IMG/VR virus record: IMGVR_UViG_3300027582_000004
DNA length: 64,000 bases
Origin: an uncultured virus (IMG/VR IMGVR_UViG_3300027582_000004)
Taxonomy: Duplodnaviria; Heunggongvirae; Uroviricota; Caudoviricetes
Reading direction: 5' to 3' (one strand)
The stretch's first letter is position 1. The number at the start of each line of letters is the position of its first letter. Shown piece after piece: positions 1 to 64,000 of this stretch. The translations under genes and the position numbers were made by a program. The notes below the pieces were generated by a model. It was not told the origin of the DNA, ran no database searches, and saw only the letters and a list, made by a program, of their open reading frames with translations.

Positions 1-195
1 ACACAAATAAAAAAGATAGTAGTAGGTACACCTATTAGACGGGTTGCATCTGGTTCTTTCAACGTAAATAATTTAGGTGGAATTGATACCACCGGAGCCA
101 TTACTGGCTCTGTTTTAGTTTATAATGCGGCAACCGGCAAATTTGAAGCCGAGCAAGAATTAGAAAATACTAACTTTAACGGAGGCCAATACTGA
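1..195 (+). CDS. 3' end of a virion structural/fibre-associated protein (partial)
   Basis: Open frame 1 ending ...ENTNFNGGQY*. Its TGA overlaps the next ATG (TGATG), and the C-terminal NGGxY matches the next gene's NGGTY. Confidence 0.6.
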   Translation, partial: TQIKKIVVGTPIRRVASGSFNVNNLGGIDTTGAITGSVLVYNAATGKFEAEQELENTNFNGGQY

Positions 196-1736
196 TGGCA
201 TCAATAATACGATTAAAACGCAGTGCTACGTCAGGAAATCCCTCTACGCTAGCCGCCGGCGAAATGGCATACTCATCCTTAGCAGATAACGGTTCCAATG
301 GTGGTGATCGTCTCTACTTTGGTCACGGGACAGAAACTGGCGGAGATGCTGCCAATCATGAAGTCATTGGTGGTAAGTTTTTTACACAGCAATTAGATCA
401 TGCTAAAGGTACTCTAACTGCTAACTCTGCATTACTTGTAGATGCAAACAAAAAGATTAACGAATTACTTGTTGACAATCTGACACTTGATGGTAATACC
501 ATTAGTGCAAATGATGCGAACGGCGATATCTTTATATCACCAAGTGGTACAGGTCAAGTTGTTATTAACTTTAGTAGAATTGAAGATGTTGCTACTCCGG
601 TAGATTCGGCTGATGCGGCGACTAAGGGCTATGTAGACTCATACAATCAGGCTGCTACTCTAACAGCTAAAGTTGGTAGTGATTCTGATACAATTAATTT
701 GGCTACTGGGTTACTAGAATTTGCCGGTGGTACAGGATTAACTGCTGCACTTACAAATGATAATATTACTTTTAATTTAGACAATACTGCAGTAACAGCT
801 GGATCATATGGTTCTGTTACTCAGATTCCAACATTCACAGTTGATGCTCAAGGTAGATTAACTACAGCTGGACAAGTTGCAATTTCTACAACACTTACAA
901 CAGCAGGTGATGCAACATCTGGTTCAGTTGCTCTAAACGGTGGTACATTAACATTTAGTGGTGGTGAAGGAATTGATATTGCTGCATCTGGATCTGGTAT
1001 CACAGTTGCTGCAGAAGTTGCTACAGATACAAACCTTGGTGTTGCTAGATTTGATGCTACAGACTTCGGTAATAATGCCGGTGCTATTACAGTTGCAACA
1101 ACAACTCTTGGTTCAACAGGACTAAATCCAGGTACTACAGTTACTGATCTTGCTGGGTTGACACAACTAGATGTTGATAATGTTAGATTAAATGGTAACG
1201 TCCTATCTACAACAGACTCTGATAATGCTCTTATGTGGCTTGATCCTGGTAACAACATGGCTGTTGCTGGTAAAGTTATTATCCGTGGTGATCTACAAGT
1301 AGACGGTACTCAAACAATCATTAACTCAACAACTATGACTGTTGATGATAAAACTATTGTTCTTGCTGACGGAGCGGCTGACTCAGCTGCTGCTACTGGA
1401 TCTGGTATTGAAGTATCTACAGCCGGTGCAAACATTCTATGGAATGCTGGTACAGATAACTGGGATTTCAATAGATCAATTAATCTTCCACAAGGTTTAG
1501 ACTTTAAGATTAATGGCGTTGGCTTTAATGAGCGTGTTGATGATAGATTAAATGATATGATTCAAGTGGGTGAAGGTTTAGACATCGCTTATGATGATAC
1601 AGCTAACACTTTAACATTCTCAGCTGAGATAGCATCTTCATCTAACTTAGGTGTTGCTAAGTTTAGCACTGACTTCTTTACAGTTGACGGAGCGGGTGAA
1701 GTTATCATCCATGAAGTTAATGGTGGAACATACTAA
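195..1736 (+). CDS. Tail fibre-like virion protein, 513 aa
   Basis: N-terminal IRLKRS..P..L..GE.A motif typical of marine T4-like fibre proteins; G/T/A/D-rich beta-type repeats. Confidence 0.7.
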   Translation: MASIIRLKRSATSGNPSTLAAGEMAYSSLADNGSNGGDRLYFGHGTETGGDAANHEVIGGKFFTQQLDHAKGTLTANSALLVDANKKINELLVDNLTLDGNTISANDANGDIFISPSGTGQVVINFSRIEDVATPVDSADAATKGYVDSYNQAATLTAKVGSDSDTINLATGLLEFAGGTGLTAALTNDNITFNLDNTAVTAGSYGSVTQIPTFTVDAQGRLTTAGQVAISTTLTTAGDATSGSVALNGGTLTFSGGEGIDIAASGSGITVAAEVATDTNLGVARFDATDFGNNAGAITVATTTLGSTGLNPGTTVTDLAGLTQLDVDNVRLNGNVLSTTDSDNALMWLDPGNNMAVAGKVIIRGDLQVDGTQTIINSTTMTVDDKTIVLADGAADSAAATGSGIEVSTAGANILWNAGTDNWDFNRSINLPQGLDFKINGVGFNERVDDRLNDMIQVGEGLDIAYDDTANTLTFSAEIASSSNLGVAKFSTDFFTVDGAGEVIIHEVNGGTY

Positions 1737-1798
1737 ATACATTTGACAATATCTTTCTGGGCTTTTTAGTTCGGTAATAAACTTTTTTAAGGGTCATT

Positions 1799-4111
1799 AT
1801 GGCAGTAAAATTAATTCATAAAAAGAGTTCTGTTGCGAACAGGGCTCCGGATAGTTCTGATTTAGAATACGGCGAATTAGCCGTAAACTATTTAGATGGT
1901 AACATCTACTATAAAGCTGCCAATAACTCTATTGCTAGATTTCTTGACTCCTCTGGTGTTCAACTTAAAATAAACCAAACCGTTGCAGGAATCACACCTA
2001 GTGCCAGAACTGCCATCTCAGTAACCGATAACGGTGGAGATGGTTCCCTTGGTTATAACAATACCTCAGGTGTTATTACATACCAAGGACCTGTAAAAGC
2101 AGATGTTCTTGCTCACCTATCGGCTGGAGGAGATTTATCCTTTAACAGCACTACAGGTCAATTCAGTGTAACCACATATAAAGATGCCGATTTTGATACA
2201 CGTTTAGCTACAAAGTCGACAGCTAATCTTGCCGAAGGTTCTAATCTATACTATACTGGTGCCAGAACTGATAGTGACTTTGATGTAAGACTTGCTATTA
2301 AGAGCACGGATAATCTTGCCGAAGGTTCTAATCTATACTATACTAATGCAAGAGCAGATGCTCGAGTAGTTGCAGTTATGGATAGTGATAGGCTAGACTT
2401 ACTAGCTAAAGATTATGCCACAATAACTGGCACGCAAACTCTTACAAATAAAACTATTACAGCACCTAATATCAGCTCTCCTATATTTAAAGATAGTGCT
2501 GGTAACCAATCTACAATGCATATGCATGAGTATTCTGGTATATCATTTAATACAGCAGCATCGTTTGGTGACTCTAATCATACTGTATATCACTTTGGTG
2601 GTGACTCATCCAGAGATACTATTGTTTCTATTGGTAAAAACGATCAGTTCAATCATGCGATTGGTATATCTGGTATACAAGGCGCTAATGACTTTGTTAT
2701 TGGTTATGAAGGTAATACAACAAACTTTAAAATTAAAAGAGATATTGGTGCCAACTACGATCTTTCAACTGGTACTACACTATTCTCTGTTGACTCGACA
2801 GGTATTGTTGATATTCCATCAAACATAGCATCTACTAACAAAACAACTGGTGCTTTGGTTGTTGCTGGTGGTCTTGGTGTATCCGGTGATATCCGTGCTT
2901 CTGATATTACTACATCTGGTAACGTACAGGCTCAAGGAGTATTTCTTGGTAATCTAACAGGTCAAGTTTCTACATTATCAAATCATAACACTGGTGGTCT
3001 TTCAGAAGGTACAAATAAGTATTATACAGCTACAAGAGTTGATAGTGATTTTGATGCTAGATTAGCAACAAAGAACACAGGCAGCCTAACCGAAGGTGGC
3101 AATCTTTACTATACTACAGCAAGAGCAGATTCAGATGCAAAGAATGCAATCACTATAACTGATGCTGGTGGTGATGGTTCTCTTAGTTATAATGCTTCTA
3201 ATGGTACAATTACATATCAAGGACCTGTTGCATCAGACACAAGGGCTCACTTCTCAGGTGGCACTGGTGTTACTATTAGCAGTGGTTCTATTGCTATTGG
3301 TCAGGATGTTAGTACATCATCGGTAGTTACTTTTGCTGGCGGATCAACTATCTCTGGTAACCTTAACGTATCTGGCGACCTTGTTGTTGGTGGTGATCAG
3401 ATTAACAATCAGGTAACTGATCTTAGAGTTACCAATGCAATGATTAAACTTGCCGACTCCAACTCAACAGATGCTGTTGATATTGGTCTTGTTGGTAGAT
3501 ATTCTGATGATGGTGGATCAACTATCAGACGAGCTGGATTTATTAGAGATGCATCTAATGGTGAGTTCTATGCTTTCCAAAATCTTATACAAGATGGGTT
3601 AGATTCATCAACAGCTGATCAAACTATTAACGTAGGTCACAGTAGTTTTGAATTAGGTACTTGGAACTTTGGAGCACTTAGAGGTTCATATCTAGGATTT
3701 GACTCCGACTTCTCTGCTTTCCAATCAGATTACAAAGTAAAGACAGCTAACTACACTGCGGTAGCAGGAGATAGATTAGCAATTGATACTTCTGGTGGAG
3801 CATTTACTGTAACTCTTCCTGCTAGCCCTGCAACAGGTAATACAATTCACTTTATAGATATAGCTAATTGGAATGCAACAAACTACTTAGATGTTGCACG
3901 AAATGGGCAGACAATTGAAGGGAATGCAGATAACTTCCGACTTGACCTTGGTCAGAACACCGTCGATTTTATCTTTATAAATAACACATGGAACGTATTT
4001 GCGGCTATTGGACAAAGAGGACCAACTGGTCTTCAAGGTACCGCTGGAGTAAATGCAGATTCCGATACACTTAATCAAAATGCGATAGCATACGCAATAG
4101 CTTTAGGATAG
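1799..4111 (+). CDS. Tail fibre-like virion protein with internal repeats, 770 aa
   Basis: Same N-terminal type (KKSSV..RAP...LEYGELAVN); four T.xL.EG.N.YYT..R repeats; TGTQTLTNKT motif. Confidence 0.7.
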   Translation: MAVKLIHKKSSVANRAPDSSDLEYGELAVNYLDGNIYYKAANNSIARFLDSSGVQLKINQTVAGITPSARTAISVTDNGGDGSLGYNNTSGVITYQGPVKADVLAHLSAGGDLSFNSTTGQFSVTTYKDADFDTRLATKSTANLAEGSNLYYTGARTDSDFDVRLAIKSTDNLAEGSNLYYTNARADARVVAVMDSDRLDLLAKDYATITGTQTLTNKTITAPNISSPIFKDSAGNQSTMHMHEYSGISFNTAASFGDSNHTVYHFGGDSSRDTIVSIGKNDQFNHAIGISGIQGANDFVIGYEGNTTNFKIKRDIGANYDLSTGTTLFSVDSTGIVDIPSNIASTNKTTGALVVAGGLGVSGDIRASDITTSGNVQAQGVFLGNLTGQVSTLSNHNTGGLSEGTNKYYTATRVDSDFDARLATKNTGSLTEGGNLYYTTARADSDAKNAITITDAGGDGSLSYNASNGTITYQGPVASDTRAHFSGGTGVTISSGSIAIGQDVSTSSVVTFAGGSTISGNLNVSGDLVVGGDQINNQVTDLRVTNAMIKLADSNSTDAVDIGLVGRYSDDGGSTIRRAGFIRDASNGEFYAFQNLIQDGLDSSTADQTINVGHSSFELGTWNFGALRGSYLGFDSDFSAFQSDYKVKTANYTAVAGDRLAIDTSGGAFTVTLPASPATGNTIHFIDIANWNATNYLDVARNGQTIEGNADNFRLDLGQNTVDFIFINNTWNVFAAIGQRGPTGLQGTAGVNADSDTLNQNAIAYAIALG

Positions 4112-4114
4112 ACA

Positions 4115-7063
4115 ATGGGAAAACAATTAATTCGTGATTATGTATTTACACCTGGAGGTGCCGGAGCCGGTACTATTCAAATACCAGGTGGTTATACTTT
4201 GGACCAATTCCTAATCATCACTAATGTAACCGATAATGTGATTATTTACAACTTCGGTGGAGCTGATCATGCCGGCACAACTGCTGTAGTCACTACAGAA
4301 AACACTGGCGACGGTGGTAACTGGCCTACAGTTATATCAAGAGACAATGGATATACAACACTTACATTAGCTAAATCTACCTCAGGTATGTCAGCATCAG
4401 ATATTCTGCAAATCTTTGTAGAAGATCCACAAGGTGATACAACTGTCAGACCTTATGCATTTGGTACAGATGCTATTGAGCGTATGAGAGTATCCTTACC
4501 AGAGTCAATGATTGATGCTGACTTTGAGTATGGATTGCAGCCTACTAAATGGGCTGGCTATGGTACTGTTAAAGGATATCCATCTGTTTATCAAAACGAA
4601 GGTGTTGATATTGAAACTACAGCCGTAACTACAAATTACAATACAGGTTCTGCTACAAACTCATTAATTGAAGTCACATTTGGATCGGCACATGGCTTGG
4701 CTGTCGGAGATGTTGTTAACGTATCAGGGCTAGATGCTGGTGTTGCAGGCTTCTCACGGGGTGATGGTTCATTCCTTGTTGAGACAGTTGTTAATACTAC
4801 AAGAATTAAATACTATGCACGAGGTATTGTTGGTACATCAAACGGACAATCATTACACACTGAAGAGACACTAACAAGAGGTGGCGGTATTTATGCAGGT
4901 GCTTCTATTCCAGTTTCTTCTGCTACATCTAATGGTGCTAACCCAAGTGTAATTACTCTAAACTTTACTAACCCTCACGGGCTTATTCCAGGCACAAACA
5001 TTCACGTTGAGACTGGTGGCGGTACTAATAGAGACTATTCATCAGGACCTTTCTTTATTAAATCAACTCCATCACTTACATCTCTCACATTTAGTGCTAG
5101 ATCAGGTGCGGTAGTAAGTAATCCTAGTTCTATAACACTATATGCTCTTTCTAACGCTACTATTCTACATAGACCAGCAGATGGTGGAGTTATTCTACAA
5201 ACAAAGACACCAACATATGCGGCTTCTGTTGTACGTGTTAGTAAAAGGTATTTTAGGTATCAGTCTGGTAAAGGCTTCCTATTCTCAACTGGTACACTCT
5301 TTGCTCCTAACTATGATGTTAGAACTATATCTGCAGCTGGTACTTCTGTTGGATCTCTTATCACAATCGGTACTGATGAGATCGACCACGGACTACAACC
5401 TGGTGCTAAAGTTAGATTAGAAGGTATTGAGACATCTGGATATGAAGGAACATATACAGTTGATTCTATCGTAGATGACTATGTATATAAAGTAGCGGCA
5501 ACTCAAACTCTAGGAGCAACAGATCCAGTACTCAAAAGAGTATGTACGATGTATGTTACTGAGTGGCGTGGTGCAGCTGTTCGTGCAGGTATGTTTGATG
5601 ACGTTAACGGAATCTTTTATGAGTGGGATGGTAAACAACTATATGCTTGTAGACGTACATCAACTCAACAGATTACTGGTACAATTGGTGTTACTGCTAA
5701 CGGTAGTGAAGTCACAGGATCTAATACAAGACTTACAGAACAGTGTAAAGCTGGAGATAGAATTTCTATCCGTGGTATGATTCACTTTGTGACTCAAGTT
5801 GCTTCTGATACTTCTATGTTTGTGACACCTGACTATCGTGGTATTACAGCCTCTGGTATTAAAGGTAACCTTATTACAGATATTAAAATACCACAGTCAC
5901 GTTGGAATTTGGATACAATGGATGGCACAGGAACACATAACCCATCTCATCATAACTTAGATGTTAACAAAATGCAGATGGTTGGTTTCCAATACTCATG
6001 GTATGGAGCTGGATTCATTGACTTTATGATTCGTGGACCAGATGGTCATTGGACTATGGTTCACAGAATGAAAAACAACAACATTAATAATGAAGCATTT
6101 ATGCGGTCTGGTAACCTTCCAGTGAGATACTCTATTGAGAATGACTCACCAATTACACACCTAACTCAAACAATCAATGCATCTACTACAACTATTGCAG
6201 CTGCTGATCTAGGCGAGTTTGATGATGCTGGTACTATTATGATTGATAATGAAATTATCTCATATACAGGTAGGTCAACAACTTTAGGACCAGGCAACTT
6301 TACAGGATGTACAAGATCAGCTACACTTACTCAGTATCAGCAAGGTACTACAAATAACCTTACAGCTGGTGCGGCTGCTACACATAGTAATAAGACAGGT
6401 ATCATTGAGATTTCAAACACTTGTTCTCCAACACTATCCCACTGGGGATCTGCCCTAGTTATTGATGGAGACTTTGACTTCGACCGTGGTTATATCTTCA
6501 ACTATTCTAACTCACATAACTCTGGTTTAGACCAAATCGTCACAACTCCTATCACATCCTTTGTGCTTAGACTTGCACCTTCTGTATCTAACTCATCAGT
6601 TGGTAGACTTGGAGCCAAGGATCTTCTTAACAGATCACAGCTACTACTTAAAGAATGTGCTGTTGTGTGTGGGCGTGGTTCATCATCATCCGGTGAGGTT
6701 CATATTCAAGGGATTATTAATCCTAAGAACTTCCAAGATGCTACATGGAAATCACTTTCAGGTTCTGCAGAGGGTGGACAGCCTAGCTTTGCTCAAGTTG
6801 CAAATAAAGGTGATATTACATGGTCTAGTGGATCGTATGCGCAACCAGGAGAACGTATCTTCTCATTCGTTGCTGGTACAAGTAGACAAGACTCTGTTGT
6901 TACTACTGCTGATATTGATCAGCTTAAAGAATTATCAGGTGCTCCTCTCGGAGGAGATTATAAATTCCCAGATGGCCCAGACATCTTGGCAGTGAATGCA
7001 TTCTGTTTATCTGGTGATGTTAAAGCGTCTATTCAGCTTCGTTGGTCTGAAGCACAGGCTTAA
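4115..7063 (+). CDS. Large virion structural protein, 982 aa
   Basis: Long T/G/S-rich ORF in the fibre operon; resembles structural proteins of marine T4-like phages (recognised by eye only). Confidence 0.6.
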   Translation: MGKQLIRDYVFTPGGAGAGTIQIPGGYTLDQFLIITNVTDNVIIYNFGGADHAGTTAVVTTENTGDGGNWPTVISRDNGYTTLTLAKSTSGMSASDILQIFVEDPQGDTTVRPYAFGTDAIERMRVSLPESMIDADFEYGLQPTKWAGYGTVKGYPSVYQNEGVDIETTAVTTNYNTGSATNSLIEVTFGSAHGLAVGDVVNVSGLDAGVAGFSRGDGSFLVETVVNTTRIKYYARGIVGTSNGQSLHTEETLTRGGGIYAGASIPVSSATSNGANPSVITLNFTNPHGLIPGTNIHVETGGGTNRDYSSGPFFIKSTPSLTSLTFSARSGAVVSNPSSITLYALSNATILHRPADGGVILQTKTPTYAASVVRVSKRYFRYQSGKGFLFSTGTLFAPNYDVRTISAAGTSVGSLITIGTDEIDHGLQPGAKVRLEGIETSGYEGTYTVDSIVDDYVYKVAATQTLGATDPVLKRVCTMYVTEWRGAAVRAGMFDDVNGIFYEWDGKQLYACRRTSTQQITGTIGVTANGSEVTGSNTRLTEQCKAGDRISIRGMIHFVTQVASDTSMFVTPDYRGITASGIKGNLITDIKIPQSRWNLDTMDGTGTHNPSHHNLDVNKMQMVGFQYSWYGAGFIDFMIRGPDGHWTMVHRMKNNNINNEAFMRSGNLPVRYSIENDSPITHLTQTINASTTTIAAADLGEFDDAGTIMIDNEIISYTGRSTTLGPGNFTGCTRSATLTQYQQGTTNNLTAGAAATHSNKTGIIEISNTCSPTLSHWGSALVIDGDFDFDRGYIFNYSNSHNSGLDQIVTTPITSFVLRLAPSVSNSSVGRLGAKDLLNRSQLLLKECAVVCGRGSSSSGEVHIQGIINPKNFQDATWKSLSGSAEGGQPSFAQVANKGDITWSSGSYAQPGERIFSFVAGTSRQDSVVTTADIDQLKELSGAPLGGDYKFPDGPDILAVNAFCLSGDVKASIQLRWSEAQA

Positions 7064-7079
7064 TAGGAAATAAAAAGTA

Positions 7080-8780
7080 ATGGTACAAAAGCTAAGTGAT
7101 CATCTAAATATCAGCCTAGGGTTAGCAGCACAAACTGACTCAGCAGATGTTCTTCAGATTATTAGAGAAACAAATATTGCTATGGACTCTGGTACCATGG
7201 GCGATTTTGTTGGGACTATTGCTCCTAAAGGATCTGATGCTGGCATTGTGGTTCTTAACTCTGGTACTAATGATGCAGATGTTCAACTTAGATTAGACTC
7301 AGACTATGCGGCTACATTAACGGGAACACAAACCCTTACCAACAAAACTATTAACCTTTCAAACAATAGTTTGACTGGTACTATTGGTCAGTGGAATGCA
7401 GCTCTTAGTGGCGGTAACTCTTTTGCATCATTAACTGGTACAGAAACACTTACTAATAAAACCTTAACTTCTCCTGTTATTAACACAGTTGATATTAACT
7501 CTGGTGCAATTAATGATATTAGTACATTCTCACTTAGAGATGTTACTGAGGCAAGTTATGAATTATTATTTGCAGCCAACAGTTCAGTTAACGCAAGTGC
7601 TGATAGAACATTAACCTTTGATGTAAAAAATGCTAATAGAACTTTAAGTCTGTTAGGTAACTTAACCCTTGGTGGTTCTCTTACTACATCTGGTGCACAC
7701 GCAACTACCTTTACTACAAGCGGAACAACTGGGCTTACACTACCAACATCTGGTACTCTTGTATCAAAAGATGGTTCTAATAATGTAAGTGGTATTAATA
7801 ATATTACAGTTACTGGTACTGTTGATGGTAGAGATGTTTCAACAGATGGTGGTAAGCTTGATAACATTGAAGCTAGTGCTGACGTTACTGATGCAACTAA
7901 TGTTGGATCTGCCTTATCAGCATTCTCAACAGGTGCTGATGCCGTAAGTACTGACCTTATACCAGTATATGACGCTTCAGCAGGTACATGGGAAAAGCAT
8001 ACGATTGCCAATGCAGCCTTAGCTGGTGATAAAGGTCAAAAGGGTGCTGCAGGTGCAGGCGGAGATGCTGGTGCTGCTGGTGCAAAAGGTCAAAAAGGTG
8101 CAGCTGGTACAATTGGTGTTGACGGTGCTAAAGGTCAAAAAGGTGAAGTTGGATCTGCTGGTGCTAAAGGCCAAAAAGGTGAAACTGGTGCTAAAGGCCA
8201 AAAAGGTCAAAAAGGTGAAGTTGGTGCTGGAGGCTCTACCGGAGCTAAAGGCCAAAAAGGTGAAAGCGGAGTAGGTGCTGACGGTGCTAAAGGCCAAAAG
8301 GGTCAAAAAGGTGAAGTTGGTGGTACTGGTTCAAAAGGACAAAAAGGTGACACTGGAGGTCAAGGACAAAAGGGTGAAGGTAACGAGGCTATTACAAGCG
8401 TAACTGCTCCATCAGGTGCAGTAGATGGAGACTTGTGGTGGGATGAGGAAACTGGATCTTTATATATTTACTATAATGATGGCTCTTCAAGTCAGTGGGT
8501 TCAGTTTAATAACTCGGTTGTTCCAGACGGATCTATAACAACAGCTAAGATTGCAGGCGATGCAATTAACGGATCAAAGATTGCCAATGATGTAATTAAC
8601 TCAGAACACTATGCAGCAGGATCTATAGATGCAGAACATTTAGCATCTAATTCCGTAACCCAAGTTAAACTAGCAGATGATGCCGTAGGCTCAAATGAAT
8701 TGAAATCTGTCGTATCCTTTGTAGTGTATAACTCATCAGGTACAGCACTCAAAACTATATACGGCGCAGGAGGCGCATAA
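7080..8780 (+). CDS. Collagen-repeat tail fibre protein, 566 aa
   Basis: TLTNKT repeats; Gly-X-Y tract at about 8025-8381; GDLWWD...LYIYY..QWV fibre module. Confidence 0.8.
   Translation: MVQKLSDHLNISLGLAAQTDSADVLQIIRETNIAMDSGTMGDFVGTIAPKGSDAGIVVLNSGTNDADVQLRLDSDYAATLTGTQTLTNKTINLSNNSLTGTIGQWNAALSGGNSFASLTGTETLTNKTLTSPVINTVDINSGAINDISTFSLRDVTEASYELLFAANSSVNASADRTLTFDVKNANRTLSLLGNLTLGGSLTTSGAHATTFTTSGTTGLTLPTSGTLVSKDGSNNVSGINNITVTGTVDGRDVSTDGGKLDNIEASADVTDATNVGSALSAFSTGADAVSTDLIPVYDASAGTWEKHTIANAALAGDKGQKGAAGAGGDAGAAGAKGQKGAAGTIGVDGAKGQKGEVGSAGAKGQKGETGAKGQKGQKGEVGAGGSTGAKGQKGESGVGADGAKGQKGQKGEVGGTGSKGQKGDTGGQGQKGEGNEAITSVTAPSGAVDGDLWWDEETGSLYIYYNDGSSSQWVQFNNSVVPDGSITTAKIAGDAINGSKIANDVINSEHYAAGSIDAEHLASNSVTQVKLADDAVGSNELKSVVSFVVYNSSGTALKTIYGAGGA
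8025..8381 (+). repeat. Collagen-like Gly-X-Y tract (GAKGQKGE units)
   Basis: Recurrent ggtgctaaaggccaaaaaggtgaa DNA units; no Pro; one register break (GESGVGADG). Confidence 0.9.
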
Positions 8781-8782
8781 AC

Positions 8783-9850
8783 ATGGCGGCAATTAATTTC
8801 CCATCATCGCCATCAAACGGCGCAACACATACTGCTAACAACATAACGTGGCAATATGATAGTGGTAAAGGTGTATGGAGAGCTACCAATTTTGGAGATG
8901 CTCCTCAGGGTAACAAAGGCCAAAAAGGCGAGAAAGGCCAGAAGGGCCAAAAAGGCGAAGTTGGACAAAAAGGTCAAAAAGGTCAGACTGGTAACACTGG
9001 TAGCACTGGTAGCACTGGTGCTAAAGGCCAAAAAGGTGAAGTCGGTAACACTGGTTCAACTGGTTCTAAAGGCCAAAAAGGTGAGATTGGTGCCACTGGT
9101 GCTAAAGGCCAAAAAGGACAAAAAGGTGATACTGGGTCAACTGGTCAAAAAGGTCAAAAAGGTGCTACTGGTAACACTGGTAGCACTGGTAGCACTGGGT
9201 CAACTGGTTCAACTGGTTCTAAAGGCCAAAAAGGTGAGATTGGTGTCTTTGGTGGTGGTACTATTGATATCACTAACGGTGGTGTTTTCTCTAATGCTTC
9301 ATCTAACTGGACTGGTGACCCAGGCACAAAAGGTAAAATTCAATATCACTCAAATAGATGGTACATTGTTGCAGACCAATCTTCAAACAGAATTGTTCAG
9401 TTTAGAAGAAATGGCTCCGATGTATCATATGTTGATAACTCAGGTATCTATCAAGGTACTGCAGCATCTGCTAACTGGTCTGACCTTGCGGAGAAATACT
9501 TAGCTGATACAGAATATGAACCAGGTGATCTATTAGGCATTGGTGGTGACAAAGAGGTTACCAAATGGGAGACTGGTATGCCGATTGCAGGAGTTATATC
9601 TACACTACCTGGGCTTAGAATGAATGTATCAGAAGAAAATATGGAAGATCCTCTGTGGCCATTCATTGCTCTTAAAGGACGTATCCCTTGTAAGATAAAT
9701 GGTACTGCTGAAAAAGGTGACTATATAGTAGCAGATGGTGCTGGTAAGTGTAAAGCAATCCCTGCTTCAAGAGCTTCCGAAATACATTTCTTACATTATG
9801 TTGGTGTGGCACTAGAGGATGGCGAGGGAACAGTTGAGGTTAAAGTATAA
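8783..9850 (+). CDS. Collagen-repeat fibre protein with putative C-terminal intramolecular chaperone, 355 aa
   Basis: N-terminal INFPSSP...WQYD..KGVW; Gly-X-Y tract; C-terminal WSDLAEKY...GVIST.PG...ALKGRIPCK of the fibre autochaperone type. Confidence 0.75.
   Translation: MAAINFPSSPSNGATHTANNITWQYDSGKGVWRATNFGDAPQGNKGQKGEKGQKGQKGEVGQKGQKGQTGNTGSTGSTGAKGQKGEVGNTGSTGSKGQKGEIGATGAKGQKGQKGDTGSTGQKGQKGATGNTGSTGSTGSTGSTGSKGQKGEIGVFGGGTIDITNGGVFSNASSNWTGDPGTKGKIQYHSNRWYIVADQSSNRIVQFRRNGSDVSYVDNSGIYQGTAASANWSDLAEKYLADTEYEPGDLLGIGGDKEVTKWETGMPIAGVISTLPGLRMNVSEENMEDPLWPFIALKGRIPCKINGTAEKGDYIVADGAGKCKAIPASRASEIHFLHYVGVALEDGEGTVEVKV
8909..9244 (+). repeat. Collagen-like Gly-X-Y tract (GQK/GST/GNT units)
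   Basis: Uninterrupted triplets; Y position almost always Lys or Thr; no Pro. Confidence 0.9.
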
Positions 9851-10272
9851 TGCCAACATATGCACAAAATAATAGTAGTTTGCAATCACAGGCAGGTGGC
9901 CAGTTAAGAACCTTTGATAAGACAGTCAACTTTAATGTAACAGCTTATATACTTCAAAGCCCAGGAGGTTCGAATCTGTATCCAGGTGGTACATCATACC
10001 CTTCAGGATTTACCGGTGTGACAGCAACTCAAGCTATAGGTGAACGATTTGAATATACAGGCGCTGCTAATTCATTATATAACAATTACTTAAACGGTAA
10101 TATCTATACAGGTTCGCGTATGTATTCACAGCACGTTATTAATTCAATAACCGATACTATGCAAAGAACAGTTGATCAGATAGAAGGTAGAATAACAAAT
10201 AGAAGTATTAATGGTGTGCTTTGCCATAACTCTTGTCATTCAAGTTGCCATACTTCAAGAGGACGTAGGTAA
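9850..10272 (+). CDS. Putative radical SAM substrate/precursor A, 140 aa, C-terminus CHNSCHSSCHTSRGRR
   Basis: Triple Cys-His-Xaa-Ser repeat at the C-terminus; paralog of the next gene; directly upstream of the rSAM array; TAATG coupling on both sides. Confidence 0.7.
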   Translation: MPTYAQNNSSLQSQAGGQLRTFDKTVNFNVTAYILQSPGGSNLYPGGTSYPSGFTGVTATQAIGERFEYTGAANSLYNNYLNGNIYTGSRMYSQHVINSITDTMQRTVDQIEGRITNRSINGVLCHNSCHSSCHTSRGRR

Positions 10273-10661
10273 TGGGTAATTTATCCAGAGATAGTTTAGA
10301 TAGTTACATGCAAACTTATGCAGGTGCAAGGCTCCGTACATTTGATAAAACTATTAGTATAACTACAACCGTGTATATGGGTTTGGATACTGGCGTAGGG
10401 TTAGGTCAAACTACATCTAATTCTACTAACCATAGGTTTGAATATACTGGAGCTGCTAATAGCTTATTCGATAACTACATTGATGGTGGCGTGAGCGCAG
10501 GATCAAGAATTTATTCACAGGATATTGTAGACACATTAGAGGATGGAGTGAGAAGAACAGTCGATCTAATTGAAGGACGAATGACAGATAGGTCTATATC
10601 TGCTGTATTATGCCATACAAGTTGCCACACAAGCTGCCATTCATCGAGAGGAAGACGCTAA
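10272..10661 (+). CDS. Putative radical SAM substrate/precursor B, 129 aa, C-terminus CHTSCHTSCHSSRGRR
   Basis: Shares LRTFDKT, RFEYTGAANSL, GSR.YSQ, RTVD.IEGR.T.RSI..VLCH with precursor A. Confidence 0.7.
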   Translation: MGNLSRDSLDSYMQTYAGARLRTFDKTISITTTVYMGLDTGVGLGQTTSNSTNHRFEYTGAANSLFDNYIDGGVSAGSRIYSQDIVDTLEDGVRRTVDLIEGRMTDRSISAVLCHTSCHTSCHSSRGRR

Positions 10662-11839
10662 TGACTATGCAAAAATCATATTGTAAACAGATGAGATATT
10701 CTGGACCGGAAAGTCTGGCACCATCTGATGCAACTAAGTTTGATGTATTAATCCAAATGGAAGTATTGTCTGGATGTGAGCAAGGGTGTCTTGGGTGTTT
10801 TGTTGATAAAGCTATTGATCCAGAAGTAAATCAACAAATTATTGATCGAGCTAAAGAATTGGCTGATGGAGTAAAACGAGTAGGAGGTAACCTAAGAGAA
10901 TTTGTTATTGGACCTACTGATTTATTCTCAGCAAAAAATACAAAAGACATCTTAACTAATCCTACTGTACAAGCTATAATGAGAGAACATACAGGAGCAC
11001 GTATTGCTTCTCCTGCTAAGTTTGATAAAGCCTCTATGGAGAAAGTAAGAGAAATATTTGCTATACTAGACGACCTTGATGCATATAGACGTGATATGGT
11101 TATCGAGTTTATTATGCCTGTCGGTCGTATTAATGAGATGTTAGACGACGATGAGTATTATAACTCTGTCATGGAAAAGGTTGAGTTCTTTAAAAACGAG
11201 ACTCCTAAAATGATGGATTGGTCTTGGACTCTACAAGCTTCTAATGTAGTAGGAAAGCAAATAGATAAAGAAAAATATAATAGGATGATTCGACGTTCTT
11301 ATAATGATTATGGAACAATCGTAGAGATGAATCCAGCATTTGCAAGAGCGCCTAATCAGATCATTCAACGTAATAACTTATTTGCTTGGAATAGATTTTT
11401 AGAATCAGTTATCGATGATGAAAATAGTAAAGAGGCTGTTATGTCAATGGCAAATCTTTACTGTAATTCAATTAACTTTGTTGGTATAACTATTGTGCCA
11501 GGAGAACATGGACCTACTACTCATCTAAATGTTATGTTGCACGAACAAGCATTCTTCTTATCTAATAAGAACCTAGATGTAACCGGATTATCTTTTGAAG
11601 AAATCTTACAGCGTAAGAATGAATTGATTACAAAAGGTATAAATAGATCCAGTAAGGTAAAAGATTGCTCTGATTGTAAATTTGCTATCGCATGTGCTAA
11701 TAGATTGGTATTTGAAGCACAAGAAAGTTTAAACATAGACGGGTGTGTACTACCTAAAGAAATCTTGAAGCATTATAATCCATTTGATTTCACCTGGAAT
11801 GATGATGCAACTCAATATAAAATGAAAGACGGAGCGTAA
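10661..11839 (+). CDS. Radical SAM protein 1 (atypical IGPTD clade)
   Basis: CEQGCLGC (CxxxCxxC); IGPTDLF; C-terminal CSDC-x5-C...C. Start moved from 10610 to the ATG overlapping the upstream TAA. Confidence 0.8.
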   Translation: MTMQKSYCKQMRYSGPESLAPSDATKFDVLIQMEVLSGCEQGCLGCFVDKAIDPEVNQQIIDRAKELADGVKRVGGNLREFVIGPTDLFSAKNTKDILTNPTVQAIMREHTGARIASPAKFDKASMEKVREIFAILDDLDAYRRDMVIEFIMPVGRINEMLDDDEYYNSVMEKVEFFKNETPKMMDWSWTLQASNVVGKQIDKEKYNRMIRRSYNDYGTIVEMNPAFARAPNQIIQRNNLFAWNRFLESVIDDENSKEAVMSMANLYCNSINFVGITIVPGEHGPTTHLNVMLHEQAFFLSNKNLDVTGLSFEEILQRKNELITKGINRSSKVKDCSDCKFAIACANRLVFEAQESLNIDGCVLPKEILKHYNPFDFTWNDDATQYKMKDGA

Positions 11840-11841
11840 CT

Positions 11842-12945
11842 ATGATAGGTCAAAATCTTTATTACTTAAATAACACTAAGTATATCTCAACAATAGATAA
11901 CCTAGGTACTGTATGTGGTGAGTTAAATTCATATTATCATACAGGAACTCCTAGAGACATTATCATTGTTAGATCATCTATGGGCGGCTTTCTGGTTGAA
12001 GGTCAATATAATATTATTGCTGAAGGTACAAGAGCAGGTGCTTCTGAGTATCTTTCTTTCATGGACTTTGATGATGTAGATGATATAGACTTTATACAGA
12101 ACAGTGATAAACGTATTATCTTATTCGCAACATCAGGTGATATGATCAAAGTATTTTCAAGATATACTCATGGTTTGTTAACAGCTTCTGGTTTCTATGA
12201 TTCAAGCACTAACATCACAAGCATGGTTGGATCATTTCTTGAGAAAATATTCTCTATGGATACTATGCTAACTATATTAATGAATAGTAATGATCTGAAT
12301 GATGTATCCAATTATGTCGATACACTATTCTCTACAGACTCAGGTGGCGGAGCAGTAACTCCTTATACAGTAGTTTATCAAAATGGTAAGAACTTTAGTT
12401 ATGATCTTTTATTCTGGTTAAATGATTATCATAGAAATGCTTCTGTACAATCACTTATTAAAGAAAAGTTTACGGTACACCAATCTACTATGGCTCAAGA
12501 TGTAATGGAACACTTTACATCAAGACGCCACTATTTGGCATATATTCTTTCTGTTATTGATTGGATGAATGCCAACACAGCACGTAATGCTCAATATGCT
12601 ACAGATAAGACAGCCTTTATTCAAGACTGTTATATCACTAAAGCAAACACTGGTAACTACACCGCAGCCTTTTATCTGTTAGAAGAATTGTGGAATAAAG
12701 TTAAAGCAGACACTGCATTCATTGCCGCACACCAAGATAAGGCAGATAGTGATGCAGATGGTTGGGAATATATGGATCTCTATACAGAGTTTAAAAACGT
12801 ATTTCCTATTGTTCGTAAAGTATTGCAAAATGACTTTGATATGGACAACTTAACAGCTGATCTTAAATTAATTAATACAGATGTTCAGTTTTTCTCTAAA
12901 AGACAGAATCGTATTCCTTATCTTATTCACAAATATCCACTGTAA
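11842..12945 (+). CDS. Hypothetical protein in rSAM cluster, 367 aa
   Basis: Long ORF with GGAG RBS; no recognisable motif. Confidence 0.7.
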   Translation: MIGQNLYYLNNTKYISTIDNLGTVCGELNSYYHTGTPRDIIIVRSSMGGFLVEGQYNIIAEGTRAGASEYLSFMDFDDVDDIDFIQNSDKRIILFATSGDMIKVFSRYTHGLLTASGFYDSSTNITSMVGSFLEKIFSMDTMLTILMNSNDLNDVSNYVDTLFSTDSGGGAVTPYTVVYQNGKNFSYDLLFWLNDYHRNASVQSLIKEKFTVHQSTMAQDVMEHFTSRRHYLAYILSVIDWMNANTARNAQYATDKTAFIQDCYITKANTGNYTAAFYLLEELWNKVKADTAFIAAHQDKADSDADGWEYMDLYTEFKNVFPIVRKVLQNDFDMDNLTADLKLINTDVQFFSKRQNRIPYLIHKYPL

Positions 12946-12959
12946 GAGGAAAATTTATT

Positions 12960-13715
12960 ATGACAACACCTGATATAAGCACTTGTTATGAGTTACCACT
13001 CTCTCCTCAACATCTTGTACAGATATACAAAGATAAAGCAACACTAGAGGATTATGTCCTTTGGGTTGATTATGCTAAAAGTAAAGAAAAACTATCTGCA
13101 CAGCATATCATAATCTATCTGGCTAATACAAACTTTAAGACAACATTTTCTGCTGTAGATGAAGACTTAATTCTGTCTTATATCAAATCAGATTTTATGG
13201 TTGACTGTCCTTTACTATCTAGGATTGTTGTTCTTATTATTAAGTTTTATTATAAACATGATATTACTAAACAAGAAAGCCAGTTGTTGTTTATGTTTCC
13301 TCCTAAACTCATATTTAAGTTTATAGAAGACCATAAAGAATTAGTGGAAGATTTAATTAAGTCTGTTGCTGCAGCAGTTCCTTTTGCTCTGTATAAACTG
13401 TATGAAGGTTTTGATGATGATATGAAAGCAAAGGAAGTTAACCTGGCTGAGCTTGTTAATGATATAACCATACACGATAAACCTGCTATTTGTGGCCCTA
13501 ACATAGCTAGGCTGCTCACTACAGGTTATGATGCTTTACTGTTAATACTTAATAGAGAAGGATTATTCAGAGAGTTTAATAAACAAACCTATAATGATTC
13601 TCCAAAATACTTTGGTAAAGACCTCTACCATATTCTGTGTGAAACTAATCTTACAAAGCAGATAATTGAGTTTTTTCCAGAAGACTTTCTATTGACCCAT
13701 GATAACGAAACTTAA
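12960..13715 (+). CDS. Hypothetical protein in rSAM cluster, 251 aa
   Basis: Long ORF with GAGG RBS; no recognisable motif. Confidence 0.7.
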   Translation: MTTPDISTCYELPLSPQHLVQIYKDKATLEDYVLWVDYAKSKEKLSAQHIIIYLANTNFKTTFSAVDEDLILSYIKSDFMVDCPLLSRIVVLIIKFYYKHDITKQESQLLFMFPPKLIFKFIEDHKELVEDLIKSVAAAVPFALYKLYEGFDDDMKAKEVNLAELVNDITIHDKPAICGPNIARLLTTGYDALLLILNREGLFREFNKQTYNDSPKYFGKDLYHILCETNLTKQIIEFFPEDFLLTHDNET

Positions 13716-14721
13716 TAGTACATATGCTGGTTATTATAAGTATGATGAAGAAAAATCTCCAACCAACATAGATTTTTTAAGAACAGAAATTAATCTGGAC
13801 ATTCTACATGGTTGTAGTCAAATGTGCCCAGGTTGTTTTATTCCTAGAAAGAATTTAACCAAAGCAGATAACTTAGAAACACTTTATAATCTATTAATTG
13901 AAGGGGCTTATCACCCTGACGAAATTACTATTGGTCCAACAGACATCTTTGATGCAGAGAACTTTAGTGAGATTATGAATCACCCATATATGGAAAAACT
14001 ATATGGTATATCTGGTGTAGGATTTACATCAACTCTATTACAACCATATTCTGAAGTTAAAGAAAAACTTGCAAAGATATGGTCGTTATATAAAAATATA
14101 CATCGTGTACCTGATATTGATTTTAAGATAGTTTTAGATATAGATAAGTACCTTGACAATGATTTGGACGAGTGGTACAAGAACCTCGAGCTGTTCAAGT
14201 ATGGTTCTGTACAGTTTAGAGTAAACTATCATAAAGATGTGTTTAAAAGAATTGGCTATAATGATTTATGTCAAAAAGTATTTGATGACTTTAATGCACC
14301 AATTATTATTACACCATCATTCTTAACAGATAGAAATGCTCGTGGTAAAGTAGATCAGCATCTTGCTAACTTTAGACGTGATATGATAGAGCAAAAGATT
14401 GACGATAAGTGGCTAAATTTATATACATTCTTTGATGCTAAATTTAATGGCTATGGTTGCCAGAATTATAGTTTCTATAATAATAAACTTTATATCAATC
14501 CGTTTTTGTATGATGTAATTATACAAAGGACACCACAGTTTGAGACAACTATGGATAATAATACACTATATGATAATATAGATTATGCCCAACAAGTAGA
14601 TGACTGCAATGGTTGCCAATATATGATGAGTTGTGCTGAGCGTAATATACACCTTTATATGGAGTCACGAGGTTTAGAAAACTGTGTTGCCCTTAAAGAG
14701 TATATGTATGCCTCTCATTAA
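13699..14721 (+). CDS. Radical SAM protein 2 (IGPTD clade)
   Basis: CSQMCPGC; IGPTDIF; C-terminal CNGC-x5-C...C. Confidence 0.8.
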   Translation: MITKLNSTYAGYYKYDEEKSPTNIDFLRTEINLDILHGCSQMCPGCFIPRKNLTKADNLETLYNLLIEGAYHPDEITIGPTDIFDAENFSEIMNHPYMEKLYGISGVGFTSTLLQPYSEVKEKLAKIWSLYKNIHRVPDIDFKIVLDIDKYLDNDLDEWYKNLELFKYGSVQFRVNYHKDVFKRIGYNDLCQKVFDDFNAPIIITPSFLTDRNARGKVDQHLANFRRDMIEQKIDDKWLNLYTFFDAKFNGYGCQNYSFYNNKLYINPFLYDVIIQRTPQFETTMDNNTLYDNIDYAQQVDDCNGCQYMMSCAERNIHLYMESRGLENCVALKEYMYASH

Positions 14722-15871
14722 GAACAATTTATATTACGAACTTACCACAGAGACACAGACAAAGCCAGTATCTGCAGTAAAGATACAGCTTGATGTATTA
14801 GATGGTTGCCATCATAAGTGCCCTGGTTGTTTTGTACATCGCAGAGGTAATGCTAGTGATGAGCATCAGTTAGATAAAGCAAAAGACTTTATAAGAAGCA
14901 TTACAGATCAAGGGATCTTGGTTGATGAGATGCTTATTGGTCCGACTGACTTTCTTGCATCAGAAAACTTCTATGAAGTGATGCCACATCTTGAAGATAT
15001 TATCAACGAAAATAGCCCTATTCTTGCATTCGTATCTACTCTTATCGATGGTGACTTAGAAAGGTTTGTTAAATATATTAGCAATAATATTAATATAGAT
15101 ACTGAAATAGAAATAGGTATTGCTACTAACCCTTATAATTTCTTTTCTATACCATACCTTGAGAGAACTAAAAAGGCATTAGCATACCTTGATGAGAATT
15201 TAGAACACGAAATAACATACACATTTGTAATTAATATACGTGACTATAACTTAGACTATGCAGAACTTCATGCATATGCAATAGATAAGTTTGATACAAT
15301 CTTAGACTTTGTACCATCGGTATCTAGGTCCCATAAAGCACATATCATACTTGCAACATTGGATAAGTTTAATGAATATTTTAATGTATTAAGTAGAGAT
15401 AGCACTCTTAATAATATAATGATAGACCATTCACACGCTGGTATGAATTATACAGTTCTTAACTATAAGAAAGGCGAATGGTACCTAAGCCCCTTTATGT
15501 ATGAAAATATGGCAATCTATGACGATATGTTTAAAGTAGATAGCCTTGCAGATGCTACCAGAATAACAGAAGAACAAATAGAAAGAGCAAAGGGTACCGA
15601 ATGTGAAGAGTGTCCTATGTTCTTCTCTTGCTATAATAGAAAGATTATATCACTTAGGGATTATCTTGGTGTAGATAGATGTATTGCTCCTAAAGAGAAT
15701 ATGTTAAATAATATACATAACTATAATGGACCAGCTCAGACTATGTATGAGTGGGATGGATATTCTGTAGAGAATGACAAGAATGGTTATAGAAAGAAAT
15801 TTTTAGTAACCAAAGATGATGACCCAGAATTAGAAAGATTAAGGAATATTTCATATGTTAGTAAAACCTAA
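14708..15871 (+). CDS. Radical SAM protein 3 (IGPTD clade)
   Basis: CHHKCPGC; IGPTDFL; C-terminal CEEC-x5-C...C; probable start ATG at 14708. Confidence 0.8.
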   Translation: MPLIKNNLYYELTTETQTKPVSAVKIQLDVLDGCHHKCPGCFVHRRGNASDEHQLDKAKDFIRSITDQGILVDEMLIGPTDFLASENFYEVMPHLEDIINENSPILAFVSTLIDGDLERFVKYISNNINIDTEIEIGIATNPYNFFSIPYLERTKKALAYLDENLEHEITYTFVINIRDYNLDYAELHAYAIDKFDTILDFVPSVSRSHKAHIILATLDKFNEYFNVLSRDSTLNNIMIDHSHAGMNYTVLNYKKGEWYLSPFMYENMAIYDDMFKVDSLADATRITEEQIERAKGTECEECPMFFSCYNRKIISLRDYLGVDRCIAPKENMLNNIHNYNGPAQTMYEWDGYSVENDKNGYRKKFLVTKDDDPELERLRNISYVSKT

Positions 15872-16049
15872 GCGAGTGATGATCGACCCACCTAACGGAT
15901 GGCGATACGGCTTTCCTAAGATGCTACCTTTAATTCCAAAAGAAGGTAAGAATTTTAAATTAAAAGATTGGTTAATTCAAGAGGGTTATCCACCACACGA
16001 AATAATGGACAATCCCAACTTTGCTTGTAGGATGTGGGAAACCGAATAA
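15855..16049 (+). CDS. Small hypothetical protein, 64 aa
   Basis: Fills the gap between two rSAM genes with overlapping stop/start; contains DPPNGWRYGFPK. Confidence 0.6.
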   Translation: MLVKPKRVMIDPPNGWRYGFPKMLPLIPKEGKNFKLKDWLIQEGYPPHEIMDNPNFACRMWETE

Positions 16050-17203
16050 TGTTAACTGATGAATGGAAAAATATTGTAACCAAAGGCCACAGGCTTGAGG
16101 AGTTTACTTCTGTATCTTCCATGACTCAATATAAAATACAAGTGAATCTTGAAATACTTGAGGGCTGTTCTTATATGTGCCCTGGTTGTTTTGTTAAACG
16201 TAAAGGTAATTGGAATCCAAACTCAATCGCAACGTTTCATTCCTTGGCGTATGAACTAAAAGATAGAGATGATATTGTACTAGACGATATAGTAATTGGT
16301 CCAACTGATTTCTATGGCGCACAGAACTTAGAAGAAATTATTAATAATCAAAGACTTGCTGATGCTATATCAATGATACCTAAGGATAATAGAAACATTC
16401 AGCATAACTGTTCTATACTTGGATCATTATCTGAAAAGGATATTGAGGGTAAGATAAAAGCTATTGAAAATTCGCCACTGGGTAAAGCCGTTGAAGCATG
16501 GGATGTGCAAATTGCTTTAGATTTAAATAGACTAATGAATGATCAAAAATACCTAGACGCACTTGATAAAAGGGTCAATACTTTTAAGAATAGTTCCTTA
16601 AACTTTGAGATTAGTATGGCCACTAATATTGTACAAGGCGTAGAGGATATAATATATGAAGCTATAGAATTTGTTAGAACTAGGTATGAAACTGTTATTG
16701 AAGTATTGCCATCAGTAGTACGTTCGTTTAACCACAGCGCAAAGCATGGTAACAAACTATTTGAATGGAATGAAATGCTTAGTAAACTATCAATAGATAC
16801 AAAAAGGTTTAAAGAAAAGTTTCATTTCTTGCAAGGTGATGTATCACATAAAGTATTCCATTATGCTGTACTGAGCATATATCATGGTGATATGTATTTG
16901 TCTCCGTTTGTATATGAGAATGCTCAAATACACACAGATGATTTTAAAGTTGATAATGGTTGGCTTTGGTTACCAGATGCTGATATATCAGATTATATAT
17001 TAAACAAGAAGAATGAAATTGTACAGAGACAGATTAAAGAAAGCTCTGATAAAGAATGTGGTTCTTGTAAGTATTTAAATATATGTGCAAACAGAATGGT
17101 TCCAATGATTATGGATACAGTATTCAAAGGAAGAAAAGAATGTATTCTTAATAAAGAAGTTATAGAACTATTTGATGATGAGATATATCGTGGGTGTAGT
17201 TAA
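16049..17203 (+). CDS. Radical SAM protein 4 (IGPTD clade)
   Basis: CSYMCPGC; IGPTDFY; C-terminal CGSC-x5-C...C; TAATG-coupled start at 16049. Confidence 0.8.
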   Translation: MLTDEWKNIVTKGHRLEEFTSVSSMTQYKIQVNLEILEGCSYMCPGCFVKRKGNWNPNSIATFHSLAYELKDRDDIVLDDIVIGPTDFYGAQNLEEIINNQRLADAISMIPKDNRNIQHNCSILGSLSEKDIEGKIKAIENSPLGKAVEAWDVQIALDLNRLMNDQKYLDALDKRVNTFKNSSLNFEISMATNIVQGVEDIIYEAIEFVRTRYETVIEVLPSVVRSFNHSAKHGNKLFEWNEMLSKLSIDTKRFKEKFHFLQGDVSHKVFHYAVLSIYHGDMYLSPFVYENAQIHTDDFKVDNGWLWLPDADISDYILNKKNEIVQRQIKESSDKECGSCKYLNICANRMVPMIMDTVFKGRKECILNKEVIELFDDEIYRGCS

Positions 17204-18305
17204 GGATAATAGACAACAGGCTGTAAACTATCACAAAGACTTTGATGTGGGAGTTGGAGACGGGCACGAGATAAAAGTCCTATTTAATTGTGAGATATTA
17301 TCTGGCTGTGAGTTTAAGTGCAAAGGGTGTTTTGTAAATAAAGCTGGTAGTAATATCGGATCTTTTGATAGATTAAATAATGCTATTGATTTATTTAATA
17401 CCAATGGATACAGAGTATCTACTATTAATATAGGACCTTCTGACCTATTTGGTAATAACAATATTAAACAGCTATTAAATGATAGCGTATTCAGAGAAGC
17501 GTTATCGAAGTGCTCCACCATAGAATTTGCTACAACGTTGGAGAATGTTGACGAGGAAGTAATAGAGTTACTTAACACCATACCTAAGATAGACGGGTTT
17601 ATGTATGACATAAATGTTATAATAGATCCATATAAATTTGTTGATAATAATCAGTATAGGTCTTGGTTAAAGGAAGCTATTAATAAAATAAACTTATTTA
17701 CTCACGATGCTGATTATCATATACAAATGAATATGGGTAATGATGATAAGATTAATAAACGTATTGTGGAAATGTGTTACATAGTAGAGGATGAGTTTGA
17801 TTCTATATTCATACTTAACCCTAGTTTCTTTAGAGCCAGAAAGAGTAAAACTCATAAGCAGCTTATAGAGAAATGGAGTAAGACTCTAAAAGAAGAATGG
17901 ACTGATAATCATACTGAAGTCTTTCCTCTTACTATAGCTGATCAAGCACAAGGAGGTTCTTTAGAACTTAACTTCACATACTGTAATGAGAACTTTTTCT
18001 GGACACCGTTTGTATATAATATTGTTATGATTGGTACAGACGAGTATAAAGTACAAGATGAAAATGATATCAATTCTTGGACACAAGTTAAAGAAAATCA
18101 ATTCTTAAAACAATTAACATATTCAAATCAGACTAGCGAATGTAGTGGATGTGATAATATACTTACATGTATTGATAAAGGTGTTTTAAGTTATATGGAA
18201 CATCATATGCTAACCGATTGTGTATATCCATCTAAAAATCTAAAGAGTGTATCTAATAATAAAAAAGTTTCTTTAACGACTGGGTTTGAATTTAAGGCAA
18301 ACTAA
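17190..18305 (+). CDS. Radical SAM protein 5 (IGPTD clade)
   Basis: CEFKCKGC; IGPSDLF; C-terminal CSGC-x5-C...C. GTG start at 17190 inferred because MGVVKDN aligns with the paralog's MGIITNN. Confidence 0.8.
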   Translation: MGVVKDNRQQAVNYHKDFDVGVGDGHEIKVLFNCEILSGCEFKCKGCFVNKAGSNIGSFDRLNNAIDLFNTNGYRVSTINIGPSDLFGNNNIKQLLNDSVFREALSKCSTIEFATTLENVDEEVIELLNTIPKIDGFMYDINVIIDPYKFVDNNQYRSWLKEAINKINLFTHDADYHIQMNMGNDDKINKRIVEMCYIVEDEFDSIFILNPSFFRARKSKTHKQLIEKWSKTLKEEWTDNHTEVFPLTIADQAQGGSLELNFTYCNENFFWTPFVYNIVMIGTDEYKVQDENDINSWTQVKENQFLKQLTYSNQTSECSGCDNILTCIDKGVLSYMEHHMLTDCVYPSKNLKSVSNNKKVSLTTGFEFKAN

Positions 18306-19321
18306 TGGGTATTATAACTAATAATAAATCAGCAGCACAGGCTGACAAAGACTTTGACCTAACCTTTAGAAAAGGTCATGAAGTTAAAGTACAGTTTAAT
18401 TGTGAGATATTATCTGGCTGTGAATTTAAATGTAAGGGTTGCTTTGTAAATAAATTAGGAAGTAATGTAGGTGAATTTGATAAACTAAATGATGCCATTG
18501 ACTTATTTAATAATGAAGGTTATAGAGTATCAACAATTAATATTGGTCCTACTGACCTGTTTGGTAATAACAATATAATTACTTTACTACAAAATGAAAC
18601 CTTTGTAAAGTGTTTATCGAAAGTTTCTACTATACAATTTGTTACTACTCTTGAGAATATTAATTACCAAGTTATTAAACTTCTGAACGATATTCCTAAG
18701 AAAGATGGTTTTATGTATGACTGTAATATTGCTTTACAGCCACCTGTAGACTGGGATAGGATGGAGGAAAGATTAGAGTTATTAAACGACTTTAAAGATG
18801 ATCTAAATTATTATTTTGTCTATAATATGGGTAACGATGATGAGTATAACAGTGAAGTATTGGCTATGAACTACCTAGCAGACCTTCGCTTTGATACTAT
18901 AATACAACTTAATCCCTCATTCTTCCGTGCTAAGAAATCTAAAGTACAAAAGCATCTTATTGAGAAATGGAAAGGCTATGACTTTTCTGACGATCTATAC
19001 CCTAAAACAATTGTAGATAAAGCACAGGGCGGAAGTCTTGAACTTAACTATACGTTCTGTAATAATAGATTTTTCTGGACTCCATTTGTATACGACATTG
19101 CCTTAATCGGTACAGAGGAGTTTGAAGTAAAAGATGTAAATGATATAGACAGCTGGATAGTACCAAAGGATATACAGTTTACAAAGCAATTACGATATTC
19201 AAGTAAAGCGGATAACTGTTCTACTTGTTCTAATCTAATGACTTGTATTGATAAAGGTGTGCTATCTTATATGGAGCATCACTCACTTACAGCGTGTGTT
19301 TTTCCTGGAGTCTTTTCATAA
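18305..19321 (+). CDS. Radical SAM protein 6 (IGPTD clade; close paralog of protein 5)
   Basis: CEFKCKGC; IGPTDLF; C-terminal CSTC-x5-C...C. Confidence 0.8.
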   Translation: MGIITNNKSAAQADKDFDLTFRKGHEVKVQFNCEILSGCEFKCKGCFVNKLGSNVGEFDKLNDAIDLFNNEGYRVSTINIGPTDLFGNNNIITLLQNETFVKCLSKVSTIQFVTTLENINYQVIKLLNDIPKKDGFMYDCNIALQPPVDWDRMEERLELLNDFKDDLNYYFVYNMGNDDEYNSEVLAMNYLADLRFDTIIQLNPSFFRAKKSKVQKHLIEKWKGYDFSDDLYPKTIVDKAQGGSLELNYTFCNNRFFWTPFVYDIALIGTEEFEVKDVNDIDSWIVPKDIQFTKQLRYSSKADNCSTCSNLMTCIDKGVLSYMEHHSLTACVFPGVFS

Positions 19322-20379
19322 TTAAACCCTGTGATTAGATTTTGTCCAGTTTTATCCATATAGTTAAACCACATTCTCATAATACAATCTGGTAAATCTC
19401 TTTCACGGTTCTTCCAATCCCATTGTGTATAGCAACGGAATCCACATTTATTCCACCACTTACAAGACAGACAACCATTCTCGTCCATATATGCTTGCAT
19501 CATACCAGCATTATCTTTACGTTCATACTTTGTATTAAAGTCTCTCTGATCGTATCTATCCCACCTACAGTTTGATGTAGAGTTATCAGGAAAGATGGTA
19601 ACCTTATTAAGAGCCAAACAGTGCATATGATTACTCTCGTTATAGATCAGATCCTTAATAGGATTTATATCCGGATAGTTATGATATACAAACTTTAAGA
19701 ACTCAAGGTACTTACTATCAGATGGAATCATATAGTCATAACCACGATCTGGAATATAATCGTCAAAGTAGAAGTTATCAAACTTTTCATATAGGTAATG
19801 GAAATACTCATCATCATCTGCCATAAATTTCTCAATGGAGATAGTTGTTGCAACCATATTGATAGATGTAATATAATCTGCAAAGTGTTCTATGTTCTTA
19901 CCATAAGGTCCTTTGACTGGTCTACCATCAAAGTCATATGAGCAAATAATATAAGATGGTATATCTACAGCATTTAGATCATCAAGTAATTTCTGTACTC
20001 TATCTCTTTTACTGAACTGAAAAGAAGTAACCCAAACAACTTTAATATTTTGTTTATGTTCGTCAAACATTTTCTTAATAGCAACCAGAAAGTCGTAGTA
20101 CACTGGATAAGCCCATTCAGATATTCTATCTTGGAACAACTCACCACCTACCATGTTAATCTGAATAGTGTCTACTCGACCTTTCATCTTAATAACATGT
20201 TGCTCAACTAAATCTAATTTTGAGAATATTTCTTCACGTGATAAACCTACTGTAGATTTCTTATCGTGGTGACAAAAAGAACAGTTAAGATGACAATTTT
20301 CAAACAGCGTTAGTTCTATCTCAGCGATGTCTGGTCGCTTAGATTCAAGAAGCAGTTTGGTTGTGTCAAAGTTGTCCAA
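19279..20379 (-). CDS. Radical SAM protein 7 with SPASM-like C-terminus
   Basis: CHLNCSFC; VGGELF; CLSCKWWNKCGFRC. Confidence 0.85.
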   Translation of the reverse strand: MDNFDTTKLLLESKRPDIAEIELTLFENCHLNCSFCHHDKKSTVGLSREEIFSKLDLVEQHVIKMKGRVDTIQINMVGGELFQDRISEWAYPVYYDFLVAIKKMFDEHKQNIKVVWVTSFQFSKRDRVQKLLDDLNAVDIPSYIICSYDFDGRPVKGPYGKNIEHFADYITSINMVATTISIEKFMADDDEYFHYLYEKFDNFYFDDYIPDRGYDYMIPSDSKYLEFLKFVYHNYPDINPIKDLIYNESNHMHCLALNKVTIFPDNSTSNCRWDRYDQRDFNTKYERKDNAGMMQAYMDENGCLSCKWWNKCGFRCYTQWDWKNRERDLPDCIMRMWFNYMDKTGQNLITGFNYEKTPGKTHAVSE

Positions 20380-20767
20380 TCAACATTTCCTCTTTATAGT
20401 ATTCGTATATGTCTGGTACCATACCTTTAGATTCGTTCCATTCCATTTTATCTAATATAGCATCATATGTTTCTTCATCTTGCCAGTAAGGTACAAAGTG
20501 TGGATCATTATTAAAAAGCAAGTCTTCGTCATTAAGTGCATGATAAAATGGTTCCTGAAAATCATGACCAAGCCAGTATGCATAGCATATAGCAACTACA
20601 TAAGATTTGGCTGGATATATCCACTCATCAACATACTGAGTAAAATGTTTAAGAGCATCTTCAACTACAGTATTAGGTCTCCAAACAGTTTCTATGTTAG
20701 TCAGATCATCCTTAAAAAGAGATGCCGTCATGTGGTATGCCGCTTGTCTGGCTTTCCATTCTTTCAT
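20366..20767 (-). CDS. Hypothetical protein in rSAM cluster, 133 aa
   Basis: ORF overlapping both rSAM neighbours on the same strand; aromatic/acidic; no motif recognised. Confidence 0.65.
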   Translation of the reverse strand: MKEWKARQAAYHMTASLFKDDLTNIETVWRPNTVVEDALKHFTQYVDEWIYPAKSYVVAICYAYWLGHDFQEPFYHALNDEDLLFNNDPHFVPYWQDEETYDAILDKMEWNESKGMVPDIYEYYKEEMLIGQL

Positions 20768-21662
20768 AATATTCTAATAATCCTTTATATCCATTACAAC
20801 TGTTTGTTAAATCTTTTACATAACGATAATGTTCTGTTAGACAATTACCATAGTATTTACACTTTTTACATATATCTGATAGATTTTTTTCTGGTTCTTC
20901 TTTTGCCCATTGTTTGTATTCGTGATACGAATCGTACTCTTTAAAGTATTCTTTATCGTACTGGTCAAATTCTAATACACCAAATTTACCAGATGGTGTA
21001 ATATACACATGGTCATTAGAGAATGCATCATATTCTCTATCTATACTCCTGTAGATATTGTGAATATTTTGAAAGTCAAAATTCTTAGCTGTCTTGGCTT
21101 CATCAAACCTAATTACAAAGTCCTCAAAGTCTTTATGGGTAACAGGGTGAGCATTTGCTTGGTTAATAGAGTAAGGCTTGATTTCTACAGAAGTCACGTT
21201 GTAAATCATATTAAGTGTAAAGACCATGAACTCAACATCCATTTCTAAAACTTTAGGCGATGCTAAGATAAGAACAGAAATTTCTTTATCAGTCTTCATC
21301 ATATTATCTAATACAAATTGTTCTTTCTCGCGAGCATGAAAGTCATATGATACAGATAAAGTCACATCTTCATCACGGAAGAAATCTGGAAAGGCAGATA
21401 GATTTGTATTAATATTAATTGGTCCGTCATAGTATGTACGAATAACGTCCTTAATAGAATAATAATAATCTGAAGAAAGTAGACCTATTTCACCACCATA
21501 TAAATCAACGTGACTAATAGGATCTGTTATTTGTTGCATCGAGTTGTGTAACCACAATGGTGTTATCTTATGTCTATCGCCTAGCTGAGCCTCTGTTAGA
21601 TAGCAAAAGTCACATCTAAAATTGCAATAGTAAGTTGGATTAATGGATAGATTCATCGACAT
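20712..21662 (-). CDS. Radical SAM protein 8
   Basis: CNFRCDFC; YGGEIG; C-terminal CKKC-x5-C...C. Confidence 0.85.
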   Translation of the reverse strand: MSMNLSINPTYYCNFRCDFCYLTEAQLGDRHKITPLWLHNSMQQITDPISHVDLYGGEIGLLSSDYYYSIKDVIRTYYDGPININTNLSAFPDFFRDEDVTLSVSYDFHAREKEQFVLDNMMKTDKEISVLILASPKVLEMDVEFMVFTLNMIYNVTSVEIKPYSINQANAHPVTHKDFEDFVIRFDEAKTAKNFDFQNIHNIYRSIDREYDAFSNDHVYITPSGKFGVLEFDQYDKEYFKEYDSYHEYKQWAKEEPEKNLSDICKKCKYYGNCLTEHYRYVKDLTNSCNGYKGLLEYYERMESQTSGIPHDGISF

Positions 21663-22677
21663 ATGGTGTCACTCCATCAGGGCTCATTCCGTTTATCTCA
21701 AGTATGCGAGGGGCTAATGTTTTCATCTGCTTACAGTGATCCTCTACAATACCTTCTCTTTTCATATCTCGCACGGTTTTCTTACAGCCATTACATATTT
21801 CAAACATAGGACAAGTATAGCAAGCCATTTTCATAGTCTGTATATTAGGATCATCTTGAAGAGGTGTCTGCATCTCACCATTCATCTCAGTCTCAAAATC
21901 AATAGGATAATCCATATCATCAGCAAAAGAGCCACAAGAGTAATAGTCACCACCTGGGTTCATAGCTCTAATACCCGTATCACATAATCTATTCTGAGGG
22001 CAAGATGTTGCTGATCCACCGAGGCGTTTCATCATTTGCTTTGTATTATATTCGTGATCTGCTAATCCCATATCATATATTTTAATATACGTCTCGTATA
22101 TCTTAGATAGTCGATATGTGGTACCTTGCACACCAGAAGCCATAGCATAATTTAATTTACACTCAACACCCATTTCTTTTGCTAACTCAACATTCTTAAT
22201 AGCAAGGTGTTCGTTCTCATCTGTTATGACGGCAATAAAGTCTGGTCTTTCTCCAGTATGTTTAAGCATAGCATTAGATACCATCCAGAAATCACTCTCA
22301 GTAAATTCTGAATAGTCACCTTTTAATCTACCACCACCATATTGAAATGATGTAGCACAACCAAATCTTTCATTCTGAAATATAGGAAGCCATTTCTCTG
22401 GTCGCATTAAGAAAGGCCATAAATTAGATGTAAAAGATATAGATGCTTTATAATCATGCTCATCTAAGTGGTCGATTAGTTCTTGATACCATTCTGGTTT
22501 GACCATAAGAGGATCGCCACCATTAACAATAATGGTATTGCAATCTGGCCATCTTTCAAGAAACTTGTAGATATAGTTTAAGTCTAATAAACCAACCTCA
22601 TTAGGATCGATATCAGTAGACGAACAGAAAGTACATTTAAAGTTACAAGCCTCTGTTGGTTTTACAATTAGATCCAT
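21640..22677 (-). CDS. Radical SAM/SPASM protein 9
   Basis: KPTEACNFKCTFC; NGGDPL; CPQNRLC...YSC...CYTCPMFEICNGC...C. Confidence 0.9.
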   Translation of the reverse strand: MDLIVKPTEACNFKCTFCSSTDIDPNEVGLLDLNYIYKFLERWPDCNTIIVNGGDPLMVKPEWYQELIDHLDEHDYKASISFTSNLWPFLMRPEKWLPIFQNERFGCATSFQYGGGRLKGDYSEFTESDFWMVSNAMLKHTGERPDFIAVITDENEHLAIKNVELAKEMGVECKLNYAMASGVQGTTYRLSKIYETYIKIYDMGLADHEYNTKQMMKRLGGSATSCPQNRLCDTGIRAMNPGGDYYSCGSFADDMDYPIDFETEMNGEMQTPLQDDPNIQTMKMACYTCPMFEICNGCKKTVRDMKREGIVEDHCKQMKTLAPRILEINGMSPDGVTPYVDESIH

Positions 22678-23699
22678 TCTTTTTCTTTCGCAAGTTTCAT
22701 CATTAAAGTTTTAGGAGCAGGGCATACATCATCCATCCATACTAGCTGATGACAGTCTGAATGGCAATACATAAACACAGGGCAAGAATAACATCTTGGA
22801 TCACGCTCATGTTGTTCACACGAAATAATTTCCATACGTTTAGGGCTTAGTCTTACTTCTTTTGCTGGAGTATCTATATGTCCATAATGCATAGTAGGTG
22901 CTGTATTAGGGCAACCTGCTACTGTACCATCTGCATTTATGGTATGTATCTTTTGCTCACAATCACGACAGAACGTACCTATTCTAAATTGCCCTGCGCT
23001 AAACTTCTCATATACAGATTGCATAAAACCATTTTCAACTGGATGGTTTTCAGTCTGCTCATGCATTAACATCCACCAATCATCTAAATCTTTATTATGA
23101 GGAAAAATATCTGTATTGATAGTAGCGTTACCATCATGAGTTAGCCTCTCATATGATATTTCTCTTATGCCTAGCGAATGCATATAGTCTGCAATATCTA
23201 TAGGCTGTAATTTTATAACGTCTTTAGATACAGATATAAAGCATTTTAGAGAATGGCCAAGTGATGTGAGATGCTTAACATTATTCTCCCACATCTTTCT
23301 TTGATGCTCATTAGTAAAACGTATGTTAGGATCCCATGACGTACCTATATTACCGCCTGTGATAACCTCATCAAAGAACGCTAGTTTTTCTTCTGTAAGT
23401 TTAAAAACAAGGTTAGTGGTTATACCATGAGTAGCCCTATCACCCCATTGTGCTTTTGTTATATCATGAAACTCACGTAGGTTTGCCATAGGAGCCAACA
23501 TAGGCTCACCACCATGATATTCTAAATGTATAAGGTTATCGCCTGTGTCTAATTCATTACACCAGTTAGCTGTTTTAACATGATCAAAGTAAATCTTTCT
23601 ACCATTCATACCAGATGTAAAACAATGGGCGCAATTTAGATTACAAGTTTCAGTCGTTTTTATGTATACTACTGAGTGTGTTTGTGTCGTTAATGCCAT
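22668..23699 (-). CDS. Radical SAM/SPASM protein 10
   Basis: KTTETCNLNCAHC; HGGEPM; CRDC...GCP...CYSCPVFMYCHSDC...C. Confidence 0.9.
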   Translation of the reverse strand: MALTTQTHSVVYIKTTETCNLNCAHCFTSGMNGRKIYFDHVKTANWCNELDTGDNLIHLEYHGGEPMLAPMANLREFHDITKAQWGDRATHGITTNLVFKLTEEKLAFFDEVITGGNIGTSWDPNIRFTNEHQRKMWENNVKHLTSLGHSLKCFISVSKDVIKLQPIDIADYMHSLGIREISYERLTHDGNATINTDIFPHNKDLDDWWMLMHEQTENHPVENGFMQSVYEKFSAGQFRIGTFCRDCEQKIHTINADGTVAGCPNTAPTMHYGHIDTPAKEVRLSPKRMEIISCEQHERDPRCYSCPVFMYCHSDCHQLVWMDDVCPAPKTLMMKLAKEKEWI

Positions 23700-24120
23700 A
23701 ACTGTATGTTAATGCCTTCTCATAATTTATTGCTCTATGTTCTACACCAGCTCTCAAAAACATATTTTGACCTGGGCTCATATGATATTCACCGTTGAAT
23801 GTTTCAATACATTTGGATCCGTCTATAACTTCTATTATAACATTAACCGGATCAGAGTGTAATGGGAAAGTAGGTCCACCTGCTGGCGAATAAAATATAT
23901 GTATAGTACCATTTTCAATATATTTAAACTGCTCATAACCTTCTATCTTAATAGTGTCATCACCGCTCATCCACAGGTCGGTTATTTTACCTCTGTAGGC
24001 CCATATATCTGTTTGTTCTATATATCGTTGTCTTTGATGTTCATCTATAAAAGATACCAAGCATTTTTCAAAACAATCTTCTGACAACAGAAATTCGTAA
24101 AATTCATCAAATGATTTCAT
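23650..24120 (-). CDS. JmjC/cupin-type Fe(II)/2OG oxygenase-like protein
   Basis: FPLHSD (HxD)...GSK...EHRA motif set; probable start ATG at 24120. Confidence 0.6.
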   Translation of the reverse strand: MKSFDEFYEFLLSEDCFEKCLVSFIDEHQRQRYIEQTDIWAYRGKITDLWMSGDDTIKIEGYEQFKYIENGTIHIFYSPAGGPTFPLHSDPVNVIIEVIDGSKCIETFNGEYHMSPGQNMFLRAGVEHRAINYEKALTYSYGINDTNTLSSIHKND

Positions 24121-24185
24121 AATAGCCCTTGTTAAGTACATTATATATACCATTATATATACAGATATAATATGAGGAATGCGAA

Positions 24186-24752
24186 ATGGTTTTAATTGAT
24201 AACCTATGGCCTACACAAATAGGTAGCGGTAAGTTTGACACTACAGGATTAGTAGAACATATATTCACCCATCACAATATGTCTAATCCTCCGAATGATC
24301 TCAGCGGATATAATATATTAGATGATGATAATAGTGAAGTAATGAATAAATTTAAAAGCACCGCATATGATTGCTTTGATTCATACTTAACTAAAACAAT
24401 AGGTCGTCCTATTAGTGATTGGAATAACTATAGTCTCAAGGGGTGGCTTACTGGTCAAGGTAAACACTATAGTATGGCTAAACATAATCATGCTGGGTGT
24501 CAACTATCTGGAGTATTTTATATACTAGCAGAAGATCAAACCTCTGGAGGAGAGATAGTATTCTCTGATCCTAGATCAAATTGCAACAGAGGTTATGATC
24601 CTTATTTTAAACCAATGTTTGACAATCATATACATGCTCCGAAGACAGGGGACTTTATGATCTTTCCGAGTTTTACTTATCACGCCGTTAATCCATTCTT
24701 CTCAGAACTAAGAATATGCATGCCAGTGGATCTGTTTCTTAACAGACAATAA
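24186..24752 (+). CDS. 2OG-Fe(II) oxygenase superfamily protein
   Basis: HNH..QLSGVFY...F.DPR...IFPS...HAV.P...R motif pattern common in marine phage oxygenases. Confidence 0.8.
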   Translation: MVLIDNLWPTQIGSGKFDTTGLVEHIFTHHNMSNPPNDLSGYNILDDDNSEVMNKFKSTAYDCFDSYLTKTIGRPISDWNNYSLKGWLTGQGKHYSMAKHNHAGCQLSGVFYILAEDQTSGGEIVFSDPRSNCNRGYDPYFKPMFDNHIHAPKTGDFMIFPSFTYHAVNPFFSELRICMPVDLFLNRQ

Positions 24753-24763
24753 AGGAATAAATT

Positions 24764-26692
24764 ATGAAAAAGATAATTATCAATTTAAAGAAGCGTCACG
24801 ATAGACTAGCCAATTTTAAAGCAAAGCATCAGTGGTTAGAAGACTATGATGTACTAGAAGCTGTTGATGGTAATACCATTACTCATGAGAAAATGCTAAA
24901 GAACGAATTTAGTATTAACCATAAGTGGAGAGATCCATTTAAAAATAGACGTATCACAAAAGGTGAAGTAGGCTGTTTCTTATCTCATTATAAAGCATGG
25001 CAACAAGTTGTACAGCATGGTAAACCTTGTATTATATTTGAAGATGATGCAATCATTGATAAAAATTTATGGAAAGAAAATGATTGGGGCGAATGGATAG
25101 ATGAGCATAATATTGATGTTTTATATCTAGGTCATAATGAGAATGAATATGGAGCTAGGAAAGACGGTGCAAGACCAGAATTAGTTAAACCTGGATATCC
25201 ATACAACTTACATGCTTATATTCTTACTGTGCATATGGCTAATGAATTACTCAATACAGGATTTCATACTGAAATTATTCCAGTAGATGAAGTTGTTGCA
25301 GGTAAAGTTTTAACTCATAACATACAAGCACTTGAAACAGAAGCTGTCACACAAGAGAGCAGAGCAGTGATGGGATCAGATATTGAACCTCAAAGTCACG
25401 ATGATTGGTTTCAAAACTTCAATGTACATGCAATTACAGTAGGAACTGATAGAAAGAAATGTGCTGCACTTAATGATAGTGCGGCGATAAATGGCTTTAG
25501 TGTTAAGAACTTGGGTACCAATGTCGATTGGCATGGTACTGATATGGAGGGTCCAGGTGGAGGACATAAGGTAAACCTAGTTAGAAACTATTTAGATCAG
25601 TTGCCTGAAAATGATGTTGTACTATTTACAGATGCATATGATGTGTTCTTTATAAACGGCTTACAAGAAATTACTAAACGTTGGATGGATGCTTCTGTAG
25701 AAATTCTATTTGGATCAGAAGCATCGTGTTGGCCAGATGAAAGTATGACGATCAAGCATCCAGAGACTGGCTTATCTAAATATAGGTTCTTAAATAGTGG
25801 CCAATATATTGGTAGAGTAGGAGCTTTAAAAGACTTCTTTGCTGAACGATTAAATGATTCAGATGATGATCAGTTGTATATGCAAAGGGTATGGTTAAAT
25901 GATACTACCAAATTCTCTGTAGGTTTAGATTACGAACAATATATTTTCCAAACTCATGAACCTGCATGCCAAGTACATAATGAATTATATAACCCTATTA
26001 CTAATACTGTACCTTGCTTATATCATGGTAATGGTGGTCCTGAAGCTAAGATACTATTCAATGAACTATGGCAAACTGTTTATTCAAAAAAGATGGCAGA
26101 TCAAAACCCTGTTATTCCTGTTGCTGATACTAAAGTAACATCTCCTATGTTTATTCCACATCAAGGTAAGATTGATATTATTGATAAAGATATGTTTATT
26201 ATTGACTTTATGACTCAGAGTCAATGTGAGAGACTTATTGAAATGGGTGATAATCATGGTGAATGGGCTCCTATGCCAGAAGATAAGTTTCCTGCATATG
26301 AAATTAGGGTAAAAGAATTAGGTTTCTGGGATGAGATGAGTAATCATTGGCAAGAACATGTCGTACCTATTGTTGAGAAGTATTGGAAGCCAATTGAGAT
26401 GTATGGTATGCGAGATGCATTTATTATGCGATATTCAGTGGATACTCAAAAGAGTTTACCTTTACACAACGATGCATCTCTTGTAACAGGTTCAGTAAAA
26501 CTTAATGATGATTATAAAGGTGCTTCTTTAGTTTACCCTAGGCAAGGTGTGAATAATGATGATGTACCATGCGGTAAGATGATCCTATTCCCTGGATTAG
26601 TTACTCACGGTCACGAATGTACTGAATTAACAGAAGGGGTAAAATATAGTTTTACTATGTGGACTCAACGTTATCCCGGAGATGTAAATTGA
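24764..26692 (+). CDS. Fusion protein: GT25 glycosyltransferase + PLOD-type glycosyltransferase + lysyl-hydroxylase-like 2OG-Fe(II) domain, 642 aa
   Basis: GT25: INL..R.DR, AVDG, GEVGCFLSH, FEDDA. PLOD GT: GGGHKV, LFTDAYDV, CWPD, RFLNSG, DDDQLY, HGNG. Hydroxylase: RY...Q.SLPLHNDAS...FPG.VTHGHE...G.KY. Confidence 0.85.
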   Translation: MKKIIINLKKRHDRLANFKAKHQWLEDYDVLEAVDGNTITHEKMLKNEFSINHKWRDPFKNRRITKGEVGCFLSHYKAWQQVVQHGKPCIIFEDDAIIDKNLWKENDWGEWIDEHNIDVLYLGHNENEYGARKDGARPELVKPGYPYNLHAYILTVHMANELLNTGFHTEIIPVDEVVAGKVLTHNIQALETEAVTQESRAVMGSDIEPQSHDDWFQNFNVHAITVGTDRKKCAALNDSAAINGFSVKNLGTNVDWHGTDMEGPGGGHKVNLVRNYLDQLPENDVVLFTDAYDVFFINGLQEITKRWMDASVEILFGSEASCWPDESMTIKHPETGLSKYRFLNSGQYIGRVGALKDFFAERLNDSDDDQLYMQRVWLNDTTKFSVGLDYEQYIFQTHEPACQVHNELYNPITNTVPCLYHGNGGPEAKILFNELWQTVYSKKMADQNPVIPVADTKVTSPMFIPHQGKIDIIDKDMFIIDFMTQSQCERLIEMGDNHGEWAPMPEDKFPAYEIRVKELGFWDEMSNHWQEHVVPIVEKYWKPIEMYGMRDAFIMRYSVDTQKSLPLHNDASLVTGSVKLNDDYKGASLVYPRQGVNNDDVPCGKMILFPGLVTHGHECTELTEGVKYSFTMWTQRYPGDVN

Positions 26693-26700
26693 TATAAATA
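26693..26700 (+). promoter_or_regulatory. T4-type late promoter (TATAAATA)
   Basis: Exact consensus upstream of gp13. Confidence 0.75.
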
Positions 26701-26732
26701 GAACTAAATAATATACATATTGGGAAAATGGA

Positions 26733-27485
26733 ATGGCAAACCCTAATTCAAGACAAAGTTTAATTGATTACTGCTTGAGACGCTTAGGCGATCCAGTTAT
26801 TGAGATTAATGTTGATGAAGATCAATTAGAAGATAGGGTTGACGAAGCAATCCAATACTGGCAAGAGTATAACTCAGATGCCACAAAAATGGTATATTTA
26901 AAGCATCAAGTTACAGCAGATGATGTCACTAATAAGTATATTCCTATCCCATCAGATTATATATTTGTAAAAAGATTGTTGCCTATTAGTAATGGTTCTG
27001 GAGGCAGCAACTTTATGTCTCTGAACTATCAGCTAAGACTTAATGACTTGGCTAATATGGGAACATATCTTGGTGATATGACTTACTATAATCAGCTACA
27101 GATGCACTTAGATTATATACAGCAATCATTAGTAGGTCAACCACAAGTTACTTTTGCTCAATATGAAGGTAGAATGTATCTACATGGCGAATTCGAAATG
27201 AATTCAATACAAGCAGGGCAATATCTAATAGCAGAAGCATATCAGTTAATTGATCCAGATACTAATACATCAGCATATAATGATAAGTGGTTGAAGTCTT
27301 ATACGACAGCACTTATTAAACAACAGTGGGGACAGAACCTAAGTAAGTTTGAGGGAATGCAATTGCCTGGTGGTGTTACTATGAATGGTATGCAAATTCT
27401 TAATGATGCTACAGAGGAGATCAGACGGCTTGAGGAAGAAATTAGATTGACTCATGAACTTCCAGCTGACTTCTTTATAGGATAA
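26733..27485 (+). CDS. gp13: Neck protein gp13
   Basis: LIDYCLRRLG.PVIEINV; LPGGVT.NG; synteny. Confidence 0.9.
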   Translation: MANPNSRQSLIDYCLRRLGDPVIEINVDEDQLEDRVDEAIQYWQEYNSDATKMVYLKHQVTADDVTNKYIPIPSDYIFVKRLLPISNGSGGSNFMSLNYQLRLNDLANMGTYLGDMTYYNQLQMHLDYIQQSLVGQPQVTFAQYEGRMYLHGEFEMNSIQAGQYLIAEAYQLIDPDTNTSAYNDKWLKSYTTALIKQQWGQNLSKFEGMQLPGGVTMNGMQILNDATEEIRRLEEEIRLTHELPADFFIG

Positions 27486-27487
27486 TC

Positions 27488-28390
27488 ATGGCACGTAATC
27501 TTTACTTTTCGGATGGTCATAGACCAGAACAACTATTACATGAGGATCTAATCATAGAGGCCATGCAGATTTATGGCCACGATTTATATTATATGCCTCG
27601 TGATCTAGTAAATGTTGATTCAGTCTTTAAGGAAGATCCAGTAGGATCATTTAACTCAAGTTATAAAGTTGAAATGTATGTTGAGAACTTAGATGGCTTT
27701 GATGGTGAAGGTGATCTGTTTAGTAAGTTTGGTGTTGAGATTAGAGACTCAGTTACACTTGTATTATCTAAAAGACGTTGGAATGCAACAGTAAATAAAT
27801 ACGACAACGAAATTACATCTTCAAGACCTCTCGAGGGCGATCTTGTCTATACACCTTTTTCTAATAAACTGTTCCAGATTATGCATGTTGAACATGAACA
27901 GCCATTCTATCAACTAAACAACTTACCAATTTATAAGTTGCGATGTGAACTGTTTGAATATAACGATGAGAATATTGATACCGGTATACCGAATATTGAT
28001 CAAATAGAATTGGATCATGCTTATAAACATCAATTAACAGTAAATGTTGATAGTGATGGTAAACAATTTATTCCTGGTGAAACAATCACATTTGATACAC
28101 TTAGTGATGGTACTATAATGACTGCTCAAGTATCAACTTGGAATGATTCAGATAATATGTTAAATATTATTCAGCTTGCTACAAACAATGGTACTTTCAA
28201 AGAACCAGCCACTGGTTATTTTGTAACTGGAGACGCAAGTACAACTAGAGCGCAGATTACTAAAGCAACTGAGACTGCAGATAAACAAGCACAGAATGAT
28301 ATATTCTCTATAGAAATAGAGGACTTTGTTGATTTCTCTGAAACTAATCCATTTGGAGAAATAGCACAATCTGGAGGGCATGAACACTAA
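27488..28390 (+). CDS. gp14: Neck protein gp14
   Basis: GFDGEGDLFSKFG.EIRD; EGDLVY.P; FSETNPFG. Confidence 0.9.
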   Translation: MARNLYFSDGHRPEQLLHEDLIIEAMQIYGHDLYYMPRDLVNVDSVFKEDPVGSFNSSYKVEMYVENLDGFDGEGDLFSKFGVEIRDSVTLVLSKRRWNATVNKYDNEITSSRPLEGDLVYTPFSNKLFQIMHVEHEQPFYQLNNLPIYKLRCELFEYNDENIDTGIPNIDQIELDHAYKHQLTVNVDSDGKQFIPGETITFDTLSDGTIMTAQVSTWNDSDNMLNIIQLATNNGTFKEPATGYFVTGDASTTRAQITKATETADKQAQNDIFSIEIEDFVDFSETNPFGEIAQSGGHEH

Positions 28391-29172
28391 TGTTAGGTAC
28401 TTATTTTTATCACGAAAGAATTAGAAAGACAGTCGCCTTATTTGGTTCACTGTTTACTAAGATTCATGTTATGAGAACAACAAGTGCTGGTGCTAGTATT
28501 AATCAAGTACGAGTACCTTTATCTTATTCTCCTAGGTCAAAGTTTCTGGCAAGATTAGAACAGGTAGAAAATCTACCTGGTGACGAAACTGTTGCTATTA
28601 AACTTCCACGTATGTCTTTTGAAATGACTGCAATATCATATGATTCAACTAGGCAGCTTTCTAAAACTAATAACGCACTAGTTGCTGGTGCATCTGGCAC
28701 ATCTACTGGTAGGAGTAAGATTAGACAATCTACACCATATATTATTAACTTTTCTTTGAATGTTTATACTAATAACCAAGATGACGCCTTACAGATTGTA
28801 GAGCAGATTGTACCATACTTTGCACCTCAATATACAGTAACTATTAAACCATATAAAGAACACCCTAGTATAAAGGAAGATGTTCCTATTACTTTACAAT
28901 CAGTTTCTTTTATAAATGAATTTGAAGGACAACAAGAGTCACGGCAGTATGTACAATATGTACTTGACTTTGAAGTTAAAATTAACTTTACTGGTCCTAT
29001 TGATGAAGGTAAAGTTATTACTAAAGCTATTACAGAATTTGAATTTGAAAAAGGCACTAAACATCTTACAACTACTATTACACCAAACCCTAGTACAATC
29101 TATTATGATTCAGACTATGGTTTTACTTCAACCTATGACTATGCGGATATAATTAGTGATGACTCAGCCTAG
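28390..29172 (+). CDS. gp15: Tail sheath stabiliser/completion protein gp15
   Basis: YFYHERIRK...FGSLF; LPRMSFE; QIVEQIVPYF.P. Confidence 0.9.
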   Translation: MLGTYFYHERIRKTVALFGSLFTKIHVMRTTSAGASINQVRVPLSYSPRSKFLARLEQVENLPGDETVAIKLPRMSFEMTAISYDSTRQLSKTNNALVAGASGTSTGRSKIRQSTPYIINFSLNVYTNNQDDALQIVEQIVPYFAPQYTVTIKPYKEHPSIKEDVPITLQSVSFINEFEGQQESRQYVQYVLDFEVKINFTGPIDEGKVITKAITEFEFEKGTKHLTTTITPNPSTIYYDSDYGFTSTYDYADIISDDSA

Positions 29173-29548
29173 TGACGATAAAGTACAAAATGACTATGAG
29201 AAGTCAAGGGATACTTACTACGACCTAATTGACAAGGGTAAAGATGCTCTTGAGATGATGATGGAAGTAGCAAGAGAATCAGAGCATCCTCGTGCCTTTG
29301 AAGTCTTATCTGGTCTAATGAAAAATATTGCTGATGTAAATGATAAGGTTATGGATCTAAATAAGAAACATAAAGACATCAATAAGGAAGATACTCCTTT
29401 ACCAGTAGAATCAAAAACAACTAATAATATGTTTATAGGTTCGACTGCAGACTTACAAAAGATGTTGCAGCAAGCAAATAAACCAACAGAATTAAAAGAT
29501 AACGTAATTGATATAACTCCTAGATTAAATGATGATGAACAACACTGA
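29156..29548 (+). CDS. gp16: Terminase small subunit gp16
   Basis: ESEHPRAFEV; NNMFIGSTADLQK; synteny. Confidence 0.9.
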   Translation: MMTQPSDDKVQNDYEKSRDTYYDLIDKGKDALEMMMEVARESEHPRAFEVLSGLMKNIADVNDKVMDLNKKHKDINKEDTPLPVESKTTNNMFIGSTADLQKMLQQANKPTELKDNVIDITPRLNDDEQH

Positions 29549-31127
29549 CGGTTATCTTGGCAATGTTAACGTAAAGCGTGACGGAATTGTTAGTAACTGG
29601 ACTCAAGAAGAAATACTAGAATATAAAAAGTGTATGGATGATCCTATTCACTTTGCAAAGAGATATTGTAAAGTCATATCTTTAGACGATGGGCTTGTTA
29701 ACTTTAATCTTTATCCCTACCAAGAAAAAATGTTTGAGCATTTTAATGATAATCGTTTTAGTATTGTTCTTGCTTGTAGACAATCAGGTAAATCTATTTC
29801 ATCAGTAGCATATATTCTATGGTTTGCTTTATTCCATTCAGAAAAGACTGTTGCCATATTAGCTAACAAAGGTGCGACTGCACGTGAGATGTTGGCACGT
29901 ATTACACTTATGTTAGAGAACTTACCATTCTTTCTACAGCCAGGCACTAAAGCACTTAATAAAGGTTCACTTGAATTTTCTAATAATAGTAGAATCATTG
30001 CAGCTGCCACAAGTGGCTCATCTATTCGTGGTATGTCTATCAACCTTTTATTCTTAGACGAGTTTGCATTTGTTGAGAATGATGCTACCTTCTTTACATC
30101 TACATATCCAGTTATCTCGGCTGGTAAAGAAACTAAGGTTATTATTACTTCTACAGCAAACGGCATTGGTAATGTCTTCCATAAGATATGGGAAGGCTCA
30201 ATGCAAAAGACGAATGAATTTAAACCAATGCGAGTTGATTGGTGGGATGTGCCTGGGCGAGATGATAAATGGAAAAAACAAACAATAAACAATACTTCTA
30301 AACTACAGTTCGACCAAGAGTTTGGGAACACATTCTTTGGTACTGGAGATACATTAATTAATGCTGAGACACTTCTATCTTTAAGAGCAAAGGCTCCTAT
30401 AAGAGTAAACGGAGATTGTTTAATCTATGAAGAAACTATAGCAAAGCATGAATATGTTATGTGCGTTGATGTTGCACAAGGAAGAGGACAAGATTATTCT
30501 ACTTTTAATTTGATCGACATTAGCCAAAGACCTTTTAAACAGGTTGCTGTATATCGCAATAACACTATATCTCCTATCCTCTTCCCTGATATTATTTATA
30601 AATTTGCTAAAGCCTACAATAATGCTTATGTTGTAATTGAGAATAATGATCAAGGATCTGTTGTGTGTAATGGATTATACCATGACTTAGAGTATGAAAA
30701 TATGCATCTTGAGTCAATGGTTAAGGCTAATGGTCTTGGTGTTCGTATGGATAGAAAAGTAAAAAGAATTGGTTGTTCTTCTTTCAAAGATATTATTGAA
30801 AACAATAAACTAGATATTGTTGATGAACAAACTATTATAGAAATATCAACATTCGAAGCAAAAGGTCAGTCCTTTGAAGCATCTAATGGTAACCACGATG
30901 ACTTAGTAATGAACTTTGTTATGTTTGGTTACTTTGCTGGTTCTACATACTTCTCAGAGATGACTGATATTAATTTAAAGAGTATGCTATTTGAACAAAG
31001 AATGAATGAAATAGAAAATGATGTATTACCATTTGGTTTTATCGACGATGGAGTACCAGACTTACCTCAAGTAGACCCAATGAGAGTAGGTTGGGGCATA
31101 AGTGAAGTGTGGGATCCAGATTTATAA
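29529..31127 (+). CDS. gp17: Terminase large subunit gp17
   Basis: RQSGKS Walker A; LDEFAFV Walker B; nuclease DVAQG and HDDLV. Confidence 0.95.
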   Translation: MMMNNTDGYLGNVNVKRDGIVSNWTQEEILEYKKCMDDPIHFAKRYCKVISLDDGLVNFNLYPYQEKMFEHFNDNRFSIVLACRQSGKSISSVAYILWFALFHSEKTVAILANKGATAREMLARITLMLENLPFFLQPGTKALNKGSLEFSNNSRIIAAATSGSSIRGMSINLLFLDEFAFVENDATFFTSTYPVISAGKETKVIITSTANGIGNVFHKIWEGSMQKTNEFKPMRVDWWDVPGRDDKWKKQTINNTSKLQFDQEFGNTFFGTGDTLINAETLLSLRAKAPIRVNGDCLIYEETIAKHEYVMCVDVAQGRGQDYSTFNLIDISQRPFKQVAVYRNNTISPILFPDIIYKFAKAYNNAYVVIENNDQGSVVCNGLYHDLEYENMHLESMVKANGLGVRMDRKVKRIGCSSFKDIIENNKLDIVDEQTIIEISTFEAKGQSFEASNGNHDDLVMNFVMFGYFAGSTYFSEMTDINLKSMLFEQRMNEIENDVLPFGFIDDGVPDLPQVDPMRVGWGISEVWDPDL

Positions 31128-31132
31128 TAACT

Positions 31133-31140
31133 TATAAATA
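31133..31140 (+). promoter_or_regulatory. T4-type late promoter
   Basis: TATAAATA upstream of gp18. Confidence 0.75.
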
Positions 31141-31201
31141 ACATTAATATTGAAATCCCGTCGTATTATGATCAATTATTATTAGCTTAAAGGAAAAACA
31201 A

Positions 31202-32923
31202 ATGGCAATTGGAACACCATCCCAAAGTCCAGCGATTGTTATCAAGGAAGTTGATCTATCAGGTGTAGTACCTAATGTTCAATCTACCATGGGTGCAATT
31301 GTCGGCAACTATCGTTGGGGACCGGTCGAAACGAGAGAAAGAATCAGCGATGAATCTCAGCTCGCAGCAACATTCGGTAATCCAGACGATGCACACACTA
31401 TAGATTTTCACTCTGCAGCATACTACTTGCGATATAGTTCAGATTTAACTGTCACTAGAACAGTTAATGGCGCTGTTAACGCACATGATGCTTCAGCAAC
31501 TGGAGACGCTCCAGTAGTTAAGAACCGAGATGACTGGGATGCCCAGATTTCAGCTCGTGATTCTGACGGACACACATTCATTGCAAAATGGCCAGGAGAC
31601 ATGGGTAACTCAATTAAAGTTTCCGTATGTCCTGCTCACACTGCATCATTTGCAGGCTGGACTTATAAGTCAAGCTTTGACAATCAACCAGGCACATCAG
31701 CCACTGCAACAGATGTAGGTGCATCTAACGATGAGATTCACATCGCAGTTATTGACGAAGGTGGTAAGTTTGGTGCTAAAGGCGCTGTACTAGAAACATT
31801 CCCATTTGTGTCTTTGGCTACTAACTCTAAAAAATCAGATGGCTCAACAAACTATTCAGTAGACGTTGTTAACAATGCTTCTCAATATGTTTGGATGGCA
31901 GGCTTTGAGACAGTATTCACAACTCAAGGTGCAGGTACTACAGCAGATAACGCAGATGACTTTATTCTATCGACTCCAGCAGTCAAAGAGTATGTAATGG
32001 TTACAGGCACAAACTCTGCTGCTCTTACAGCAGCAAATGTTCAAACAGGCTTTGATCTATATGAAGATCAAGATACAGTAGAAGTTGATTTCTTAATTGC
32101 ACCATCAATGGTTAGTAGAACAGATCAGACAACTGTTGTTAATGATCTTGCAGCTACAGCTATTGCTAGAAAAGACTGTGTTGCAGTTGCTTCTCCAGCA
32201 AGATCAGATGTTGTAGGGCTTGCAGATGCATCCACTATTACAACTAATATCGAAACTACAGCAGATAGTTATACAGCAACTTCATACTTAGTTGCAGATG
32301 CTAACTTCTTAAAGGTATATGATAAATACAACGATAAGTATATTCATATCCCAGCGGCATCATCTACAGCAGGTATTATGTCTGCATCAGATGCTAATGC
32401 AGCTCCATGGGTATCACCAGCAGGCGCAAGACGTGGTGCTTACTTAGGTGTAACCAACTTGGCTTATAGCCCAACAAAAGCACAACGAGACACATTATAT
32501 AAAGCAAGTGTTAACCCAGTTGCTAATATCCCTGGTCAAGGAGTATTATTGTTTGGTGATAAAACACATATGAATAGACCATCAGCATTTGATAGAATCA
32601 ATGTTCGCAGACTATTCTTAACTGTTGAAAGAGCAATCGGCGAAGCAGCTAAAAATGTAATGTTCGAACTTAATGACGAATTTACAAGAGCTGAGTTTGT
32701 TAATATTGTAGAGCCATTCTTGAGAGAAATCAAGGGTAGACGTGGTATTACAGACTTTAAAGTTGTGTGTAATGAAACTAATAACACATCATCCGTAATC
32801 GACCGAAATGAATTTGTAGCAAATATCTTCATTAAACCAGCAAGATCCATTAACTTTATCACATTGAACTTTGTGGCAGTTAGATCAGGTGTTGAGTTTG
32901 AAGAAGTTGTTGGTACAGTATAA
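31202..32923 (+). CDS. gp18: Tail sheath protein gp18
   Basis: SP.IVIKEVDLS; SPAG.RRG; FDRINVRRLF; IKPARSINFI. Confidence 0.95.
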   Translation: MAIGTPSQSPAIVIKEVDLSGVVPNVQSTMGAIVGNYRWGPVETRERISDESQLAATFGNPDDAHTIDFHSAAYYLRYSSDLTVTRTVNGAVNAHDASATGDAPVVKNRDDWDAQISARDSDGHTFIAKWPGDMGNSIKVSVCPAHTASFAGWTYKSSFDNQPGTSATATDVGASNDEIHIAVIDEGGKFGAKGAVLETFPFVSLATNSKKSDGSTNYSVDVVNNASQYVWMAGFETVFTTQGAGTTADNADDFILSTPAVKEYVMVTGTNSAALTAANVQTGFDLYEDQDTVEVDFLIAPSMVSRTDQTTVVNDLAATAIARKDCVAVASPARSDVVGLADASTITTNIETTADSYTATSYLVADANFLKVYDKYNDKYIHIPAASSTAGIMSASDANAAPWVSPAGARRGAYLGVTNLAYSPTKAQRDTLYKASVNPVANIPGQGVLLFGDKTHMNRPSAFDRINVRRLFLTVERAIGEAAKNVMFELNDEFTRAEFVNIVEPFLREIKGRRGITDFKVVCNETNNTSSVIDRNEFVANIFIKPARSINFITLNFVAVRSGVEFEEVVGTV

Positions 32924-32947
32924 GTAACTGGAAAGGAAAAAAAATAA

Positions 32948-33475
32948 ATGGCTATTCTCGGAGTAGATGACTTTAAAGCCAAAATTGCAGGTGGTGGAGC
33001 ACGCCCTAACCTTTTCAAGGCTACGGTAAACTTTCCAGCATATGCAGGCGGAGATGTCGAACAAACGTCTTTCATGTGTAAAGGCGCACAACTTCCAGGT
33101 TCAAATATAGCACCGTTGCCTATCTCTTTTAGAGGTAGACAATTGCAGATTGCAGGTGATAGAACTTTTGAACCATGGACTGTAACAATTATTAACGACA
33201 CAGACTTTGTTGTTAGAGATGCAATGGAACGTTGGATGAACGGAATTAACGGTCATACAACTAACGTTGGTCTTGTTAACCCAGCAGACTATCAAGCAGA
33301 CCTAGTTGTAGACCAATTGGATCGTGACGAAACTGTTCTAAAGACATATAACTTTAGAGGTTGTTTCCCTACAGCGATTTCACCAATTGATCTTAACTAC
33401 GAAGCAACAGGACAGATTGAGGAATTCACTGTTGAATTCCAAATCCAATACTGGGAATCAGATACAACTTCTTAA
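32948..33475 (+). CDS. gp19: Tail tube protein gp19
   Basis: GGARPNLF; AGDRTFEPWT.TI.ND; IEEFTVEF. Confidence 0.95.
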   Translation: MAILGVDDFKAKIAGGGARPNLFKATVNFPAYAGGDVEQTSFMCKGAQLPGSNIAPLPISFRGRQLQIAGDRTFEPWTVTIINDTDFVVRDAMERWMNGINGHTTNVGLVNPADYQADLVVDQLDRDETVLKTYNFRGCFPTAISPIDLNYEATGQIEEFTVEFQIQYWESDTTS

Positions 33476-33481
33476 AGTGTA

Positions 33482-33516
33482 TATAAATAATAAGGTGGAG
33501 GGGAAACTCTCCACCT
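33482..33516 (+). promoter_or_regulatory. Late promoter followed by a 5'-leader GAAA-tetraloop hairpin
   Basis: TATAAATA 33482-33489; AGGTGGAGGG-GAAA-CTCTCCACCT 33493-33516, with no U-tract. Confidence 0.65.
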
Positions 33517-33540
33517 AACTCTAATTTGGACGAAAGAAAT

Positions 33541-35112
33541 ATGGCAGATAATCGAGGACTAAAATTATTTGGATTTGAGATTCGACGTGCTGGACAACAA
33601 ACTAGCGCAAAGAGTAAACTTGATTCTATCGTTCCACCAACAGATGATGATGGTGCAGGATATGTAACTGCATCTGGTTCACACTTTGGACAATATATTA
33701 ATCTTGATGGCGACGAATCCAAAGACAACTCAGAACTTGTTAAACAATATCGTGGTATTGCTATGCACCCAGAAGTGGATGCAGCAGTAGAAGACATTGT
33801 TAATGAGTCTATTACTATTGAAGATAATAAATCCGCAATCGAGGTTGTACTTGATAATGTGGAAACTTCTGATAAAATTAAAAAAGAAATTCAGGAAGAG
33901 TTTAAAAATATTCTTTCTATGTTAAAGTTTAATGATCTAGGTCATGACATCTTTCGCAGATGGTATGTAGATGGTAGAATTTATCACCACCTAGTTGTTA
34001 ACGAATCAAATACTAAAGCTGGTATACAAGAGATCAGACATATTGACTCAACTAAGATCCGTAAGGTGAAAGAAATAAAGTCAAAGAAAGATCCAGTAAC
34101 TGGTGCTAAAGTCATTGAAAGGGTAGATGAACACTTCATCTATCAAGAAAAACCAGGCCAACAAACAAGTGGTGTCAAACTTACTACTGATTCGATCAGT
34201 TATGTGACATCTGGTTTGTTGGATGACCAACGGAAAAAAGTTGTGTCCTATCTTCATAAAGCGATCAAACCCATCAACCAGTTAAGGATGATGGAAGATA
34301 GTCTGGTGATTTATAGATTGTCAAGAGCACCAGAACGTCGTATTTTCTATATTGATGTTGGTAACTTACCAAGAGGTAAAGCCGAAGAATATATGAAAAA
34401 CATTATGACCAAGTATCGTAATAAACTTGTATATGATGCAAACACTGGTAAACTAAAAGATGATCGTAAACATATGTCTATGTTGGAAGACTTCTGGCTA
34501 CCAAGACGTGAAGGCGGAAGAGGTACAGAAATCTCTACACTGCCAGGTGGTGAAAACTTAGGACAGATAGACGATATTATATACTTCCAAAAGAGGCTAT
34601 ATAAATCTTTAAACGTACCCGTATCAAGACTAGAGCAAGAGCAAGCTGCAGGGCTATTAGGTAGATCAACTGAGATCAACCGTGATGAACTTAAATTTCA
34701 AAAGTTTATTGATAGACTACGCCGTAGGTTCTCTACATTATTCTTAGAGGTTCTTAGAAAGCAATTAATGCTGAAAGGCATTATTACTAGTGAAGACTGG
34801 GAAGCATGGCGCAATAATATTATTGTTGAATATGCATCAGATAATCATTTTGCAGAACTAAGAAATGCAGAACTTGTAAGAGAAAGATTGCAGACCTTGG
34901 ATATGACTCAACAGTATGTTGGTGAGTTCTATTCTAAAGAGTGGGTATTTAAGAATATATTGAATCTGAACGAGGAAGAAATCGAACAGATGAAGAAAGA
35001 AATGACTGAAGAGCAAGCAAGTGGTGAGACAGATGATGAAGATGATGAACCACAAGAGCAAGAAGCTCCACAGCCTACACCTGTTAAAATTGTAAAAGAT
35101 GATGAGGAATAA
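33541..35112 (+). CDS. gp20: Portal protein gp20
   Basis: RRWYVDGR; RAPERRIFYIDVGN; EDFWLPRREGGRGTEI. Confidence 0.95.
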   Translation: MADNRGLKLFGFEIRRAGQQTSAKSKLDSIVPPTDDDGAGYVTASGSHFGQYINLDGDESKDNSELVKQYRGIAMHPEVDAAVEDIVNESITIEDNKSAIEVVLDNVETSDKIKKEIQEEFKNILSMLKFNDLGHDIFRRWYVDGRIYHHLVVNESNTKAGIQEIRHIDSTKIRKVKEIKSKKDPVTGAKVIERVDEHFIYQEKPGQQTSGVKLTTDSISYVTSGLLDDQRKKVVSYLHKAIKPINQLRMMEDSLVIYRLSRAPERRIFYIDVGNLPRGKAEEYMKNIMTKYRNKLVYDANTGKLKDDRKHMSMLEDFWLPRREGGRGTEISTLPGGENLGQIDDIIYFQKRLYKSLNVPVSRLEQEQAAGLLGRSTEINRDELKFQKFIDRLRRRFSTLFLEVLRKQLMLKGIITSEDWEAWRNNIIVEYASDNHFAELRNAELVRERLQTLDMTQQYVGEFYSKEWVFKNILNLNEEEIEQMKKEMTEEQASGETDDEDDEPQEQEAPQPTPVKIVKDDEE

Positions 35113-35115
35113 ATC

Positions 35116-35391
35116 ATGAGTGAAGTAGAAGTAGTAGATCCAGTTGTTGCCTCAACTGGTATTGGTGATTGGATTGATGCAGTAGTAGATAAAGATTATG
35201 CATCTGCAGATCCTATTTTTAAAGAATTAATGGCTGATCGTATGAATGATGCATTAGATGCAGAAAAGATCAAAGTTGCTGGAGAAATCTATAACGGTGA
35301 CGAACCAGAACAAGTAGAAATGGAATTTGATGAAGTAGAAACTTCTGAGGAAGAAGAAGAAATGCCTGATATTGACGGGCATCCAGTATAA
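35116..35391 (+). CDS. Prohead core protein (gp67-like), acidic
   Basis: Position after gp20; highly acidic. Confidence 0.55.
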   Translation: MSEVEVVDPVVASTGIGDWIDAVVDKDYASADPIFKELMADRMNDALDAEKIKVAGEIYNGDEPEQVEMEFDEVETSEEEEEMPDIDGHPV

Positions 35392-35410
35392 ATAGTTCTT
35401 TGTATAAATA
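35387..35410 (+). promoter_or_regulatory. Tandem late promoters
   Basis: TATAAATA at 35387-35394 and 35403-35410. Confidence 0.7.
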
Positions 35411-35426
35411 AATGTAACAAAAGGTT

Positions 35427-35648
35427 ATGTTGATGAAAAGTTTTTTACAGTTACGCGAGAAGATGTCGAAAGGCATGCCTAAAGGTACTCACGTATTTGA
35501 TACTAAAGTAAAAGGCATTGAAGTAATGGTACACAAAGAAGGCGGTAAGTTTTCTGTTTATGTGGACCGTGAAAAACTTGACACTTTTCGTGATCTCAAT
35601 TCAGCTAAAAAAGCTGGGCTTGAATTTGTAAAACAATATAAAGGTTAA
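35427..35648 (+). CDS. Small prohead-region protein (gp68 position)
   Basis: Synteny only. Confidence 0.45.
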   Translation: MLMKSFLQLREKMSKGMPKGTHVFDTKVKGIEVMVHKEGGKFSVYVDREKLDTFRDLNSAKKAGLEFVKQYKG

Positions 35649-35652
35649 TTAG

Positions 35653-36315
35653 ATGAAGCTGATTACAGAATATACTGAGACAGATGTTAACTGCATCGTA
35701 GAAGCCAAAGAAGACGGTTCTAAGAACTATGTCATTGAAGGCATTTTTGCAATGGCTGAATCTAAAAACAGAAACGGAAGAGTTTACCCTAAACCAATCA
35801 TGGAAGCAGCGGTAAACAAATACGTTACTGAACAAGTAAAAACTAAGCGATCTGTTGGAGAGTTAAATCACCCTGAGGGGCCAACAGTAAACTTAGATAA
35901 GGTATCCCATCTTATTACTGATCTCAAATTTGAGGGAAATAATGTGATGGGTAAGGCACAAATTTTGGATACACCAATGGGAAAGATTGTAAAAGGTCTA
36001 CTTGATGGCGGTGTTCAACTAGGAGTGTCAACTCGTGGTATGGGTAGCCTCATGCAACAAAATGGCGCACAAGTTGTTAAAAACGACTTTATTCTTAATA
36101 CGGTTGATATCGTACAAGATCCATCAGCACCGAATGCTTTCGTAAATGGAATTATGGAAGGTGTAGACTGGGTATGGAATAACGGCATTATTGAAGCAAG
36201 AGAAATTGAAAGAATGGAGACTGAAGTTAAGAAGGCTCCACGTGCTGATCTTTATGAGACACAGACACGTGAGTTTAAGAATTTCCTCTCGTTACTCAAA
36301 ACAAAAAGCATGTAA
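35653..36315 (+). CDS. gp21: Prohead protease gp21
   Basis: NRNGRVYP; GELNHP; GVSTRGMGS; DIVQDPSAP. Confidence 0.95.
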   Translation: MKLITEYTETDVNCIVEAKEDGSKNYVIEGIFAMAESKNRNGRVYPKPIMEAAVNKYVTEQVKTKRSVGELNHPEGPTVNLDKVSHLITDLKFEGNNVMGKAQILDTPMGKIVKGLLDGGVQLGVSTRGMGSLMQQNGAQVVKNDFILNTVDIVQDPSAPNAFVNGIMEGVDWVWNNGIIEAREIERMETEVKKAPRADLYETQTREFKNFLSLLKTKSM

Positions 36316-36324
36316 GGAGTCAAA

Positions 36325-37347
36325 ATGGCTGATCAAGAAAACGCGATCATCGAAGCCGAACTCCATGACGAGGACGTTATGGAAGAAGCTCATGATCCAA
36401 AGAATGCCGAAGTACAGTCAGTCGATTCAGTCGACGCTGCTGCTAAAGCAATTAAAACACAAGCCCCGGTTCCAAAGACAAAAGCTGGAATGATCAATGC
36501 TATGTATGGTAAAATGAAAAAGATGAATAAATCATCTTTGACTGCATCATACGGCAAAATGATGGGTGAAGAAGTAGAAGCGGATGAAACTAATGTTGTT
36601 GCAGAAGATGCAATGGCTGCAGTACAATTCGATTATACAACTGAACTCGATGCATTGGTTGAATCTGAAGCAACTCTTTCTGAAGAGTTCAAAGAGAAAA
36701 CAGCAATAATCTTTGAGTCGGCTATTAAAACAAAACTTTCAGAAGAAATCGATCGTCTGGAAGAAACATACGCAACTGAATTAGCTGAGGAAGTTTCTAC
36801 TTTGAAAACTGACTTGGTTGAAAAAGTTGATAGCTACCTAAACTATGTCGTAGAATCATGGATGGAAGACAACCAAGTTGCAATCCATACTGGCCTACGT
36901 ACAGAAATCGCTGAAGGTTTCATGAACAAGTTGAAAGACGTGTTCGAGGAGTCTTACATTGTAGTACCAGATGAGAAAGTTGACATGGTTGACGATCTTG
37001 CTGAACAAGTACAAGAACTGGAAACAGCTCTTAACGAACGTACTGAAGAAGCAATGGAAACAGCAAGCGAGTTGGAATCAATGAAACGTAATGCGGTTAT
37101 CCGTGAGGCGTCTCGTGACCTAGCTGAAACACAAGTTGAGAAACTTGCCAAACTGGTAGAAGGCATTGAATTCGATAATGAGGAAACTTTTGCAGACAAA
37201 GTTGCTATTATTAAAGAAACACACTTCAAGCCTAAAACTGTAGAATCCACAATCGCAGAAGAAACTGAAGATACTGGCGAAGCTAGTGTTGAAGTGTCAG
37301 CAATGATGGAAACATATCTTTCTGCAATCAGAAATACATCTAAATAA
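36325..37347 (+). CDS. gp22: Prohead core scaffold gp22
   Basis: LSEEFK.K...IFE.A; VDSYLNYVVESW; synteny. Confidence 0.9.
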   Translation: MADQENAIIEAELHDEDVMEEAHDPKNAEVQSVDSVDAAAKAIKTQAPVPKTKAGMINAMYGKMKKMNKSSLTASYGKMMGEEVEADETNVVAEDAMAAVQFDYTTELDALVESEATLSEEFKEKTAIIFESAIKTKLSEEIDRLEETYATELAEEVSTLKTDLVEKVDSYLNYVVESWMEDNQVAIHTGLRTEIAEGFMNKLKDVFEESYIVVPDEKVDMVDDLAEQVQELETALNERTEEAMETASELESMKRNAVIREASRDLAETQVEKLAKLVEGIEFDNEETFADKVAIIKETHFKPKTVESTIAEETEDTGEASVEVSAMMETYLSAIRNTSK

Positions 37348-37361
37348 AGGGAATCCAAAAG

Positions 37362-38675
37362 ATGCAATCTTATGACAATCTAGTCGAAAAATGGAACCCA
37401 GTACTGAACGAAGAGTCAGCTGGCAACATTAGCGACAAGCACAAACGTGCAGTAACTGCTGTTATGCTCGAGAATACAGAAAAAGCTCTAAACGAAGAGC
37501 GTATGATCACAGAAGCAGCTCCTACAAACTCAACTGGCGGAAACATCAATAACTGGGATCCAATCTTGATCTCATTGGTTCGTCGTGCAGCTCCAAACTT
37601 GGTAGCATATGACTTAGCTGGTGTTCAGCCAATGTCTGGTCCAACAGGACTAATCTTCGCAATGAAGTCAAAGTACACATCACAAGGTGGTACAGAGGCT
37701 CTATTCAACGAAGCAGACACAGCATTCTCTGGTACACAAGTTGCTGGTGCAAACGGTGCTGCTGGTCCATCTGGTTTAGATGTAGGCAATCCTAACTCAC
37801 CACACACAATCGATTCTGATCGTGTAACTGGTCACACTGGTACTGGTATGGGTACAGACTCAGCTGAAGCTCTTGGCGATACAACTAGTAACTCATTCAA
37901 CGAAATGGGCTTCTCAATTGAAAAAGCAACTGTGACAGCTAAGTCACGTGCTTTGAAAGCTGAGTACTCACTAGAACTAGCTCAAGACTTGAAAGCAATC
38001 CACGGTTTGGATGCTGAATCAGAATTAGCTAACATCTTGTCTACAGAAATCTTAGCGGAAATTAACCGTGAAGTTATCCGTACAATCAACTCACAAGCTA
38101 AAAACGGTGCTCAAACAAGCAACTGTACAGTAAAAGGCGTATTCGACCTAACATCTGATGCAGACGGCCGTTGGTCAGTTGAGAAGTTTAAAGGCTTGAT
38201 GGTACAGATTGAGCGCGAAGCTAACACCATTGCGAAACAAACTCGTAGAGGTAAAGGTAACGTAATCATGTGTTCATCTGATGTTGCTACTGCACTTGCT
38301 GCAGCTGGAATGTTGGACTATACACCAGCGATTTCTGCTAACCTAAATGTTGATGATACAGGCAACTTGTTTGCTGGTGTTCTTAACGGACGCACAAAAG
38401 TGTTTATTGATCCATATGCAACAACAGACTATGTAACTGTAGGTTATAAGGGTACTAACCCATATGACGCAGGTGTATTCTACTGTCCATATGTACCATT
38501 AACAATGATGCGTGCAGTTGGTGAAAACAACTTCCAACCAAAAATCGGCTTTAAGACTCGCTACGGCATGGCTTCTAACCCATTCGTTGGTGCTTCTCCT
38601 GCAGATGGTCTTGCAACAGCTAAGACTAACCAATACTACAGAATCTTCCGTGTTGACAATATCTTAGACACATAA
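37362..38675 (+). CDS. gp23: Major capsid protein gp23
   Basis: GVQPMSGPTGLIFAM; KSRALKAEYS.ELAQDLKAIHGLDAE; FQPKIGFKTRYG. Confidence 0.97.
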   Translation: MQSYDNLVEKWNPVLNEESAGNISDKHKRAVTAVMLENTEKALNEERMITEAAPTNSTGGNINNWDPILISLVRRAAPNLVAYDLAGVQPMSGPTGLIFAMKSKYTSQGGTEALFNEADTAFSGTQVAGANGAAGPSGLDVGNPNSPHTIDSDRVTGHTGTGMGTDSAEALGDTTSNSFNEMGFSIEKATVTAKSRALKAEYSLELAQDLKAIHGLDAESELANILSTEILAEINREVIRTINSQAKNGAQTSNCTVKGVFDLTSDADGRWSVEKFKGLMVQIEREANTIAKQTRRGKGNVIMCSSDVATALAAAGMLDYTPAISANLNVDDTGNLFAGVLNGRTKVFIDPYATTDYVTVGYKGTNPYDAGVFYCPYVPLTMMRAVGENNFQPKIGFKTRYGMASNPFVGASPADGLATAKTNQYYRIFRVDNILDT

Positions 38676-38687
38676 GAATTAATAAAC

Positions 38688-38745
38688 AGGAGAGGGTCAA
38701 CCTCTCCTACCTAAACTGGGCTGTCTTCGGACGGCCCTTTTTTTT
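38688..38745 (+). terminator. Hairpin plus rho-independent terminator after gp23
   Basis: AGGAGAGG-gtcaa-CCTCTCCT (38688-38708), then GGGCTGTC-TTCG-GACGGCCC plus an 8-T run (38718-38745). Confidence 0.85.
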
Positions 38746-38746
38746 G

Positions 38747-38754
38747 TATAAATA
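38747..38754 (+). promoter_or_regulatory. T4-type late promoter
   Basis: TATAAATA upstream of gp3. Confidence 0.75.
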
Positions 38755-38775
38755 CTATTATAAATTGGAGGCATT

Positions 38776-39270
38776 ATGGCTGAGCTAACAAAGAACCAAA
38801 ACTTTTTACAACCATCTGGTTATAAGATTACAATAGAAAGGGTTAATTATCCTAACCTTGAATTCTTTGTACAATCTGTACAGCATCCATCGGTGTCTGT
38901 TCCAATGACAGAAGTAGGTTATCCTAGAGCAAATGTACACTTGCCTGGTGATAAGCTAGTTTATGATGAAGTTACATTTGATTTACTCTTAGATGAAGAT
39001 ATGAATGCATATATTGAGATGCATAATTGGTTAAAGAGTTTAGTCGAGGATAAGGTTCGAAGAGCTTCTGAGAGGCCTCTACAAGTGCCTACCACTGCTG
39101 ATATAACTTTGACCCTATTATCCAGTCACAATAATATTACTAAACAATTTATTTACAGAGACTGCGTACCAACAAATATCGGTGGTGTGCAAATGTCTTC
39201 TAATGTGACTGATGTTGCTTATATTAATGTGCCGATGGGCTTTGCATTTACTTACTTTGATATTGTATAG
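38776..39270 (+). CDS. gp3: Tail completion/tube terminator gp3-like protein
   Basis: NFLQP.G; PGDKL.YD...F..LLDEDM..Y.E..NW; synteny after gp23. Confidence 0.8.
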   Translation: MAELTKNQNFLQPSGYKITIERVNYPNLEFFVQSVQHPSVSVPMTEVGYPRANVHLPGDKLVYDEVTFDLLLDEDMNAYIEMHNWLKSLVEDKVRRASERPLQVPTTADITLTLLSSHNNITKQFIYRDCVPTNIGGVQMSSNVTDVAYINVPMGFAFTYFDIV

Positions 39271-39298
39271 ATAGTTATGATTATGATGGAGATATATT

Positions 39299-39742
39299 AT
39301 GAACCTAGAATCCGTTCTGGAGATGTGGAAAAAAGATAGTCAGATTGAACAGTATAATCTTGATGAGACTAGCCGCAACACACCACAGTTGCATGCAAAA
39401 TACTTAGAATTGCTTTCTATTGCTAAACTGCAAATGAAGAAAGCTGAACACACACAAAAATCTTTACTTCATAAAAAATGGCTTTACTATAATGGTAAGA
39501 TGAGCCAAGAAGAAATTGTCGAACTAGGCTGGGAGTTTGATCCTTTTAATGGGCTTAAAGTGTTAAAAGGTGAGATGGAATATTATTATAATTCAGATAT
39601 AGATATTCAGAAGTCAGAAGAAAAACTAACTTACTATAAAACCCTTATTGAAACACTAACTGAAATAGTAACCAATCTAAACTGGAGACACCAGACAGTT
39701 GGTAATATGATTAAATGGAGGCAGTTCGAAGCCGGTGGATAA
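39299..39742 (+). CDS. uvsY: Recombination mediator UvsY
   Basis: W.KDS.I; LHAKYL; KWLYY.GK; IKWRQFEAG. Confidence 0.85.
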   Translation: MNLESVLEMWKKDSQIEQYNLDETSRNTPQLHAKYLELLSIAKLQMKKAEHTQKSLLHKKWLYYNGKMSQEEIVELGWEFDPFNGLKVLKGEMEYYYNSDIDIQKSEEKLTYYKTLIETLTEIVTNLNWRHQTVGNMIKWRQFEAGG

Positions 39743-41249
39743 TATCTATGTAAAGAAAAAGAATGAATCGGTACTACATGTTGGTACTGATATGGGTATA
39801 TCAAATGAGTTGTCTGATTTTTTCAGCTTCTTTGTCCCTGGATATAAATTTATGCCTGCATATAAGAATAGGGTATGGGATGGTAAGGTAAGATTATTTA
39901 ATGCTCAAAGCTGTGAACTACCAGTAGGTTTGTTTCCGTATCTGCAAGAGTTTGCAGGACCTAGACAGTATACAGTAGAAGTTGATCACGATGCATTCTA
40001 TGGAATTCCTGGTTCAACTATTGATGTTGACATAGATGAGTTTGTAAAGTTTGTAGAAGAATTAAATCTATCGTCACGGGGTAAAAAAATTAAGCCTAGA
40101 GACTATCAGTTGGAGGCTGTACTAGAAGGTATCCATAGAAAGCGAGCTATCTTGTTGAGCCCTACTGGCTCTGGTAAATCTCTTATCATCTATTTGCTTA
40201 TGAGGTATCTATTAGAAAGAACTCAGAAAAAGGTATTGATTATTGTACCAACAACAAGTCTAGTGCAACAAATGTATGCTGACTTTGAAGATTACTCTGC
40301 ATATGACGATAGTTGGAATACTGAAACTGAATGCCATAGAATTTATTCTGGTAAACCTAAGATGAATATGAGCCAACGTGTGTTTATCTCTACATGGCAA
40401 TCTGTCTATAAATTGCCTGGTGCTTGGTTTGAGCAGTTCGGTACAGTCTTTGGAGACGAGGTTCATGGATTCAAGTCTAAATCTCTGACTGGAATTATGA
40501 ATAAGTCAAGGGAAGCAACATACAGATTTGGCACCACTGGTACCTTAGATGGTACTCAAACACACAAGCTCGTATTAGAAGGTCTTTTTGGTAAGATATA
40601 TAATGTAACCACCACAAAAAAGTTACAAGAGGATGAGACCCTTGCAGCTTTAGATATTAAGGTGATGCTTTTAAAATATCCAGATGAAGTACGAAAAGCA
40701 TTTGGTAAAAAGCAATACCATGATGAAATAGATTATATTGTAACTAACGATGCAAGAAATAATTTAATTAAGAATTTAGCAATAGATCAAGAAGGTAATA
40801 CATTAGTTTTATTTCAGTTAGTTGATAAGCATGGTAAAGTATTATTTGATTTAATTAGAAATGCCGCACACGAAAGAAGAAAAGTATTTTTTGTAAGTGG
40901 CGAGACAGAAACTTCAGATAGAGAGGCTATAAGAAAAATTGTTGAGAAACAGAAAAATTCTATTATTGTTGCGAGCTTGGGTACCTTTAGTACCGGTATC
41001 AATATTCGTAATCTTCATAATATTGTTTTTGCTTCTCCTAGTAAATCCCAAATTAAAGTGTTGCAATCTATCGGCAGAGGGCTTAGACAATCAGATGATG
41101 GTAGAACAACCACATTATATGATATTGCCGATGATCTACACTGGAAAGCAAGAAAGAATTACACTTTAGTACACAGTGCCGAACGCATTAAGATATATGC
41201 AAAAGAATCCTTTAACTATAAAATTTACGAAATCGAGTTAAAAACATGA
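39735..41249 (+). CDS. uvsW: SF2 DNA helicase UvsW
   Basis: PRDYQ; SPTGSGKS; DEVH; QSIGRGLR. Confidence 0.92.
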   Translation: MDNIYVKKKNESVLHVGTDMGISNELSDFFSFFVPGYKFMPAYKNRVWDGKVRLFNAQSCELPVGLFPYLQEFAGPRQYTVEVDHDAFYGIPGSTIDVDIDEFVKFVEELNLSSRGKKIKPRDYQLEAVLEGIHRKRAILLSPTGSGKSLIIYLLMRYLLERTQKKVLIIVPTTSLVQQMYADFEDYSAYDDSWNTETECHRIYSGKPKMNMSQRVFISTWQSVYKLPGAWFEQFGTVFGDEVHGFKSKSLTGIMNKSREATYRFGTTGTLDGTQTHKLVLEGLFGKIYNVTTTKKLQEDETLAALDIKVMLLKYPDEVRKAFGKKQYHDEIDYIVTNDARNNLIKNLAIDQEGNTLVLFQLVDKHGKVLFDLIRNAAHERRKVFFVSGETETSDREAIRKIVEKQKNSIIVASLGTFSTGINIRNLHNIVFASPSKSQIKVLQSIGRGLRQSDDGRTTTLYDIADDLHWKARKNYTLVHSAERIKIYAKESFNYKIYEIELKT

Positions 41250-41647
41250 GCCAACCTTATTTAAGACAGTTTAAACTAACCACTGGAGAAGAAATCATAT
41301 GTGAAATCCTTGAATGGAATGATGAAGAAACTGATTTGATTGTCGTTAGACACGCTGTAGAAATACAATATATAGTTAAAGATTCCTACAGAATGTGCAC
41401 TATGAGGCCTTGGATGTTGCAACAAGTACAGAATGATTTCTTTCAAACTCTTAGTGCTAATCATATTGTTGCTGATGCCAAACCAGCTATGGAGACAGAA
41501 GCTAATTGGCAAGAGACTGTAGACTTTTTTCTTAATGCAAACCAATTAGACGAGCCATCTGAAGGACCTATTGATTTAGAACCAGAGGATAGTATCGATG
41601 AAGTATTAGGAAAGGTCTTAAAATTCCCAAAGGATAAAATGCACTAG
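41246..41647 (+). CDS. Conserved hypothetical protein between uvsW and gp55
   Basis: FKLTTGEEIICE N-terminus; position typical of marine T4-like phages. Confidence 0.65.
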   Translation: MSQPYLRQFKLTTGEEIICEILEWNDEETDLIVVRHAVEIQYIVKDSYRMCTMRPWMLQQVQNDFFQTLSANHIVADAKPAMETEANWQETVDFFLNANQLDEPSEGPIDLEPEDSIDEVLGKVLKFPKDKMH

Positions 41648-41681
41648 TTGTATACCATCTACCCCTAAAAGCTGTTAGCTT

Positions 41682-41710
41682 ATTATAACACAGATCCGTC
41701 AATCTGTAAA
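41682..41710 (-). promoter_or_regulatory. Sigma70-type promoter on the minus strand (antisense)
   Basis: Reverse complement reads TTTACA (41710-41705) - 17 nt - TATAAT (41687-41682). Confidence 0.6.
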
Positions 41711-41744
41711 CCCCCAAAATGAATTATTTTTAATTATTTTCTTG

Positions 41745-41773
41745 TTTACAACCTTTTTAAAATGTAGTATAAT
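41745..41773 (+). promoter_or_regulatory. Sigma70-type early/middle promoter for gp55
   Basis: TTTACA-N17-TATAAT. Confidence 0.75.
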
Positions 41774-41796
41774 GGAAATATTGAAAGGACTATATC

Positions 41797-42390
41797 ATGG
41801 CAAGAACAAAAAGAAAATCCATTCACTATGTTAATAATGCAGACTTCTCTGCTGCAGTAGTTGAATATGTTACTGTTGTTCAAAAAGCAAAAGCAGACGA
41901 AATTAACCTACCTATTGTACCAGACTATATTGCTCAGTGTTTTCTAAAGATCGCTGAAGGCTTGTCTCACAAGTCAAACTTTATTCGCTATACATATCGC
42001 GAAGAAATGGTAATGGATGCGGTTGAGAATTGTCTGAAAGCTATTGAGAACTATAACCTTGAGGCAGCTACTCGTACAGGTAAGCCTAATGCATTTGCTT
42101 ACTTTACACAGATTAGTTGGTATGCGTTTCTAAGACGCATTGCTAAAGAGAAAAAGCAACAAGATATTAAATTTAAGTATCTAACCAATAGTGGTGTAGA
42201 AGCCTTTATGAATGTTGGTGATATTGGAGAGTTTCAGCATATTGTAGCTTCTAACTTTGTGGACCAGCTAAAGGATCGTATTGATAAAGTTAAAGATACT
42301 GACCTAGCTGTCAAGGAGTTGGTTAAAAAAGAAAAGCGCAAGAAGCGAGAGGTCAAAGTAGACTCAGATTTGAGTGGATTTATTGAATGA
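41797..42390 (+). CDS. gp55: Late sigma factor gp55
   Basis: HYVNN; IAEGLSHKSNFIRYTYREEMV.DAVENC; AFAYFTQI. Confidence 0.95.
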   Translation: MARTKRKSIHYVNNADFSAAVVEYVTVVQKAKADEINLPIVPDYIAQCFLKIAEGLSHKSNFIRYTYREEMVMDAVENCLKAIENYNLEAATRTGKPNAFAYFTQISWYAFLRRIAKEKKQQDIKFKYLTNSGVEAFMNVGDIGEFQHIVASNFVDQLKDRIDKVKDTDLAVKELVKKEKRKKREVKVDSDLSGFIE

Positions 42391-43448
42391 AGGTAGCAAT
42401 CATAAATGACACTCATTGTGGTATCCGTAATAGCTCTGACATATTTCTCGATAATGCAGAGAAATTTTATAATGATGTATTTTTTCCTTATCTTTTGGAA
42501 CATGGTATTCAGCATATCGTGCATCTTGGTGATTACTATGATAACAGGAAGTTTATCAATTTCCGTGCTCTTAACCGTAATCGTCAACATTTTCTTAAAC
42601 CGTTAAGAGACCATGGCATTACTATGGATATTATCTGTGGTAACCACGACACTTTCTATAAGAATACTAATGAACTAAACAGCTTGAAAGAGTTGCTAGG
42701 GCATTATATGAATGAAGTAAACATCATTAGTAAACCTAAAGTTATGGAATATGGTTCTCTCAAGATGGGTCTAGTGCCATGGATCTGCGCAGAGAATGAG
42801 AAACAATCACTTGACTTTCTTGCCAACTGTAAAGCAGACTTTATTGGTGGACACTTTGATATCATTGGTTATGAGATGATGAAAGGTATTAAATGTGATC
42901 ATGGTCTTGATCGTAATCTTTTCAGTAGATTTGAAATGGTTATGTCTGGACATTTTCATACTAAATCTAATCAAGATAATATTCACTACCTTGGTTCTCA
43001 AATAGAGATGAATTGGAGTGATGCTCACGACCCTAAGTATTTTCATATACTTGATACGGAAACAAGAAAAGTAGAACCTATTCGTAATCCACATGGTTTA
43101 TATCATAAGATTGTATATGATGACTCTAAGCGTGACTACATGGATTATGATCTAACTCAAGTAGAAAATAAATTTGTTAAAATAGTTGTAATTAATAAGG
43201 AAGACCTATTTACTTTTGACCGGTTTGTTGATAGAATACAAAATAGGCCAATTCACGAATTAAAGATTGCAGAAAACTTTAATGAGTTTCTTGGCGATGC
43301 TGTTGATGATGAAGCAATCTCTGTGGAAGATACCACACAATTGCTTGATAGTTATGTTGATGGTGTTGATACTGAACTGGATAAAGATAGACTGAAAGGT
43401 AAGATGCGTGACTTGTTAACAGAAGCACAGGCATCAGAGATTGCATGA
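42387..43448 (+). CDS. gp47: Recombination endonuclease subunit gp47 (Mre11-like)
   Basis: DTHCG; LGDYYD; GNHD; SGHFH. Confidence 0.93.
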   Translation: MKVAIINDTHCGIRNSSDIFLDNAEKFYNDVFFPYLLEHGIQHIVHLGDYYDNRKFINFRALNRNRQHFLKPLRDHGITMDIICGNHDTFYKNTNELNSLKELLGHYMNEVNIISKPKVMEYGSLKMGLVPWICAENEKQSLDFLANCKADFIGGHFDIIGYEMMKGIKCDHGLDRNLFSRFEMVMSGHFHTKSNQDNIHYLGSQIEMNWSDAHDPKYFHILDTETRKVEPIRNPHGLYHKIVYDDSKRDYMDYDLTQVENKFVKIVVINKEDLFTFDRFVDRIQNRPIHELKIAENFNEFLGDAVDDEAISVEDTTQLLDSYVDGVDTELDKDRLKGKMRDLLTEAQASEIA

Positions 43449-45160
43449 TCATATTCCGAACATTAAAATATAAAAACTTCTTATCGACTGGTAACAAGTG
43501 GGTTGATATTGACTATACAAAGACAAAATCAACTCTGGTTATTGGTCATAACGGTGCTGGTAAATCAAGTATGCTTGATGCACTATCATTTGCTCTATTT
43601 GGCAAACCACACCGAAATATTAATAAAAGCCAATTAGTAAATTCTATCAATAAGAAAGATAGTGTTGTTGAAGTTGTATTTACTATTGGTAAAGCACACT
43701 TTAAAGTTGTACGAGGCATTAAACCTAACATCTTTGAAATTTGGAAAGATGGTGTTATGATTAATCAAGCATCTCATTCCAAAGAGTACCAGAAGATCCT
43801 CGAGCAGAATATCATTAAGTTGAATCATAAATCATTTCATCAGATTGTGGTACTAGGCTCATCATCCTTCATTCCCTTCATGCAGCTTGCATCACAACAC
43901 AGGCGAGATGTGATCGAGGATCTTCTGGACATTAACATCTTTAGTAAGATGAATTCACTTGTAAAAGAAAAGTCATCATCACTTAAAGACTTGATTAAGA
44001 ATGTTGTATATGATATTGAGCTTACAAAAGAAAAGATTGATATACAACGTAAGTATATACGTGATGTAGAAAATCTAAGTAATGATCAAGTTGATCTTAG
44101 AGTAATAGAAATAGAAGCAGCACTTGCAGATATAGAAAAGCATCAAGAAGAAAATGCCTTATTGTCAAATGAGATTGATGAAAGACAAAATGGTCTTAAA
44201 GAAAATCTTAAAGCAAGTAATGATAAGAAACAAAGTCTATTACAGTTTAAGGCAGAGTTTAATCAAAAGATTAAGGTACTTGTTAAAGAAACAAAATTCT
44301 ATGAAGAGAATGCTGACTGTCCAACATGCTCACAAACTATTAGTGAAGACCTTAGATCAGAAAAGCTATCTGTAGGTAAAGAAAAAGCAACAGAACTACA
44401 GAATGCCTTAAACGATGTCTCTGATCAATCTACTAAGGTTGAGCAAGATATTACAAAGTTTAATACTATCACGGACGAGATTAGAGATCGTACTACAACT
44501 ATTAGTGGTAATAATAGAGAAATTACTAGGCTGCAAGGTGTCATTACAGCCTCTAACGAAGCTATCCAAAAGATACAAGGTACTGATGGTGATCTAAGTG
44601 TAGAAAAGAAATCACTGGAGACACTTGTAGAAAGCCGTAATGATCTAACTGAGACTAAACTTGTCAAGAATGAAGAACTATCTTACAACTTGGCTATGGC
44701 AGAGATGCTAAAAGATACTGGTATTAAAACTAAGATTGTCAAAGAATACTTGCCAGTCATTAATAAACTTACTAATCAGTACCTACAAATCCTAGACTTT
44801 TTTGTTCACTTTAATCTTGATGAGAGTTTCCAAGAGACTATCCGCTCAAGACATCGTGACAACTTCTCATACGACTCGTTCTCTGAGGGTGAGAAGCAAC
44901 GTATTGACTTGGCACTACTCTTTACTTGGCGACAAATTGCTAAGATGAAGAACTCGGTGGCAACCAATTTACTAATACTTGATGAGACCTTTGACAGTTC
45001 ATTGGATCATGAAGGTGTTGGTAACTTAATGAAAATCATCTACTCGCTTGGTGATGATGCTAATGTCTTTGTTATATCACATAAAGGAGAAATCTTAGAT
45101 GATAAGTTTGAAGGCAAGATTGAATTTACTAAAGAAAAAAACTTTAGTAAAATTAAATAA
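43445..45160 (+). CDS. gp46: Recombination ATPase gp46 (Rad50-like)
   Basis: GHNGAGKS; CPTC hook; FSEGEKQRID; LILDE. Confidence 0.95.
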   Translation: MIIFRTLKYKNFLSTGNKWVDIDYTKTKSTLVIGHNGAGKSSMLDALSFALFGKPHRNINKSQLVNSINKKDSVVEVVFTIGKAHFKVVRGIKPNIFEIWKDGVMINQASHSKEYQKILEQNIIKLNHKSFHQIVVLGSSSFIPFMQLASQHRRDVIEDLLDINIFSKMNSLVKEKSSSLKDLIKNVVYDIELTKEKIDIQRKYIRDVENLSNDQVDLRVIEIEAALADIEKHQEENALLSNEIDERQNGLKENLKASNDKKQSLLQFKAEFNQKIKVLVKETKFYEENADCPTCSQTISEDLRSEKLSVGKEKATELQNALNDVSDQSTKVEQDITKFNTITDEIRDRTTTISGNNREITRLQGVITASNEAIQKIQGTDGDLSVEKKSLETLVESRNDLTETKLVKNEELSYNLAMAEMLKDTGIKTKIVKEYLPVINKLTNQYLQILDFFVHFNLDESFQETIRSRHRDNFSYDSFSEGEKQRIDLALLFTWRQIAKMKNSVATNLLILDETFDSSLDHEGVGNLMKIIYSLGDDANVFVISHKGEILDDKFEGKIEFTKEKNFSKIK

Positions 45161-45165
45161 AATGG

Positions 45166-45194
45166 TTTACAACATGATCAATATGTTATATAAT
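45166..45194 (+). promoter_or_regulatory. Sigma70-type promoter for gp45
   Basis: TTTACA-N17-TATAAT. Confidence 0.7.
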
Positions 45195-45222
45195 GGTCAT
45201 ATTAATTCAACTGGAGTATATT

Positions 45223-45900
45223 ATGGAATTATCTGAAAACACTCTTTCTATTCTTAAAAACTTTGCTGGTATCAATTCCAACATTGTGATAGAAAAAGGC
45301 AATACTGTTAAAACTATCTCGGAGGCAAAGAATGTTATGTCTACCGCTTCTATCGTGGAAGATTTTCCACAATCATTTGGTATCTATGATCTAAATGAAT
45401 TTCTTGGGGTTCTAAGTTTGGTGGATACACCTAACCTAGTATTTCAACAAGACTATGTGACTGTCGGAGATTCCTCTGGTCGCAGTAAAGTAAAATATTT
45501 CTTCTCTGATCCTGACATGCTAACAAAGCCAGGCAAGAATGTAAATATGCCAAATGCAGATGTATCTTTTATACTAGATGCAGATACACTTGGTAGAATT
45601 AAACGTGCTTCAACAGCACTAGGTCACAATGAGGTATCAATCACCGGCAAAGATGGTGTACTAAGTATCTCTGTTGTTGATAGTAAGAATAATACATCTA
45701 ATGCTTATTCTATTGACGTTGCTGGAGAATTTGATGATGGAGTAGATTTTAACTTTATTCTAAATATCTCAAATCTAAAAGTAATCGCTGGAGATTATAA
45801 TGTTGAAATCTCCTCTAAACTTATCTCTAAATGGACTAATACGGAATATGGTATTTCTTATTGGATCGCCTTTGAAAAAACATCTACATACGGAGTTTAA
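45223..45900 (+). CDS. gp45: Sliding clamp gp45
   Basis: MELSENTLSILKNFAGIN; FGIYDLNEFL; GGAG RBS before 45223. Confidence 0.92.
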   Translation: MELSENTLSILKNFAGINSNIVIEKGNTVKTISEAKNVMSTASIVEDFPQSFGIYDLNEFLGVLSLVDTPNLVFQQDYVTVGDSSGRSKVKYFFSDPDMLTKPGKNVNMPNADVSFILDADTLGRIKRASTALGHNEVSITGKDGVLSISVVDSKNNTSNAYSIDVAGEFDDGVDFNFILNISNLKVIAGDYNVEISSKLISKWTNTEYGISYWIAFEKTSTYGV

Positions 45901-45903
45901 TTG

Positions 45904-46104
45904 ATGTCTAAAAAAGAAAATAATGAACACGATGCAAGCTATGCTTTAATGGCACAGATTAGTCGTAGCACGGTTGCTGTAATTGATGCAGTCGTACAAC
46001 GTGGTGGCTTTCGTGGTGAAGAATTATCCACAATCGGCACACTCAGAGACCAGTGCATTCAAGCTATCTCTACATCTGAAGCATATGAGGCTAATAAGTC
46101 ATAA
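45904..46104 (+). CDS. Small hypothetical protein
   Basis: ORF with upstream GGAG; VIDAVVQRGGFRGEELS.IG.LRD. Confidence 0.6.
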   Translation: MSKKENNEHDASYALMAQISRSTVAVIDAVVQRGGFRGEELSTIGTLRDQCIQAISTSEAYEANKS

Positions 46105-46109
46105 TAAAC

Positions 46110-46138
46110 TTTACAATTTGTCCAAAATATTATATAAT
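46110..46138 (+). promoter_or_regulatory. Sigma70-type promoter for gp44
   Basis: TTTACA-N17-TATAAT. Confidence 0.7.
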
Positions 46139-46164
46139 GAAATTCTTGAATATGGAGATTGTAA

Positions 46165-47100
46165 ATGAGTGACTTCCTATGGACCGAAAAATATCGGCCA
46201 CAAAAAATTAGTGACAGTGTCTTACCAAAAGACCTAAAAGAAACATTTCAACAATTGGTGAATACTGGTGATTTACCTAACATGTTGTTATGTGGTACTG
46301 CTGGTCTAGGTAAGACAACTGTTGCTAAGGCTCTATGTAATGAACTAGAGCTTGACTATATTATGATCAATGGATCCGAAGAAGGTAACATTGATACACT
46401 ACGTGGTAAGATTAAACAGTTTGCTTCTACAGTATCTCTGCAAGGTGGCTATAAAGTAGTTATTCTTGACGAGGCTGATTATCTTAATCCACAAAGTACA
46501 CAACCAGCCCTACGTGGCTTTATAGAAGAATTTGCAAACAATTGTAGGTTCATCTTAACTTGTAACTTTAAAAATCGTATCATTGAGCCACTGCATTCTC
46601 GTTGTGGTGTATATGAATTTAATACATCTAAGAAAGATATGGCTGGTCTTGCCGCACAGTTTATGGCACGGGCTAAGTTTGTATTAGAAACAGAAGGGAT
46701 TGAATATGAAGAACCTAAACTTGCTGAAATTATCTTGGCTCATGCCCCTGATTGGCGCCGTATTCTCAACGAACTACAAAGGTTTTCAATTAGCGGCATT
46801 CTTATTCCTGGCGCTAGGATGGTTTCTACTGGTGATCAGTATGTTAATCTAATTAAACTCCTTAAAGATAAAGACTTCAAAAAGATGCGGTCTTGGGTAG
46901 TTAATAATATTGATGTTGATGCATCTTCAATCTTCCGTGGTGTATATGATGGTATGAATGGATTAGTTCAACCACAATCTATACCACAACTTGTTCTTAT
47001 ATTAGCCGACTATCAATATAAGAATGCCTTTGTTGCAGATCATGAACTAAATGTAGTTGCTTGTATGACTGAGATCATGGCTAATGTGGAGTTTGTATAA
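46165..47100 (+). CDS. gp44: Clamp loader ATPase subunit gp44
   Basis: LWTEKYRP; GTAGLGKT; ILDEAD; PLHSRC. Confidence 0.95.
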   Translation: MSDFLWTEKYRPQKISDSVLPKDLKETFQQLVNTGDLPNMLLCGTAGLGKTTVAKALCNELELDYIMINGSEEGNIDTLRGKIKQFASTVSLQGGYKVVILDEADYLNPQSTQPALRGFIEEFANNCRFILTCNFKNRIIEPLHSRCGVYEFNTSKKDMAGLAAQFMARAKFVLETEGIEYEEPKLAEIILAHAPDWRRILNELQRFSISGILIPGARMVSTGDQYVNLIKLLKDKDFKKMRSWVVNNIDVDASSIFRGVYDGMNGLVQPQSIPQLVLILADYQYKNAFVADHELNVVACMTEIMANVEFV

Positions 47101-47684
47101 TGGCTATAATCTTTGACTTTGAAACCTTATCTGTAGATAGAGTAAATGGTGTACTGCTTTCAATGGCTGTACTTGAGTTTGAAGAAAGTAGATTTAATCC
47201 TAAAGAACAATACTCTTATACTGAACTGTTAGAATGTTCACGGTATATTAAATTTGATGTTGAAAGTCAAGTTAAAAAATATGGTAGACAAATCAATCAG
47301 GATACGTTAAAATGGTGGGGAGAACAATCTAAAGATGCTCAAAGGCAACTAAAGCCAACTGAGCTTGATGTAGATATTGATCAAGCAATACCATTTATCA
47401 ATACCCATACAAAGAAAAAGTTAGATAAAGTTTATACTCGTGGTAATACATTTGATCCTATTATTATAGATTATATTGCCGAACAGTGTAAGCAAATCGT
47501 ACCTTGGCCACATTGGGTTGTTCGTGATACTAGATCAATGATCGAAGGTATGTCTTGGGGTATTGATCTAAGAAATGGATTTATACCAGAAGGTTTGGAA
47601 TCTGTGTTTGTCGCACATGATCCACAGCATGATATTGTTATGGATGTGATGAGACTACAGACACTAGCATTAGCGTTAGGATAG
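47100..47684 (+). CDS. DEDDh 3'-5' exonuclease (DexA-like)
   Basis: IFDFETL; RGNTFD; RDTRS; HDP.HD...D. Confidence 0.75.
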   Translation: MAIIFDFETLSVDRVNGVLLSMAVLEFEESRFNPKEQYSYTELLECSRYIKFDVESQVKKYGRQINQDTLKWWGEQSKDAQRQLKPTELDVDIDQAIPFINTHTKKKLDKVYTRGNTFDPIIIDYIAEQCKQIVPWPHWVVRDTRSMIEGMSWGIDLRNGFIPEGLESVFVAHDPQHDIVMDVMRLQTLALALG

Positions 47685-47687
47685 ATT

Positions 47688-47951
47688 ATGGATAGATTGA
47701 CTTTATTTACTAAAGATAGATGTGTATATTGCCACATGCTACAAGAAAAACTTGATATGTGGAATATAGAATATGTAATATTAAATAACCACCCTTTACC
47801 GGATGGTCATACAACATACCCTCAGTTATATTATAGAGATACTGATGTGCAAAAAGGCGCATCAACAGATGTGACTGAAGCAGTTCTTTTGGAAAGAATG
47901 GAGCGCGTAATGTGGCCAGGTATGGACGGAGGTATTGAAGATGTCCGTTAG
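47688..47951 (+). CDS. Glutaredoxin-like protein
   Basis: CVYC; TYPQL. Confidence 0.75.
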   Translation: MDRLTLFTKDRCVYCHMLQEKLDMWNIEYVILNNHPLPDGHTTYPQLYYRDTDVQKGASTDVTEAVLLERMERVMWPGMDGGIEDVR

Positions 47952-48327
47952 CCCTTTTGATTATCTAAACTCTATTAACTTTACTAAGCAAGACATCATG
48001 ATGGATGATCAAGCTGAGAAAGGTTATGCACCATTTATGGTCAATCGTGGCTTATCTTACTTTCCAGACACAGTTGCTTTTGCTAATGAGATGAATAGGT
48101 ATCACCACCTAGACAATCGTCTACAATTTGACTTTCTTATAAATATCACTAGAAAGCGGAAACGCTTCTCTAAATGGGCTAAGGCTCAACCTGAAAGTGA
48201 TATTGATGCTGTCAAAGTGTATTATGGATACAGTAATGAGAAAGCTAGGCAAGCTTTGACACTATTATCACCTGAACAAATAAAAATTATAAAAACAAAG
48301 GTGAGTAAAGGTGGAAAAAGAAAATAA
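47941..48327 (+). CDS. gp62: Clamp loader small subunit gp62
   Basis: PFMVNRGLSYFPDT; RKRKRFSKW; YYGYS.EKA. Confidence 0.92.
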   Translation: MSVSPFDYLNSINFTKQDIMMDDQAEKGYAPFMVNRGLSYFPDTVAFANEMNRYHHLDNRLQFDFLINITRKRKRFSKWAKAQPESDIDAVKVYYGYSNEKARQALTLLSPEQIKIIKTKVSKGGKRK

Positions 48328-48724
48328 TATAGTTGAGTGGACTCCAAGTGATATGCTTGAGATTGTCCTCAACGAGCCAGATGACTTTTTAAAGATTAGA
48401 GAAACACTAACACGTATTGGTGTTGCTAGTCGTAAAGATAACAAATTATTCCAATCGTGCCATATTCTACATAAACAAGGTAGATATTTTATAGTGCACT
48501 TTAAAGAACTATTTTTGCTTGATGGCAAAAAGAGTAATCTGGAAGAGAATGACATTGGTAGAAGAAATACAATTGCGACACTTATGTCGGATTGGGGTCT
48601 TGTAAGTATACAAGGCGAACAAAATCCAAAACCAGTTGCACCTCTCAGACAGATTAAAATTATCCCATTTAAAGATAAAGATAAATGGGAACTATGTCCG
48701 AAATATAATATCGGAAACAAATAG
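48311..48724 (+). CDS. regA: Translational repressor RegA
   Basis: DDFLKIRETLTRIG; CHILHKQGRYFIVHFKELF. Confidence 0.95.
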   Translation: MEKENNIVEWTPSDMLEIVLNEPDDFLKIRETLTRIGVASRKDNKLFQSCHILHKQGRYFIVHFKELFLLDGKKSNLEENDIGRRNTIATLMSDWGLVSIQGEQNPKPVAPLRQIKIIPFKDKDKWELCPKYNIGNK

Positions 48725-48759
48725 ACTAGCTGCTATTCTGAAAATGAATAGCTGTAGTT

Positions 48760-48826
48760 TATAAATACTATTGTAGTGCCGTAAGGGCTACGAATCATTC
48801 TTGCTGTTAAAAGGAGAAAAAATATG
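48760..48826 (+). promoter_or_regulatory. Late promoter plus ROSE-like RNA thermometer leader of hsp20
   Basis: TATAAATA 48760-48767; GTAA-loop hairpin 48773-48791; TTCTTGCT (48798-48805) pairs with SD AGGAGAA (48812-48818), leaving a bulged G. Confidence 0.6.
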
Positions 48827-49294
48827 ACAGGCATGAAAACACTATTCCCCTCTTCCGCCTTTGTGGGCTTTGATCATCTATTCAACGAATTAGAATGGAC
48901 AACAAAGCATGCACAAGATCACTATCCCCCGCATAATATCATCAAAACTAGTGAGGAAGATTACCTCATTGAGATTGCTGTTGCTGGATTTAGTAAAGAA
49001 GGTATTGAAGTCGAATATCACCAGCGAACGCTTACTGTAACAGGTGAGCATAAAAAGCAGGGTCGCGATTACATTCATCGTGGAATTTCCACTAAGAAGT
49101 TTAAGCGAACCTTTCGACTGTCTGAGAACGTAGAAGTTCATGGAGCAGATATTCAAGATGGCATTCTAGCAGTAGAACTGAAATATGTCATCCCAGAAGA
49201 TCAGCGTCCTCGTAAAATCAATATTGGTCAAAACGAGGAACAAAATGACACAACTAATACTAATACAAGCCAACTACTTACAGAAAGCAATTAG
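48824..49294 (+). CDS. hsp20: Small heat-shock protein (Hsp20/IbpA family)
   Basis: GFD.LF; YPPHNI; IEIAVAGF; YIHRGIS...F.R.F.L; DGIL. Confidence 0.92.
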   Translation: MTGMKTLFPSSAFVGFDHLFNELEWTTKHAQDHYPPHNIIKTSEEDYLIEIAVAGFSKEGIEVEYHQRTLTVTGEHKKQGRDYIHRGISTKKFKRTFRLSENVEVHGADIQDGILAVELKYVIPEDQRPRKINIGQNEEQNDTTNTNTSQLLTESN

Positions 49295-49475
49295 CGCTCT
49301 GTTTGATCTATTTAAAGACGCAAACTCAACACGCAAGGGCATATCAGAAGCTAGGAAAACTATGAAGGAGCTAAATAAGCTAACCGACAAAGATTTACTA
49401 GATATTGGTTTATGCCGTGGAGACATCTACAACGTTGCTCATAATAAGACCGACGATTTAAGGAGACGTTTCTAA
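49245..49475 (+). CDS. DUF1127 (YjiS-like) small protein
   Basis: ELNKLTDKDLLDIGLCRGDI matches the DUF1127 signature; GAGGA RBS before ATG 49245. Confidence 0.8.
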   Translation: MTQLILIQANYLQKAISALFDLFKDANSTRKGISEARKTMKELNKLTDKDLLDIGLCRGDIYNVAHNKTDDLRRRF

Positions 49476-49645
49476 TGACTGAAGCAGTAATGAAATATGC
49501 CTTCGCACCGGTAGGTGGACTCTTTAGTGGATTTAATAGCTTCTTTCTATCACTAGGAAAAGCAAGAGCAGCATCTGAGCTTCATAGAATGGGTTACCAT
49601 GAAGAAGCAAAGTATCTAATGCTGACTGATAATAAAGACTTGTGA
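49475..49645 (+). CDS. Small hypothetical protein, 56 aa (not in ORF track)
   Basis: AGGAG RBS; TAATG coupling; MTEAVMKYAFAP...LTDNKDL. Confidence 0.6.
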   Translation: MTEAVMKYAFAPVGGLFSGFNSFFLSLGKARAASELHRMGYHEEAKYLMLTDNKDL

Positions 49646-49661
49646 ATAAAAATAAAAGATT

Positions 49662-49701
49662 AAAAAAGGGGGTTTACAGATCCCCTTTTTTGGTATATAA
49701 T
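49662..49701 (+). terminator. Terminator-like hairpin overlapping the sigma70 promoter of gp43
   Basis: AAAAAAGGGG-gtttacagat-CCCCTTTTTT; TTTACA 49673-49678 lies in the loop and TATAAT at 49696-49701 (17-nt spacer). Confidence 0.7.
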
Positions 49702-49727
49702 ACCAACATATATTATGGAGATACTCA

Positions 49728-52220
49728 TTGTCATTCTACACTTCTGTTAATCGTTACGGCAACTCTTTACTTTATCGTGGATATAATGACACTGGTCATG
49801 CAATAAGTAAACGTATTAAATACGAACCAACATTATATTTGCCTTCTAAGGAATCTGACACAAAATATACTGGTCTTGATGGATCACCTCTTAAAGCCAT
49901 GAAGTTTGGCAAGATGTCAGAGGCAAAAGAATTTATTGATATGTACAAAGAAGTGCCAGGATTTAAAATCTATGGTAATACTAACTATGTACAACAATTC
50001 ATAGAAGAAAGATTTCCAGACAACATCAAGTTTAATCCTAGCCACGTTAATGTGGTTAACTTTGATATTGAGGTTGCTTCTGATGAAGGCTTCCCTCGCC
50101 CAGAGGAAGCTGCATATCCTGTAATCTCTATTGCTCTCAAGTCAAGTCTATCTGGTGTCTACCAAGTGTGGGGTCTTGATGACTATGACTTTGAGAAAAC
50201 AGAACTTGATATGGGCGATGATCTCATCCAGTACCACCGCTGTTCGTCAGAGGAAGAATTACTGGCTAAGTTTCTAGGCTATTGGCATAAGAATTGTCCA
50301 GACATTATTACTGGTTGGAATATACGTTTCTTTGACGTTCCGTATCTGGTGAATCGCATTGCGAGAGTAGGTAGTGCCGAGGCAGTAAAAAGACTAAGCC
50401 CATGGAATTTAGTGAACGAGAGAAATGTCACCGTCATGGGTAGACCTCAGCAAGGCTTTGAAATTGTTGGTATCCAGCAAGCTGATTATATTGAATTGTT
50501 TAAGAAGTTTGGTTATGCATATGGCACACAAGAATCATATAAACTAGACCATGTTGCCAATACTGTACTCGGCGAGAAGAAATTATCATATGAAGAATTT
50601 GGTAATCTGTTTACTTTGTACGAACGTGATCACCAGAAGTTTATTGACTATAATATTAAAGATGTTCAGCTAGTACAACGTATCGATGATAAGATGGGGT
50701 TGATCGAACTCTGTATGACTATGCAATATAAAGGTGGTGTTAACTTATCAGATACCTTTGGTACTACTGCGATATGGGATTCAATCATCTGTCGAGAGTT
50801 GGCTCAGAGCAACATTATCATTCCGCCATCTAACCAGAATATTAAACAACCTTATCCTGGTGGTTATGTTAAAGATCCAGATATTGGTTTCCACGAGTGG
50901 GTGGTTTCTTTTGACTTAAACTCACTATATCCAAATCTTATTGTCCAATATAATATGTCACCAGAGACACTTATGCCAGGTTTAACAACTCAGGGTGTCG
51001 AACATTATCTACATGGACCAGCTACTGATGATGAACATTGTGTAGCCGCCAACGGTGCTAGGTTCTCCAAGTCTAAACAAGGTGTATTGCCTAAGATTAT
51101 TATTGACTATGGTAATGAGCGTAAGGCTGTTAAGAAAGAAATGCTCAAGACAAAGCAAGCCTATGAAAAGGCACCTACTTATGAGCTTGAGAAAAAGATT
51201 AACCAACTTGAGAATAGACAGATGTCTGTTAAGATCCTACTCAATTCTCTTTATGGCGCATTAGGCAATAAACACTTTAGATACTTTGATATGAGAATGG
51301 CTGAGGGTATCACACTATCTGGCCAGTTGTCTATCTTGTGGGCTGAGAAAGCAATCAACCAAGAGATGAACAAGATACTTAAATCTGATGATAAAGATTA
51401 TGTGATTGCAATCGATACAGATTCACTTTATATTAATATGGCACCTATTGTAGATCAACTTAAACCTACAGATCCAGTCAAGGCTCTGGATAAGATATGT
51501 GCACAACACTTTGAGTCTGTCCTAGAGAAATCATATGCTGATTTGTTTACTAAGATGAATTGCTTTGATAATCGTATGGTAATGGAGCGAGAAGTGATTG
51601 CTGATCGTGGTATATGGACTGCTAAGAAAAGATACATCTTAAACGTACATAACTCAGAGGGTGTGCAGTATGACGAGCCTAAACTCAAGATCATGGGTAT
51701 TGAGGCTATTAAGTCATCCACCCCTATGGTTGTAAGAGATAAGTTTAAAGAAATATTCTATATTATTATTGATGGTGACGAACGTAAGGTGCAGAAGTAT
51801 ATCGAAGACTTCCGCAATCACTTTAAAACTTTACCAGTTGAGCAAGTATCCTTTCCACGTGGTGTGTCTAATATTACTAACTGGCATGACAATCAGAAGA
51901 TATACAAAAAAGGCACACCAATTCATGTTCGTGGTTGCTTGCTATATAATCATACGATTAAAGGATTATCTCTTGATAAAAGATATGGCTTAGTTCAGAA
52001 TGGAGAAAAGATTAAATTCTGTTATCTAAAATTGCCTAACCCTATTAAAGAGAATGTAATTGCATTCCCAGATTATCTACCTGAAGAGACAACCCTACAT
52101 AAATATGTTGACTATGATAAACAATTTCAGAAAACATTTATCGACCCAATTACACCAATTCTGGAAGCTATTGGTTGGTCAGCAGAGGATCAAATGACTT
52201 TGGAGGACTTTTTTGTATGA
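49728..52220 (+). CDS. gp43: Family B DNA polymerase gp43 (TTG start)
   Basis: FDIEV exonuclease I; SFDLNSLYP; KILLNSLYG; IDTDS; KKRY. Confidence 0.97.
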   Translation: MSFYTSVNRYGNSLLYRGYNDTGHAISKRIKYEPTLYLPSKESDTKYTGLDGSPLKAMKFGKMSEAKEFIDMYKEVPGFKIYGNTNYVQQFIEERFPDNIKFNPSHVNVVNFDIEVASDEGFPRPEEAAYPVISIALKSSLSGVYQVWGLDDYDFEKTELDMGDDLIQYHRCSSEEELLAKFLGYWHKNCPDIITGWNIRFFDVPYLVNRIARVGSAEAVKRLSPWNLVNERNVTVMGRPQQGFEIVGIQQADYIELFKKFGYAYGTQESYKLDHVANTVLGEKKLSYEEFGNLFTLYERDHQKFIDYNIKDVQLVQRIDDKMGLIELCMTMQYKGGVNLSDTFGTTAIWDSIICRELAQSNIIIPPSNQNIKQPYPGGYVKDPDIGFHEWVVSFDLNSLYPNLIVQYNMSPETLMPGLTTQGVEHYLHGPATDDEHCVAANGARFSKSKQGVLPKIIIDYGNERKAVKKEMLKTKQAYEKAPTYELEKKINQLENRQMSVKILLNSLYGALGNKHFRYFDMRMAEGITLSGQLSILWAEKAINQEMNKILKSDDKDYVIAIDTDSLYINMAPIVDQLKPTDPVKALDKICAQHFESVLEKSYADLFTKMNCFDNRMVMEREVIADRGIWTAKKRYILNVHNSEGVQYDEPKLKIMGIEAIKSSTPMVVRDKFKEIFYIIIDGDERKVQKYIEDFRNHFKTLPVEQVSFPRGVSNITNWHDNQKIYKKGTPIHVRGCLLYNHTIKGLSLDKRYGLVQNGEKIKFCYLKLPNPIKENVIAFPDYLPEETTLHKYVDYDKQFQKTFIDPITPILEAIGWSAEDQMTLEDFFV

Positions 52221-52900
52221 ACTATGTATTTGATGTTGACGGAACTCTAACGCCTAGCCGTGGAGAAATGGATAAAGAGTTTGCAAATTGGATGGAGCAC
52301 TTTACAACTCACAATGCTTGCTATCTGGTGACTGGTAGTGATCGTGTAAAAACTAGGGAACAAGTACCTGCAAGTGTTTATGATTCTTGTATGAAAGTAT
52401 TCCAATGTTCAGGTAATCATATCTTTGAACAGAATAGAGAAATTCATAAAGACGAATGGGTATTATCTCATAAACAAAATCTTTTCTTATTAGATAAGTT
52501 GCATTCATCTCAATACGGAATAAGAACAGGGCAGCACTTTGATCATAGACCTGGATTATGCAACTTCAGTGTTGTAGGTAGAAATGCTGGTCCATATCAA
52601 AGACAAGATTATATTTGGTTTGATGAAATATTTGAAGAGCGCTCTAATATTGCAAAGGAGTTTAATAAGAAGTTTGGTAAGGAAGTGCGAGCTACTGTAG
52701 CTGGAGAAACTGGTCTTGACATCACTCCAGTGGGTAAAGGTAAAGCACAGATCCTTAAATGGTTAAAAGGTCCTATCACATTTTTTGGTGATAAGACTAT
52801 GGAAGGTGGCAATGATTATGATCTTGCTGCAGCACTAGAATTTAAAAATGTAAATCAAGTAGATGATTGGAGACACACTTGGAAAATCTTGTCGAATTAA
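52217..52900 (+). CDS. HAD-IIB phosphomannomutase-like protein (Sec53/PMM type)
   Basis: FDVDGTLT; VTGSD; NFSVVGRNA; GK; FFGDK...GGNDY. Confidence 0.75.
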   Translation: MNYVFDVDGTLTPSRGEMDKEFANWMEHFTTHNACYLVTGSDRVKTREQVPASVYDSCMKVFQCSGNHIFEQNREIHKDEWVLSHKQNLFLLDKLHSSQYGIRTGQHFDHRPGLCNFSVVGRNAGPYQRQDYIWFDEIFEERSNIAKEFNKKFGKEVRATVAGETGLDITPVGKGKAQILKWLKGPITFFGDKTMEGGNDYDLAAALEFKNVNQVDDWRHTWKILSN

Positions 52901-53178
52901 TTAAACAATGGCATCACGACCGCAATCTAATTGAGGGTTCTACTGATAAAGATCAGTACCTTAAACTTATACAAGAGGCTGGTGAACTATCAGATAGCAT
53001 CTGTAAGGGTAAGGATATCCGTGATGATATTGGTGATATGATGGTGGTTCTAATTAACATTATGGCTCGTAATGAGTTATCTATGGATGAATGTCTACAA
53101 GTAGCATATGATGATATCAAAGACCGTAAGGGTAAAATGATTGATGGCGTTTTTGTGAAAGAAAGTGATTTACAATAG
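52867..53178 (+). CDS. MazG-like NTP pyrophosphohydrolase
   Basis: KLIQEAGEL; DDIGDMMVVL; AYDDIKDRKG. Start uncertain. Confidence 0.75.
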   Translation: METHLENLVELIKQWHHDRNLIEGSTDKDQYLKLIQEAGELSDSICKGKDIRDDIGDMMVVLINIMARNELSMDECLQVAYDDIKDRKGKMIDGVFVKESDLQ

Positions 53179-53197
53179 GCGCTAAATATGTTATAAT
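53169..53197 (+). promoter_or_regulatory. Sigma70-type promoter
   Basis: TTTACA-N17-TATAAT. Confidence 0.7.
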
Positions 53198-53221
53198 GGT
53201 TTTATATATTATGGAGTACAC

Positions 53222-54163
53222 ATGACTAACTACAGCCAACCAAAATATCCAATCTATATTATCTCTAAAGGTAGGGCGGACTCTCGCCTTACTTCTAAGA
53301 CATTGGATGAATTAAATGTGCCGTATCATATTGTTATCGAAAAAGATGAGTATGATGCTTATGCAGAAAACATACACCCTAGCAAAATTCTTACATTGCC
53401 TGATGGATTCCGAGAGGATCCTGAACTAGCTCTTGGTGATGCTGCAGGGCGAGTTGGTGGTAGTATACCAGCAAGAAATTTTGTATGGCAGCATGCTATC
53501 TCAACTGGTGCTAAACGTCACTGGATTATGGATGATAACATTCGTCACTTCTATCGTGTACACCAGAATAAGAAAACTATTGTAACTAATGGTAATGTGA
53601 TCCGTGCTTGCGAAGAGTTTACTGATCGCTTTACTAATGTTGCAATGTCTGGTATGAATTATCAATACTTTGTGCCAGCATCTCAAAAGAAAAGACCTTA
53701 TACACTTAATACTAGGGTTTATTCTTGTATTCTACTGCGTAATGATCTACCGCACCGATGGCGTGGTAAATATAATGAAGACACAGATTTAAGTCTGCGT
53801 ATTCTAAAAGATGATCATTGCTCTATTCTTTTTAATGCATTTGTTTGTGGTAAGATGACTACCCTAGTTATGGGTGGTGGCAATACAGACAATGTTTATA
53901 TTGATGGTGATAATCGCCGTACCTTTGCAGAAGCACTTAAAGAACAACATCCGGATATTACAGAAGTTGTTTGGCGCTACAATCGTTGGCATCATCATGT
54001 AGATTATTCTGGCTTTTCTAAGAATAAACTTATATTTAGAGATGACTATGAAAAGAAAGCTGGAGTCAACGAGATGGGTATGGAAATGGTCAGACTTACT
54101 AAAGATCAACATATCAAACATAAAGAAACATTTGGAAATACAGAGGATAGATATTATGGCTAA
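53222..54163 (+). CDS. GT-A fold glycosyltransferase, TET/JBP-associated (GREB1-like) type
   Basis: PIYIISKGR; ARNF; HWIMDDNI; YSCIL; YNEDTDLSLR; GGNT. Confidence 0.65.
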   Translation: MTNYSQPKYPIYIISKGRADSRLTSKTLDELNVPYHIVIEKDEYDAYAENIHPSKILTLPDGFREDPELALGDAAGRVGGSIPARNFVWQHAISTGAKRHWIMDDNIRHFYRVHQNKKTIVTNGNVIRACEEFTDRFTNVAMSGMNYQYFVPASQKKRPYTLNTRVYSCILLRNDLPHRWRGKYNEDTDLSLRILKDDHCSILFNAFVCGKMTTLVMGGGNTDNVYIDGDNRRTFAEALKEQHPDITEVVWRYNRWHHHVDYSGFSKNKLIFRDDYEKKAGVNEMGMEMVRLTKDQHIKHKETFGNTEDRYYG

Positions 54164-54461
54164 ATCAACAGCATCAAGTTTATTTGTACTAGATGGTACA
54201 GAAGAAGAATGGAACGTACAACACTGGGAAGATATGCCAGCGTTTGACCAACCGGACCTAGACATCTATGGTTCTATGAACATTGCATTTAGAACAGAGC
54301 AAGACTTTATTAAATTTCGTCAACTGATTGAACAGCCTAGTATTTCTATTCGATCCCGTGGTGTCTATTATCCAGCTCGTGGCGAGAATGATGCCACCCT
54401 ATTGCGTTGGATGGATGAAGACACTACGGAGAAAGCAAATGTATCAACTGACGATATTTAA
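54156..54461 (+). CDS. Small protein adjacent to the glycosyltransferase
   Basis: GAGG RBS; WEDMPAFDQ.D...F....DF..F..LI. Confidence 0.6.
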   Translation: MAKSTASSLFVLDGTEEEWNVQHWEDMPAFDQPDLDIYGSMNIAFRTEQDFIKFRQLIEQPSISIRSRGVYYPARGENDATLLRWMDEDTTEKANVSTDDI

Positions 54462-55371
54462 AAGCCAGTTTGACAACAAGACACATCGTCAAATTGAAAT
54501 TCAAACCTGGGATCAGTTCAAGGATTTTTTGTTCAAGTTATCCCAAGCACCTAAGAAAGGTAAGAAAGATGCTGAGCTTATTTCACCAGCTGTATATACG
54601 GATGGTACTACAAGAGCCAACAAAAATGTATTACATTGGGCAAATTGGGCTGCTGTTGATGTTGATGATTATGTCTTCGAGGGGAATTTAGAAAATGTAT
54701 TACGTTCTCGTTTTGGTAAGTATAATTTTGTTTGTTATAGCACTGCTAGCAGCACGGACGATTTACCGAAGTTCAGACTTGTCTTTGACCTTGGCAGAAA
54801 GATTGTCGCAGAAAATATCAGAGGTTTCTGGCACGCCCTTAACAAAGAGCTTGGTGAAATTGGAGATTCGCAGACTAAAGACCTATCAAGGATGTATTAT
54901 ATCCCTGCAGATTATGCTGGTGCTAACAACTTTTTCTTTAGTAATACTGGCGATTGCCTTGATGTGGATGCCCTTATGGCTGCCCATCCCTATGACGATA
55001 GGCAACATTCCACTTCCTTTTTAGATAGATTGCCAGACGAGTTAAAAGAACAAGTCTTATTATATAAAAAGAATAAATTAAACAATCACGATTATAAATG
55101 GTCTGGTTATCGTGACTGTCCGTTCTGGCCAAAAGATTTGGCTGGTGAATATCTAACCATATCAGACACTGGTTGGTATTCTAAGATGTATGCTATTATG
55201 GTTAAGATAGCAGGCAACGCAACATACAGAGGCTATCCTATATCATCAACACAGATTGCTGAATTATGTAAACAGTTTGATGTAGAGAATGGTAACTGGT
55301 ATGAGAACCGCCCATTGGAGACTGAAGCCGATAGGGCCCTTGAGTATATTTACAGAAATGGAACACTATAA
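54439..55371 (+). CDS. Putative AEP/prim-pol type primase
   Basis: AAVDVDD (DxD); YSTASS...PKFRLV; D.QTKDLSRMYY.P; GGAG RBS before 54439. Confidence 0.6.
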   Translation: MYQLTIFKSQFDNKTHRQIEIQTWDQFKDFLFKLSQAPKKGKKDAELISPAVYTDGTTRANKNVLHWANWAAVDVDDYVFEGNLENVLRSRFGKYNFVCYSTASSTDDLPKFRLVFDLGRKIVAENIRGFWHALNKELGEIGDSQTKDLSRMYYIPADYAGANNFFFSNTGDCLDVDALMAAHPYDDRQHSTSFLDRLPDELKEQVLLYKKNKLNNHDYKWSGYRDCPFWPKDLAGEYLTISDTGWYSKMYAIMVKIAGNATYRGYPISSTQIAELCKQFDVENGNWYENRPLETEADRALEYIYRNGTL

Positions 55372-55508
55372 TGAAAGCACAAAGAATTGCTAAATCTCAA
55401 AAAGCACGTATCCGTCGTAAAAAATTAAAGGTTATTCTTGAAGAGAAGACCGAAAGATTGTATGCAAAAATGAGAAGGGCACGTAGGTCTCGATCATGCA
55501 AACAATAG
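55371..55508 (+). CDS. Very basic 45-aa protein (not in ORF track)
   Basis: TAATG coupling; MKAQRIAKSQKARIRRKKLK...RRARRSRSCKQ. Confidence 0.5.
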   Translation: MKAQRIAKSQKARIRRKKLKVILEEKTERLYAKMRRARRSRSCKQ

Positions 55509-55690
55509 TTTGGCTCACAATTTTATTGGCTCTTTGTACGATATCCATAACTTGGGCGTATCAAACATATCTAAATGGTATGACTCGTCATAAAAAATTA
55601 GAATATTCGGTAAAGGTTCTGGTTATATGTGTAAGCATATTCCAAGGCTTACTGGTGATATTACAAATCTTAGTATTAATGATAGTGTAA
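55496..55690 (+). CDS. Small membrane protein, 64 aa
   Basis: Two hydrophobic segments. Confidence 0.5.
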   Translation: MQTIVWLTILLALCTISITWAYQTYLNGMTRHKKLEYSVKVLVICVSIFQGLLVILQILVLMIV

Positions 55691-55719
55691 CATATTTGTT
55701 ACAATATCGCATTAAATAC

Positions 55720-55813
55720 AAAAAAAGTTAAAAAAAGTAAAAAAAACACTTTACATCTGTGTTTGTTTGTAGTATAAGAGTTATAGAAACAATAACTAAG
55801 GAATTATATTATG
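55720..55813 (+). promoter_or_regulatory. Early promoter cassette, copy 1
   Basis: A-tract UP element; TTTACA 55750-55755; N17; TATAAG 55773-55778; AAGGA RBS; near-identical to 63166-63257. Confidence 0.75.
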
Positions 55814-56173
55814 TCAAACTCAAACGTATTTTCATCAAACATGGAATTTTCAACTACTAAATTCGATAACTTCTATAAAGCTACTAACTCAATTTCACCT
55901 TGTTACTTAGAGCAAGTAGCATGTGTTGGTTGGGTTGCTTCTTATGAAGATCCTAAGTGGAAGCAAACAGGTCTATCATATGAAGATGCTGTTGCAGAAT
56001 TTGGTTTTAAGAATGTTAAAGCTAAACCTAATGGTTGTGTTAACGGAGATTGGTTAATCGAAGTTAAAGATGGCTTCACATCTGATGAAAAGGAATTCGA
56101 TACTCCTACACAAGCAATTGCTTGGTTAGAAACTAAGGTTCCTTTTTCAATGAAACTAGCAGAATTTATATAA
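55811..56173 (+). CDS. Hypothetical early protein, 120 aa
   Basis: Follows the promoter cassette and RBS. Confidence 0.7.
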   Translation: MSNSNVFSSNMEFSTTKFDNFYKATNSISPCYLEQVACVGWVASYEDPKWKQTGLSYEDAVAEFGFKNVKAKPNGCVNGDWLIEVKDGFTSDEKEFDTPTQAIAWLETKVPFSMKLAEFI

Positions 56174-56180
56174 TTCAACT

Positions 56181-56216
56181 GAGAGGGTTTACAAAGCCCT
56201 CTCTTTATGCTATAAT
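56181..56216 (+). terminator. Terminator-like hairpin overlapping a sigma70 promoter
   Basis: GAGAGGG-tttacaaag-CCCTCTC-TTT; TTTACA 56188-56193 in the loop, TATAAT 56211-56216. Confidence 0.65.
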
Positions 56217-56241
56217 GTTTACAAACTTGGAGATTTATATT

Positions 56242-56757
56242 ATGAGAAAACCTTCTATTGAAATTGCAATTAAAAAAGCTGGTACTTACCTTGGTTACTT
56301 TACAATTGCTGAGCACACCACAAACGTCAGCAATGATAAACCTTCTCGCACATTTGAGAAATTGGTTTTTACTAAAGCTGATGGTATGGAAACACGTGAC
56401 TATAAAGCAATGGGTGATATTGTATATGGTATGTATGTTAACGACAGCTTGGTCAAGATTGGTAAAGCTGGATCAACAAATGGTTGGGCTGGGCGTATCG
56501 GTACATATGGTGTCGATCCTAAAGGCGAAGCAACCAATCGTAAGATCATTACTCATCTAAAAGAAGATTTCACATATGAAACTCGTGTTGATGTTTATGG
56601 TATCTCAGTACCACGTGTACACTCAGAATACTTTTGCCCAGTAACTAATGGCACTGTATCTATTGATCTACCTCGTAATCATCAGGTAGAAACTCACTTA
56701 ACAGCAGAAGCAGAAGCTGAGGGTATCGACCTTATGTTCTGTACGCAGAAAGTTTAA
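56242..56757 (+). CDS. GIY-YIG-like endonuclease (T4 DenA/EndoII-like)
   Basis: IVYGMYVNDSLVKIGKAG...GRIGTY resembles the GIY-YIG N-terminal motif. Confidence 0.5.
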   Translation: MRKPSIEIAIKKAGTYLGYFTIAEHTTNVSNDKPSRTFEKLVFTKADGMETRDYKAMGDIVYGMYVNDSLVKIGKAGSTNGWAGRIGTYGVDPKGEATNRKIITHLKEDFTYETRVDVYGISVPRVHSEYFCPVTNGTVSIDLPRNHQVETHLTAEAEAEGIDLMFCTQKV

Positions 56758-56760
56758 ATT

Positions 56761-57153
56761 ATGACAAAAATAATATCACAATCAGCACCTCTATTCGATA
56801 ATGAAGAAGAAACTGTCGTATGGGATTCAGCTAACACACCTGACTGTTGTAACTGCAAAAGTTATAAAAGAGGTGGTAGGGAAGAAGCCATTGGTGTTCG
56901 TAAAGCTGAACTTCATGTATCAATTGAAGATGCTTTAAAAATGAAAAAGCGCAAACATGCATTTAAAAGAATTAAAAATGTTGATGATGAGACATGGGAG
57001 AGAATGAAAAAAAGTGGGCCTAGACCTCCGGAACTCGACCGTCGTGAAATATATTGTTGCATTGTTTGTGTTAATGCCTTTTATGGAGGAAAAAGAATTG
57101 AGAAAGAAAAGCATCAATGGGAAGCTGAAGGCGCACTTACTCTTGGTCAGTAG
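56761..57153 (+). CDS. Hypothetical Cys-containing protein, 130 aa
   Basis: CCNC and CCIVC motifs; possible Zn binding. Confidence 0.55.
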   Translation: MTKIISQSAPLFDNEEETVVWDSANTPDCCNCKSYKRGGREEAIGVRKAELHVSIEDALKMKKRKHAFKRIKNVDDETWERMKKSGPRPPELDRREIYCCIVCVNAFYGGKRIEKEKHQWEAEGALTLGQ

Positions 57154-57199
57154 AAATTTTGATTGCGCTATATACAGTGCGTACTAAGAAAGGTAAAAT

Positions 57200-58024
57200 A
57201 TGAAAAAGATTGCTATCGTTGGTCATGGCTATGTCGGTAAGGCATGCGAATATGGCTTTAATACTAAAAAGAATAAGATCCAGTTGATTGATCCATTTCT
57301 ATATAATAATTCTGTTGACGATATGACTGATGTCGATGTGTCATTTGTCTGTGTTCCCACACCGTTTGGTGATGATGGTCAGATAGATGCCTCCATTGTT
57401 GTTGATGTCACAAACAAACTTATTGAGAAAACTACTGGTTTGATTGTAATTAAGTCAACAGTTATCCCTAGTATTGTAAAAGAACTAAGCACTAAGAATA
57501 GCCGAGTGATTTACAATCCAGAATTTCTAACTGAGCGTAATGCTCTTGAAGATTTTGTAAACCCACCTATGCATATATTTGGTGGTGAAGGTAAGTCTGT
57601 AGACACCCTTGAGAATTTATATAATAAGTTCAGTCGTTGTAAGCCAGCCCCTGTATATAAGATGGCTGCACAAGATGCCGCTTTTGTAAAGTATGGCATT
57701 AATAGTTTTCTTGCCACTAAAGTTATGTGGTTCAATCAATATAAGGAGTTAATTGATAGTCATGGAGCCGATTACGATAATATTATTACTGCTGTTGGCA
57801 CTGATCCCAGGATTAGTCACAGTCATACTCAGGTTCCTGGTCCTGATGGTCGCAGTGGTTTTGGTGGTGCTTGTTTCCCCAAAGACACAAATGCTTTATC
57901 TTCATTTGCTGGAGCAGATCACCTCTCTATTCTAAAGTTAGTTATTGCAGAGAACAATAGTGTGCGTTCTCAATATGAATTAGACGCCAGAGAAAAAGAG
58001 CAGAATGTTGTTTACATATCTTAA
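57200..58024 (+). CDS. UDP-glucose/GDP-mannose 6-dehydrogenase family protein (short form)
   Basis: GHGYVG; CVPTP; IKST; NPEFL; GFGGACFPKD. Confidence 0.88.
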   Translation: MKKIAIVGHGYVGKACEYGFNTKKNKIQLIDPFLYNNSVDDMTDVDVSFVCVPTPFGDDGQIDASIVVDVTNKLIEKTTGLIVIKSTVIPSIVKELSTKNSRVIYNPEFLTERNALEDFVNPPMHIFGGEGKSVDTLENLYNKFSRCKPAPVYKMAAQDAAFVKYGINSFLATKVMWFNQYKELIDSHGADYDNIITAVGTDPRISHSHTQVPGPDGRSGFGGACFPKDTNALSSFAGADHLSILKLVIAENNSVRSQYELDAREKEQNVVYIS

Positions 58025-58039
58025 TTGGTGTGTTATAAT
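58011..58039 (+). promoter_or_regulatory. Sigma70-type promoter
   Basis: TTTACA-N17-TATAAT. Confidence 0.7.
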
Positions 58040-58060
58040 ACAATATATAAGGAGAATTAA

Positions 58061-59020
58061 ATGGCACATGTAATGATTACTGGTTGCGCTGGGTTTATTG
58101 GTTATCACCTAGCACAATCTCTACAAGATGACGGACACACGGTGTCTGGCTTTGATAACTTTAACCACTATTATGATGTTAGTCTAAAAAATGCTAGGGC
58201 AAACAATTTGCGTGAACGTAGTATTGAAGTATCATATGTTGATCTAAAAGACTTAACTGGTCTTACTGAATTTATGAAACGACATAAACCAGATATTGTA
58301 ATGCATCTTGCAGCATATGCCGGTGTACGACACTCGTTAGAAGAACCACAAACATACATTGATAATAATGTGACTGGTACTCAAAATCTAATCGAAGCTT
58401 GTAACGCCGCTGGTGTTGATCAAGTTGTTTATGCTTCTACATCATGCACTATGGCTGGTAATGAACTACCATGGAAAGAAGACGAGAAATGTGGTTATCA
58501 ATTAAACCCATATGGCTTTACTAAGTTTACTAACGAGTCACAGTTTATGTCTAGTTCAATTACCAAGACAGTTGGTCTTCGCTTCTTTACTGTTTATGGT
58601 CCATGGGGTCGCCCTGATATGGCACTATTTGACTTTACTAAAAATATTGTGGCTGGTGAGCCTATTCAACTATTTAACTATGGTGATATGATCCGTGACT
58701 TTACATATGTTGATGATATTGTACAAGGCATTAAGATTGTTCTTGAAGATACTCAAAAACGTAATGGTGACAAATATGATACTATCTTTAATATTGGTTA
58801 TGGTGAACAAGTCAAGCTTGTTGATTTTGTAGATCATATCGAAACCAATCTTGGTCGTGAAGCTATCCGTGATCTAGTGCCTATGCACCCTGCAGATACA
58901 CATGCCACTTGGTCTGATACTACTAAACTGCAAGCACTTGGTTATAAACCAACTACACCTATTGATGTTGGTGTAGAAAACTTTGTAAGTTGGTATAAGG
59001 AGTATTATAATGTCAACTAA
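58061..59020 (+). CDS. NAD-dependent epimerase (UDP-glucuronate 4-epimerase-like)
   Basis: TGCAGFIG; HLAAYAGVRHS; YGFTK; RFFTVYGPWGRPDMA; RDFTYVDDI. Confidence 0.88.
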   Translation: MAHVMITGCAGFIGYHLAQSLQDDGHTVSGFDNFNHYYDVSLKNARANNLRERSIEVSYVDLKDLTGLTEFMKRHKPDIVMHLAAYAGVRHSLEEPQTYIDNNVTGTQNLIEACNAAGVDQVVYASTSCTMAGNELPWKEDEKCGYQLNPYGFTKFTNESQFMSSSITKTVGLRFFTVYGPWGRPDMALFDFTKNIVAGEPIQLFNYGDMIRDFTYVDDIVQGIKIVLEDTQKRNGDKYDTIFNIGYGEQVKLVDFVDHIETNLGREAIRDLVPMHPADTHATWSDTTKLQALGYKPTTPIDVGVENFVSWYKEYYNVN

Positions 59021-59159
59021 GTCGGCAGCAGATCGTCTCATGGAAGGTGCTTGTGAATATCACGGCATCTCTATGAAAGAACTGCACCAACGGATTACTG
59101 TTGGTGGAGAAAATCTAATGCATCAATATTATTTGTGGGCATTCCCAGATGGCTGGTAA
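59010..59159 (+). CDS. Small hypothetical protein, 49 aa (not in ORF track)
   Basis: AAGGAG RBS; fills the gap and overlaps both neighbours. Confidence 0.5.
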   Translation: MSTKSAADRLMEGACEYHGISMKELHQRITVGGENLMHQYYLWAFPDGW

Positions 59160-59583
59160 GAAAACTGGTATCACAGCATCTACATTTGATTTACTTCACG
59201 CAGGGCATGTTGCTATGCTCCGTGAGGCTAAATCTCAATGTGATTATCTAATCTGTTGTTTACAGATTGATCCTTCTGCAGATAGAAAAGAAAAGAATGC
59301 ACCAATTCAAACTGTTGTTGAAAGATATACACAACTTGCAGCTGTTAGATATGTTGATGAGATTATTGTATATGCGTCTGAACAGGACTTACTAGATATA
59401 TTGCAAATGTATCCAATTGATGTTCGCATCCTTGGTGACGAATATAAAGAAAAAGATTTTACTGGTAAAGATATATGTCGACAACTCGGCATTGATTTAT
59501 ACTTTAACAGCAGAAATCATCGGTTCTCAAGTACAGACTTGAGGACTCGCGTATGTGAAAATAAAGGAAAGAAATCTACATGA
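59149..59583 (+). CDS. Cytidylyltransferase (TagD/glycerol-3-phosphate CT-like)
   Basis: TFDLLHAGH; RYVDEII; FSST. Confidence 0.85.
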   Translation: MAGKKTGITASTFDLLHAGHVAMLREAKSQCDYLICCLQIDPSADRKEKNAPIQTVVERYTQLAAVRYVDEIIVYASEQDLLDILQMYPIDVRILGDEYKEKDFTGKDICRQLGIDLYFNSRNHRFSSTDLRTRVCENKGKKST

Positions 59584-60617
59584 GTATAATGGACAAACTC
59601 AAGAAGAATAGTAAACTGAAAAACACTGAGGTGCTATCAGAATCAAGTTTCTTCAACAGTAAAGAAATGGTACCGACTTCGGTTCCCATGGTTAACGTAG
59701 CCTTATCTGGCTCAATGGATGGTGGCTTGGCTCCTGGTCTTACAGTATTAGCTGGACCATCCAAACACTTTAAGACATCATTTGCTTTACTTATGGCTGG
59801 TGCTTATCTTGAAGCACATAAAGATGCAGTAATGCTATTCTACGATTCAGAGTTTGGTTCACCTCAAGCATACTTCCAACAATTTGGTATTGATACCTCA
59901 CGTGTACTGCATACACCTATTACCAATGTAGAAGAATTAAAGTTTGATCTTATCTCTCAACTTGAAGGTATTAATAAGAAAGATAAAGTAATTGTTGTTA
60001 TAGATTCAATTGGCAACCTAGCATCTAAGAAAGAAATGGATGATGCTATTAATGAGAAGTCTGTTGCAGATATGTCTCGTGCTAAACAGCTAAAGAGTTT
60101 GTTCCGTATGTGTACACCATATCTGGCTATGAAAGATATTTCTATGCTTGCTGTTAACCACATCTACCTAGAGCAAGGCTTATTCCCTAAAGCTATTGTA
60201 TCTGGTGGTACTGGCATCTATTACTCAGCTAATGATATTTGGATTATTGGTCGCCGTCAGAATAAGACTGGCACAGAGGTTACTGGTTATGACTTTGTTA
60301 TTAATGTTGAGAAGTCTCGGTCTGTTAAAGAGAAATCAAAAATCCCTATCTCAGTATCGTGGGAAGGTGGCGTAGAACAATATTCTGGTTTGTTAGAAGT
60401 TGCTCTTGCTGGTGGCTTTGCTCAGAAACCAAGTAATGGTTGGTATGAAGGTGTTAATCCAGCAACTGGTGAAATTCTTACTAAGAAATCACGTATGGCA
60501 GATACACTTCAACCAGAGTTTTGGTCACGTATTTTAGGCGAGACAACCTTTAAAGAGTTTGTCAAACATCAATTTACTATTGGATACAAAGCGGAGGTAG
60601 AATTAGATGTTGAGTGA
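59580..60617 (+). CDS. uvsX: RecA-like recombinase UvsX
   Basis: AGPSKHFKT; FYDSEFG; IDSIGNLAS; SGGTG..YSA. Confidence 0.93.
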   Translation: MSIMDKLKKNSKLKNTEVLSESSFFNSKEMVPTSVPMVNVALSGSMDGGLAPGLTVLAGPSKHFKTSFALLMAGAYLEAHKDAVMLFYDSEFGSPQAYFQQFGIDTSRVLHTPITNVEELKFDLISQLEGINKKDKVIVVIDSIGNLASKKEMDDAINEKSVADMSRAKQLKSLFRMCTPYLAMKDISMLAVNHIYLEQGLFPKAIVSGGTGIYYSANDIWIIGRRQNKTGTEVTGYDFVINVEKSRSVKEKSKIPISVSWEGGVEQYSGLLEVALAGGFAQKPSNGWYEGVNPATGEILTKKSRMADTLQPEFWSRILGETTFKEFVKHQFTIGYKAEVELDVE

Positions 60618-60897
60618 GAATACAGATTTTGAATTAATCCCAGGAGATGATGATGCTTGGGCAGTCCGTATTCTTAAAGGCGAGTTTATTGAAACTTGTA
60701 TTGCATTTGGAGAAATTAAAGTTGATGGCACAGATAAAGATCCTCTGATGTCATTTAACTTTGGTGTAATTGAAAGCCCTGACGAAGACCTTGATAGTTC
60801 AAATAATGCTTTACAAACTCTCGCTGGTGATATATTATACTCAATAATGCTTAACGCTATAGAAAAAGATGAACTAATCACAAGGGAAAGTAAATGA
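60607..60897 (+). CDS. Hypothetical protein at the gp40 position
   Basis: Lies between uvsX and gp41, as gp40 does in T4. Confidence 0.5.
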   Translation: MLSENTDFELIPGDDDAWAVRILKGEFIETCIAFGEIKVDGTDKDPLMSFNFGVIESPDEDLDSSNNALQTLAGDILYSIMLNAIEKDELITRESK

Positions 60898-62258
60898 ATA
60901 TTGAACAGGTTATCCTTCGCAATCTTTTGGTTGATGAAAAGTATATGCGTAAAGTATTGCCTTTTGTTCAACCAGAATACTTTGAAGGTGTCTACAAAAA
61001 TCTATTTAAACAGGTTGGTAAGTTTGTTGCAAAGTATAACAAACTGCCAACTCTGGAATCTTTTAAGATTGAACTAGATGAAGCAGATGGTTTCTCAGAT
61101 GAGCACTACAGACATGCAGTAGAAATTCTACCAGAAATTTTCAAAGAAGAAGAAATTGACCAAGAATGGTTAGTTGATAAGACTGAGAAGTGGTGCCAAG
61201 ATAGGGCTGTACATAATGCAATTATGGAATCCATTACAATTATTGATGGTAAACACCCATCTTTATCAAAGAACGCCCTACCTGACTTGCTCACAAAGGC
61301 TCTGGGTGTCACCTTCGATACACAAATCGGTCATGACTATATTGAAGATTTCCAAAAACGGTTTGACTTCTATCATACAGAAGAAGAAAAAGTGCCATTT
61401 GATCTGGAAATGTTTAATAAGATTACCAAGGGTGGCTTGCCTAACAAGTCTCTTAATATTGCACTAGCTGGTACTGGTGTTGGTAAGTCTTTGTTTATGT
61501 GTCACATGGCAGCTGCAGCTATGGAGATAGGCAAGAATGTATTGTATATCACTATGGAGATGTCAGAAGAAAAGATTGCCGAACGTATAGATGCAAATAT
61601 TCTTAACATACCAATTGATCAACTTGATACTTTATCTCAATCAATGTATGCTGAAAAGATTGCCAAGGTTAAAAAATCTACCAATGGTAAACTAATCGTA
61701 AAAGAATATCCAACTGGTTCAGCCAATGCATCACACTTCAGGGCACTACTCAATGAACTTAAACTAAAGAAAAAGTTTGTACCACAGATGATCTTTATTG
61801 ATTATCTAAATATCTGTTCTAGTGCCAGAATGAAAGCCATGGGAGGATCAATTAATTCTTATACATATATTAAAGCCATTGCAGAAGAAATGCGTGGGCT
61901 TGCAGTCGAGTTCAACGTACCGATTGTCTCTGCAACACAGACGACGAGGTCTGGTTTTGGTAACTCAGATGTTGGGCTTGAAGACACGAGTGAGTCTTTT
62001 GGATTACCCGCTACAGCAGACTTAATGTTTGCACTTATATCAACAGAAGAACTAGAACAGCAAGGGCAACTATTAGTTAAACAATTAAAGAATAGATATA
62101 ATGATCCAACTTCTAATAAGAGATTTGTTGTTGGTATTGATAGAGCAAAGATGCGCTTGGTAGATGTAGATAATTCAACCGAGGGTCTTGTACAAGATGT
62201 GCCAGTGTTTGACAACTCTAAAGCACAAGACAAATTTAACAACTTTAAAATGGATTAA
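60894..62258 (+). CDS. gp41: Replicative helicase gp41
   Basis: AGTGVGKS; IDYLNI; SATQTTR; ESFGLPATAD; KQLKNRY. Confidence 0.95.
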   Translation: MNIEQVILRNLLVDEKYMRKVLPFVQPEYFEGVYKNLFKQVGKFVAKYNKLPTLESFKIELDEADGFSDEHYRHAVEILPEIFKEEEIDQEWLVDKTEKWCQDRAVHNAIMESITIIDGKHPSLSKNALPDLLTKALGVTFDTQIGHDYIEDFQKRFDFYHTEEEKVPFDLEMFNKITKGGLPNKSLNIALAGTGVGKSLFMCHMAAAAMEIGKNVLYITMEMSEEKIAERIDANILNIPIDQLDTLSQSMYAEKIAKVKKSTNGKLIVKEYPTGSANASHFRALLNELKLKKKFVPQMIFIDYLNICSSARMKAMGGSINSYTYIKAIAEEMRGLAVEFNVPIVSATQTTRSGFGNSDVGLEDTSESFGLPATADLMFALISTEELEQQGQLLVKQLKNRYNDPTSNKRFVVGIDRAKMRLVDVDNSTEGLVQDVPVFDNSKAQDKFNNFKMD

Positions 62259-62261
62259 TAA

Positions 62262-62924
62262 ATGCAAGTAAAAATTGTAGGCTACACTCAACCACCTGAA
62301 GGCGCTTTTATTGGATTAGATAATGTACAAGACATTATTGCATATTGTGCAAGAGTATCTAACCCTAGTAATCAAATTAATCAAGAGACTGCACCTAAAT
62401 TACTTGCTTATCTTTCTAAACATAAACACTGGTCTCCCTTTGAAATGGCATCTGCTACCTTAGAAGTAGAAACGACACGTGATATTGCACGTCAGCTATT
62501 ACGACATCGTTCTTTCTCTTTCCAAGAGTTTTCTCAAAGATATGCAGATCCAAGGGATATGGAAAATACATTTGTATTGCGTGAAGCCCGTCTGCAAGAT
62601 CCTAAGAATCGTCAGAATAGTGTTGATGTAGATGATCGTGAACTAGAAACTCTGTGGCAGATTAAACAACAGATGGTTATTAATGCATCTAAGGAAGCAT
62701 ATGCTTGGGCTATTGATAATGGTATTGCTAAAGAGCAAGCCAGAGCAGTCTTGCCAGAGGGTAATACAATTAGCCGTTTATATGTTAACGGAACTATTCG
62801 TAGCTGGATCCATTATGCTGAACTAAGATCATCTAATGGTACTCAAAAAGAACACATGGAATTGGCTATTGCCATTGCCGAAGCTATCTCTAAAATTTAT
62901 CAACCAATAAAGGAGTATGTTTAA
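62262..62924 (+). CDS. thyX: Flavin-dependent thymidylate synthase
   Basis: HWSPFE; RHRSFSFQEFSQRY; ARAVLP. Confidence 0.93.
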   Translation: MQVKIVGYTQPPEGAFIGLDNVQDIIAYCARVSNPSNQINQETAPKLLAYLSKHKHWSPFEMASATLEVETTRDIARQLLRHRSFSFQEFSQRYADPRDMENTFVLREARLQDPKNRQNSVDVDDRELETLWQIKQQMVINASKEAYAWAIDNGIAKEQARAVLPEGNTISRLYVNGTIRSWIHYAELRSSNGTQKEHMELAIAIAEAISKIYQPIKEYV

Positions 62925-63136
62925 TGGGTCGTAAACTAAGCACTTGGGAAGCACCACCAGGCAGAGGTCATTGTGAAGTGCATTTTGATTATAAAGAAGA
63001 ATATGCATATATCAAATACTTTGATGCAAATGGTAAGCAATTCTTTATTGAAGAGTTCCCTAATAAGGCTATTGGTTATGTCGAAGATGCTGCAGAGAAT
63101 TGGACCCTTGGTATTAAGAAACTAACCAATATGTAG
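62924..63136 (+). CDS. Hypothetical protein, 70 aa
   Basis: AAGGAG RBS; TAATG coupling; YVEDAAENW.LG. Confidence 0.65.
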   Translation: MGRKLSTWEAPPGRGHCEVHFDYKEEYAYIKYFDANGKQFFIEEFPNKAIGYVEDAAENWTLGIKKLTNM

Positions 63137-63165
63137 TAAATATGTAACACTATTAGTTATTTTAT

Positions 63166-63257
63166 AAAAAAATTAAAAAAAGTTAAAAAAACACTTTACA
63201 TCTGTATTTGGATATGGTATAAGAGTTATAGAAACAATAATTAAGGATTATAAAATG
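63166..63257 (+). promoter_or_regulatory. Early promoter cassette, copy 2
   Basis: A-tract; TTTACA 63195-63200; N17; TATAAG 63218-63223; AAGGA RBS. Confidence 0.75.
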
Positions 63258-63476
63258 ACAAATGTATATACAGTTTACGGAAATGATGACGGCGTAATAG
63301 GTGTTTACGGTAGCTGGAAAAAAGCTACTGTTGCTGCAATGGATTACTGTGGTGATAATGCAGTTGAAGATCGTACTGATTACTCAATGGGTGATGACAA
63401 AGATCGCCGTTGGGATACTAGGTTCTTTGACGGTGATTCATCAGGTGCTAGTATATCTCGTTGGTTTGTAGAATAA
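63255..63476 (+). CDS. Hypothetical early protein, 73 aa
   Basis: Directly follows the promoter cassette. Confidence 0.65.
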   Translation: MTNVYTVYGNDDGVIGVYGSWKKATVAAMDYCGDNAVEDRTDYSMGDDKDRRWDTRFFDGDSSGASISRWFVE

Positions 63477-63480
63477 GGTT

Positions 63481-63933
63481 ATGAAAAATATGCTATCAAC
63501 ATCTATGAGTGTATTGTGCTTATTTGGCATTGTGTCTTGCTATAGTGTTCTTAATCATGAACAAACTACAGAAGCACAATGCATGGCATTAAATATATAC
63601 CATGAAGCCAGAGGAGAAAGTATTGAAGGGCAATATGCAATTGCTCACGTTACTTTAAACCGAGTTGCTTCAACTAGATGGCCTGATAGCATATGTGATG
63701 TTGTATATCAACCTTACCAATTCAGCTGGACGCATCAGATCCGAGATCAGAAACCTAGAGGTAATGCTTGGGCAGTTGCTAAACAAGCGGCAGCTCTTGT
63801 TCTATCTGGTGAACATAAAGATAATACTGGTGGAGCCGACCACTACCATGCAGACTATGTTAATCCTTACTGGTCTAAAGACATGGATTTGACTACTACT
63901 ATCGGCACACATTTATTCTATAAGGCAAGATAA
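63481..63933 (+). CDS. Cell wall hydrolase (SleB/Hydrolase_2 family)
   Basis: CMALNIYHEARGE; V.LNRV; QFSW; GADHYHADYV.PYW; IG.H.FY; N-terminal hydrophobic segment. Confidence 0.88.
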   Translation: MKNMLSTSMSVLCLFGIVSCYSVLNHEQTTEAQCMALNIYHEARGESIEGQYAIAHVTLNRVASTRWPDSICDVVYQPYQFSWTHQIRDQKPRGNAWAVAKQAAALVLSGEHKDNTGGADHYHADYVNPYWSKDMDLTTTIGTHLFYKAR

Positions 63934-64000
63934 TGAAAGATATTGATTATAAATTTAATGAAGGTAATCTAATTGCCGAGTTTAAGAAATACATTGATTC
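63933..64000 (+). CDS. 5' end of next gene (partial)
   Basis: TAATG-coupled ATG; MKDIDYKFNEGNLIAEFKKYID runs off the window. Confidence 0.55.
   Translation, partial: MKDIDYKFNEGNLIAEFKKYID

Follow-up and report, generated by a model that had tools for sequence, protein, structure and literature searches.

A conserved cassette of radical SAM enzymes, oxygenases and CHxS-tailed proteins beside phage fibre genes, with a possible role in virion protein maturation

The window, the whole stretch of 64,000 nucleotides that was analysed, derives from a marine T4-like phage and carries one copy of a widespread conserved cassette, composed of a fibre gene with an autochaperone-like C-terminus, a cupin gene, genes for the radical SAM enzymes A-D, a gene for a protein with a C-terminal CHxS tail, two to three genes for uncharacterised proteins and a 2OG oxygenase gene. 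The function that we consider rather probable for the cassette is that its enzymes mature the C-terminal tail of a virion protein associated with the fibre. No description of the cassette was found in the literature searched.

Gene order of the island

Two collagen-like fibre genes are present on the plus strand, encoding fibre protein 1 (566 aa; 7080..8780; Pfam Collagen E 1e-12, with tail-fibre PHROGs) and fibre protein 2 (355 aa; 8783..9850; Pfam Collagen E 1e-18). They are followed on the same strand by the genes for tail protein 1 (140 aa; 9850..10272; tail CHNSCHSSCHTSRGRR at nt 10222-10269) and tail protein 2 (129 aa; 10272..10661; tail CHTSCHTSCHSSRGRR at nt 10611-10658), paralogues with 51% identity that both end in (CHxS)3RGRR, in agreement with the original prediction. 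The TAATG stop/start overlaps said to chain these genes to the fibre gene were read directly in the sequence at 9848-9852, 10270-10274 and 10659-10663; they suggest that fibre protein 2 and both tail proteins are produced jointly through translational coupling. Because of the third overlap, the likely start of the next gene, E1, is 10661 (the ORF opens at 10610).

The plus strand continues with E1 (10661..11839), U367 (11842..12945), U251 (12960..13715), E2 (13699..14721), E3 (14684..15871), the small ORF U64 (15855..16049; 6 loci), E4 (16034..17203), E5 (17172..18305) and E6 (18305..19321), where E1-E6 denote a divergent radical-SAM-like family, E. The genes for D (19279..20379), the conserved partner protein U133 (20366..20767), C (20712..21662), B (21640..22677), A (22668..23699) and the cupin (23650..24153) are on the minus strand, and the 2OG-Fe(II) oxygenase gene (24186..24752) is on the plus strand. 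The four ORFs previously listed as being of no known family are U367, U251, U64 and U133.

The island had been placed between the fibre genes and gp13. A gp13-like gene does start at 26733 (phrog_211 E 2e-38), but a PLOD-like gene that the original prediction had not recorded intervenes (24764..26692, plus strand; GT25 and PLOD GT domain, PF25342 E 7e-47 and PF01755 E 1e-22, with a C-terminal dioxygenase-like region). The product is probably a collagen-lysine modifier. The gene also adjoins the cassette in three related loci (L087, L162 and L163) and is neighbouring context, outside the cassette core.

The tail, its genomic company and the virion

The exact C-terminus was (CHxS)3RGRR in 113 of the 120 homologues among the matches listed, and CHxSRGRR ended all 120, so chance does not account for the motif; (C[H/N]xx)3R.RR terminated 139 of 146 further cluster representatives. 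Across 140 tail sequences, whose identity to tail protein 1 of the window goes down to 16%, repeats 1 and 3 were invariant in Cys and His and repeat 2 in Cys; of the four residues of the C-terminal basic motif, R137, R139 and R140 were invariant. The Ser and the terminal R(G/S)RR were conserved to the same degree as Cys and His. The tail is near-invariant while the remainder of the protein diverges. A variant tail occurs in L162 and L163, and one homologue (P0141) carries a fused Gly-rich region at its N-terminus. In the AF2 model of tail protein 1 (mean pLDDT 81) a folded N-domain with a variable loop (pLDDT >90 over residues 1-30 and 60-120) precedes a low-confidence tail. By structure comparison the N-domain matched no known fold, so the fold does not independently point to a role in the fibre.

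Carriers of the cassette include many uncultured viral contigs, jumbo phages of Ralstonia/Burkholderia, Agrobacterium, Sinorhizobium and Pseudomonas, and chromosomal-looking Bdellovibrionota contigs, where it also lies beside fibre-like genes; the gene set is shared by Ralstonia phage RSL2, Atu_ph07 and the Bdellovibrionota contigs. The description of the island as phage-encoded therefore fits the phage copies, but the cassette as such is not confined to phages. At least one family A-E gene was found in 80/80 tail-anchored viral loci, and all of A-D in 31 of the 80 within the fetched stretch. Conversely, a tail ORF was present in 76 of 80 loci anchored on A, and in the remaining four the sequence stops no more than 300 bp past A; wherever sequence reached far enough, no enzyme array without a tail protein was found.

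In the virion proteome of the related cultured phage Atu_ph07 (PMC6102473, Supplementary Table S5) Gp170 is listed at 31.89 kDa with 8 unique peptides and 35% coverage, in bands 1-9 with peak abundance in band 1, and Gp176 at 66.07 kDa with 14 peptides. The masses computed for the Atu_ph07 tail protein (31.89 kDa) and for the fibre with a window-like C-terminal domain (66.07 kDa) equal these values; gp170 is the tail-protein homologue, although with only 32% identity to tail protein 1, over residues 68-140, and gp176 is the neighbouring fibre. The unbroken run of rows from Gp57 to the end of the virion table contains neither the enzymes (gp165, gp168 and gp171) nor the cupin (gp172) nor the U251 homologue (gp169) (PMC6102473). 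Since the preparation was PEG-purified and the listed proteins include probable non-structural ones (RecA-like, SSB, terminase, topoisomerase; PMC6102473), being listed does not by itself prove that a protein is structural. Within those rows, the finding of the homologue and its adjacent fibre without the enzymes supports the earlier view of the product as a virion or fibre component rather than a secreted antibiotic; in the phage of the window, the tail proteins would by analogy be located on or near the fibre.

The C-terminal ~130 residues of fibre protein 2 form a conserved autochaperone-like domain, and a fibre gene with this domain immediately precedes the cassette in 14 of 17 mapped loci, with no recognisable copy in RSL2-type loci and two other mapped loci. 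Autochaperone-type C-termini are common in fibres, so the adjacency may partly reflect a variable structural region. The domain weakly matches Peptidase_G2 and the phi29 gp12 autochaperone (E 8e-4); Pfam Peptidase_G2 was found below threshold in 4 of 10 scanned fibre proteins of related loci and in the C-terminal fragment from the window. The likeness to the phi29 gp12/tailspike autochaperone (PDB 3GQH) is in this domain and not in the tail protein, every match is under the curated threshold, and self-cleavage is putative.

Instead of being a substrate, a tail rich in Cys and His might bind a metal or a cluster. It is conceivable, if rather unlikely, that the tail is a metal- or Fe-S-binding module, that the protein is a scaffold, chaperone, electron carrier or metal-binding part of the fibre, and that the radical SAM enzymes have their targets elsewhere, for example on the fibre. 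Three Cys-His pairs could plausibly serve as ligands, and in most loci the fibre gene is linked to the cassette as tightly as the tail gene. However, an accessory to the enzymes should not turn up in virions that, in the rows of the Atu_ph07 table, lack every enzyme, and the conservation of Ser and R(G/S)RR is better explained by enzyme recognition than by metal binding alone. As regards the fibre as a target, its N-terminal parts are wholly different between lineages, and the shared C-terminal domain resembles a self-cleaving chaperone.

Enzymes and partner proteins

The count of ten radical SAM enzymes was borne out for the CxxxCxxC motif, which is present in six plus-strand and four minus-strand proteins; for the six on the plus strand it depends on motifs, namely CxxxCxxC and, in all six, a C-terminal Cx2Cx5C...C. 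By profile only E3 was weakly recognised (Pfam Radical_SAM E 7e-5, 23.5 bits, cut-off 29.5). E5 was linked by tblastn to RSL2 ORF071 and relatives (22-24% identity), and E6 is 59% identical to E5. With 7 of 25 members matching the radical SAM profile at E <= 0.01, and an hhalign probability of 12.6% against A, family E is marginally radical SAM by profile; it is optional in the cassette and present in six copies in the window.

The profile scans placed A (TIGR04085 SPASM, 29.5 bits, cut-off 27) and B (Pfam Radical_SAM, 31.7 bits) above cut-offs. C (phrog_1802 E 1e-31; motifs) has four C-terminal Cys, and D (phrog_1802 E 2e-19; conserved Cys and GGE) a 7-Cys SPASM-type C-terminus. SPASM-type Cys sets are conserved in alignments of the radical SAM families; full auxiliary cluster motifs are carried by A, B and D, and C has room for one auxiliary cluster. 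The best-conserved enzyme is A, with 36-44% identity to jumbo-phage proteins, and its gene adjoins the tail gene in most other lineages. The best-scoring families for A and B modify peptides or proteins (PapB, CbpB, DynA, DarE, AmcB and anSME, with DynA and anSME as top NCBIfam rows for B). Among solved structures, anSME, PDB 5WGG ('radical SAM domain protein', which we take to be CteB) and ChlB scored best. MoaA and NrdG scored lower, which speaks against grouping A and B with cofactor- or nucleotide-modifying enzymes. Together with the constant company of a tail protein, these affinities support the prediction of a dedicated post-translational modification pathway acting on CHxS-tailed proteins.

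The gene called JmjC-like was found as a cupin (Cupin_2 E 8e-6, below the Pfam cut-off) and is probably an Fe(II)/2OG oxygenase. In an alignment of 77 family members with the cupin of the window as reference (78 sequences), the HxD...H triad and a Lys are retained in at least 93%. The predicted 2OG-Fe(II) oxygenase matched PF13759 (2OG-FeII_Oxy_5, E 4e-13). U251 was found in 127 loci by iterated profile and recurs in every cassette lineage examined, including RSL2 (ORF070), Atu_ph07 (gp169) and Bdellovibrionota; its AF2 model (mean pLDDT 90) gave no fold match by structure comparison. U133 (phrog_20737 E 2e-36; 114 loci) had no match among solved structures. U367, confined to the T4-like form of the cassette (73 loci), had no Pfam, NCBIfam or PHROG match, and the protein atlas gave no lead.

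In the maturation that we favour, the flexible (CHxS)3-R(G/S)RR tail ends would be processed inside the infected cell by the core enzymes A-D, the cupin and 2OG-type oxygenases and, here, the six accessory E-type enzymes, with U251, U133 and U367 acting as adaptors. The chemistry would most likely consist of Cys-derived thioether links and/or His-x-Ser type C-C links or oxidations, giving a rigid, cross-linked tail end, possibly metal-binding or covalently anchoring. Because the cluster motif of the island enzymes begins at residues 11-29, there is no RRE-sized N-terminal extension; and because no RRE stands before that motif and no protease or exporter was recognised, the product probably stays protein-bound and would probably be incorporated into the particle at or close to the fibre.

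PQQ- and mycofactocin-like pathways typically involve SPASM enzymes and C-terminal cores. The many tailoring enzymes and the SPASM family scores would also suit a tail cleaved off as a free peptide natural product or peptide-derived cofactor, acting in the infected cell or on competitors; we regard this as improbable. Pfam, NCBIfam and PHROG scans recognised no protease, exporter or immunity gene among the island ORFs; that no exporter or leader peptidase could be recognised had been noted before. The enzymes lack the extension expected of RRE-guided maturases, the N-domain is conserved and folded with a lineage-variable loop, and gp170 is listed in virions at 35% coverage. 'RiPP-like' holds as an analogy and not as membership, because the substrate would be a folded protein with a tail and not a leader-core peptide.

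Comparison with known systems

The cassette proteins belong to none of the curated Hxs, anSME, PapB or triceptide families, all scores against these being below cut-offs. Like the cassette enzymes, anSME (TIGR03942; PDB 4K36-4K39) belongs to the SPASM radical SAM enzymes that lack an RRE, and its target is a Cys or Ser in a protein. It ranks with the closest relatives of A that have solved structures (E 6e-9) and, by NCBIfam, with those of B (38 bits, cut-off 349). The anSME target motif, C/S-x-P/A-x-R, is absent from the CHxS tail. PapB (NF047865) was the top NCBIfam row for A (E 1e-10; 41.5 bits, cut-off 340). Ranthipeptide and sactipeptide maturases, such as PapB and PDB 5WGG, have SPASM clusters and form thioethers on Cys-rich C-terminal cores. 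Those systems, however, rely on short leader-core peptides together with an RRE, mostly accompanied by a protease or exporter, and nothing of this kind was found in the island. For the triceptide synthases (XyeB, YhhB, FxsB, AmcB and the His-linking HtkB and HaaB), H-x-S of the tail may be likened to their aromatic-x-X form; AmcB, YhhB and FxsB were among the weak matches, all far below cut-offs. His-cross-linking enzymes have been described (PMC11499958).

The bacterial HXS anti-phage system (effector HxsA, radical SAM enzymes HxsB and HxsC, and HxsD; PMC13128918) shares with the cassette a protein-sized His-x-Ser substrate, more than one radical SAM enzyme and small partners, and its product is described as remaining a protein and acting outside the cytoplasm, as the cassette product may. 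The cassette differs in the Cys of each repeat, in having the repeats at the very end of the protein, just ahead of R(G/S)RR, in drawing on four or more radical SAM families as well as oxygenases, and in its setting beside fibres of phages or predatory bacteria instead of a periplasmic defence effector. That the cassette is a counter-defence or decoy, whose modified HxS tail mimics or blocks a host effector of HXS or a similar envelope barrier at DNA entry, is very improbable: HxsA is a radical-SAM-matured HxS-repeat effector reported to act on phage DNA entry (PMC13128918), where a virion-borne protein would be on hand, but A (30 bits, HxsB cut-off 370) and B (23 bits, HxsC cut-off 268) score far too low for membership, 0/140 tail proteins match HxsA, and the cassette also lies beside fibre-like genes on bacterial-looking Bdellovibrionota contigs.

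Setting and distribution of the cassette

By its gene content, the window derives from a T4-like myovirus. PHROG matches of T4 type were obtained for neck, sheath, tube, portal, protease, scaffold, capsid, helicase and polymerase genes, and the major capsid protein was 71% identical to that of Phage C48C1 and 61-64% identical to those of Methylophilales, Pelagibacter and Synechococcus myophages. Every ORF named in the original prediction was present. Two collagen-like fibre genes (within 7080-9850, plus strand; Pfam Collagen) are followed by the island (9850-24752), with two ORFs ending in (CHxS)3RGRR (tail proteins 1 and 2; 9850-10272 and 10272-10661, plus strand), six plus-strand genes (family E, E1 to E6; 10661-19321) and four minus-strand genes (A, 22668-23699; B, 21640-22677; C, 20712-21662; D, 19279-20379) for CxxxCxxC proteins, four unknown ORFs, a cupin gene (23650-24153) and a 2OG oxygenase gene (24186-24752). 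Fibre gene 2 (8783-9850), both tail-protein genes and the first enzyme gene are joined by TAATG overlaps. Metatranscriptome contigs from four runs of three studies spanned much of the island, one of them (1,946 nt) running from the end of the fibre gene through both tail-protein genes into E1; since neither transcription nor a level of expression follows from the presence of a contig in an RNA library, no conclusion was drawn from them.

Elsewhere in the window, TET-associated glycosyltransferase PF20691 was matched (E 3e-43) within 52175-54163 and 57200-59583 (plus strand), with phosphomannomutase-like, UDP-glucose dehydrogenase-like, epimerase and cytidylyltransferase genes as neighbours, a gene content that suggests sugar hypermodification of the phage DNA. 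A small heat-shock protein of the Hsp20/alpha-crystallin family is encoded among the replication genes (48824-49294, plus strand).

This island represents one copy of a conserved cassette. In the cultured-phage collection, neither the island (megablast) nor tail protein 1 (tblastn) found a match; cultured phages were reached with enzyme A, and with the tail protein of phage RSL2, as queries. Homologues of enzyme A (36-44% identity) were found in 15 cultured jumbo-phage records, from phages of Ralstonia, Burkholderia, Agrobacterium, Sinorhizobium and Pseudomonas, the cupin gene usually adjoining that of enzyme A. The RSL2 cassette comprises a cupin (ORF066), enzyme A (ORF067), a 186-aa protein with the C-terminal end CHSSCHTSCHGSRGRR (ORF068), a protein of the unknown V360 family (ORF069), a homologue of the conserved island protein U251 (ORF070), E-type (ORF071), D-type (ORF072) and B-type (ORF075) enzymes, a 2OG oxygenase (ORF076), a C-type enzyme (ORF077) and a homologue of the conserved island protein U133 (ORF081). 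A dihydrofolate reductase gene and the hypothetical ORF074 (ORF073 and ORF074; L003:9941-11090) lie between the D-type and B-type genes.

Among viral-contig loci anchored on the tail protein, all 80 carried at least one gene of families A to E, and 31 held the full A-D set inside the fetched stretch; the remaining loci, taken as a group, either share the longer layout seen in the window or sit on short contigs. In a first reverse test, anchored on enzyme A and ranked by the window's A, the tail was found in 15 of 80 loci, and two further loci (L162 and L163) had the variant tail CHYSCFTSSCHFSRGRR. The remaining 63 loci were uninformative, because A lies 12-13 kb from the tail-protein genes and the flank was 10 kb, or because contigs were short. 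A second test was ranked by a distant A from lineages in which the tail-protein gene adjoins that of A; a tail ORF was present in 76 of 80 loci, and the other four contigs end 0-293 bp past A. No A-anchored array was thus demonstrably without the tail protein, as expected from the pairing in the original prediction.

A full-text literature search returned no description of the tail protein, the cassette or a link to the virion. A passage of one genome report describes a marine T4-like genome with 12 radical SAM genes and offers no explanation for them (PMC5332604), and individual genes of the cassette are listed in two further genome papers (PMC8066314, PMC11898562). Radical SAM genes of phages RP12 and RP31 have also been listed (PMC5468394); the cassette was not found in these phages by searches that included enzyme A and the RSL2 tail protein as queries. 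This analysis contributes a link to virion proteomics, the linkage to a fibre domain and the copies in Bdellovibrionota, all described below.

The tail protein and the enzymes

The tail-protein family is large, with 789 clusters at 50% identity in an exhaustive profile search (485 with E <= 1e-10), and occurs in unrelated phage lineages and in predatory bacteria. A word-indexed search gave 142 homologues; all 120 of those listed ended in CHxSRGRR, 113 of them in exact (CHxS)3RGRR, and an ending (C[H/N]xx)3R.RR was found in 139 of the 146 new cluster representatives listed. Across an alignment of 140 sequences, with identity to tail protein 1 as low as 16%, the invariant positions were Cys and His in repeats 1 and 3, Cys in repeat 2 and, within the four-residue basic motif at the C-terminus, R137, R139 and R140. 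At the fourth position Ser predominates, with Asn or Ala at times, and the basic end reads R-G/S/N/A-R-R across homologues. A few tail proteins have four or six repeats in place of the usual three (four in L169, from a Bacteriovoracia MAG; six in L173, from the Firmicute isolate Dysosmobacter).

The AF2 model of the tail protein (mean pLDDT 81) has a confident helix/beta-hairpin/helix domain, a low-confidence loop (residues 38-45) that coincides with insertions of up to about 100 residues in homologues, and a CHxS tail with pLDDT 54-62. No clear match to known folds was obtained with the model (Foldseek best E 0.94; VIA best Z 6.3, rmsd 3.2, 72 aligned). A confident folded domain with a low-confidence, invariant tail argues that the tail protein, as modelled, is folded, that its invariant end is flexible, and that it is not a leader-core peptide. 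The homologue P0141 (453 aa) is a fusion in which about 270 Gly-rich N-terminal residues precede the tail protein, an extension of a kind found in phage fibre proteins; this natural fusion may point to the partner structure.

The CxxxCxxC motif lies near the N-terminus of all four enzymes A to D and is conserved in the family alignments of A, B and D (81-87 sequences); in the C alignment its column is below the 93% threshold because of ragged ORF starts. All four matched phrog_1802, 'radical SAM domain-containing protein' (E 2e-19 to 8e-57), and a GGE-type SAM-binding motif is conserved (HGGEP in A, NGGDP in B, YGGE in C, GGE in D). For the Radical_SAM scan proposed with the original prediction (PF04055, gathering cut-off 29.5 bits), B scored above the cut-off (31.7) and A, C and D below it (18.9, 21.9 and 17.8); for the SPASM profile (TIGR04085, cut-off 27), A scored above (29.5), with 8 conserved Cys, and B below (21.5). 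B and D show the SPASM pattern (TIGR04085/PF13186) with 7-8 conserved C-terminal Cys, a number expected for two auxiliary clusters, and C and family E have Cx2Cx5C...C only (four C-terminal Cys), with room for one auxiliary cluster.

Among curated families, A and B scored best with those that modify peptides or proteins (PapB, CbpB, DarE, AmcB, DynA, anSME, HxsB and HxsC), in every case far below the family cut-off. The best solved relatives of A are 8VPO, a radical SAM protein without a name, anSME, 5WGG (entered as 'radical SAM domain protein', presumably CteB) and ChlB. With the cluster motif beginning at residues 11-29, no room is left for an N-terminal leader-binding domain, an architecture like that of anSME.

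Of the ten radical SAM enzymes originally proposed, all have CxxxCxxC, and the six plus-strand members of family E are the less certain ones, scoring below the Pfam cut-off and having GPTD at the GGE position. CxxxCxxC is invariant in family E and the four C-terminal Cys are kept; 7 of 25 members matched Pfam Radical_SAM at E <= 0.01 (best 23.5 bits), hhalign of family E against A gave a probability of 12.6%, and a profile search of solved structures with family E gave no match. The six window copies are about 20% identical to one another, except E5 and E6 (59%). Being absent from many loci, with 1-2 copies in jumbo-phage-like and 5-6 in T4-like loci, family E is, to judge by its distribution, an optional, lineage-expanded add-on.

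The cupin family has a conserved HxD...H triad and a conserved Lys. U251 was present in every lineage examined (127 loci) and has a confident AF2 fold (pLDDT 90), for which no known fold was matched (Foldseek best E 0.63; VIA best Z 4.9); U133 was present in 114 loci. Profile searches of solved structures with U251 and U133 gave nothing useful, and a protein atlas search with U251 and U367, a further island protein, gave no lead. In non-T4 loci the position of U367 is taken by V360 (about 355 aa); hhalign of the two gave a probability of 23%, too low to show homology.

Comparison with known systems placed the enzymes outside the curated families of those systems. Scans for His-Xaa-Ser systems, suggested by the CHxS repeats, gave no Hxs membership: A scored 30.0 bits against HxsB (TIGR03978, cut-off 370), B 23.4 against HxsC (TIGR03977, cut-off 267.9), and none of 140 tail proteins matched HxsA or any other Hxs family at E <= 0.1 in the NCBIfam scan. 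Scores were likewise below cut-off for the anaerobic sulfatase maturase (TIGR03942, cut-off 349 bits; B 38.3, A 28.5), the PapB-type ranthipeptide maturase (NF047865, cut-off 340 bits; A 41.5) and the triceptide cyclophane synthases XyeB, YhhB, FxsB and AmcB (cut-offs 370-450 bits; best, AmcB, 31.7 for A). The description of the island as RiPP-like is an analogy and does not extend to the traits of a strict RiPP pathway. Such a pathway has a short leader-core precursor, an RRE and a leader-removing protease, whereas the island precursor has a folded conserved domain of 110-280 aa and its enzymes lack an RRE-sized extension before the cluster motif; an RRE hidden in U133, U251 or U367 is possible. 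Pfam, NCBIfam and PHROG scans found no protease family among the island ORFs, as had been noted from the ORFs themselves for a leader peptidase.

Fibre linkage and virion proteomics

In 14 of the 17 loci mapped, the ORF directly upstream of the cassette ends in about 130 residues that match the C-terminus of the second collagen fibre in the window; ahead of this stretch, these ORFs have N-terminal parts of 154 to 2,037 aa that differ completely. The shared domain gave weak matches to Peptidase_G2 (17-24.5 bits, cut-off 25) in 5 of 11 sequences, one being the C-terminal fragment from the window and four coming from the 10 fibre proteins scanned from related loci, and its profile weakly matched the C-terminal autochaperone of phi29 gp12 (E 8e-4).

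The strongest outside evidence for a virion link is the virion proteome of the Agrobacterium jumbo phage Atu_ph07, which carries the cassette (Table S5 of PMC6102473, portion from Gp57 to the end). Gp170 (31.89 kDa; 8 unique peptides, 35% coverage) was reported in bands 1-9, with top abundance in band 1; it is a 296-aa tail protein ending in ...CHSSCHASCHNSRSRR, with a computed mass of 31.89 kDa. Gp176 (66.07 kDa; 14 peptides, 36%; bands 1-7, top abundance in band 4) is a fibre with a window-like C-terminus and a computed mass of 66.07 kDa. Gp177 (21.66 kDa both as listed and as computed; 2 peptides, 11.6%) was in bands 1-4 and 6-11, with top abundance in band 11. That portion of the table has no entry for the radical SAM enzymes gp165, gp168 or gp171, for the cupin gp172 or for gp169, the homologue of U251. 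The preparation was PEG-purified, and the list includes some proteins unlikely to be structural (PMC6102473). The peak of Gp170, a 32-kDa protein, in the uppermost band suggests a high-mass species, either SDS-stable or covalent. With the tail protein and the fibre in this portion of the virion list and the enzymes absent from it, the virion-component reading of the original prediction gains support, and the tail protein is most likely a fibre-associated virion component.

A PLOD-like glycosyltransferase/hydroxylase gene stands between the island and the gp13-like gene. Its product (24764-26692, plus strand) has GT25 and PLOD GT domain matches and a C-terminal dioxygenase-like region; a PLOD-like gene also lies beside the cassette in L087, L162 and L163. 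The two collagen-like fibres adjoining it (7080-9850) are rich in G-x-K triplets. Together they look like a phage system for collagen lysine hydroxylation and glycosylation, and collagen fibres with a PLOD-like enzyme would fit a block devoted to fibres and fibre modification.

Possible roles and copies beyond phages

The CHxS tail is the best candidate substrate of the cassette enzymes, because it is invariant amid drift, forms a predicted flexible end and co-occurs tightly with enzymes of the protein- or peptide-modifier type. Bonds compatible with these enzyme types would include thioethers from the three Cys, C-C links of the His-x-Ser type, Cys-to-aldehyde conversion and hydroxylation. 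The main rival reading takes the same invariant Cys and His residues as ligands of a metal or cluster, the tail then being no substrate. On a further reading, which we regard as rather unlikely, radical SAM chemistry would build a covalent virion feature: the modified (CHxS)3 tail would staple the small protein into a fibre assembly, as an anchor that forms cross-links or locks a metal. Cys-derived aldehydes or thioethers could then react with the Lys-rich collagen-like fibre, and such an anchor would explain the top-band abundance of the 32-kDa Atu_ph07 homologue. A role of the enzymes in DNA or nucleotide modification was considered and rejected, given how tightly they are linked to the tail protein and which families they resemble.

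Established cases of radical SAM tailoring are secreted peptides, cofactors, sulfatases and, as a recent addition, an anti-phage effector of bacteria. If a dedicated set of four to ten radical SAM enzymes acts on a virion component, the chemistry would have a new use and virion maturation a new form. The cassette may explain the dozen radical SAM genes of some marine T4-like phages. Since several carriers are cultured, the question is directly testable.

In a set of prokaryote genomes with one for each species, 13 loci were found, 10 of them with the tail protein and cassette enzymes: two on contigs of T4-like phages in the bin of a Rhodobacteraceae MAG, one on a short contig from cultured Dysosmobacter (six repeats) and seven in Bdellovibrionota MAGs (L166-L172), on contigs of up to 299 kb. 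L174-L176 have no cassette genes and are probably chance pattern matches. The 299-kb Bdellovibrionota contig looks chromosomal from its at least five ABC ATPase genes, spread along its length; the cassette copy on it may possibly sit in a prophage-like island. If the covalent anchor were real, the device would also serve the attachment fibres of predatory Bdellovibrionota, as an adhesion-organelle maturation system common to phages and bacterial predators.

The Bdellovibrionota flanks encode ABC transporters, a phosphonate-binding protein, FabH and an AMP-binding enzyme. Several Peptidase_S74 fibre-chaperone proteins of about 340 aa are also encoded there (for example, L171:17582-18628 and L170:4409-8151), one of them with a pilin-type N-terminal methylation motif, and B12-binding radical SAM genes are present in the same loci.

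Follow-up and report, generated by a model that had tools for sequence, protein, structure and literature searches.

Maturation by radical-SAM enzymes has been described for small peptides and for a handful of cellular proteins. The ranthipeptide and sactipeptide systems include SCIFF–CteB and freyrasin–PapB, the latter with repeated CX3D units, and anaerobic sulfatase-maturating enzymes (anSMEs) have C/S-x-P/A-x-R as their target motif. In the QhpC/QhpD system of quinohemoprotein amine dehydrogenase, the radical-SAM product (QhpC) remains part of the protein, and the polytheonamide cluster combines several radical-SAM enzymes with a B12-dependent radical-SAM enzyme and Fe/2OG oxygenases.

The closest published analogue of the genes described here is the bacterial HXS anti-phage system, in which an effector with five His-Xaa-Ser repeats (HxsA) is matured by the radical-SAM enzymes HxsB and HxsC with HxsD, a +8 Da change was mapped to SHRSS, and 99.7% of the systems are in Pseudomonadota genomes (PMC13128918). 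Compared with that system, our phage proteins A and B are similar in that a protein, and not a short peptide, carries repeated H-x-S near basic residues, shares its locus with several radical-SAM enzymes and a small or accessory protein, and would itself, once matured, be the working product. They differ in being phage-encoded within a fibre module, in having an invariant Cys that opens each unit, in ending with exactly three units and then RGRR, and in being accompanied by four to ten enzymes, compared with two in HXS.

The tail-fibre module

The window, that is, the whole stretch of 64,000 nucleotides that was analysed, comes from a marine T4-like myovirus. Its fibre module contains the following features, where "tail" refers to the C-terminal motif of A and B:

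8783..9850, + strand: collagen-like tail-fibre gene, 355 aa (Pfam Collagen E 1.4e-18; PHROG tail-fibre families)
9850..10272, + strand: protein A, 140 aa, with a predicted helix-hairpin-helix scaffold, a variable hairpin loop and a C-terminal (CHxS)3-RGRR tail
10222..10269 (10222-10272 with the stop), + strand: tail of A, CHNSCHSSCHTSRGRR
10272..10661, + strand: protein B, 129 aa, a paralog of A with the tail motif as in A
10611..10658 (10611-10661 with the stop), + strand: tail of B, CHTSCHTSCHSSRGRR

Both proteins end in CHxSCHxSCHxSRGRR, with three H-x-S units in each tail, and share 49% identity over 133 columns (BLASTP, E 1e-46). The two ORFs and their terminal cores are present as the initial annotation had described them, and the A–B alignment contains the shared blocks that it listed (LRTFDKT, RFEYTGAANSL, GSRxYSQ, and RTVDxIEGR) together with the differing loop. 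One-base TAATG stop/start overlaps couple the fibre gene, A, B, and the first radical-SAM gene. A search of the window for back-translated C-H-x-x-C-H-x-x-C-H returned two matches, the tails of A and B only, and none in 100 shuffles. Scans of Pfam and NCBIfam identified no family for A or B, and the promoter and terminator scan was indistinguishable from shuffled sequence (91 versus 81.5 +/- 8.3, and 7 versus 5.9 +/- 2.4).

Conservation and portability of the tail

Among the homologs listed, the RGRR end was found in 120/120 and the exact CHxSCHxSCHxSRGRR in 113/120, so the conservation of the motif that the initial annotation had proposed to check is upheld. In an 81-sequence alignment the invariant columns are approximately the tail residues alone, and across alignments it is the C, H, S, R, G, R, and R of the tail that do not vary. 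The Ser, Cys, His, and Arg codons differ between the A and B cores, and a tally of 97 unique tail ORFs from 80 viral loci shows both Cys codons (TGT/TGC) and both His codons (CAT/CAC) in use at invariant residues, with AGY as well as TCN codons for Ser. Since these codons vary at invariant places, selection acts on the protein and not on the DNA, as had been suggested earlier from the A and B cores.

The tail is not confined to the A/B scaffold. A tail-only profile matched 471 representative protein clusters at E<=0.001, out of 1.84 billion; the motif lies at the extreme C-terminus in all 150 of the matches listed, in proteins of 58-533 aa. The 80 viral loci can be sub-divided into 47 with an A/B-type scaffold (group 1) and 33 with another scaffold (group 2). 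When the last 20 residues were cut, comparison of the A/B scaffold with the main ~190-aa scaffold gave an hhalign probability of 2.8%, and on sequence evidence the tail is a portable module, carried also by a scaffold that has no detectable similarity to A and B.

Searches with blastn and tblastn against 50,697 phage records yielded no match for A, the group-2 190-aa protein, or acc367 (described below). Cultured carrier phages were recovered solely via exact DNA of IMG/VR loci, and tblastn with the RSL2 protein retrieved 11 records, every one from the RSL2 group. The motif is absent (0/4) from the nearest portal-protein relatives, Phage C48C1 (67%), HTVC008M (53%), and Melnitz (53%), and from record G001. 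Three of the 13 loci from prokaryote genome contigs (L096-L098) were discarded as chance frames lacking the RGRR end.

The radical-SAM cassette

Directly downstream of B there are ten radical-SAM genes and several accessory genes:

10661..11839, + strand: rS1, radical-SAM paralog (CX3CX2C at residue 39; C-terminal CX2CX5C plus further Cys)
11842..12945, + strand: acc367, accessory protein of the A/B-type cassette only (matches in 45/47 group-1 and 0/33 group-2 loci)
12960..13715, + strand: acc251, accessory protein common to both cassette types
13699..19321, + strand: radical-SAM paralogs rS2 (13699-14721), rS3 (14684-15871), rS4 (16034-17203), rS5 (17172-18305), and rS6 (18305-19321)
19279..23699, - strand: core set common to both scaffold groups, rS7 (19279-20379), p133 (20366-20767), rS8 (20712-21662), rS9 (21640-22677), and rS10 (22668-23699)
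23650..24153, - strand: p167, cupin/JmjC-like, core cassette member (Cupin_2 E 8.4e-6; 25.9 bits, below the cut-off of 27.2)

The rS1 ORF is listed from 10610, with the ATG at 10661 as its likely start. All ten enzymes possess CX3CX2C, at residues 11-46. Of the nine ORFs other than rS10 that were scored against Pfam PF04055 (gathering score 29.5 bits), rS9 is above (31.7), three are below (23.5, 21.9, and 17.8), and five gave no match. Auxiliary-cluster Cys motifs are CX2CX5CX3C in rS7 and rS10, CX2CX5CX2C in rS9, and CX2CX5C with 1-2 further Cys in rS1-6 and rS8; every one of rS2-rS6 combines CX3CX2C with the C-terminal CX2CX5C. Judged by these C-terminal motifs, all ten are of SPASM/twitch type, and the SPASM model TIGR04085 (cut-off 27) scores 29.5 for rS10 and 21.5 for rS9. 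The sole PDB sequence match of rS9 is the anSME 4k36 (E 6.7e-6), phmmer against PDB sequences found nothing for rS10, and PADLOC returned only weak viperin/Cas4 rows, for the enzymes. The tandem duplicates rS5 and rS6 are 57% identical.

The accessory proteins are less easily placed. For acc367 there is no match in Pfam, NCBIfam, or PHROG and no useful lead in ESM Atlas, and a relationship with the ~370-aa protein of group 2 was not detectable (hhalign probability 12%). The related protein of acc251 in group 2 is the ~240-aa product encoded after the tail gene (hhalign probability 98%, E 1.6e-13). The model of acc251 is confident (pLDDT 89.9, pTM 0.88), and its fold has no clear solved match (nothing at E<=0.001 in Foldseek; top Z 4.9 in VIA-align); Pfam and NCBIfam have no family for it, and ESM Atlas gave no useful lead. 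Although p167 itself falls below the Cupin_2 cut-off, 5/6 of the orthologs tested are above it, and 5/6 are above that of JmjC_2.

Linkage of tail, enzymes, and fibre gene

In 79/80 viral loci, no more than 3 kb separates the tail gene from a CX3CX2C ORF, and in the exception the sequence stops 2.4 kb downstream of that gene; the 10 real tail loci in prokaryote assemblies all have radical-SAM genes beside the tail. Where 9 kb or more follows the tail gene (59 loci), there are 3-7 such ORFs (median 6). Within group 1, blastp matches (E<=1e-5 for rS1) were found in 46/47 loci for rS1 and for each of rS2-rS6, although the latter paralogs cross-hit. The core that both scaffold groups have in common consists of four SPASM/twitch-type radical-SAM enzymes, the JmjC-like cupin (p167 matches in 31/33 group-2 loci), a ~250-aa protein, and a ~133-aa protein; the core set at 19279..23699 matches phrog_1802 with E 1.9e-19 to 8e-57. 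Orthologs of rS7-rS10 and p133 adjoin the tail genes in group-2 loci, Atu_ph07, and RSL2, and in group 2 the tail gene is itself part of the enzyme cassette, with rS10 on one side and the acc251-like gene on the other. Certain cassettes also encode a B12-binding radical-SAM enzyme and 2OG oxygenases.

Radical-SAM gene counts do not follow the number of tails. Some single-tail loci have at least 7 (e.g., L046), and the idea of one enzyme per site was therefore rejected, as single-tail loci retain 7 radical-SAM genes.

The fibre is linked to the tail genes as well. Its C-terminal domain recurs immediately upstream of them in many loci; one example is the end of a 3140-aa protein (61% identity over 182 aa by blastp, in L035), and another match reaches 51% over 197 aa (L058). 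A phmmer search of PDB sequences with this domain found nothing. Carriers of the cassette include marine T4-like myoviruses, jumbo phages of Agrobacterium, Ralstonia, and Burkholderia, and elements in Bdellovibrionota assemblies.

Comparison with described maturases

The best NCBIfam rows for the enzymes are peptide or protein maturases (PapB, DynA, anSME, and HxsB), all of them far below their cut-offs. Despite its H-x-S repeats, the locus could not be assigned to HXS: the HxsB model TIGR03978 gave 30.0 against 370 (rS10) and the HxsC model TIGR03977 23.4 against 267.9 (rS9), the HxsA and HxsD families were not found, and neither A, B, nor the accessory proteins had an NCBIfam match to any Hxs model. 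Like the ranthipeptide systems, the cassette pairs SPASM-type enzymes with repeated short Cys units near a C-terminus, and PapB is the best NCBIfam row for rS10; a PapB-type maturase was nevertheless rejected (NF047865, 41.5 bits versus a cut-off of 340). Here, unlike in the ranthipeptides, the acceptor would be Ser or His, the carrier is probably folded and virion-associated, and there are many enzymes per target.

The last unit of the tail, C-H-x-S-R, spaces Cys and Arg identically to the sulfatase motif, but there is no sulfatase domain, and the third position of this unit is Pro in 0/97 and Ala in 4/97 unique tails. The anSME model TIGR03942 reached 38.3 bits (rS9) and 28.5 bits (rS10) against a cut-off of 349. 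A CXXX-repeat maturase was likewise dismissed (TIGR04115, 19.5 bits for rS10 versus 350), though the tail is formally a C-x-x-x repeat. As in QhpC, the modified product would be retained within the protein, and the cassettes with a B12-binding radical-SAM enzyme and 2OG oxygenases resemble the enzyme mix of the polytheonamide cluster; both systems differ from this one in target motif and in the phage setting here, and the quinohemoprotein maturase model was rejected at 25.8 bits (cut-off 453).

Predicted structure of A and its pairing with B

The AlphaFold2 model of A (mean pLDDT 78, pTM 0.61) consists of a helix (residues 4-19), a beta hairpin (23-35/55-68), and a second helix (93-112). The tip of the hairpin is the variable loop and has low model confidence, and the tail is poorly modelled (pLDDT 66 and 52 for the last two blocks). 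Foldseek comparison of the model with the PDB and BFVD gave nothing at E<=0.001.

The complex of A and B, predicted with our own alignments, reached an ipSAE of 0.84, compared with 0.01 for the best of 3 controls; near relatives of a genuine partner are noted to pass this test as well. The mark used was reached by 116/157 solved complexes and 2/215 mismatched pairs. At least 75% of the contacts agree between runs, and partner pLDDT is 75-76. A and B are thus predicted to form a heterodimer, with an interface that extends to the first Cys of each tail and brings the two tails together, though paralogs may achieve such a score simply if both homodimerise. Where the initial annotation offered either a long leader or a folded carrier for the upstream part, the model of A favours the folded carrier over a floppy leader. 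Its further suggestion, that the pair hetero-oligomerises on the fibre, agrees with the predicted A–B binding and, by gene context, with the fibre domain upstream of the tail genes.

A tail-bearing protein in the virion

The tail-bearing protein gp170 of Agrobacterium phage Atu_ph07 (296 aa) appears in the ESI-MS/MS table of its virion with 8 peptides and 35% coverage, at its most abundant in the uppermost gel band, a result that concerns gp170, which shares with A and B just the tail and the gene context. Its neighbouring radical-SAM enzymes are absent from the virion list; gp164, 165, 168, 169, 171, and 172 are the products missing from the table. A virion proteome of RSL2/RSF1 has reportedly been published and may bear on the presence of the tail protein in the virion.

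Interpretation and alternatives

We consider it somewhat probable that A and B act as a structural pair at the fibre and that the neighbouring radical-SAM set modifies their tails. These small folded paralogs of the tail-fibre module, most likely a heterodimer, would become part of the virion, at or close to the collagen-like fibre whose gene precedes theirs. Their (Cys-His-Xaa-Ser)x3-Arg-Gly-Arg-Arg tails would be modified by the radical-SAM neighbours, with rS7-rS10, the JmjC-like cupin, acc251, and p133 as the common core. The enzymes would work inside the infected cell and would not be packaged, and they may introduce covalent changes on the tail Cys, His, and/or Ser, whether cross-links or converted side chains, on which the mature particle would depend. 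The HxS cyclophane, thioether, and metal ligation that the initial annotation suggested for each unit are candidate chemistries. Weighing against this reading are the low confidence with which the tail is modelled, the single radical-SAM ORF out of nine above the Pfam gathering score, the lack of a fold match for A, and radical-SAM counts that do not go with tail counts.

A literature search (the motif; SPASM/virion/phage; radical SAM/cyanophage/RiPP; carrier phages) found no description of the tail and none of a function for the cassette. Two papers describe unexplained radical-SAM cassettes in pelagimyophage host-recognition clusters (PMC7029224) and marine T4-like genomes with as many as 12 radical-SAM genes (PMC5332604); if true, our favoured reading would explain both. 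It suggests that a protein of the virus particle undergoes an enzymatic tailoring not described before, on a 16-residue tag that is short, invariant, and portable and has its own enzymes. Radical-SAM maturation would then be a standard step in the making of a particle protein by many large phages, and the bacterial HXS defence system would have a counterpart on the phage side. Since the cassette occurs in cultured phages, the question can be put to a direct test.

The tail might instead be a plain, unmodified metal site (Zn, Fe, or Fe-S) in a structural protein, with the enzymes targeting fibre proteins, host envelope molecules, or a small molecule. T4 fibre tips have metal sites made of repeated His motifs, the Cys and His of the tail are among its invariant residues (3 + 3 per chain, 6 + 6 per dimer), the predicted dimer places the two tails next to each other, and no modification has been seen on any member. 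A metal alone, however, does not require the fourth-place Ser and the RGRR end, which are equally invariant, and the tail gene of group 2 is located inside the enzyme cassette; because radical-SAM genes accompany the tail within 3 kb in 79/80 viral loci, on unrelated scaffolds, and in every real prokaryote-assembly locus, we regard the plain metal site as unlikely. PQQ and mycofactocin are cofactors built on a peptide scaffold, and one might propose that a cofactor-like or reactive group is built on the tail, and that during infection this group serves at the fibre as a catalyst or as a redox or metal centre. Four to ten radical-SAM enzymes with a cupin and 2OG oxygenases are unusually many for a 16-residue target, which lies at the extreme C-terminus; but likeness to PqqE/MftC is only at the general superfamily level (mycofactocin maturase model, 17.5 bits versus a cut-off of 265), and three identical units suit repeated local modification more than a single cofactor; we regard this proposal as very unlikely.

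It is even harder to believe that A and B are strict RiPP precursors, with an N-terminal leader and a modified 16-residue core that would be cleaved and set free as a toxin, signal, or chelator. A long N-terminal part, a C-terminal core, and several SPASM-type enzymes do resemble RiPP clusters, as do the B12-binding radical-SAM enzyme and 2OG oxygenases of certain cassettes. Yet no protease, exporter, or transporter family was recognized among the cassette proteins scanned (of which acc367, acc251, and p133 have no known family), and there is no Gly-Gly type cleavage motif ahead of the core. The genes are coupled to the fibre gene, the variation of the N-terminal part in its hairpin loop suits a surface-exposed region more than a leader, and gp170 is found, at 35% coverage, in the Atu_ph07 virion. 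The initial annotation, which had called the pair precursors, stands in part: the folded carrier, the pairing, and the fibre context are supported, and the word precursor, if taken to mean a released peptide, is not.

A more specific version of the structural reading is speculative and, in our view, rather improbable. The radical-SAM set could turn the paired (CHxS)3 tails into a covalent staple, through thioether or C-C bridges or Cys/Ser-derived aldehydes, so that the small protein with its hypervariable loop is welded either to itself or to the collagen-like, Lys-rich fibre, an enzymatic, collagen-style cross-linking of the host-recognition tip. A trace of such a weld might be the gel position of gp170, a 32 kDa protein that peaks in band 1 at the top of the gel, where proteins of ~75-140 kDa peak. 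A heat-stable oligomer could also produce this position, as could disulfides, because the Atu_ph07 loading buffer, as described, lists no reductant.

Genomic Context of the A/B Locus

The window belongs to a marine T4-like myovirus: proteins homologous to the neck, sheath-stabiliser, terminase, sheath, and portal proteins of T4 are encoded at 26.7–35.1 kb, and the closest portal proteins are those of Phage C48C1 (67%), Pelagibacter phage HTVC008M (53%), and Methylophilales phage Melnitz (53%), all Kyanoviridae. The genes for the paralogous small proteins A and B lie in the fibre region, upstream of this neck-to-portal block:

8783–9850, + strand, collagen-like fibre protein (ORF and family matches)
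9850–10272, + strand, A, 140 aa
10272–10661, + strand, B, 129 aa

One-base stop/start overlaps (TAATG) join the fibre gene, A, and B, and also rS1, one of the window's ten radical-SAM ORFs (rS1–rS10), if its start is placed at 10661; these four genes therefore look translationally coupled.

A 982-aa virion structural protein (4115–7063; phrog_5838, E 1e-234) is conserved, with its size unchanged, in several related loci, again 5′ of the fibres; it may correspond to the VrlC-like protein at the boundary of the pelagimyophage "host recognition cluster." Both fibre proteins (7080–9850) possess unusually Lys-rich collagen-like repeats (GQKGQKGE and similar), which could matter if the C-terminal motif described next forms Lys-reactive groups. 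Adjoining the cupin gene, at 24186–26692, are a 188-aa 2OG-Fe(II) oxygenase (phrog_81) and a 642-aa protein with a 2OG-oxygenase PHROG match (phrog_61, E 7e-107) and weak glucosyltransferase rows, and these may be further tailoring enzymes.

Conservation of the C-Terminal Motif

As the initial annotation had it, A terminates in CHNSCHSSCHTSRGRR (10222–10272) and B in CHTSCHTSCHSSRGRR (10611–10661), that is, in a (CHxS)3-RGRR tail. Its reading of shared sequence blocks and a differing N-terminal loop also stands: the proteins are 49% identical (E 1e-46), and the loop sits between two strands. A degenerate DNA pattern for C-H-x-x-C-H-x-x-C-H has only two matches in 64 kb, both of them the A/B tails, and none in 100 shuffles.

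A word-indexed search gave 142 homologous proteins at E ≤ 0.01 among 156 candidates, all metagenomic. All 120 of the 142 that were listed end in RGRR; 113 of the 120 carry exact CHxSCHxSCHxSRGRR, and the remaining seven have one to three motif residues changed. When 81 sequences were aligned, the check proposed earlier for invariant residues, R20, F22, and twelve tail residues proved invariant. Protein-level conservation, first suspected from synonymous codons in the two cores, holds across 97 unique tail ORFs from 80 viral loci, where Cys and His are invariant, each with both codons in use, and Ser is encoded by both the AGY and TCN families. Invariant residues with varied codons indicate that selection acts on the protein.

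Two types, A and B, can be told apart within the family by the N-terminus. Tandem pairs occur in 42 of the 47 A/B-type viral loci (four of the others are single-copy and one is cut by a contig end), with a one-base stop/start overlap in 32 of the 42.

The Tail on Other Scaffolds

The tail is a portable module. The IMG/VR scan kept 80 loci, 47 of A/B type and 33 others (group 2), and in each of the latter the match is confined to the last ~16–50 residues of a single protein of 177–296 aa. With the last 20 residues removed, no relationship was detectable between the A/B scaffold and the main, ~190-aa scaffold (hhalign probability 2.8%). A 36-column, tail-only profile searched against 1.84 billion representatives matched 471 proteins at E ≤ 0.001; the 150 listed all have CHxxCHxxCHxxRxRR at the very C-terminus (strict form, 108) and range from 58 to 533 aa, the shortest possibly being fragments. 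The N-terminal parts of the matches fall into 15 BLAST components.

A few proteins possess longer arrays of the unit: L095:3–362 (from a Dysosmobacter segnis contig, a Firmicutes isolate assembly), P0253, and L091:156–764 have several CHxSCHxSCHSNV blocks before a final ...ARGRR, or four units versus three.

Radical-SAM Enzymes and Gene Neighborhood

We looked for ORFs of ≥250 aa carrying CX3CX2C among their first 150 residues and lying no more than 3 kb from the tail gene, and found such a radical-SAM ORF in 79 of the 80 viral loci; in the sole exception (L042), the sequence runs out 2.4 kb past the tail gene. Where at least 9 kb of downstream sequence is present (59 loci), the median number is 6 (range 3–7). 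All ten CX3CX2C ORFs of the window also have C-terminal Cys motifs of the SPASM/twitch type. In NCBIfam they score best against maturases of peptides or proteins (PapB, DynA, anSME, CbpB, DarE, AmcB, and HxsB), always an order of magnitude under the curated cut-offs; the only model to reach its cut-off is the SPASM domain, on rS10.

BLAST of the window proteins against all locus ORFs defined a core common to both scaffold groups, namely rS7, rS8, rS9, rS10, a 133-aa protein, and a 167-aa Cupin_2/JmjC-like protein. The accessory protein acc251 is homologous to a ~240-aa protein 3′ of the group-2 tail gene (hhalign probability 98%, E 1.6e-13). The enzymes rS1–rS6 are largely confined to A/B-type loci, being matched in at most 5 of the 33 group-2 loci, and the accessory protein acc367 is specific to them, being matched in none of the 33. 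The fibre protein's C-terminal domain often ends the protein encoded immediately upstream of the tail gene, as in L035, where the last part of a 3140-aa protein is 61% identical to it over 182 aa.

Within the window, rS5 and rS6 (17172–19321) form a tandem duplication, with 57% identity across 348 columns, and most related loci have one radical-SAM gene fewer in this stretch. The 64-aa ORF between rS3 and rS4 (15855–16049) is matched in only 4 of the 47 A/B-type loci, and so probably lies outside the system. Extra enzymes occur in some group-2 cassettes, namely a B12-binding radical-SAM enzyme together with 2OG-Fe(II) oxygenases; one example is a 590-aa protein with B12-binding and radical-SAM domains (class B type; L066:13046–14815) with small 2OG-Fe(II) oxygenases on either side.

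Predicted Structures

The AlphaFold2 model of A (81-row alignment; mean pLDDT 78, pTM 0.61) predicts a helix (4–19), a long beta hairpin, a second helix (93–112), and a low-confidence tail; the variable loop is the hairpin tip (36–54), also of low confidence. It had no match at E ≤ 0.001 in PDB or BFVD. The acc251 model is confident (pLDDT 89.9, pTM 0.88), and structure searches found no clear fold match for it.

The suggestion that the pair hetero-oligomerises gains support from complex prediction: A with B gave ipSAE values of 0.84, 0.83, and 0.84, against 0.01 for the best control, with at least 75% of contacts in agreement between runs and partner pLDDT of 75–76. Of 157 solved complexes, 116 attained this mark, as did 2 of 215 mismatched pairs; these counts apply to A/B only approximately, since custom alignments were used. 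The predicted interface comprises the N-terminal helix, first strand, long helix, and linker up to each tail's first Cys. The models support rather than demonstrate binding of A to B, and paralogs may pass such a test because each could homodimerise.

Function of the Tail

The tail is most likely the substrate of the neighboring SPASM/twitch radical-SAM enzymes, because it is invariant, has moved between scaffolds that lack detectable similarity, and is linked almost perfectly to their genes. It is possible that the tail is instead a plain metal site; however, Ser and RGRR are as invariant as Cys and His, which counts against such a site, as does the linkage to radical-SAM genes. For an enzymatically modified tail, candidate changes on Cys, His, or Ser include thioether or C–C cross-links, an HXS-like change, and Cys/Ser oxidation.

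The closest published system is the bacterial HXS (His-Xaa-Ser) defence system, in which two radical-SAM enzymes mature HxsA, a protein with five HxS repeats, with +8 Da on SHRSS (PMC13128918). The two share the logic of an HxS-repeat protein matured by radical-SAM enzymes, but the phage proteins failed every membership test against the HXS family models. Papers on pelagimyophages, marine viral genomes, and jumbo phages mention the radical-SAM genes without assigning a function, and the literature searched contained no description of the tail motif.

Cultured Phages, Virions, and Prokaryote Assemblies

Of the IMG/VR loci, two match Agrobacterium jumbo phage Atu_ph07 and Ralstonia phage RSL2 with full identity, and the cassette is also present in the relatives RSF1, FLC6, FLC8, and SURPRISE13; the tail-bearing gene is labelled hypothetical protein in all these records.

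In Atu_ph07, the tail-bearing protein gp170 (296 aa, 31.89 kDa) is listed in the virion proteome (Supplementary Table S5), with 8 unique peptides and 35% coverage (PMC6102473). It occurs in gel slices 1–9 with peak abundance in slice 1, the peak of 75–139 kDa proteins, whereas most ~30 kDa proteins peak in slice 7 or 8 (PMC6102473). The loading buffer, as described, contained no reductant (PMC6102473), so the high-mass form may be disulfide-linked. The table also includes gp176 (peak slice 4; PMC6102473), a protein sharing its C-terminal domain with the fibre protein of the window. It has no entry for gp171, gp168, gp165, or gp164 (radical-SAM proteins), for gp172 (the cupin), or for gp169 (PMC6102473). 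This proteome is the sole direct evidence for a tail carrier in the particle, and the gp170 scaffold differs from that of A and B. Taken with the coupling to the fibre gene, the conserved fibre domain upstream, and the hypervariable hairpin loop, the Atu_ph07 proteome favors a structural product associated with the fibre over a peptide that is released.

The motif is rare in prokaryote assemblies (13 loci, 3 of them chance frames). All ten real loci have radical-SAM neighbors; they comprise two Rhodobacteraceae-bin contigs, seven Bdellovibrionota MAG contigs, and one Dysosmobacter contig. The Bdellovibrionota contigs (L088–L094, up to 299 kb), assigned to predatory bacteria, possess the full cassette of tail protein, rS7–rS10 orthologs, and the 133-aa protein.
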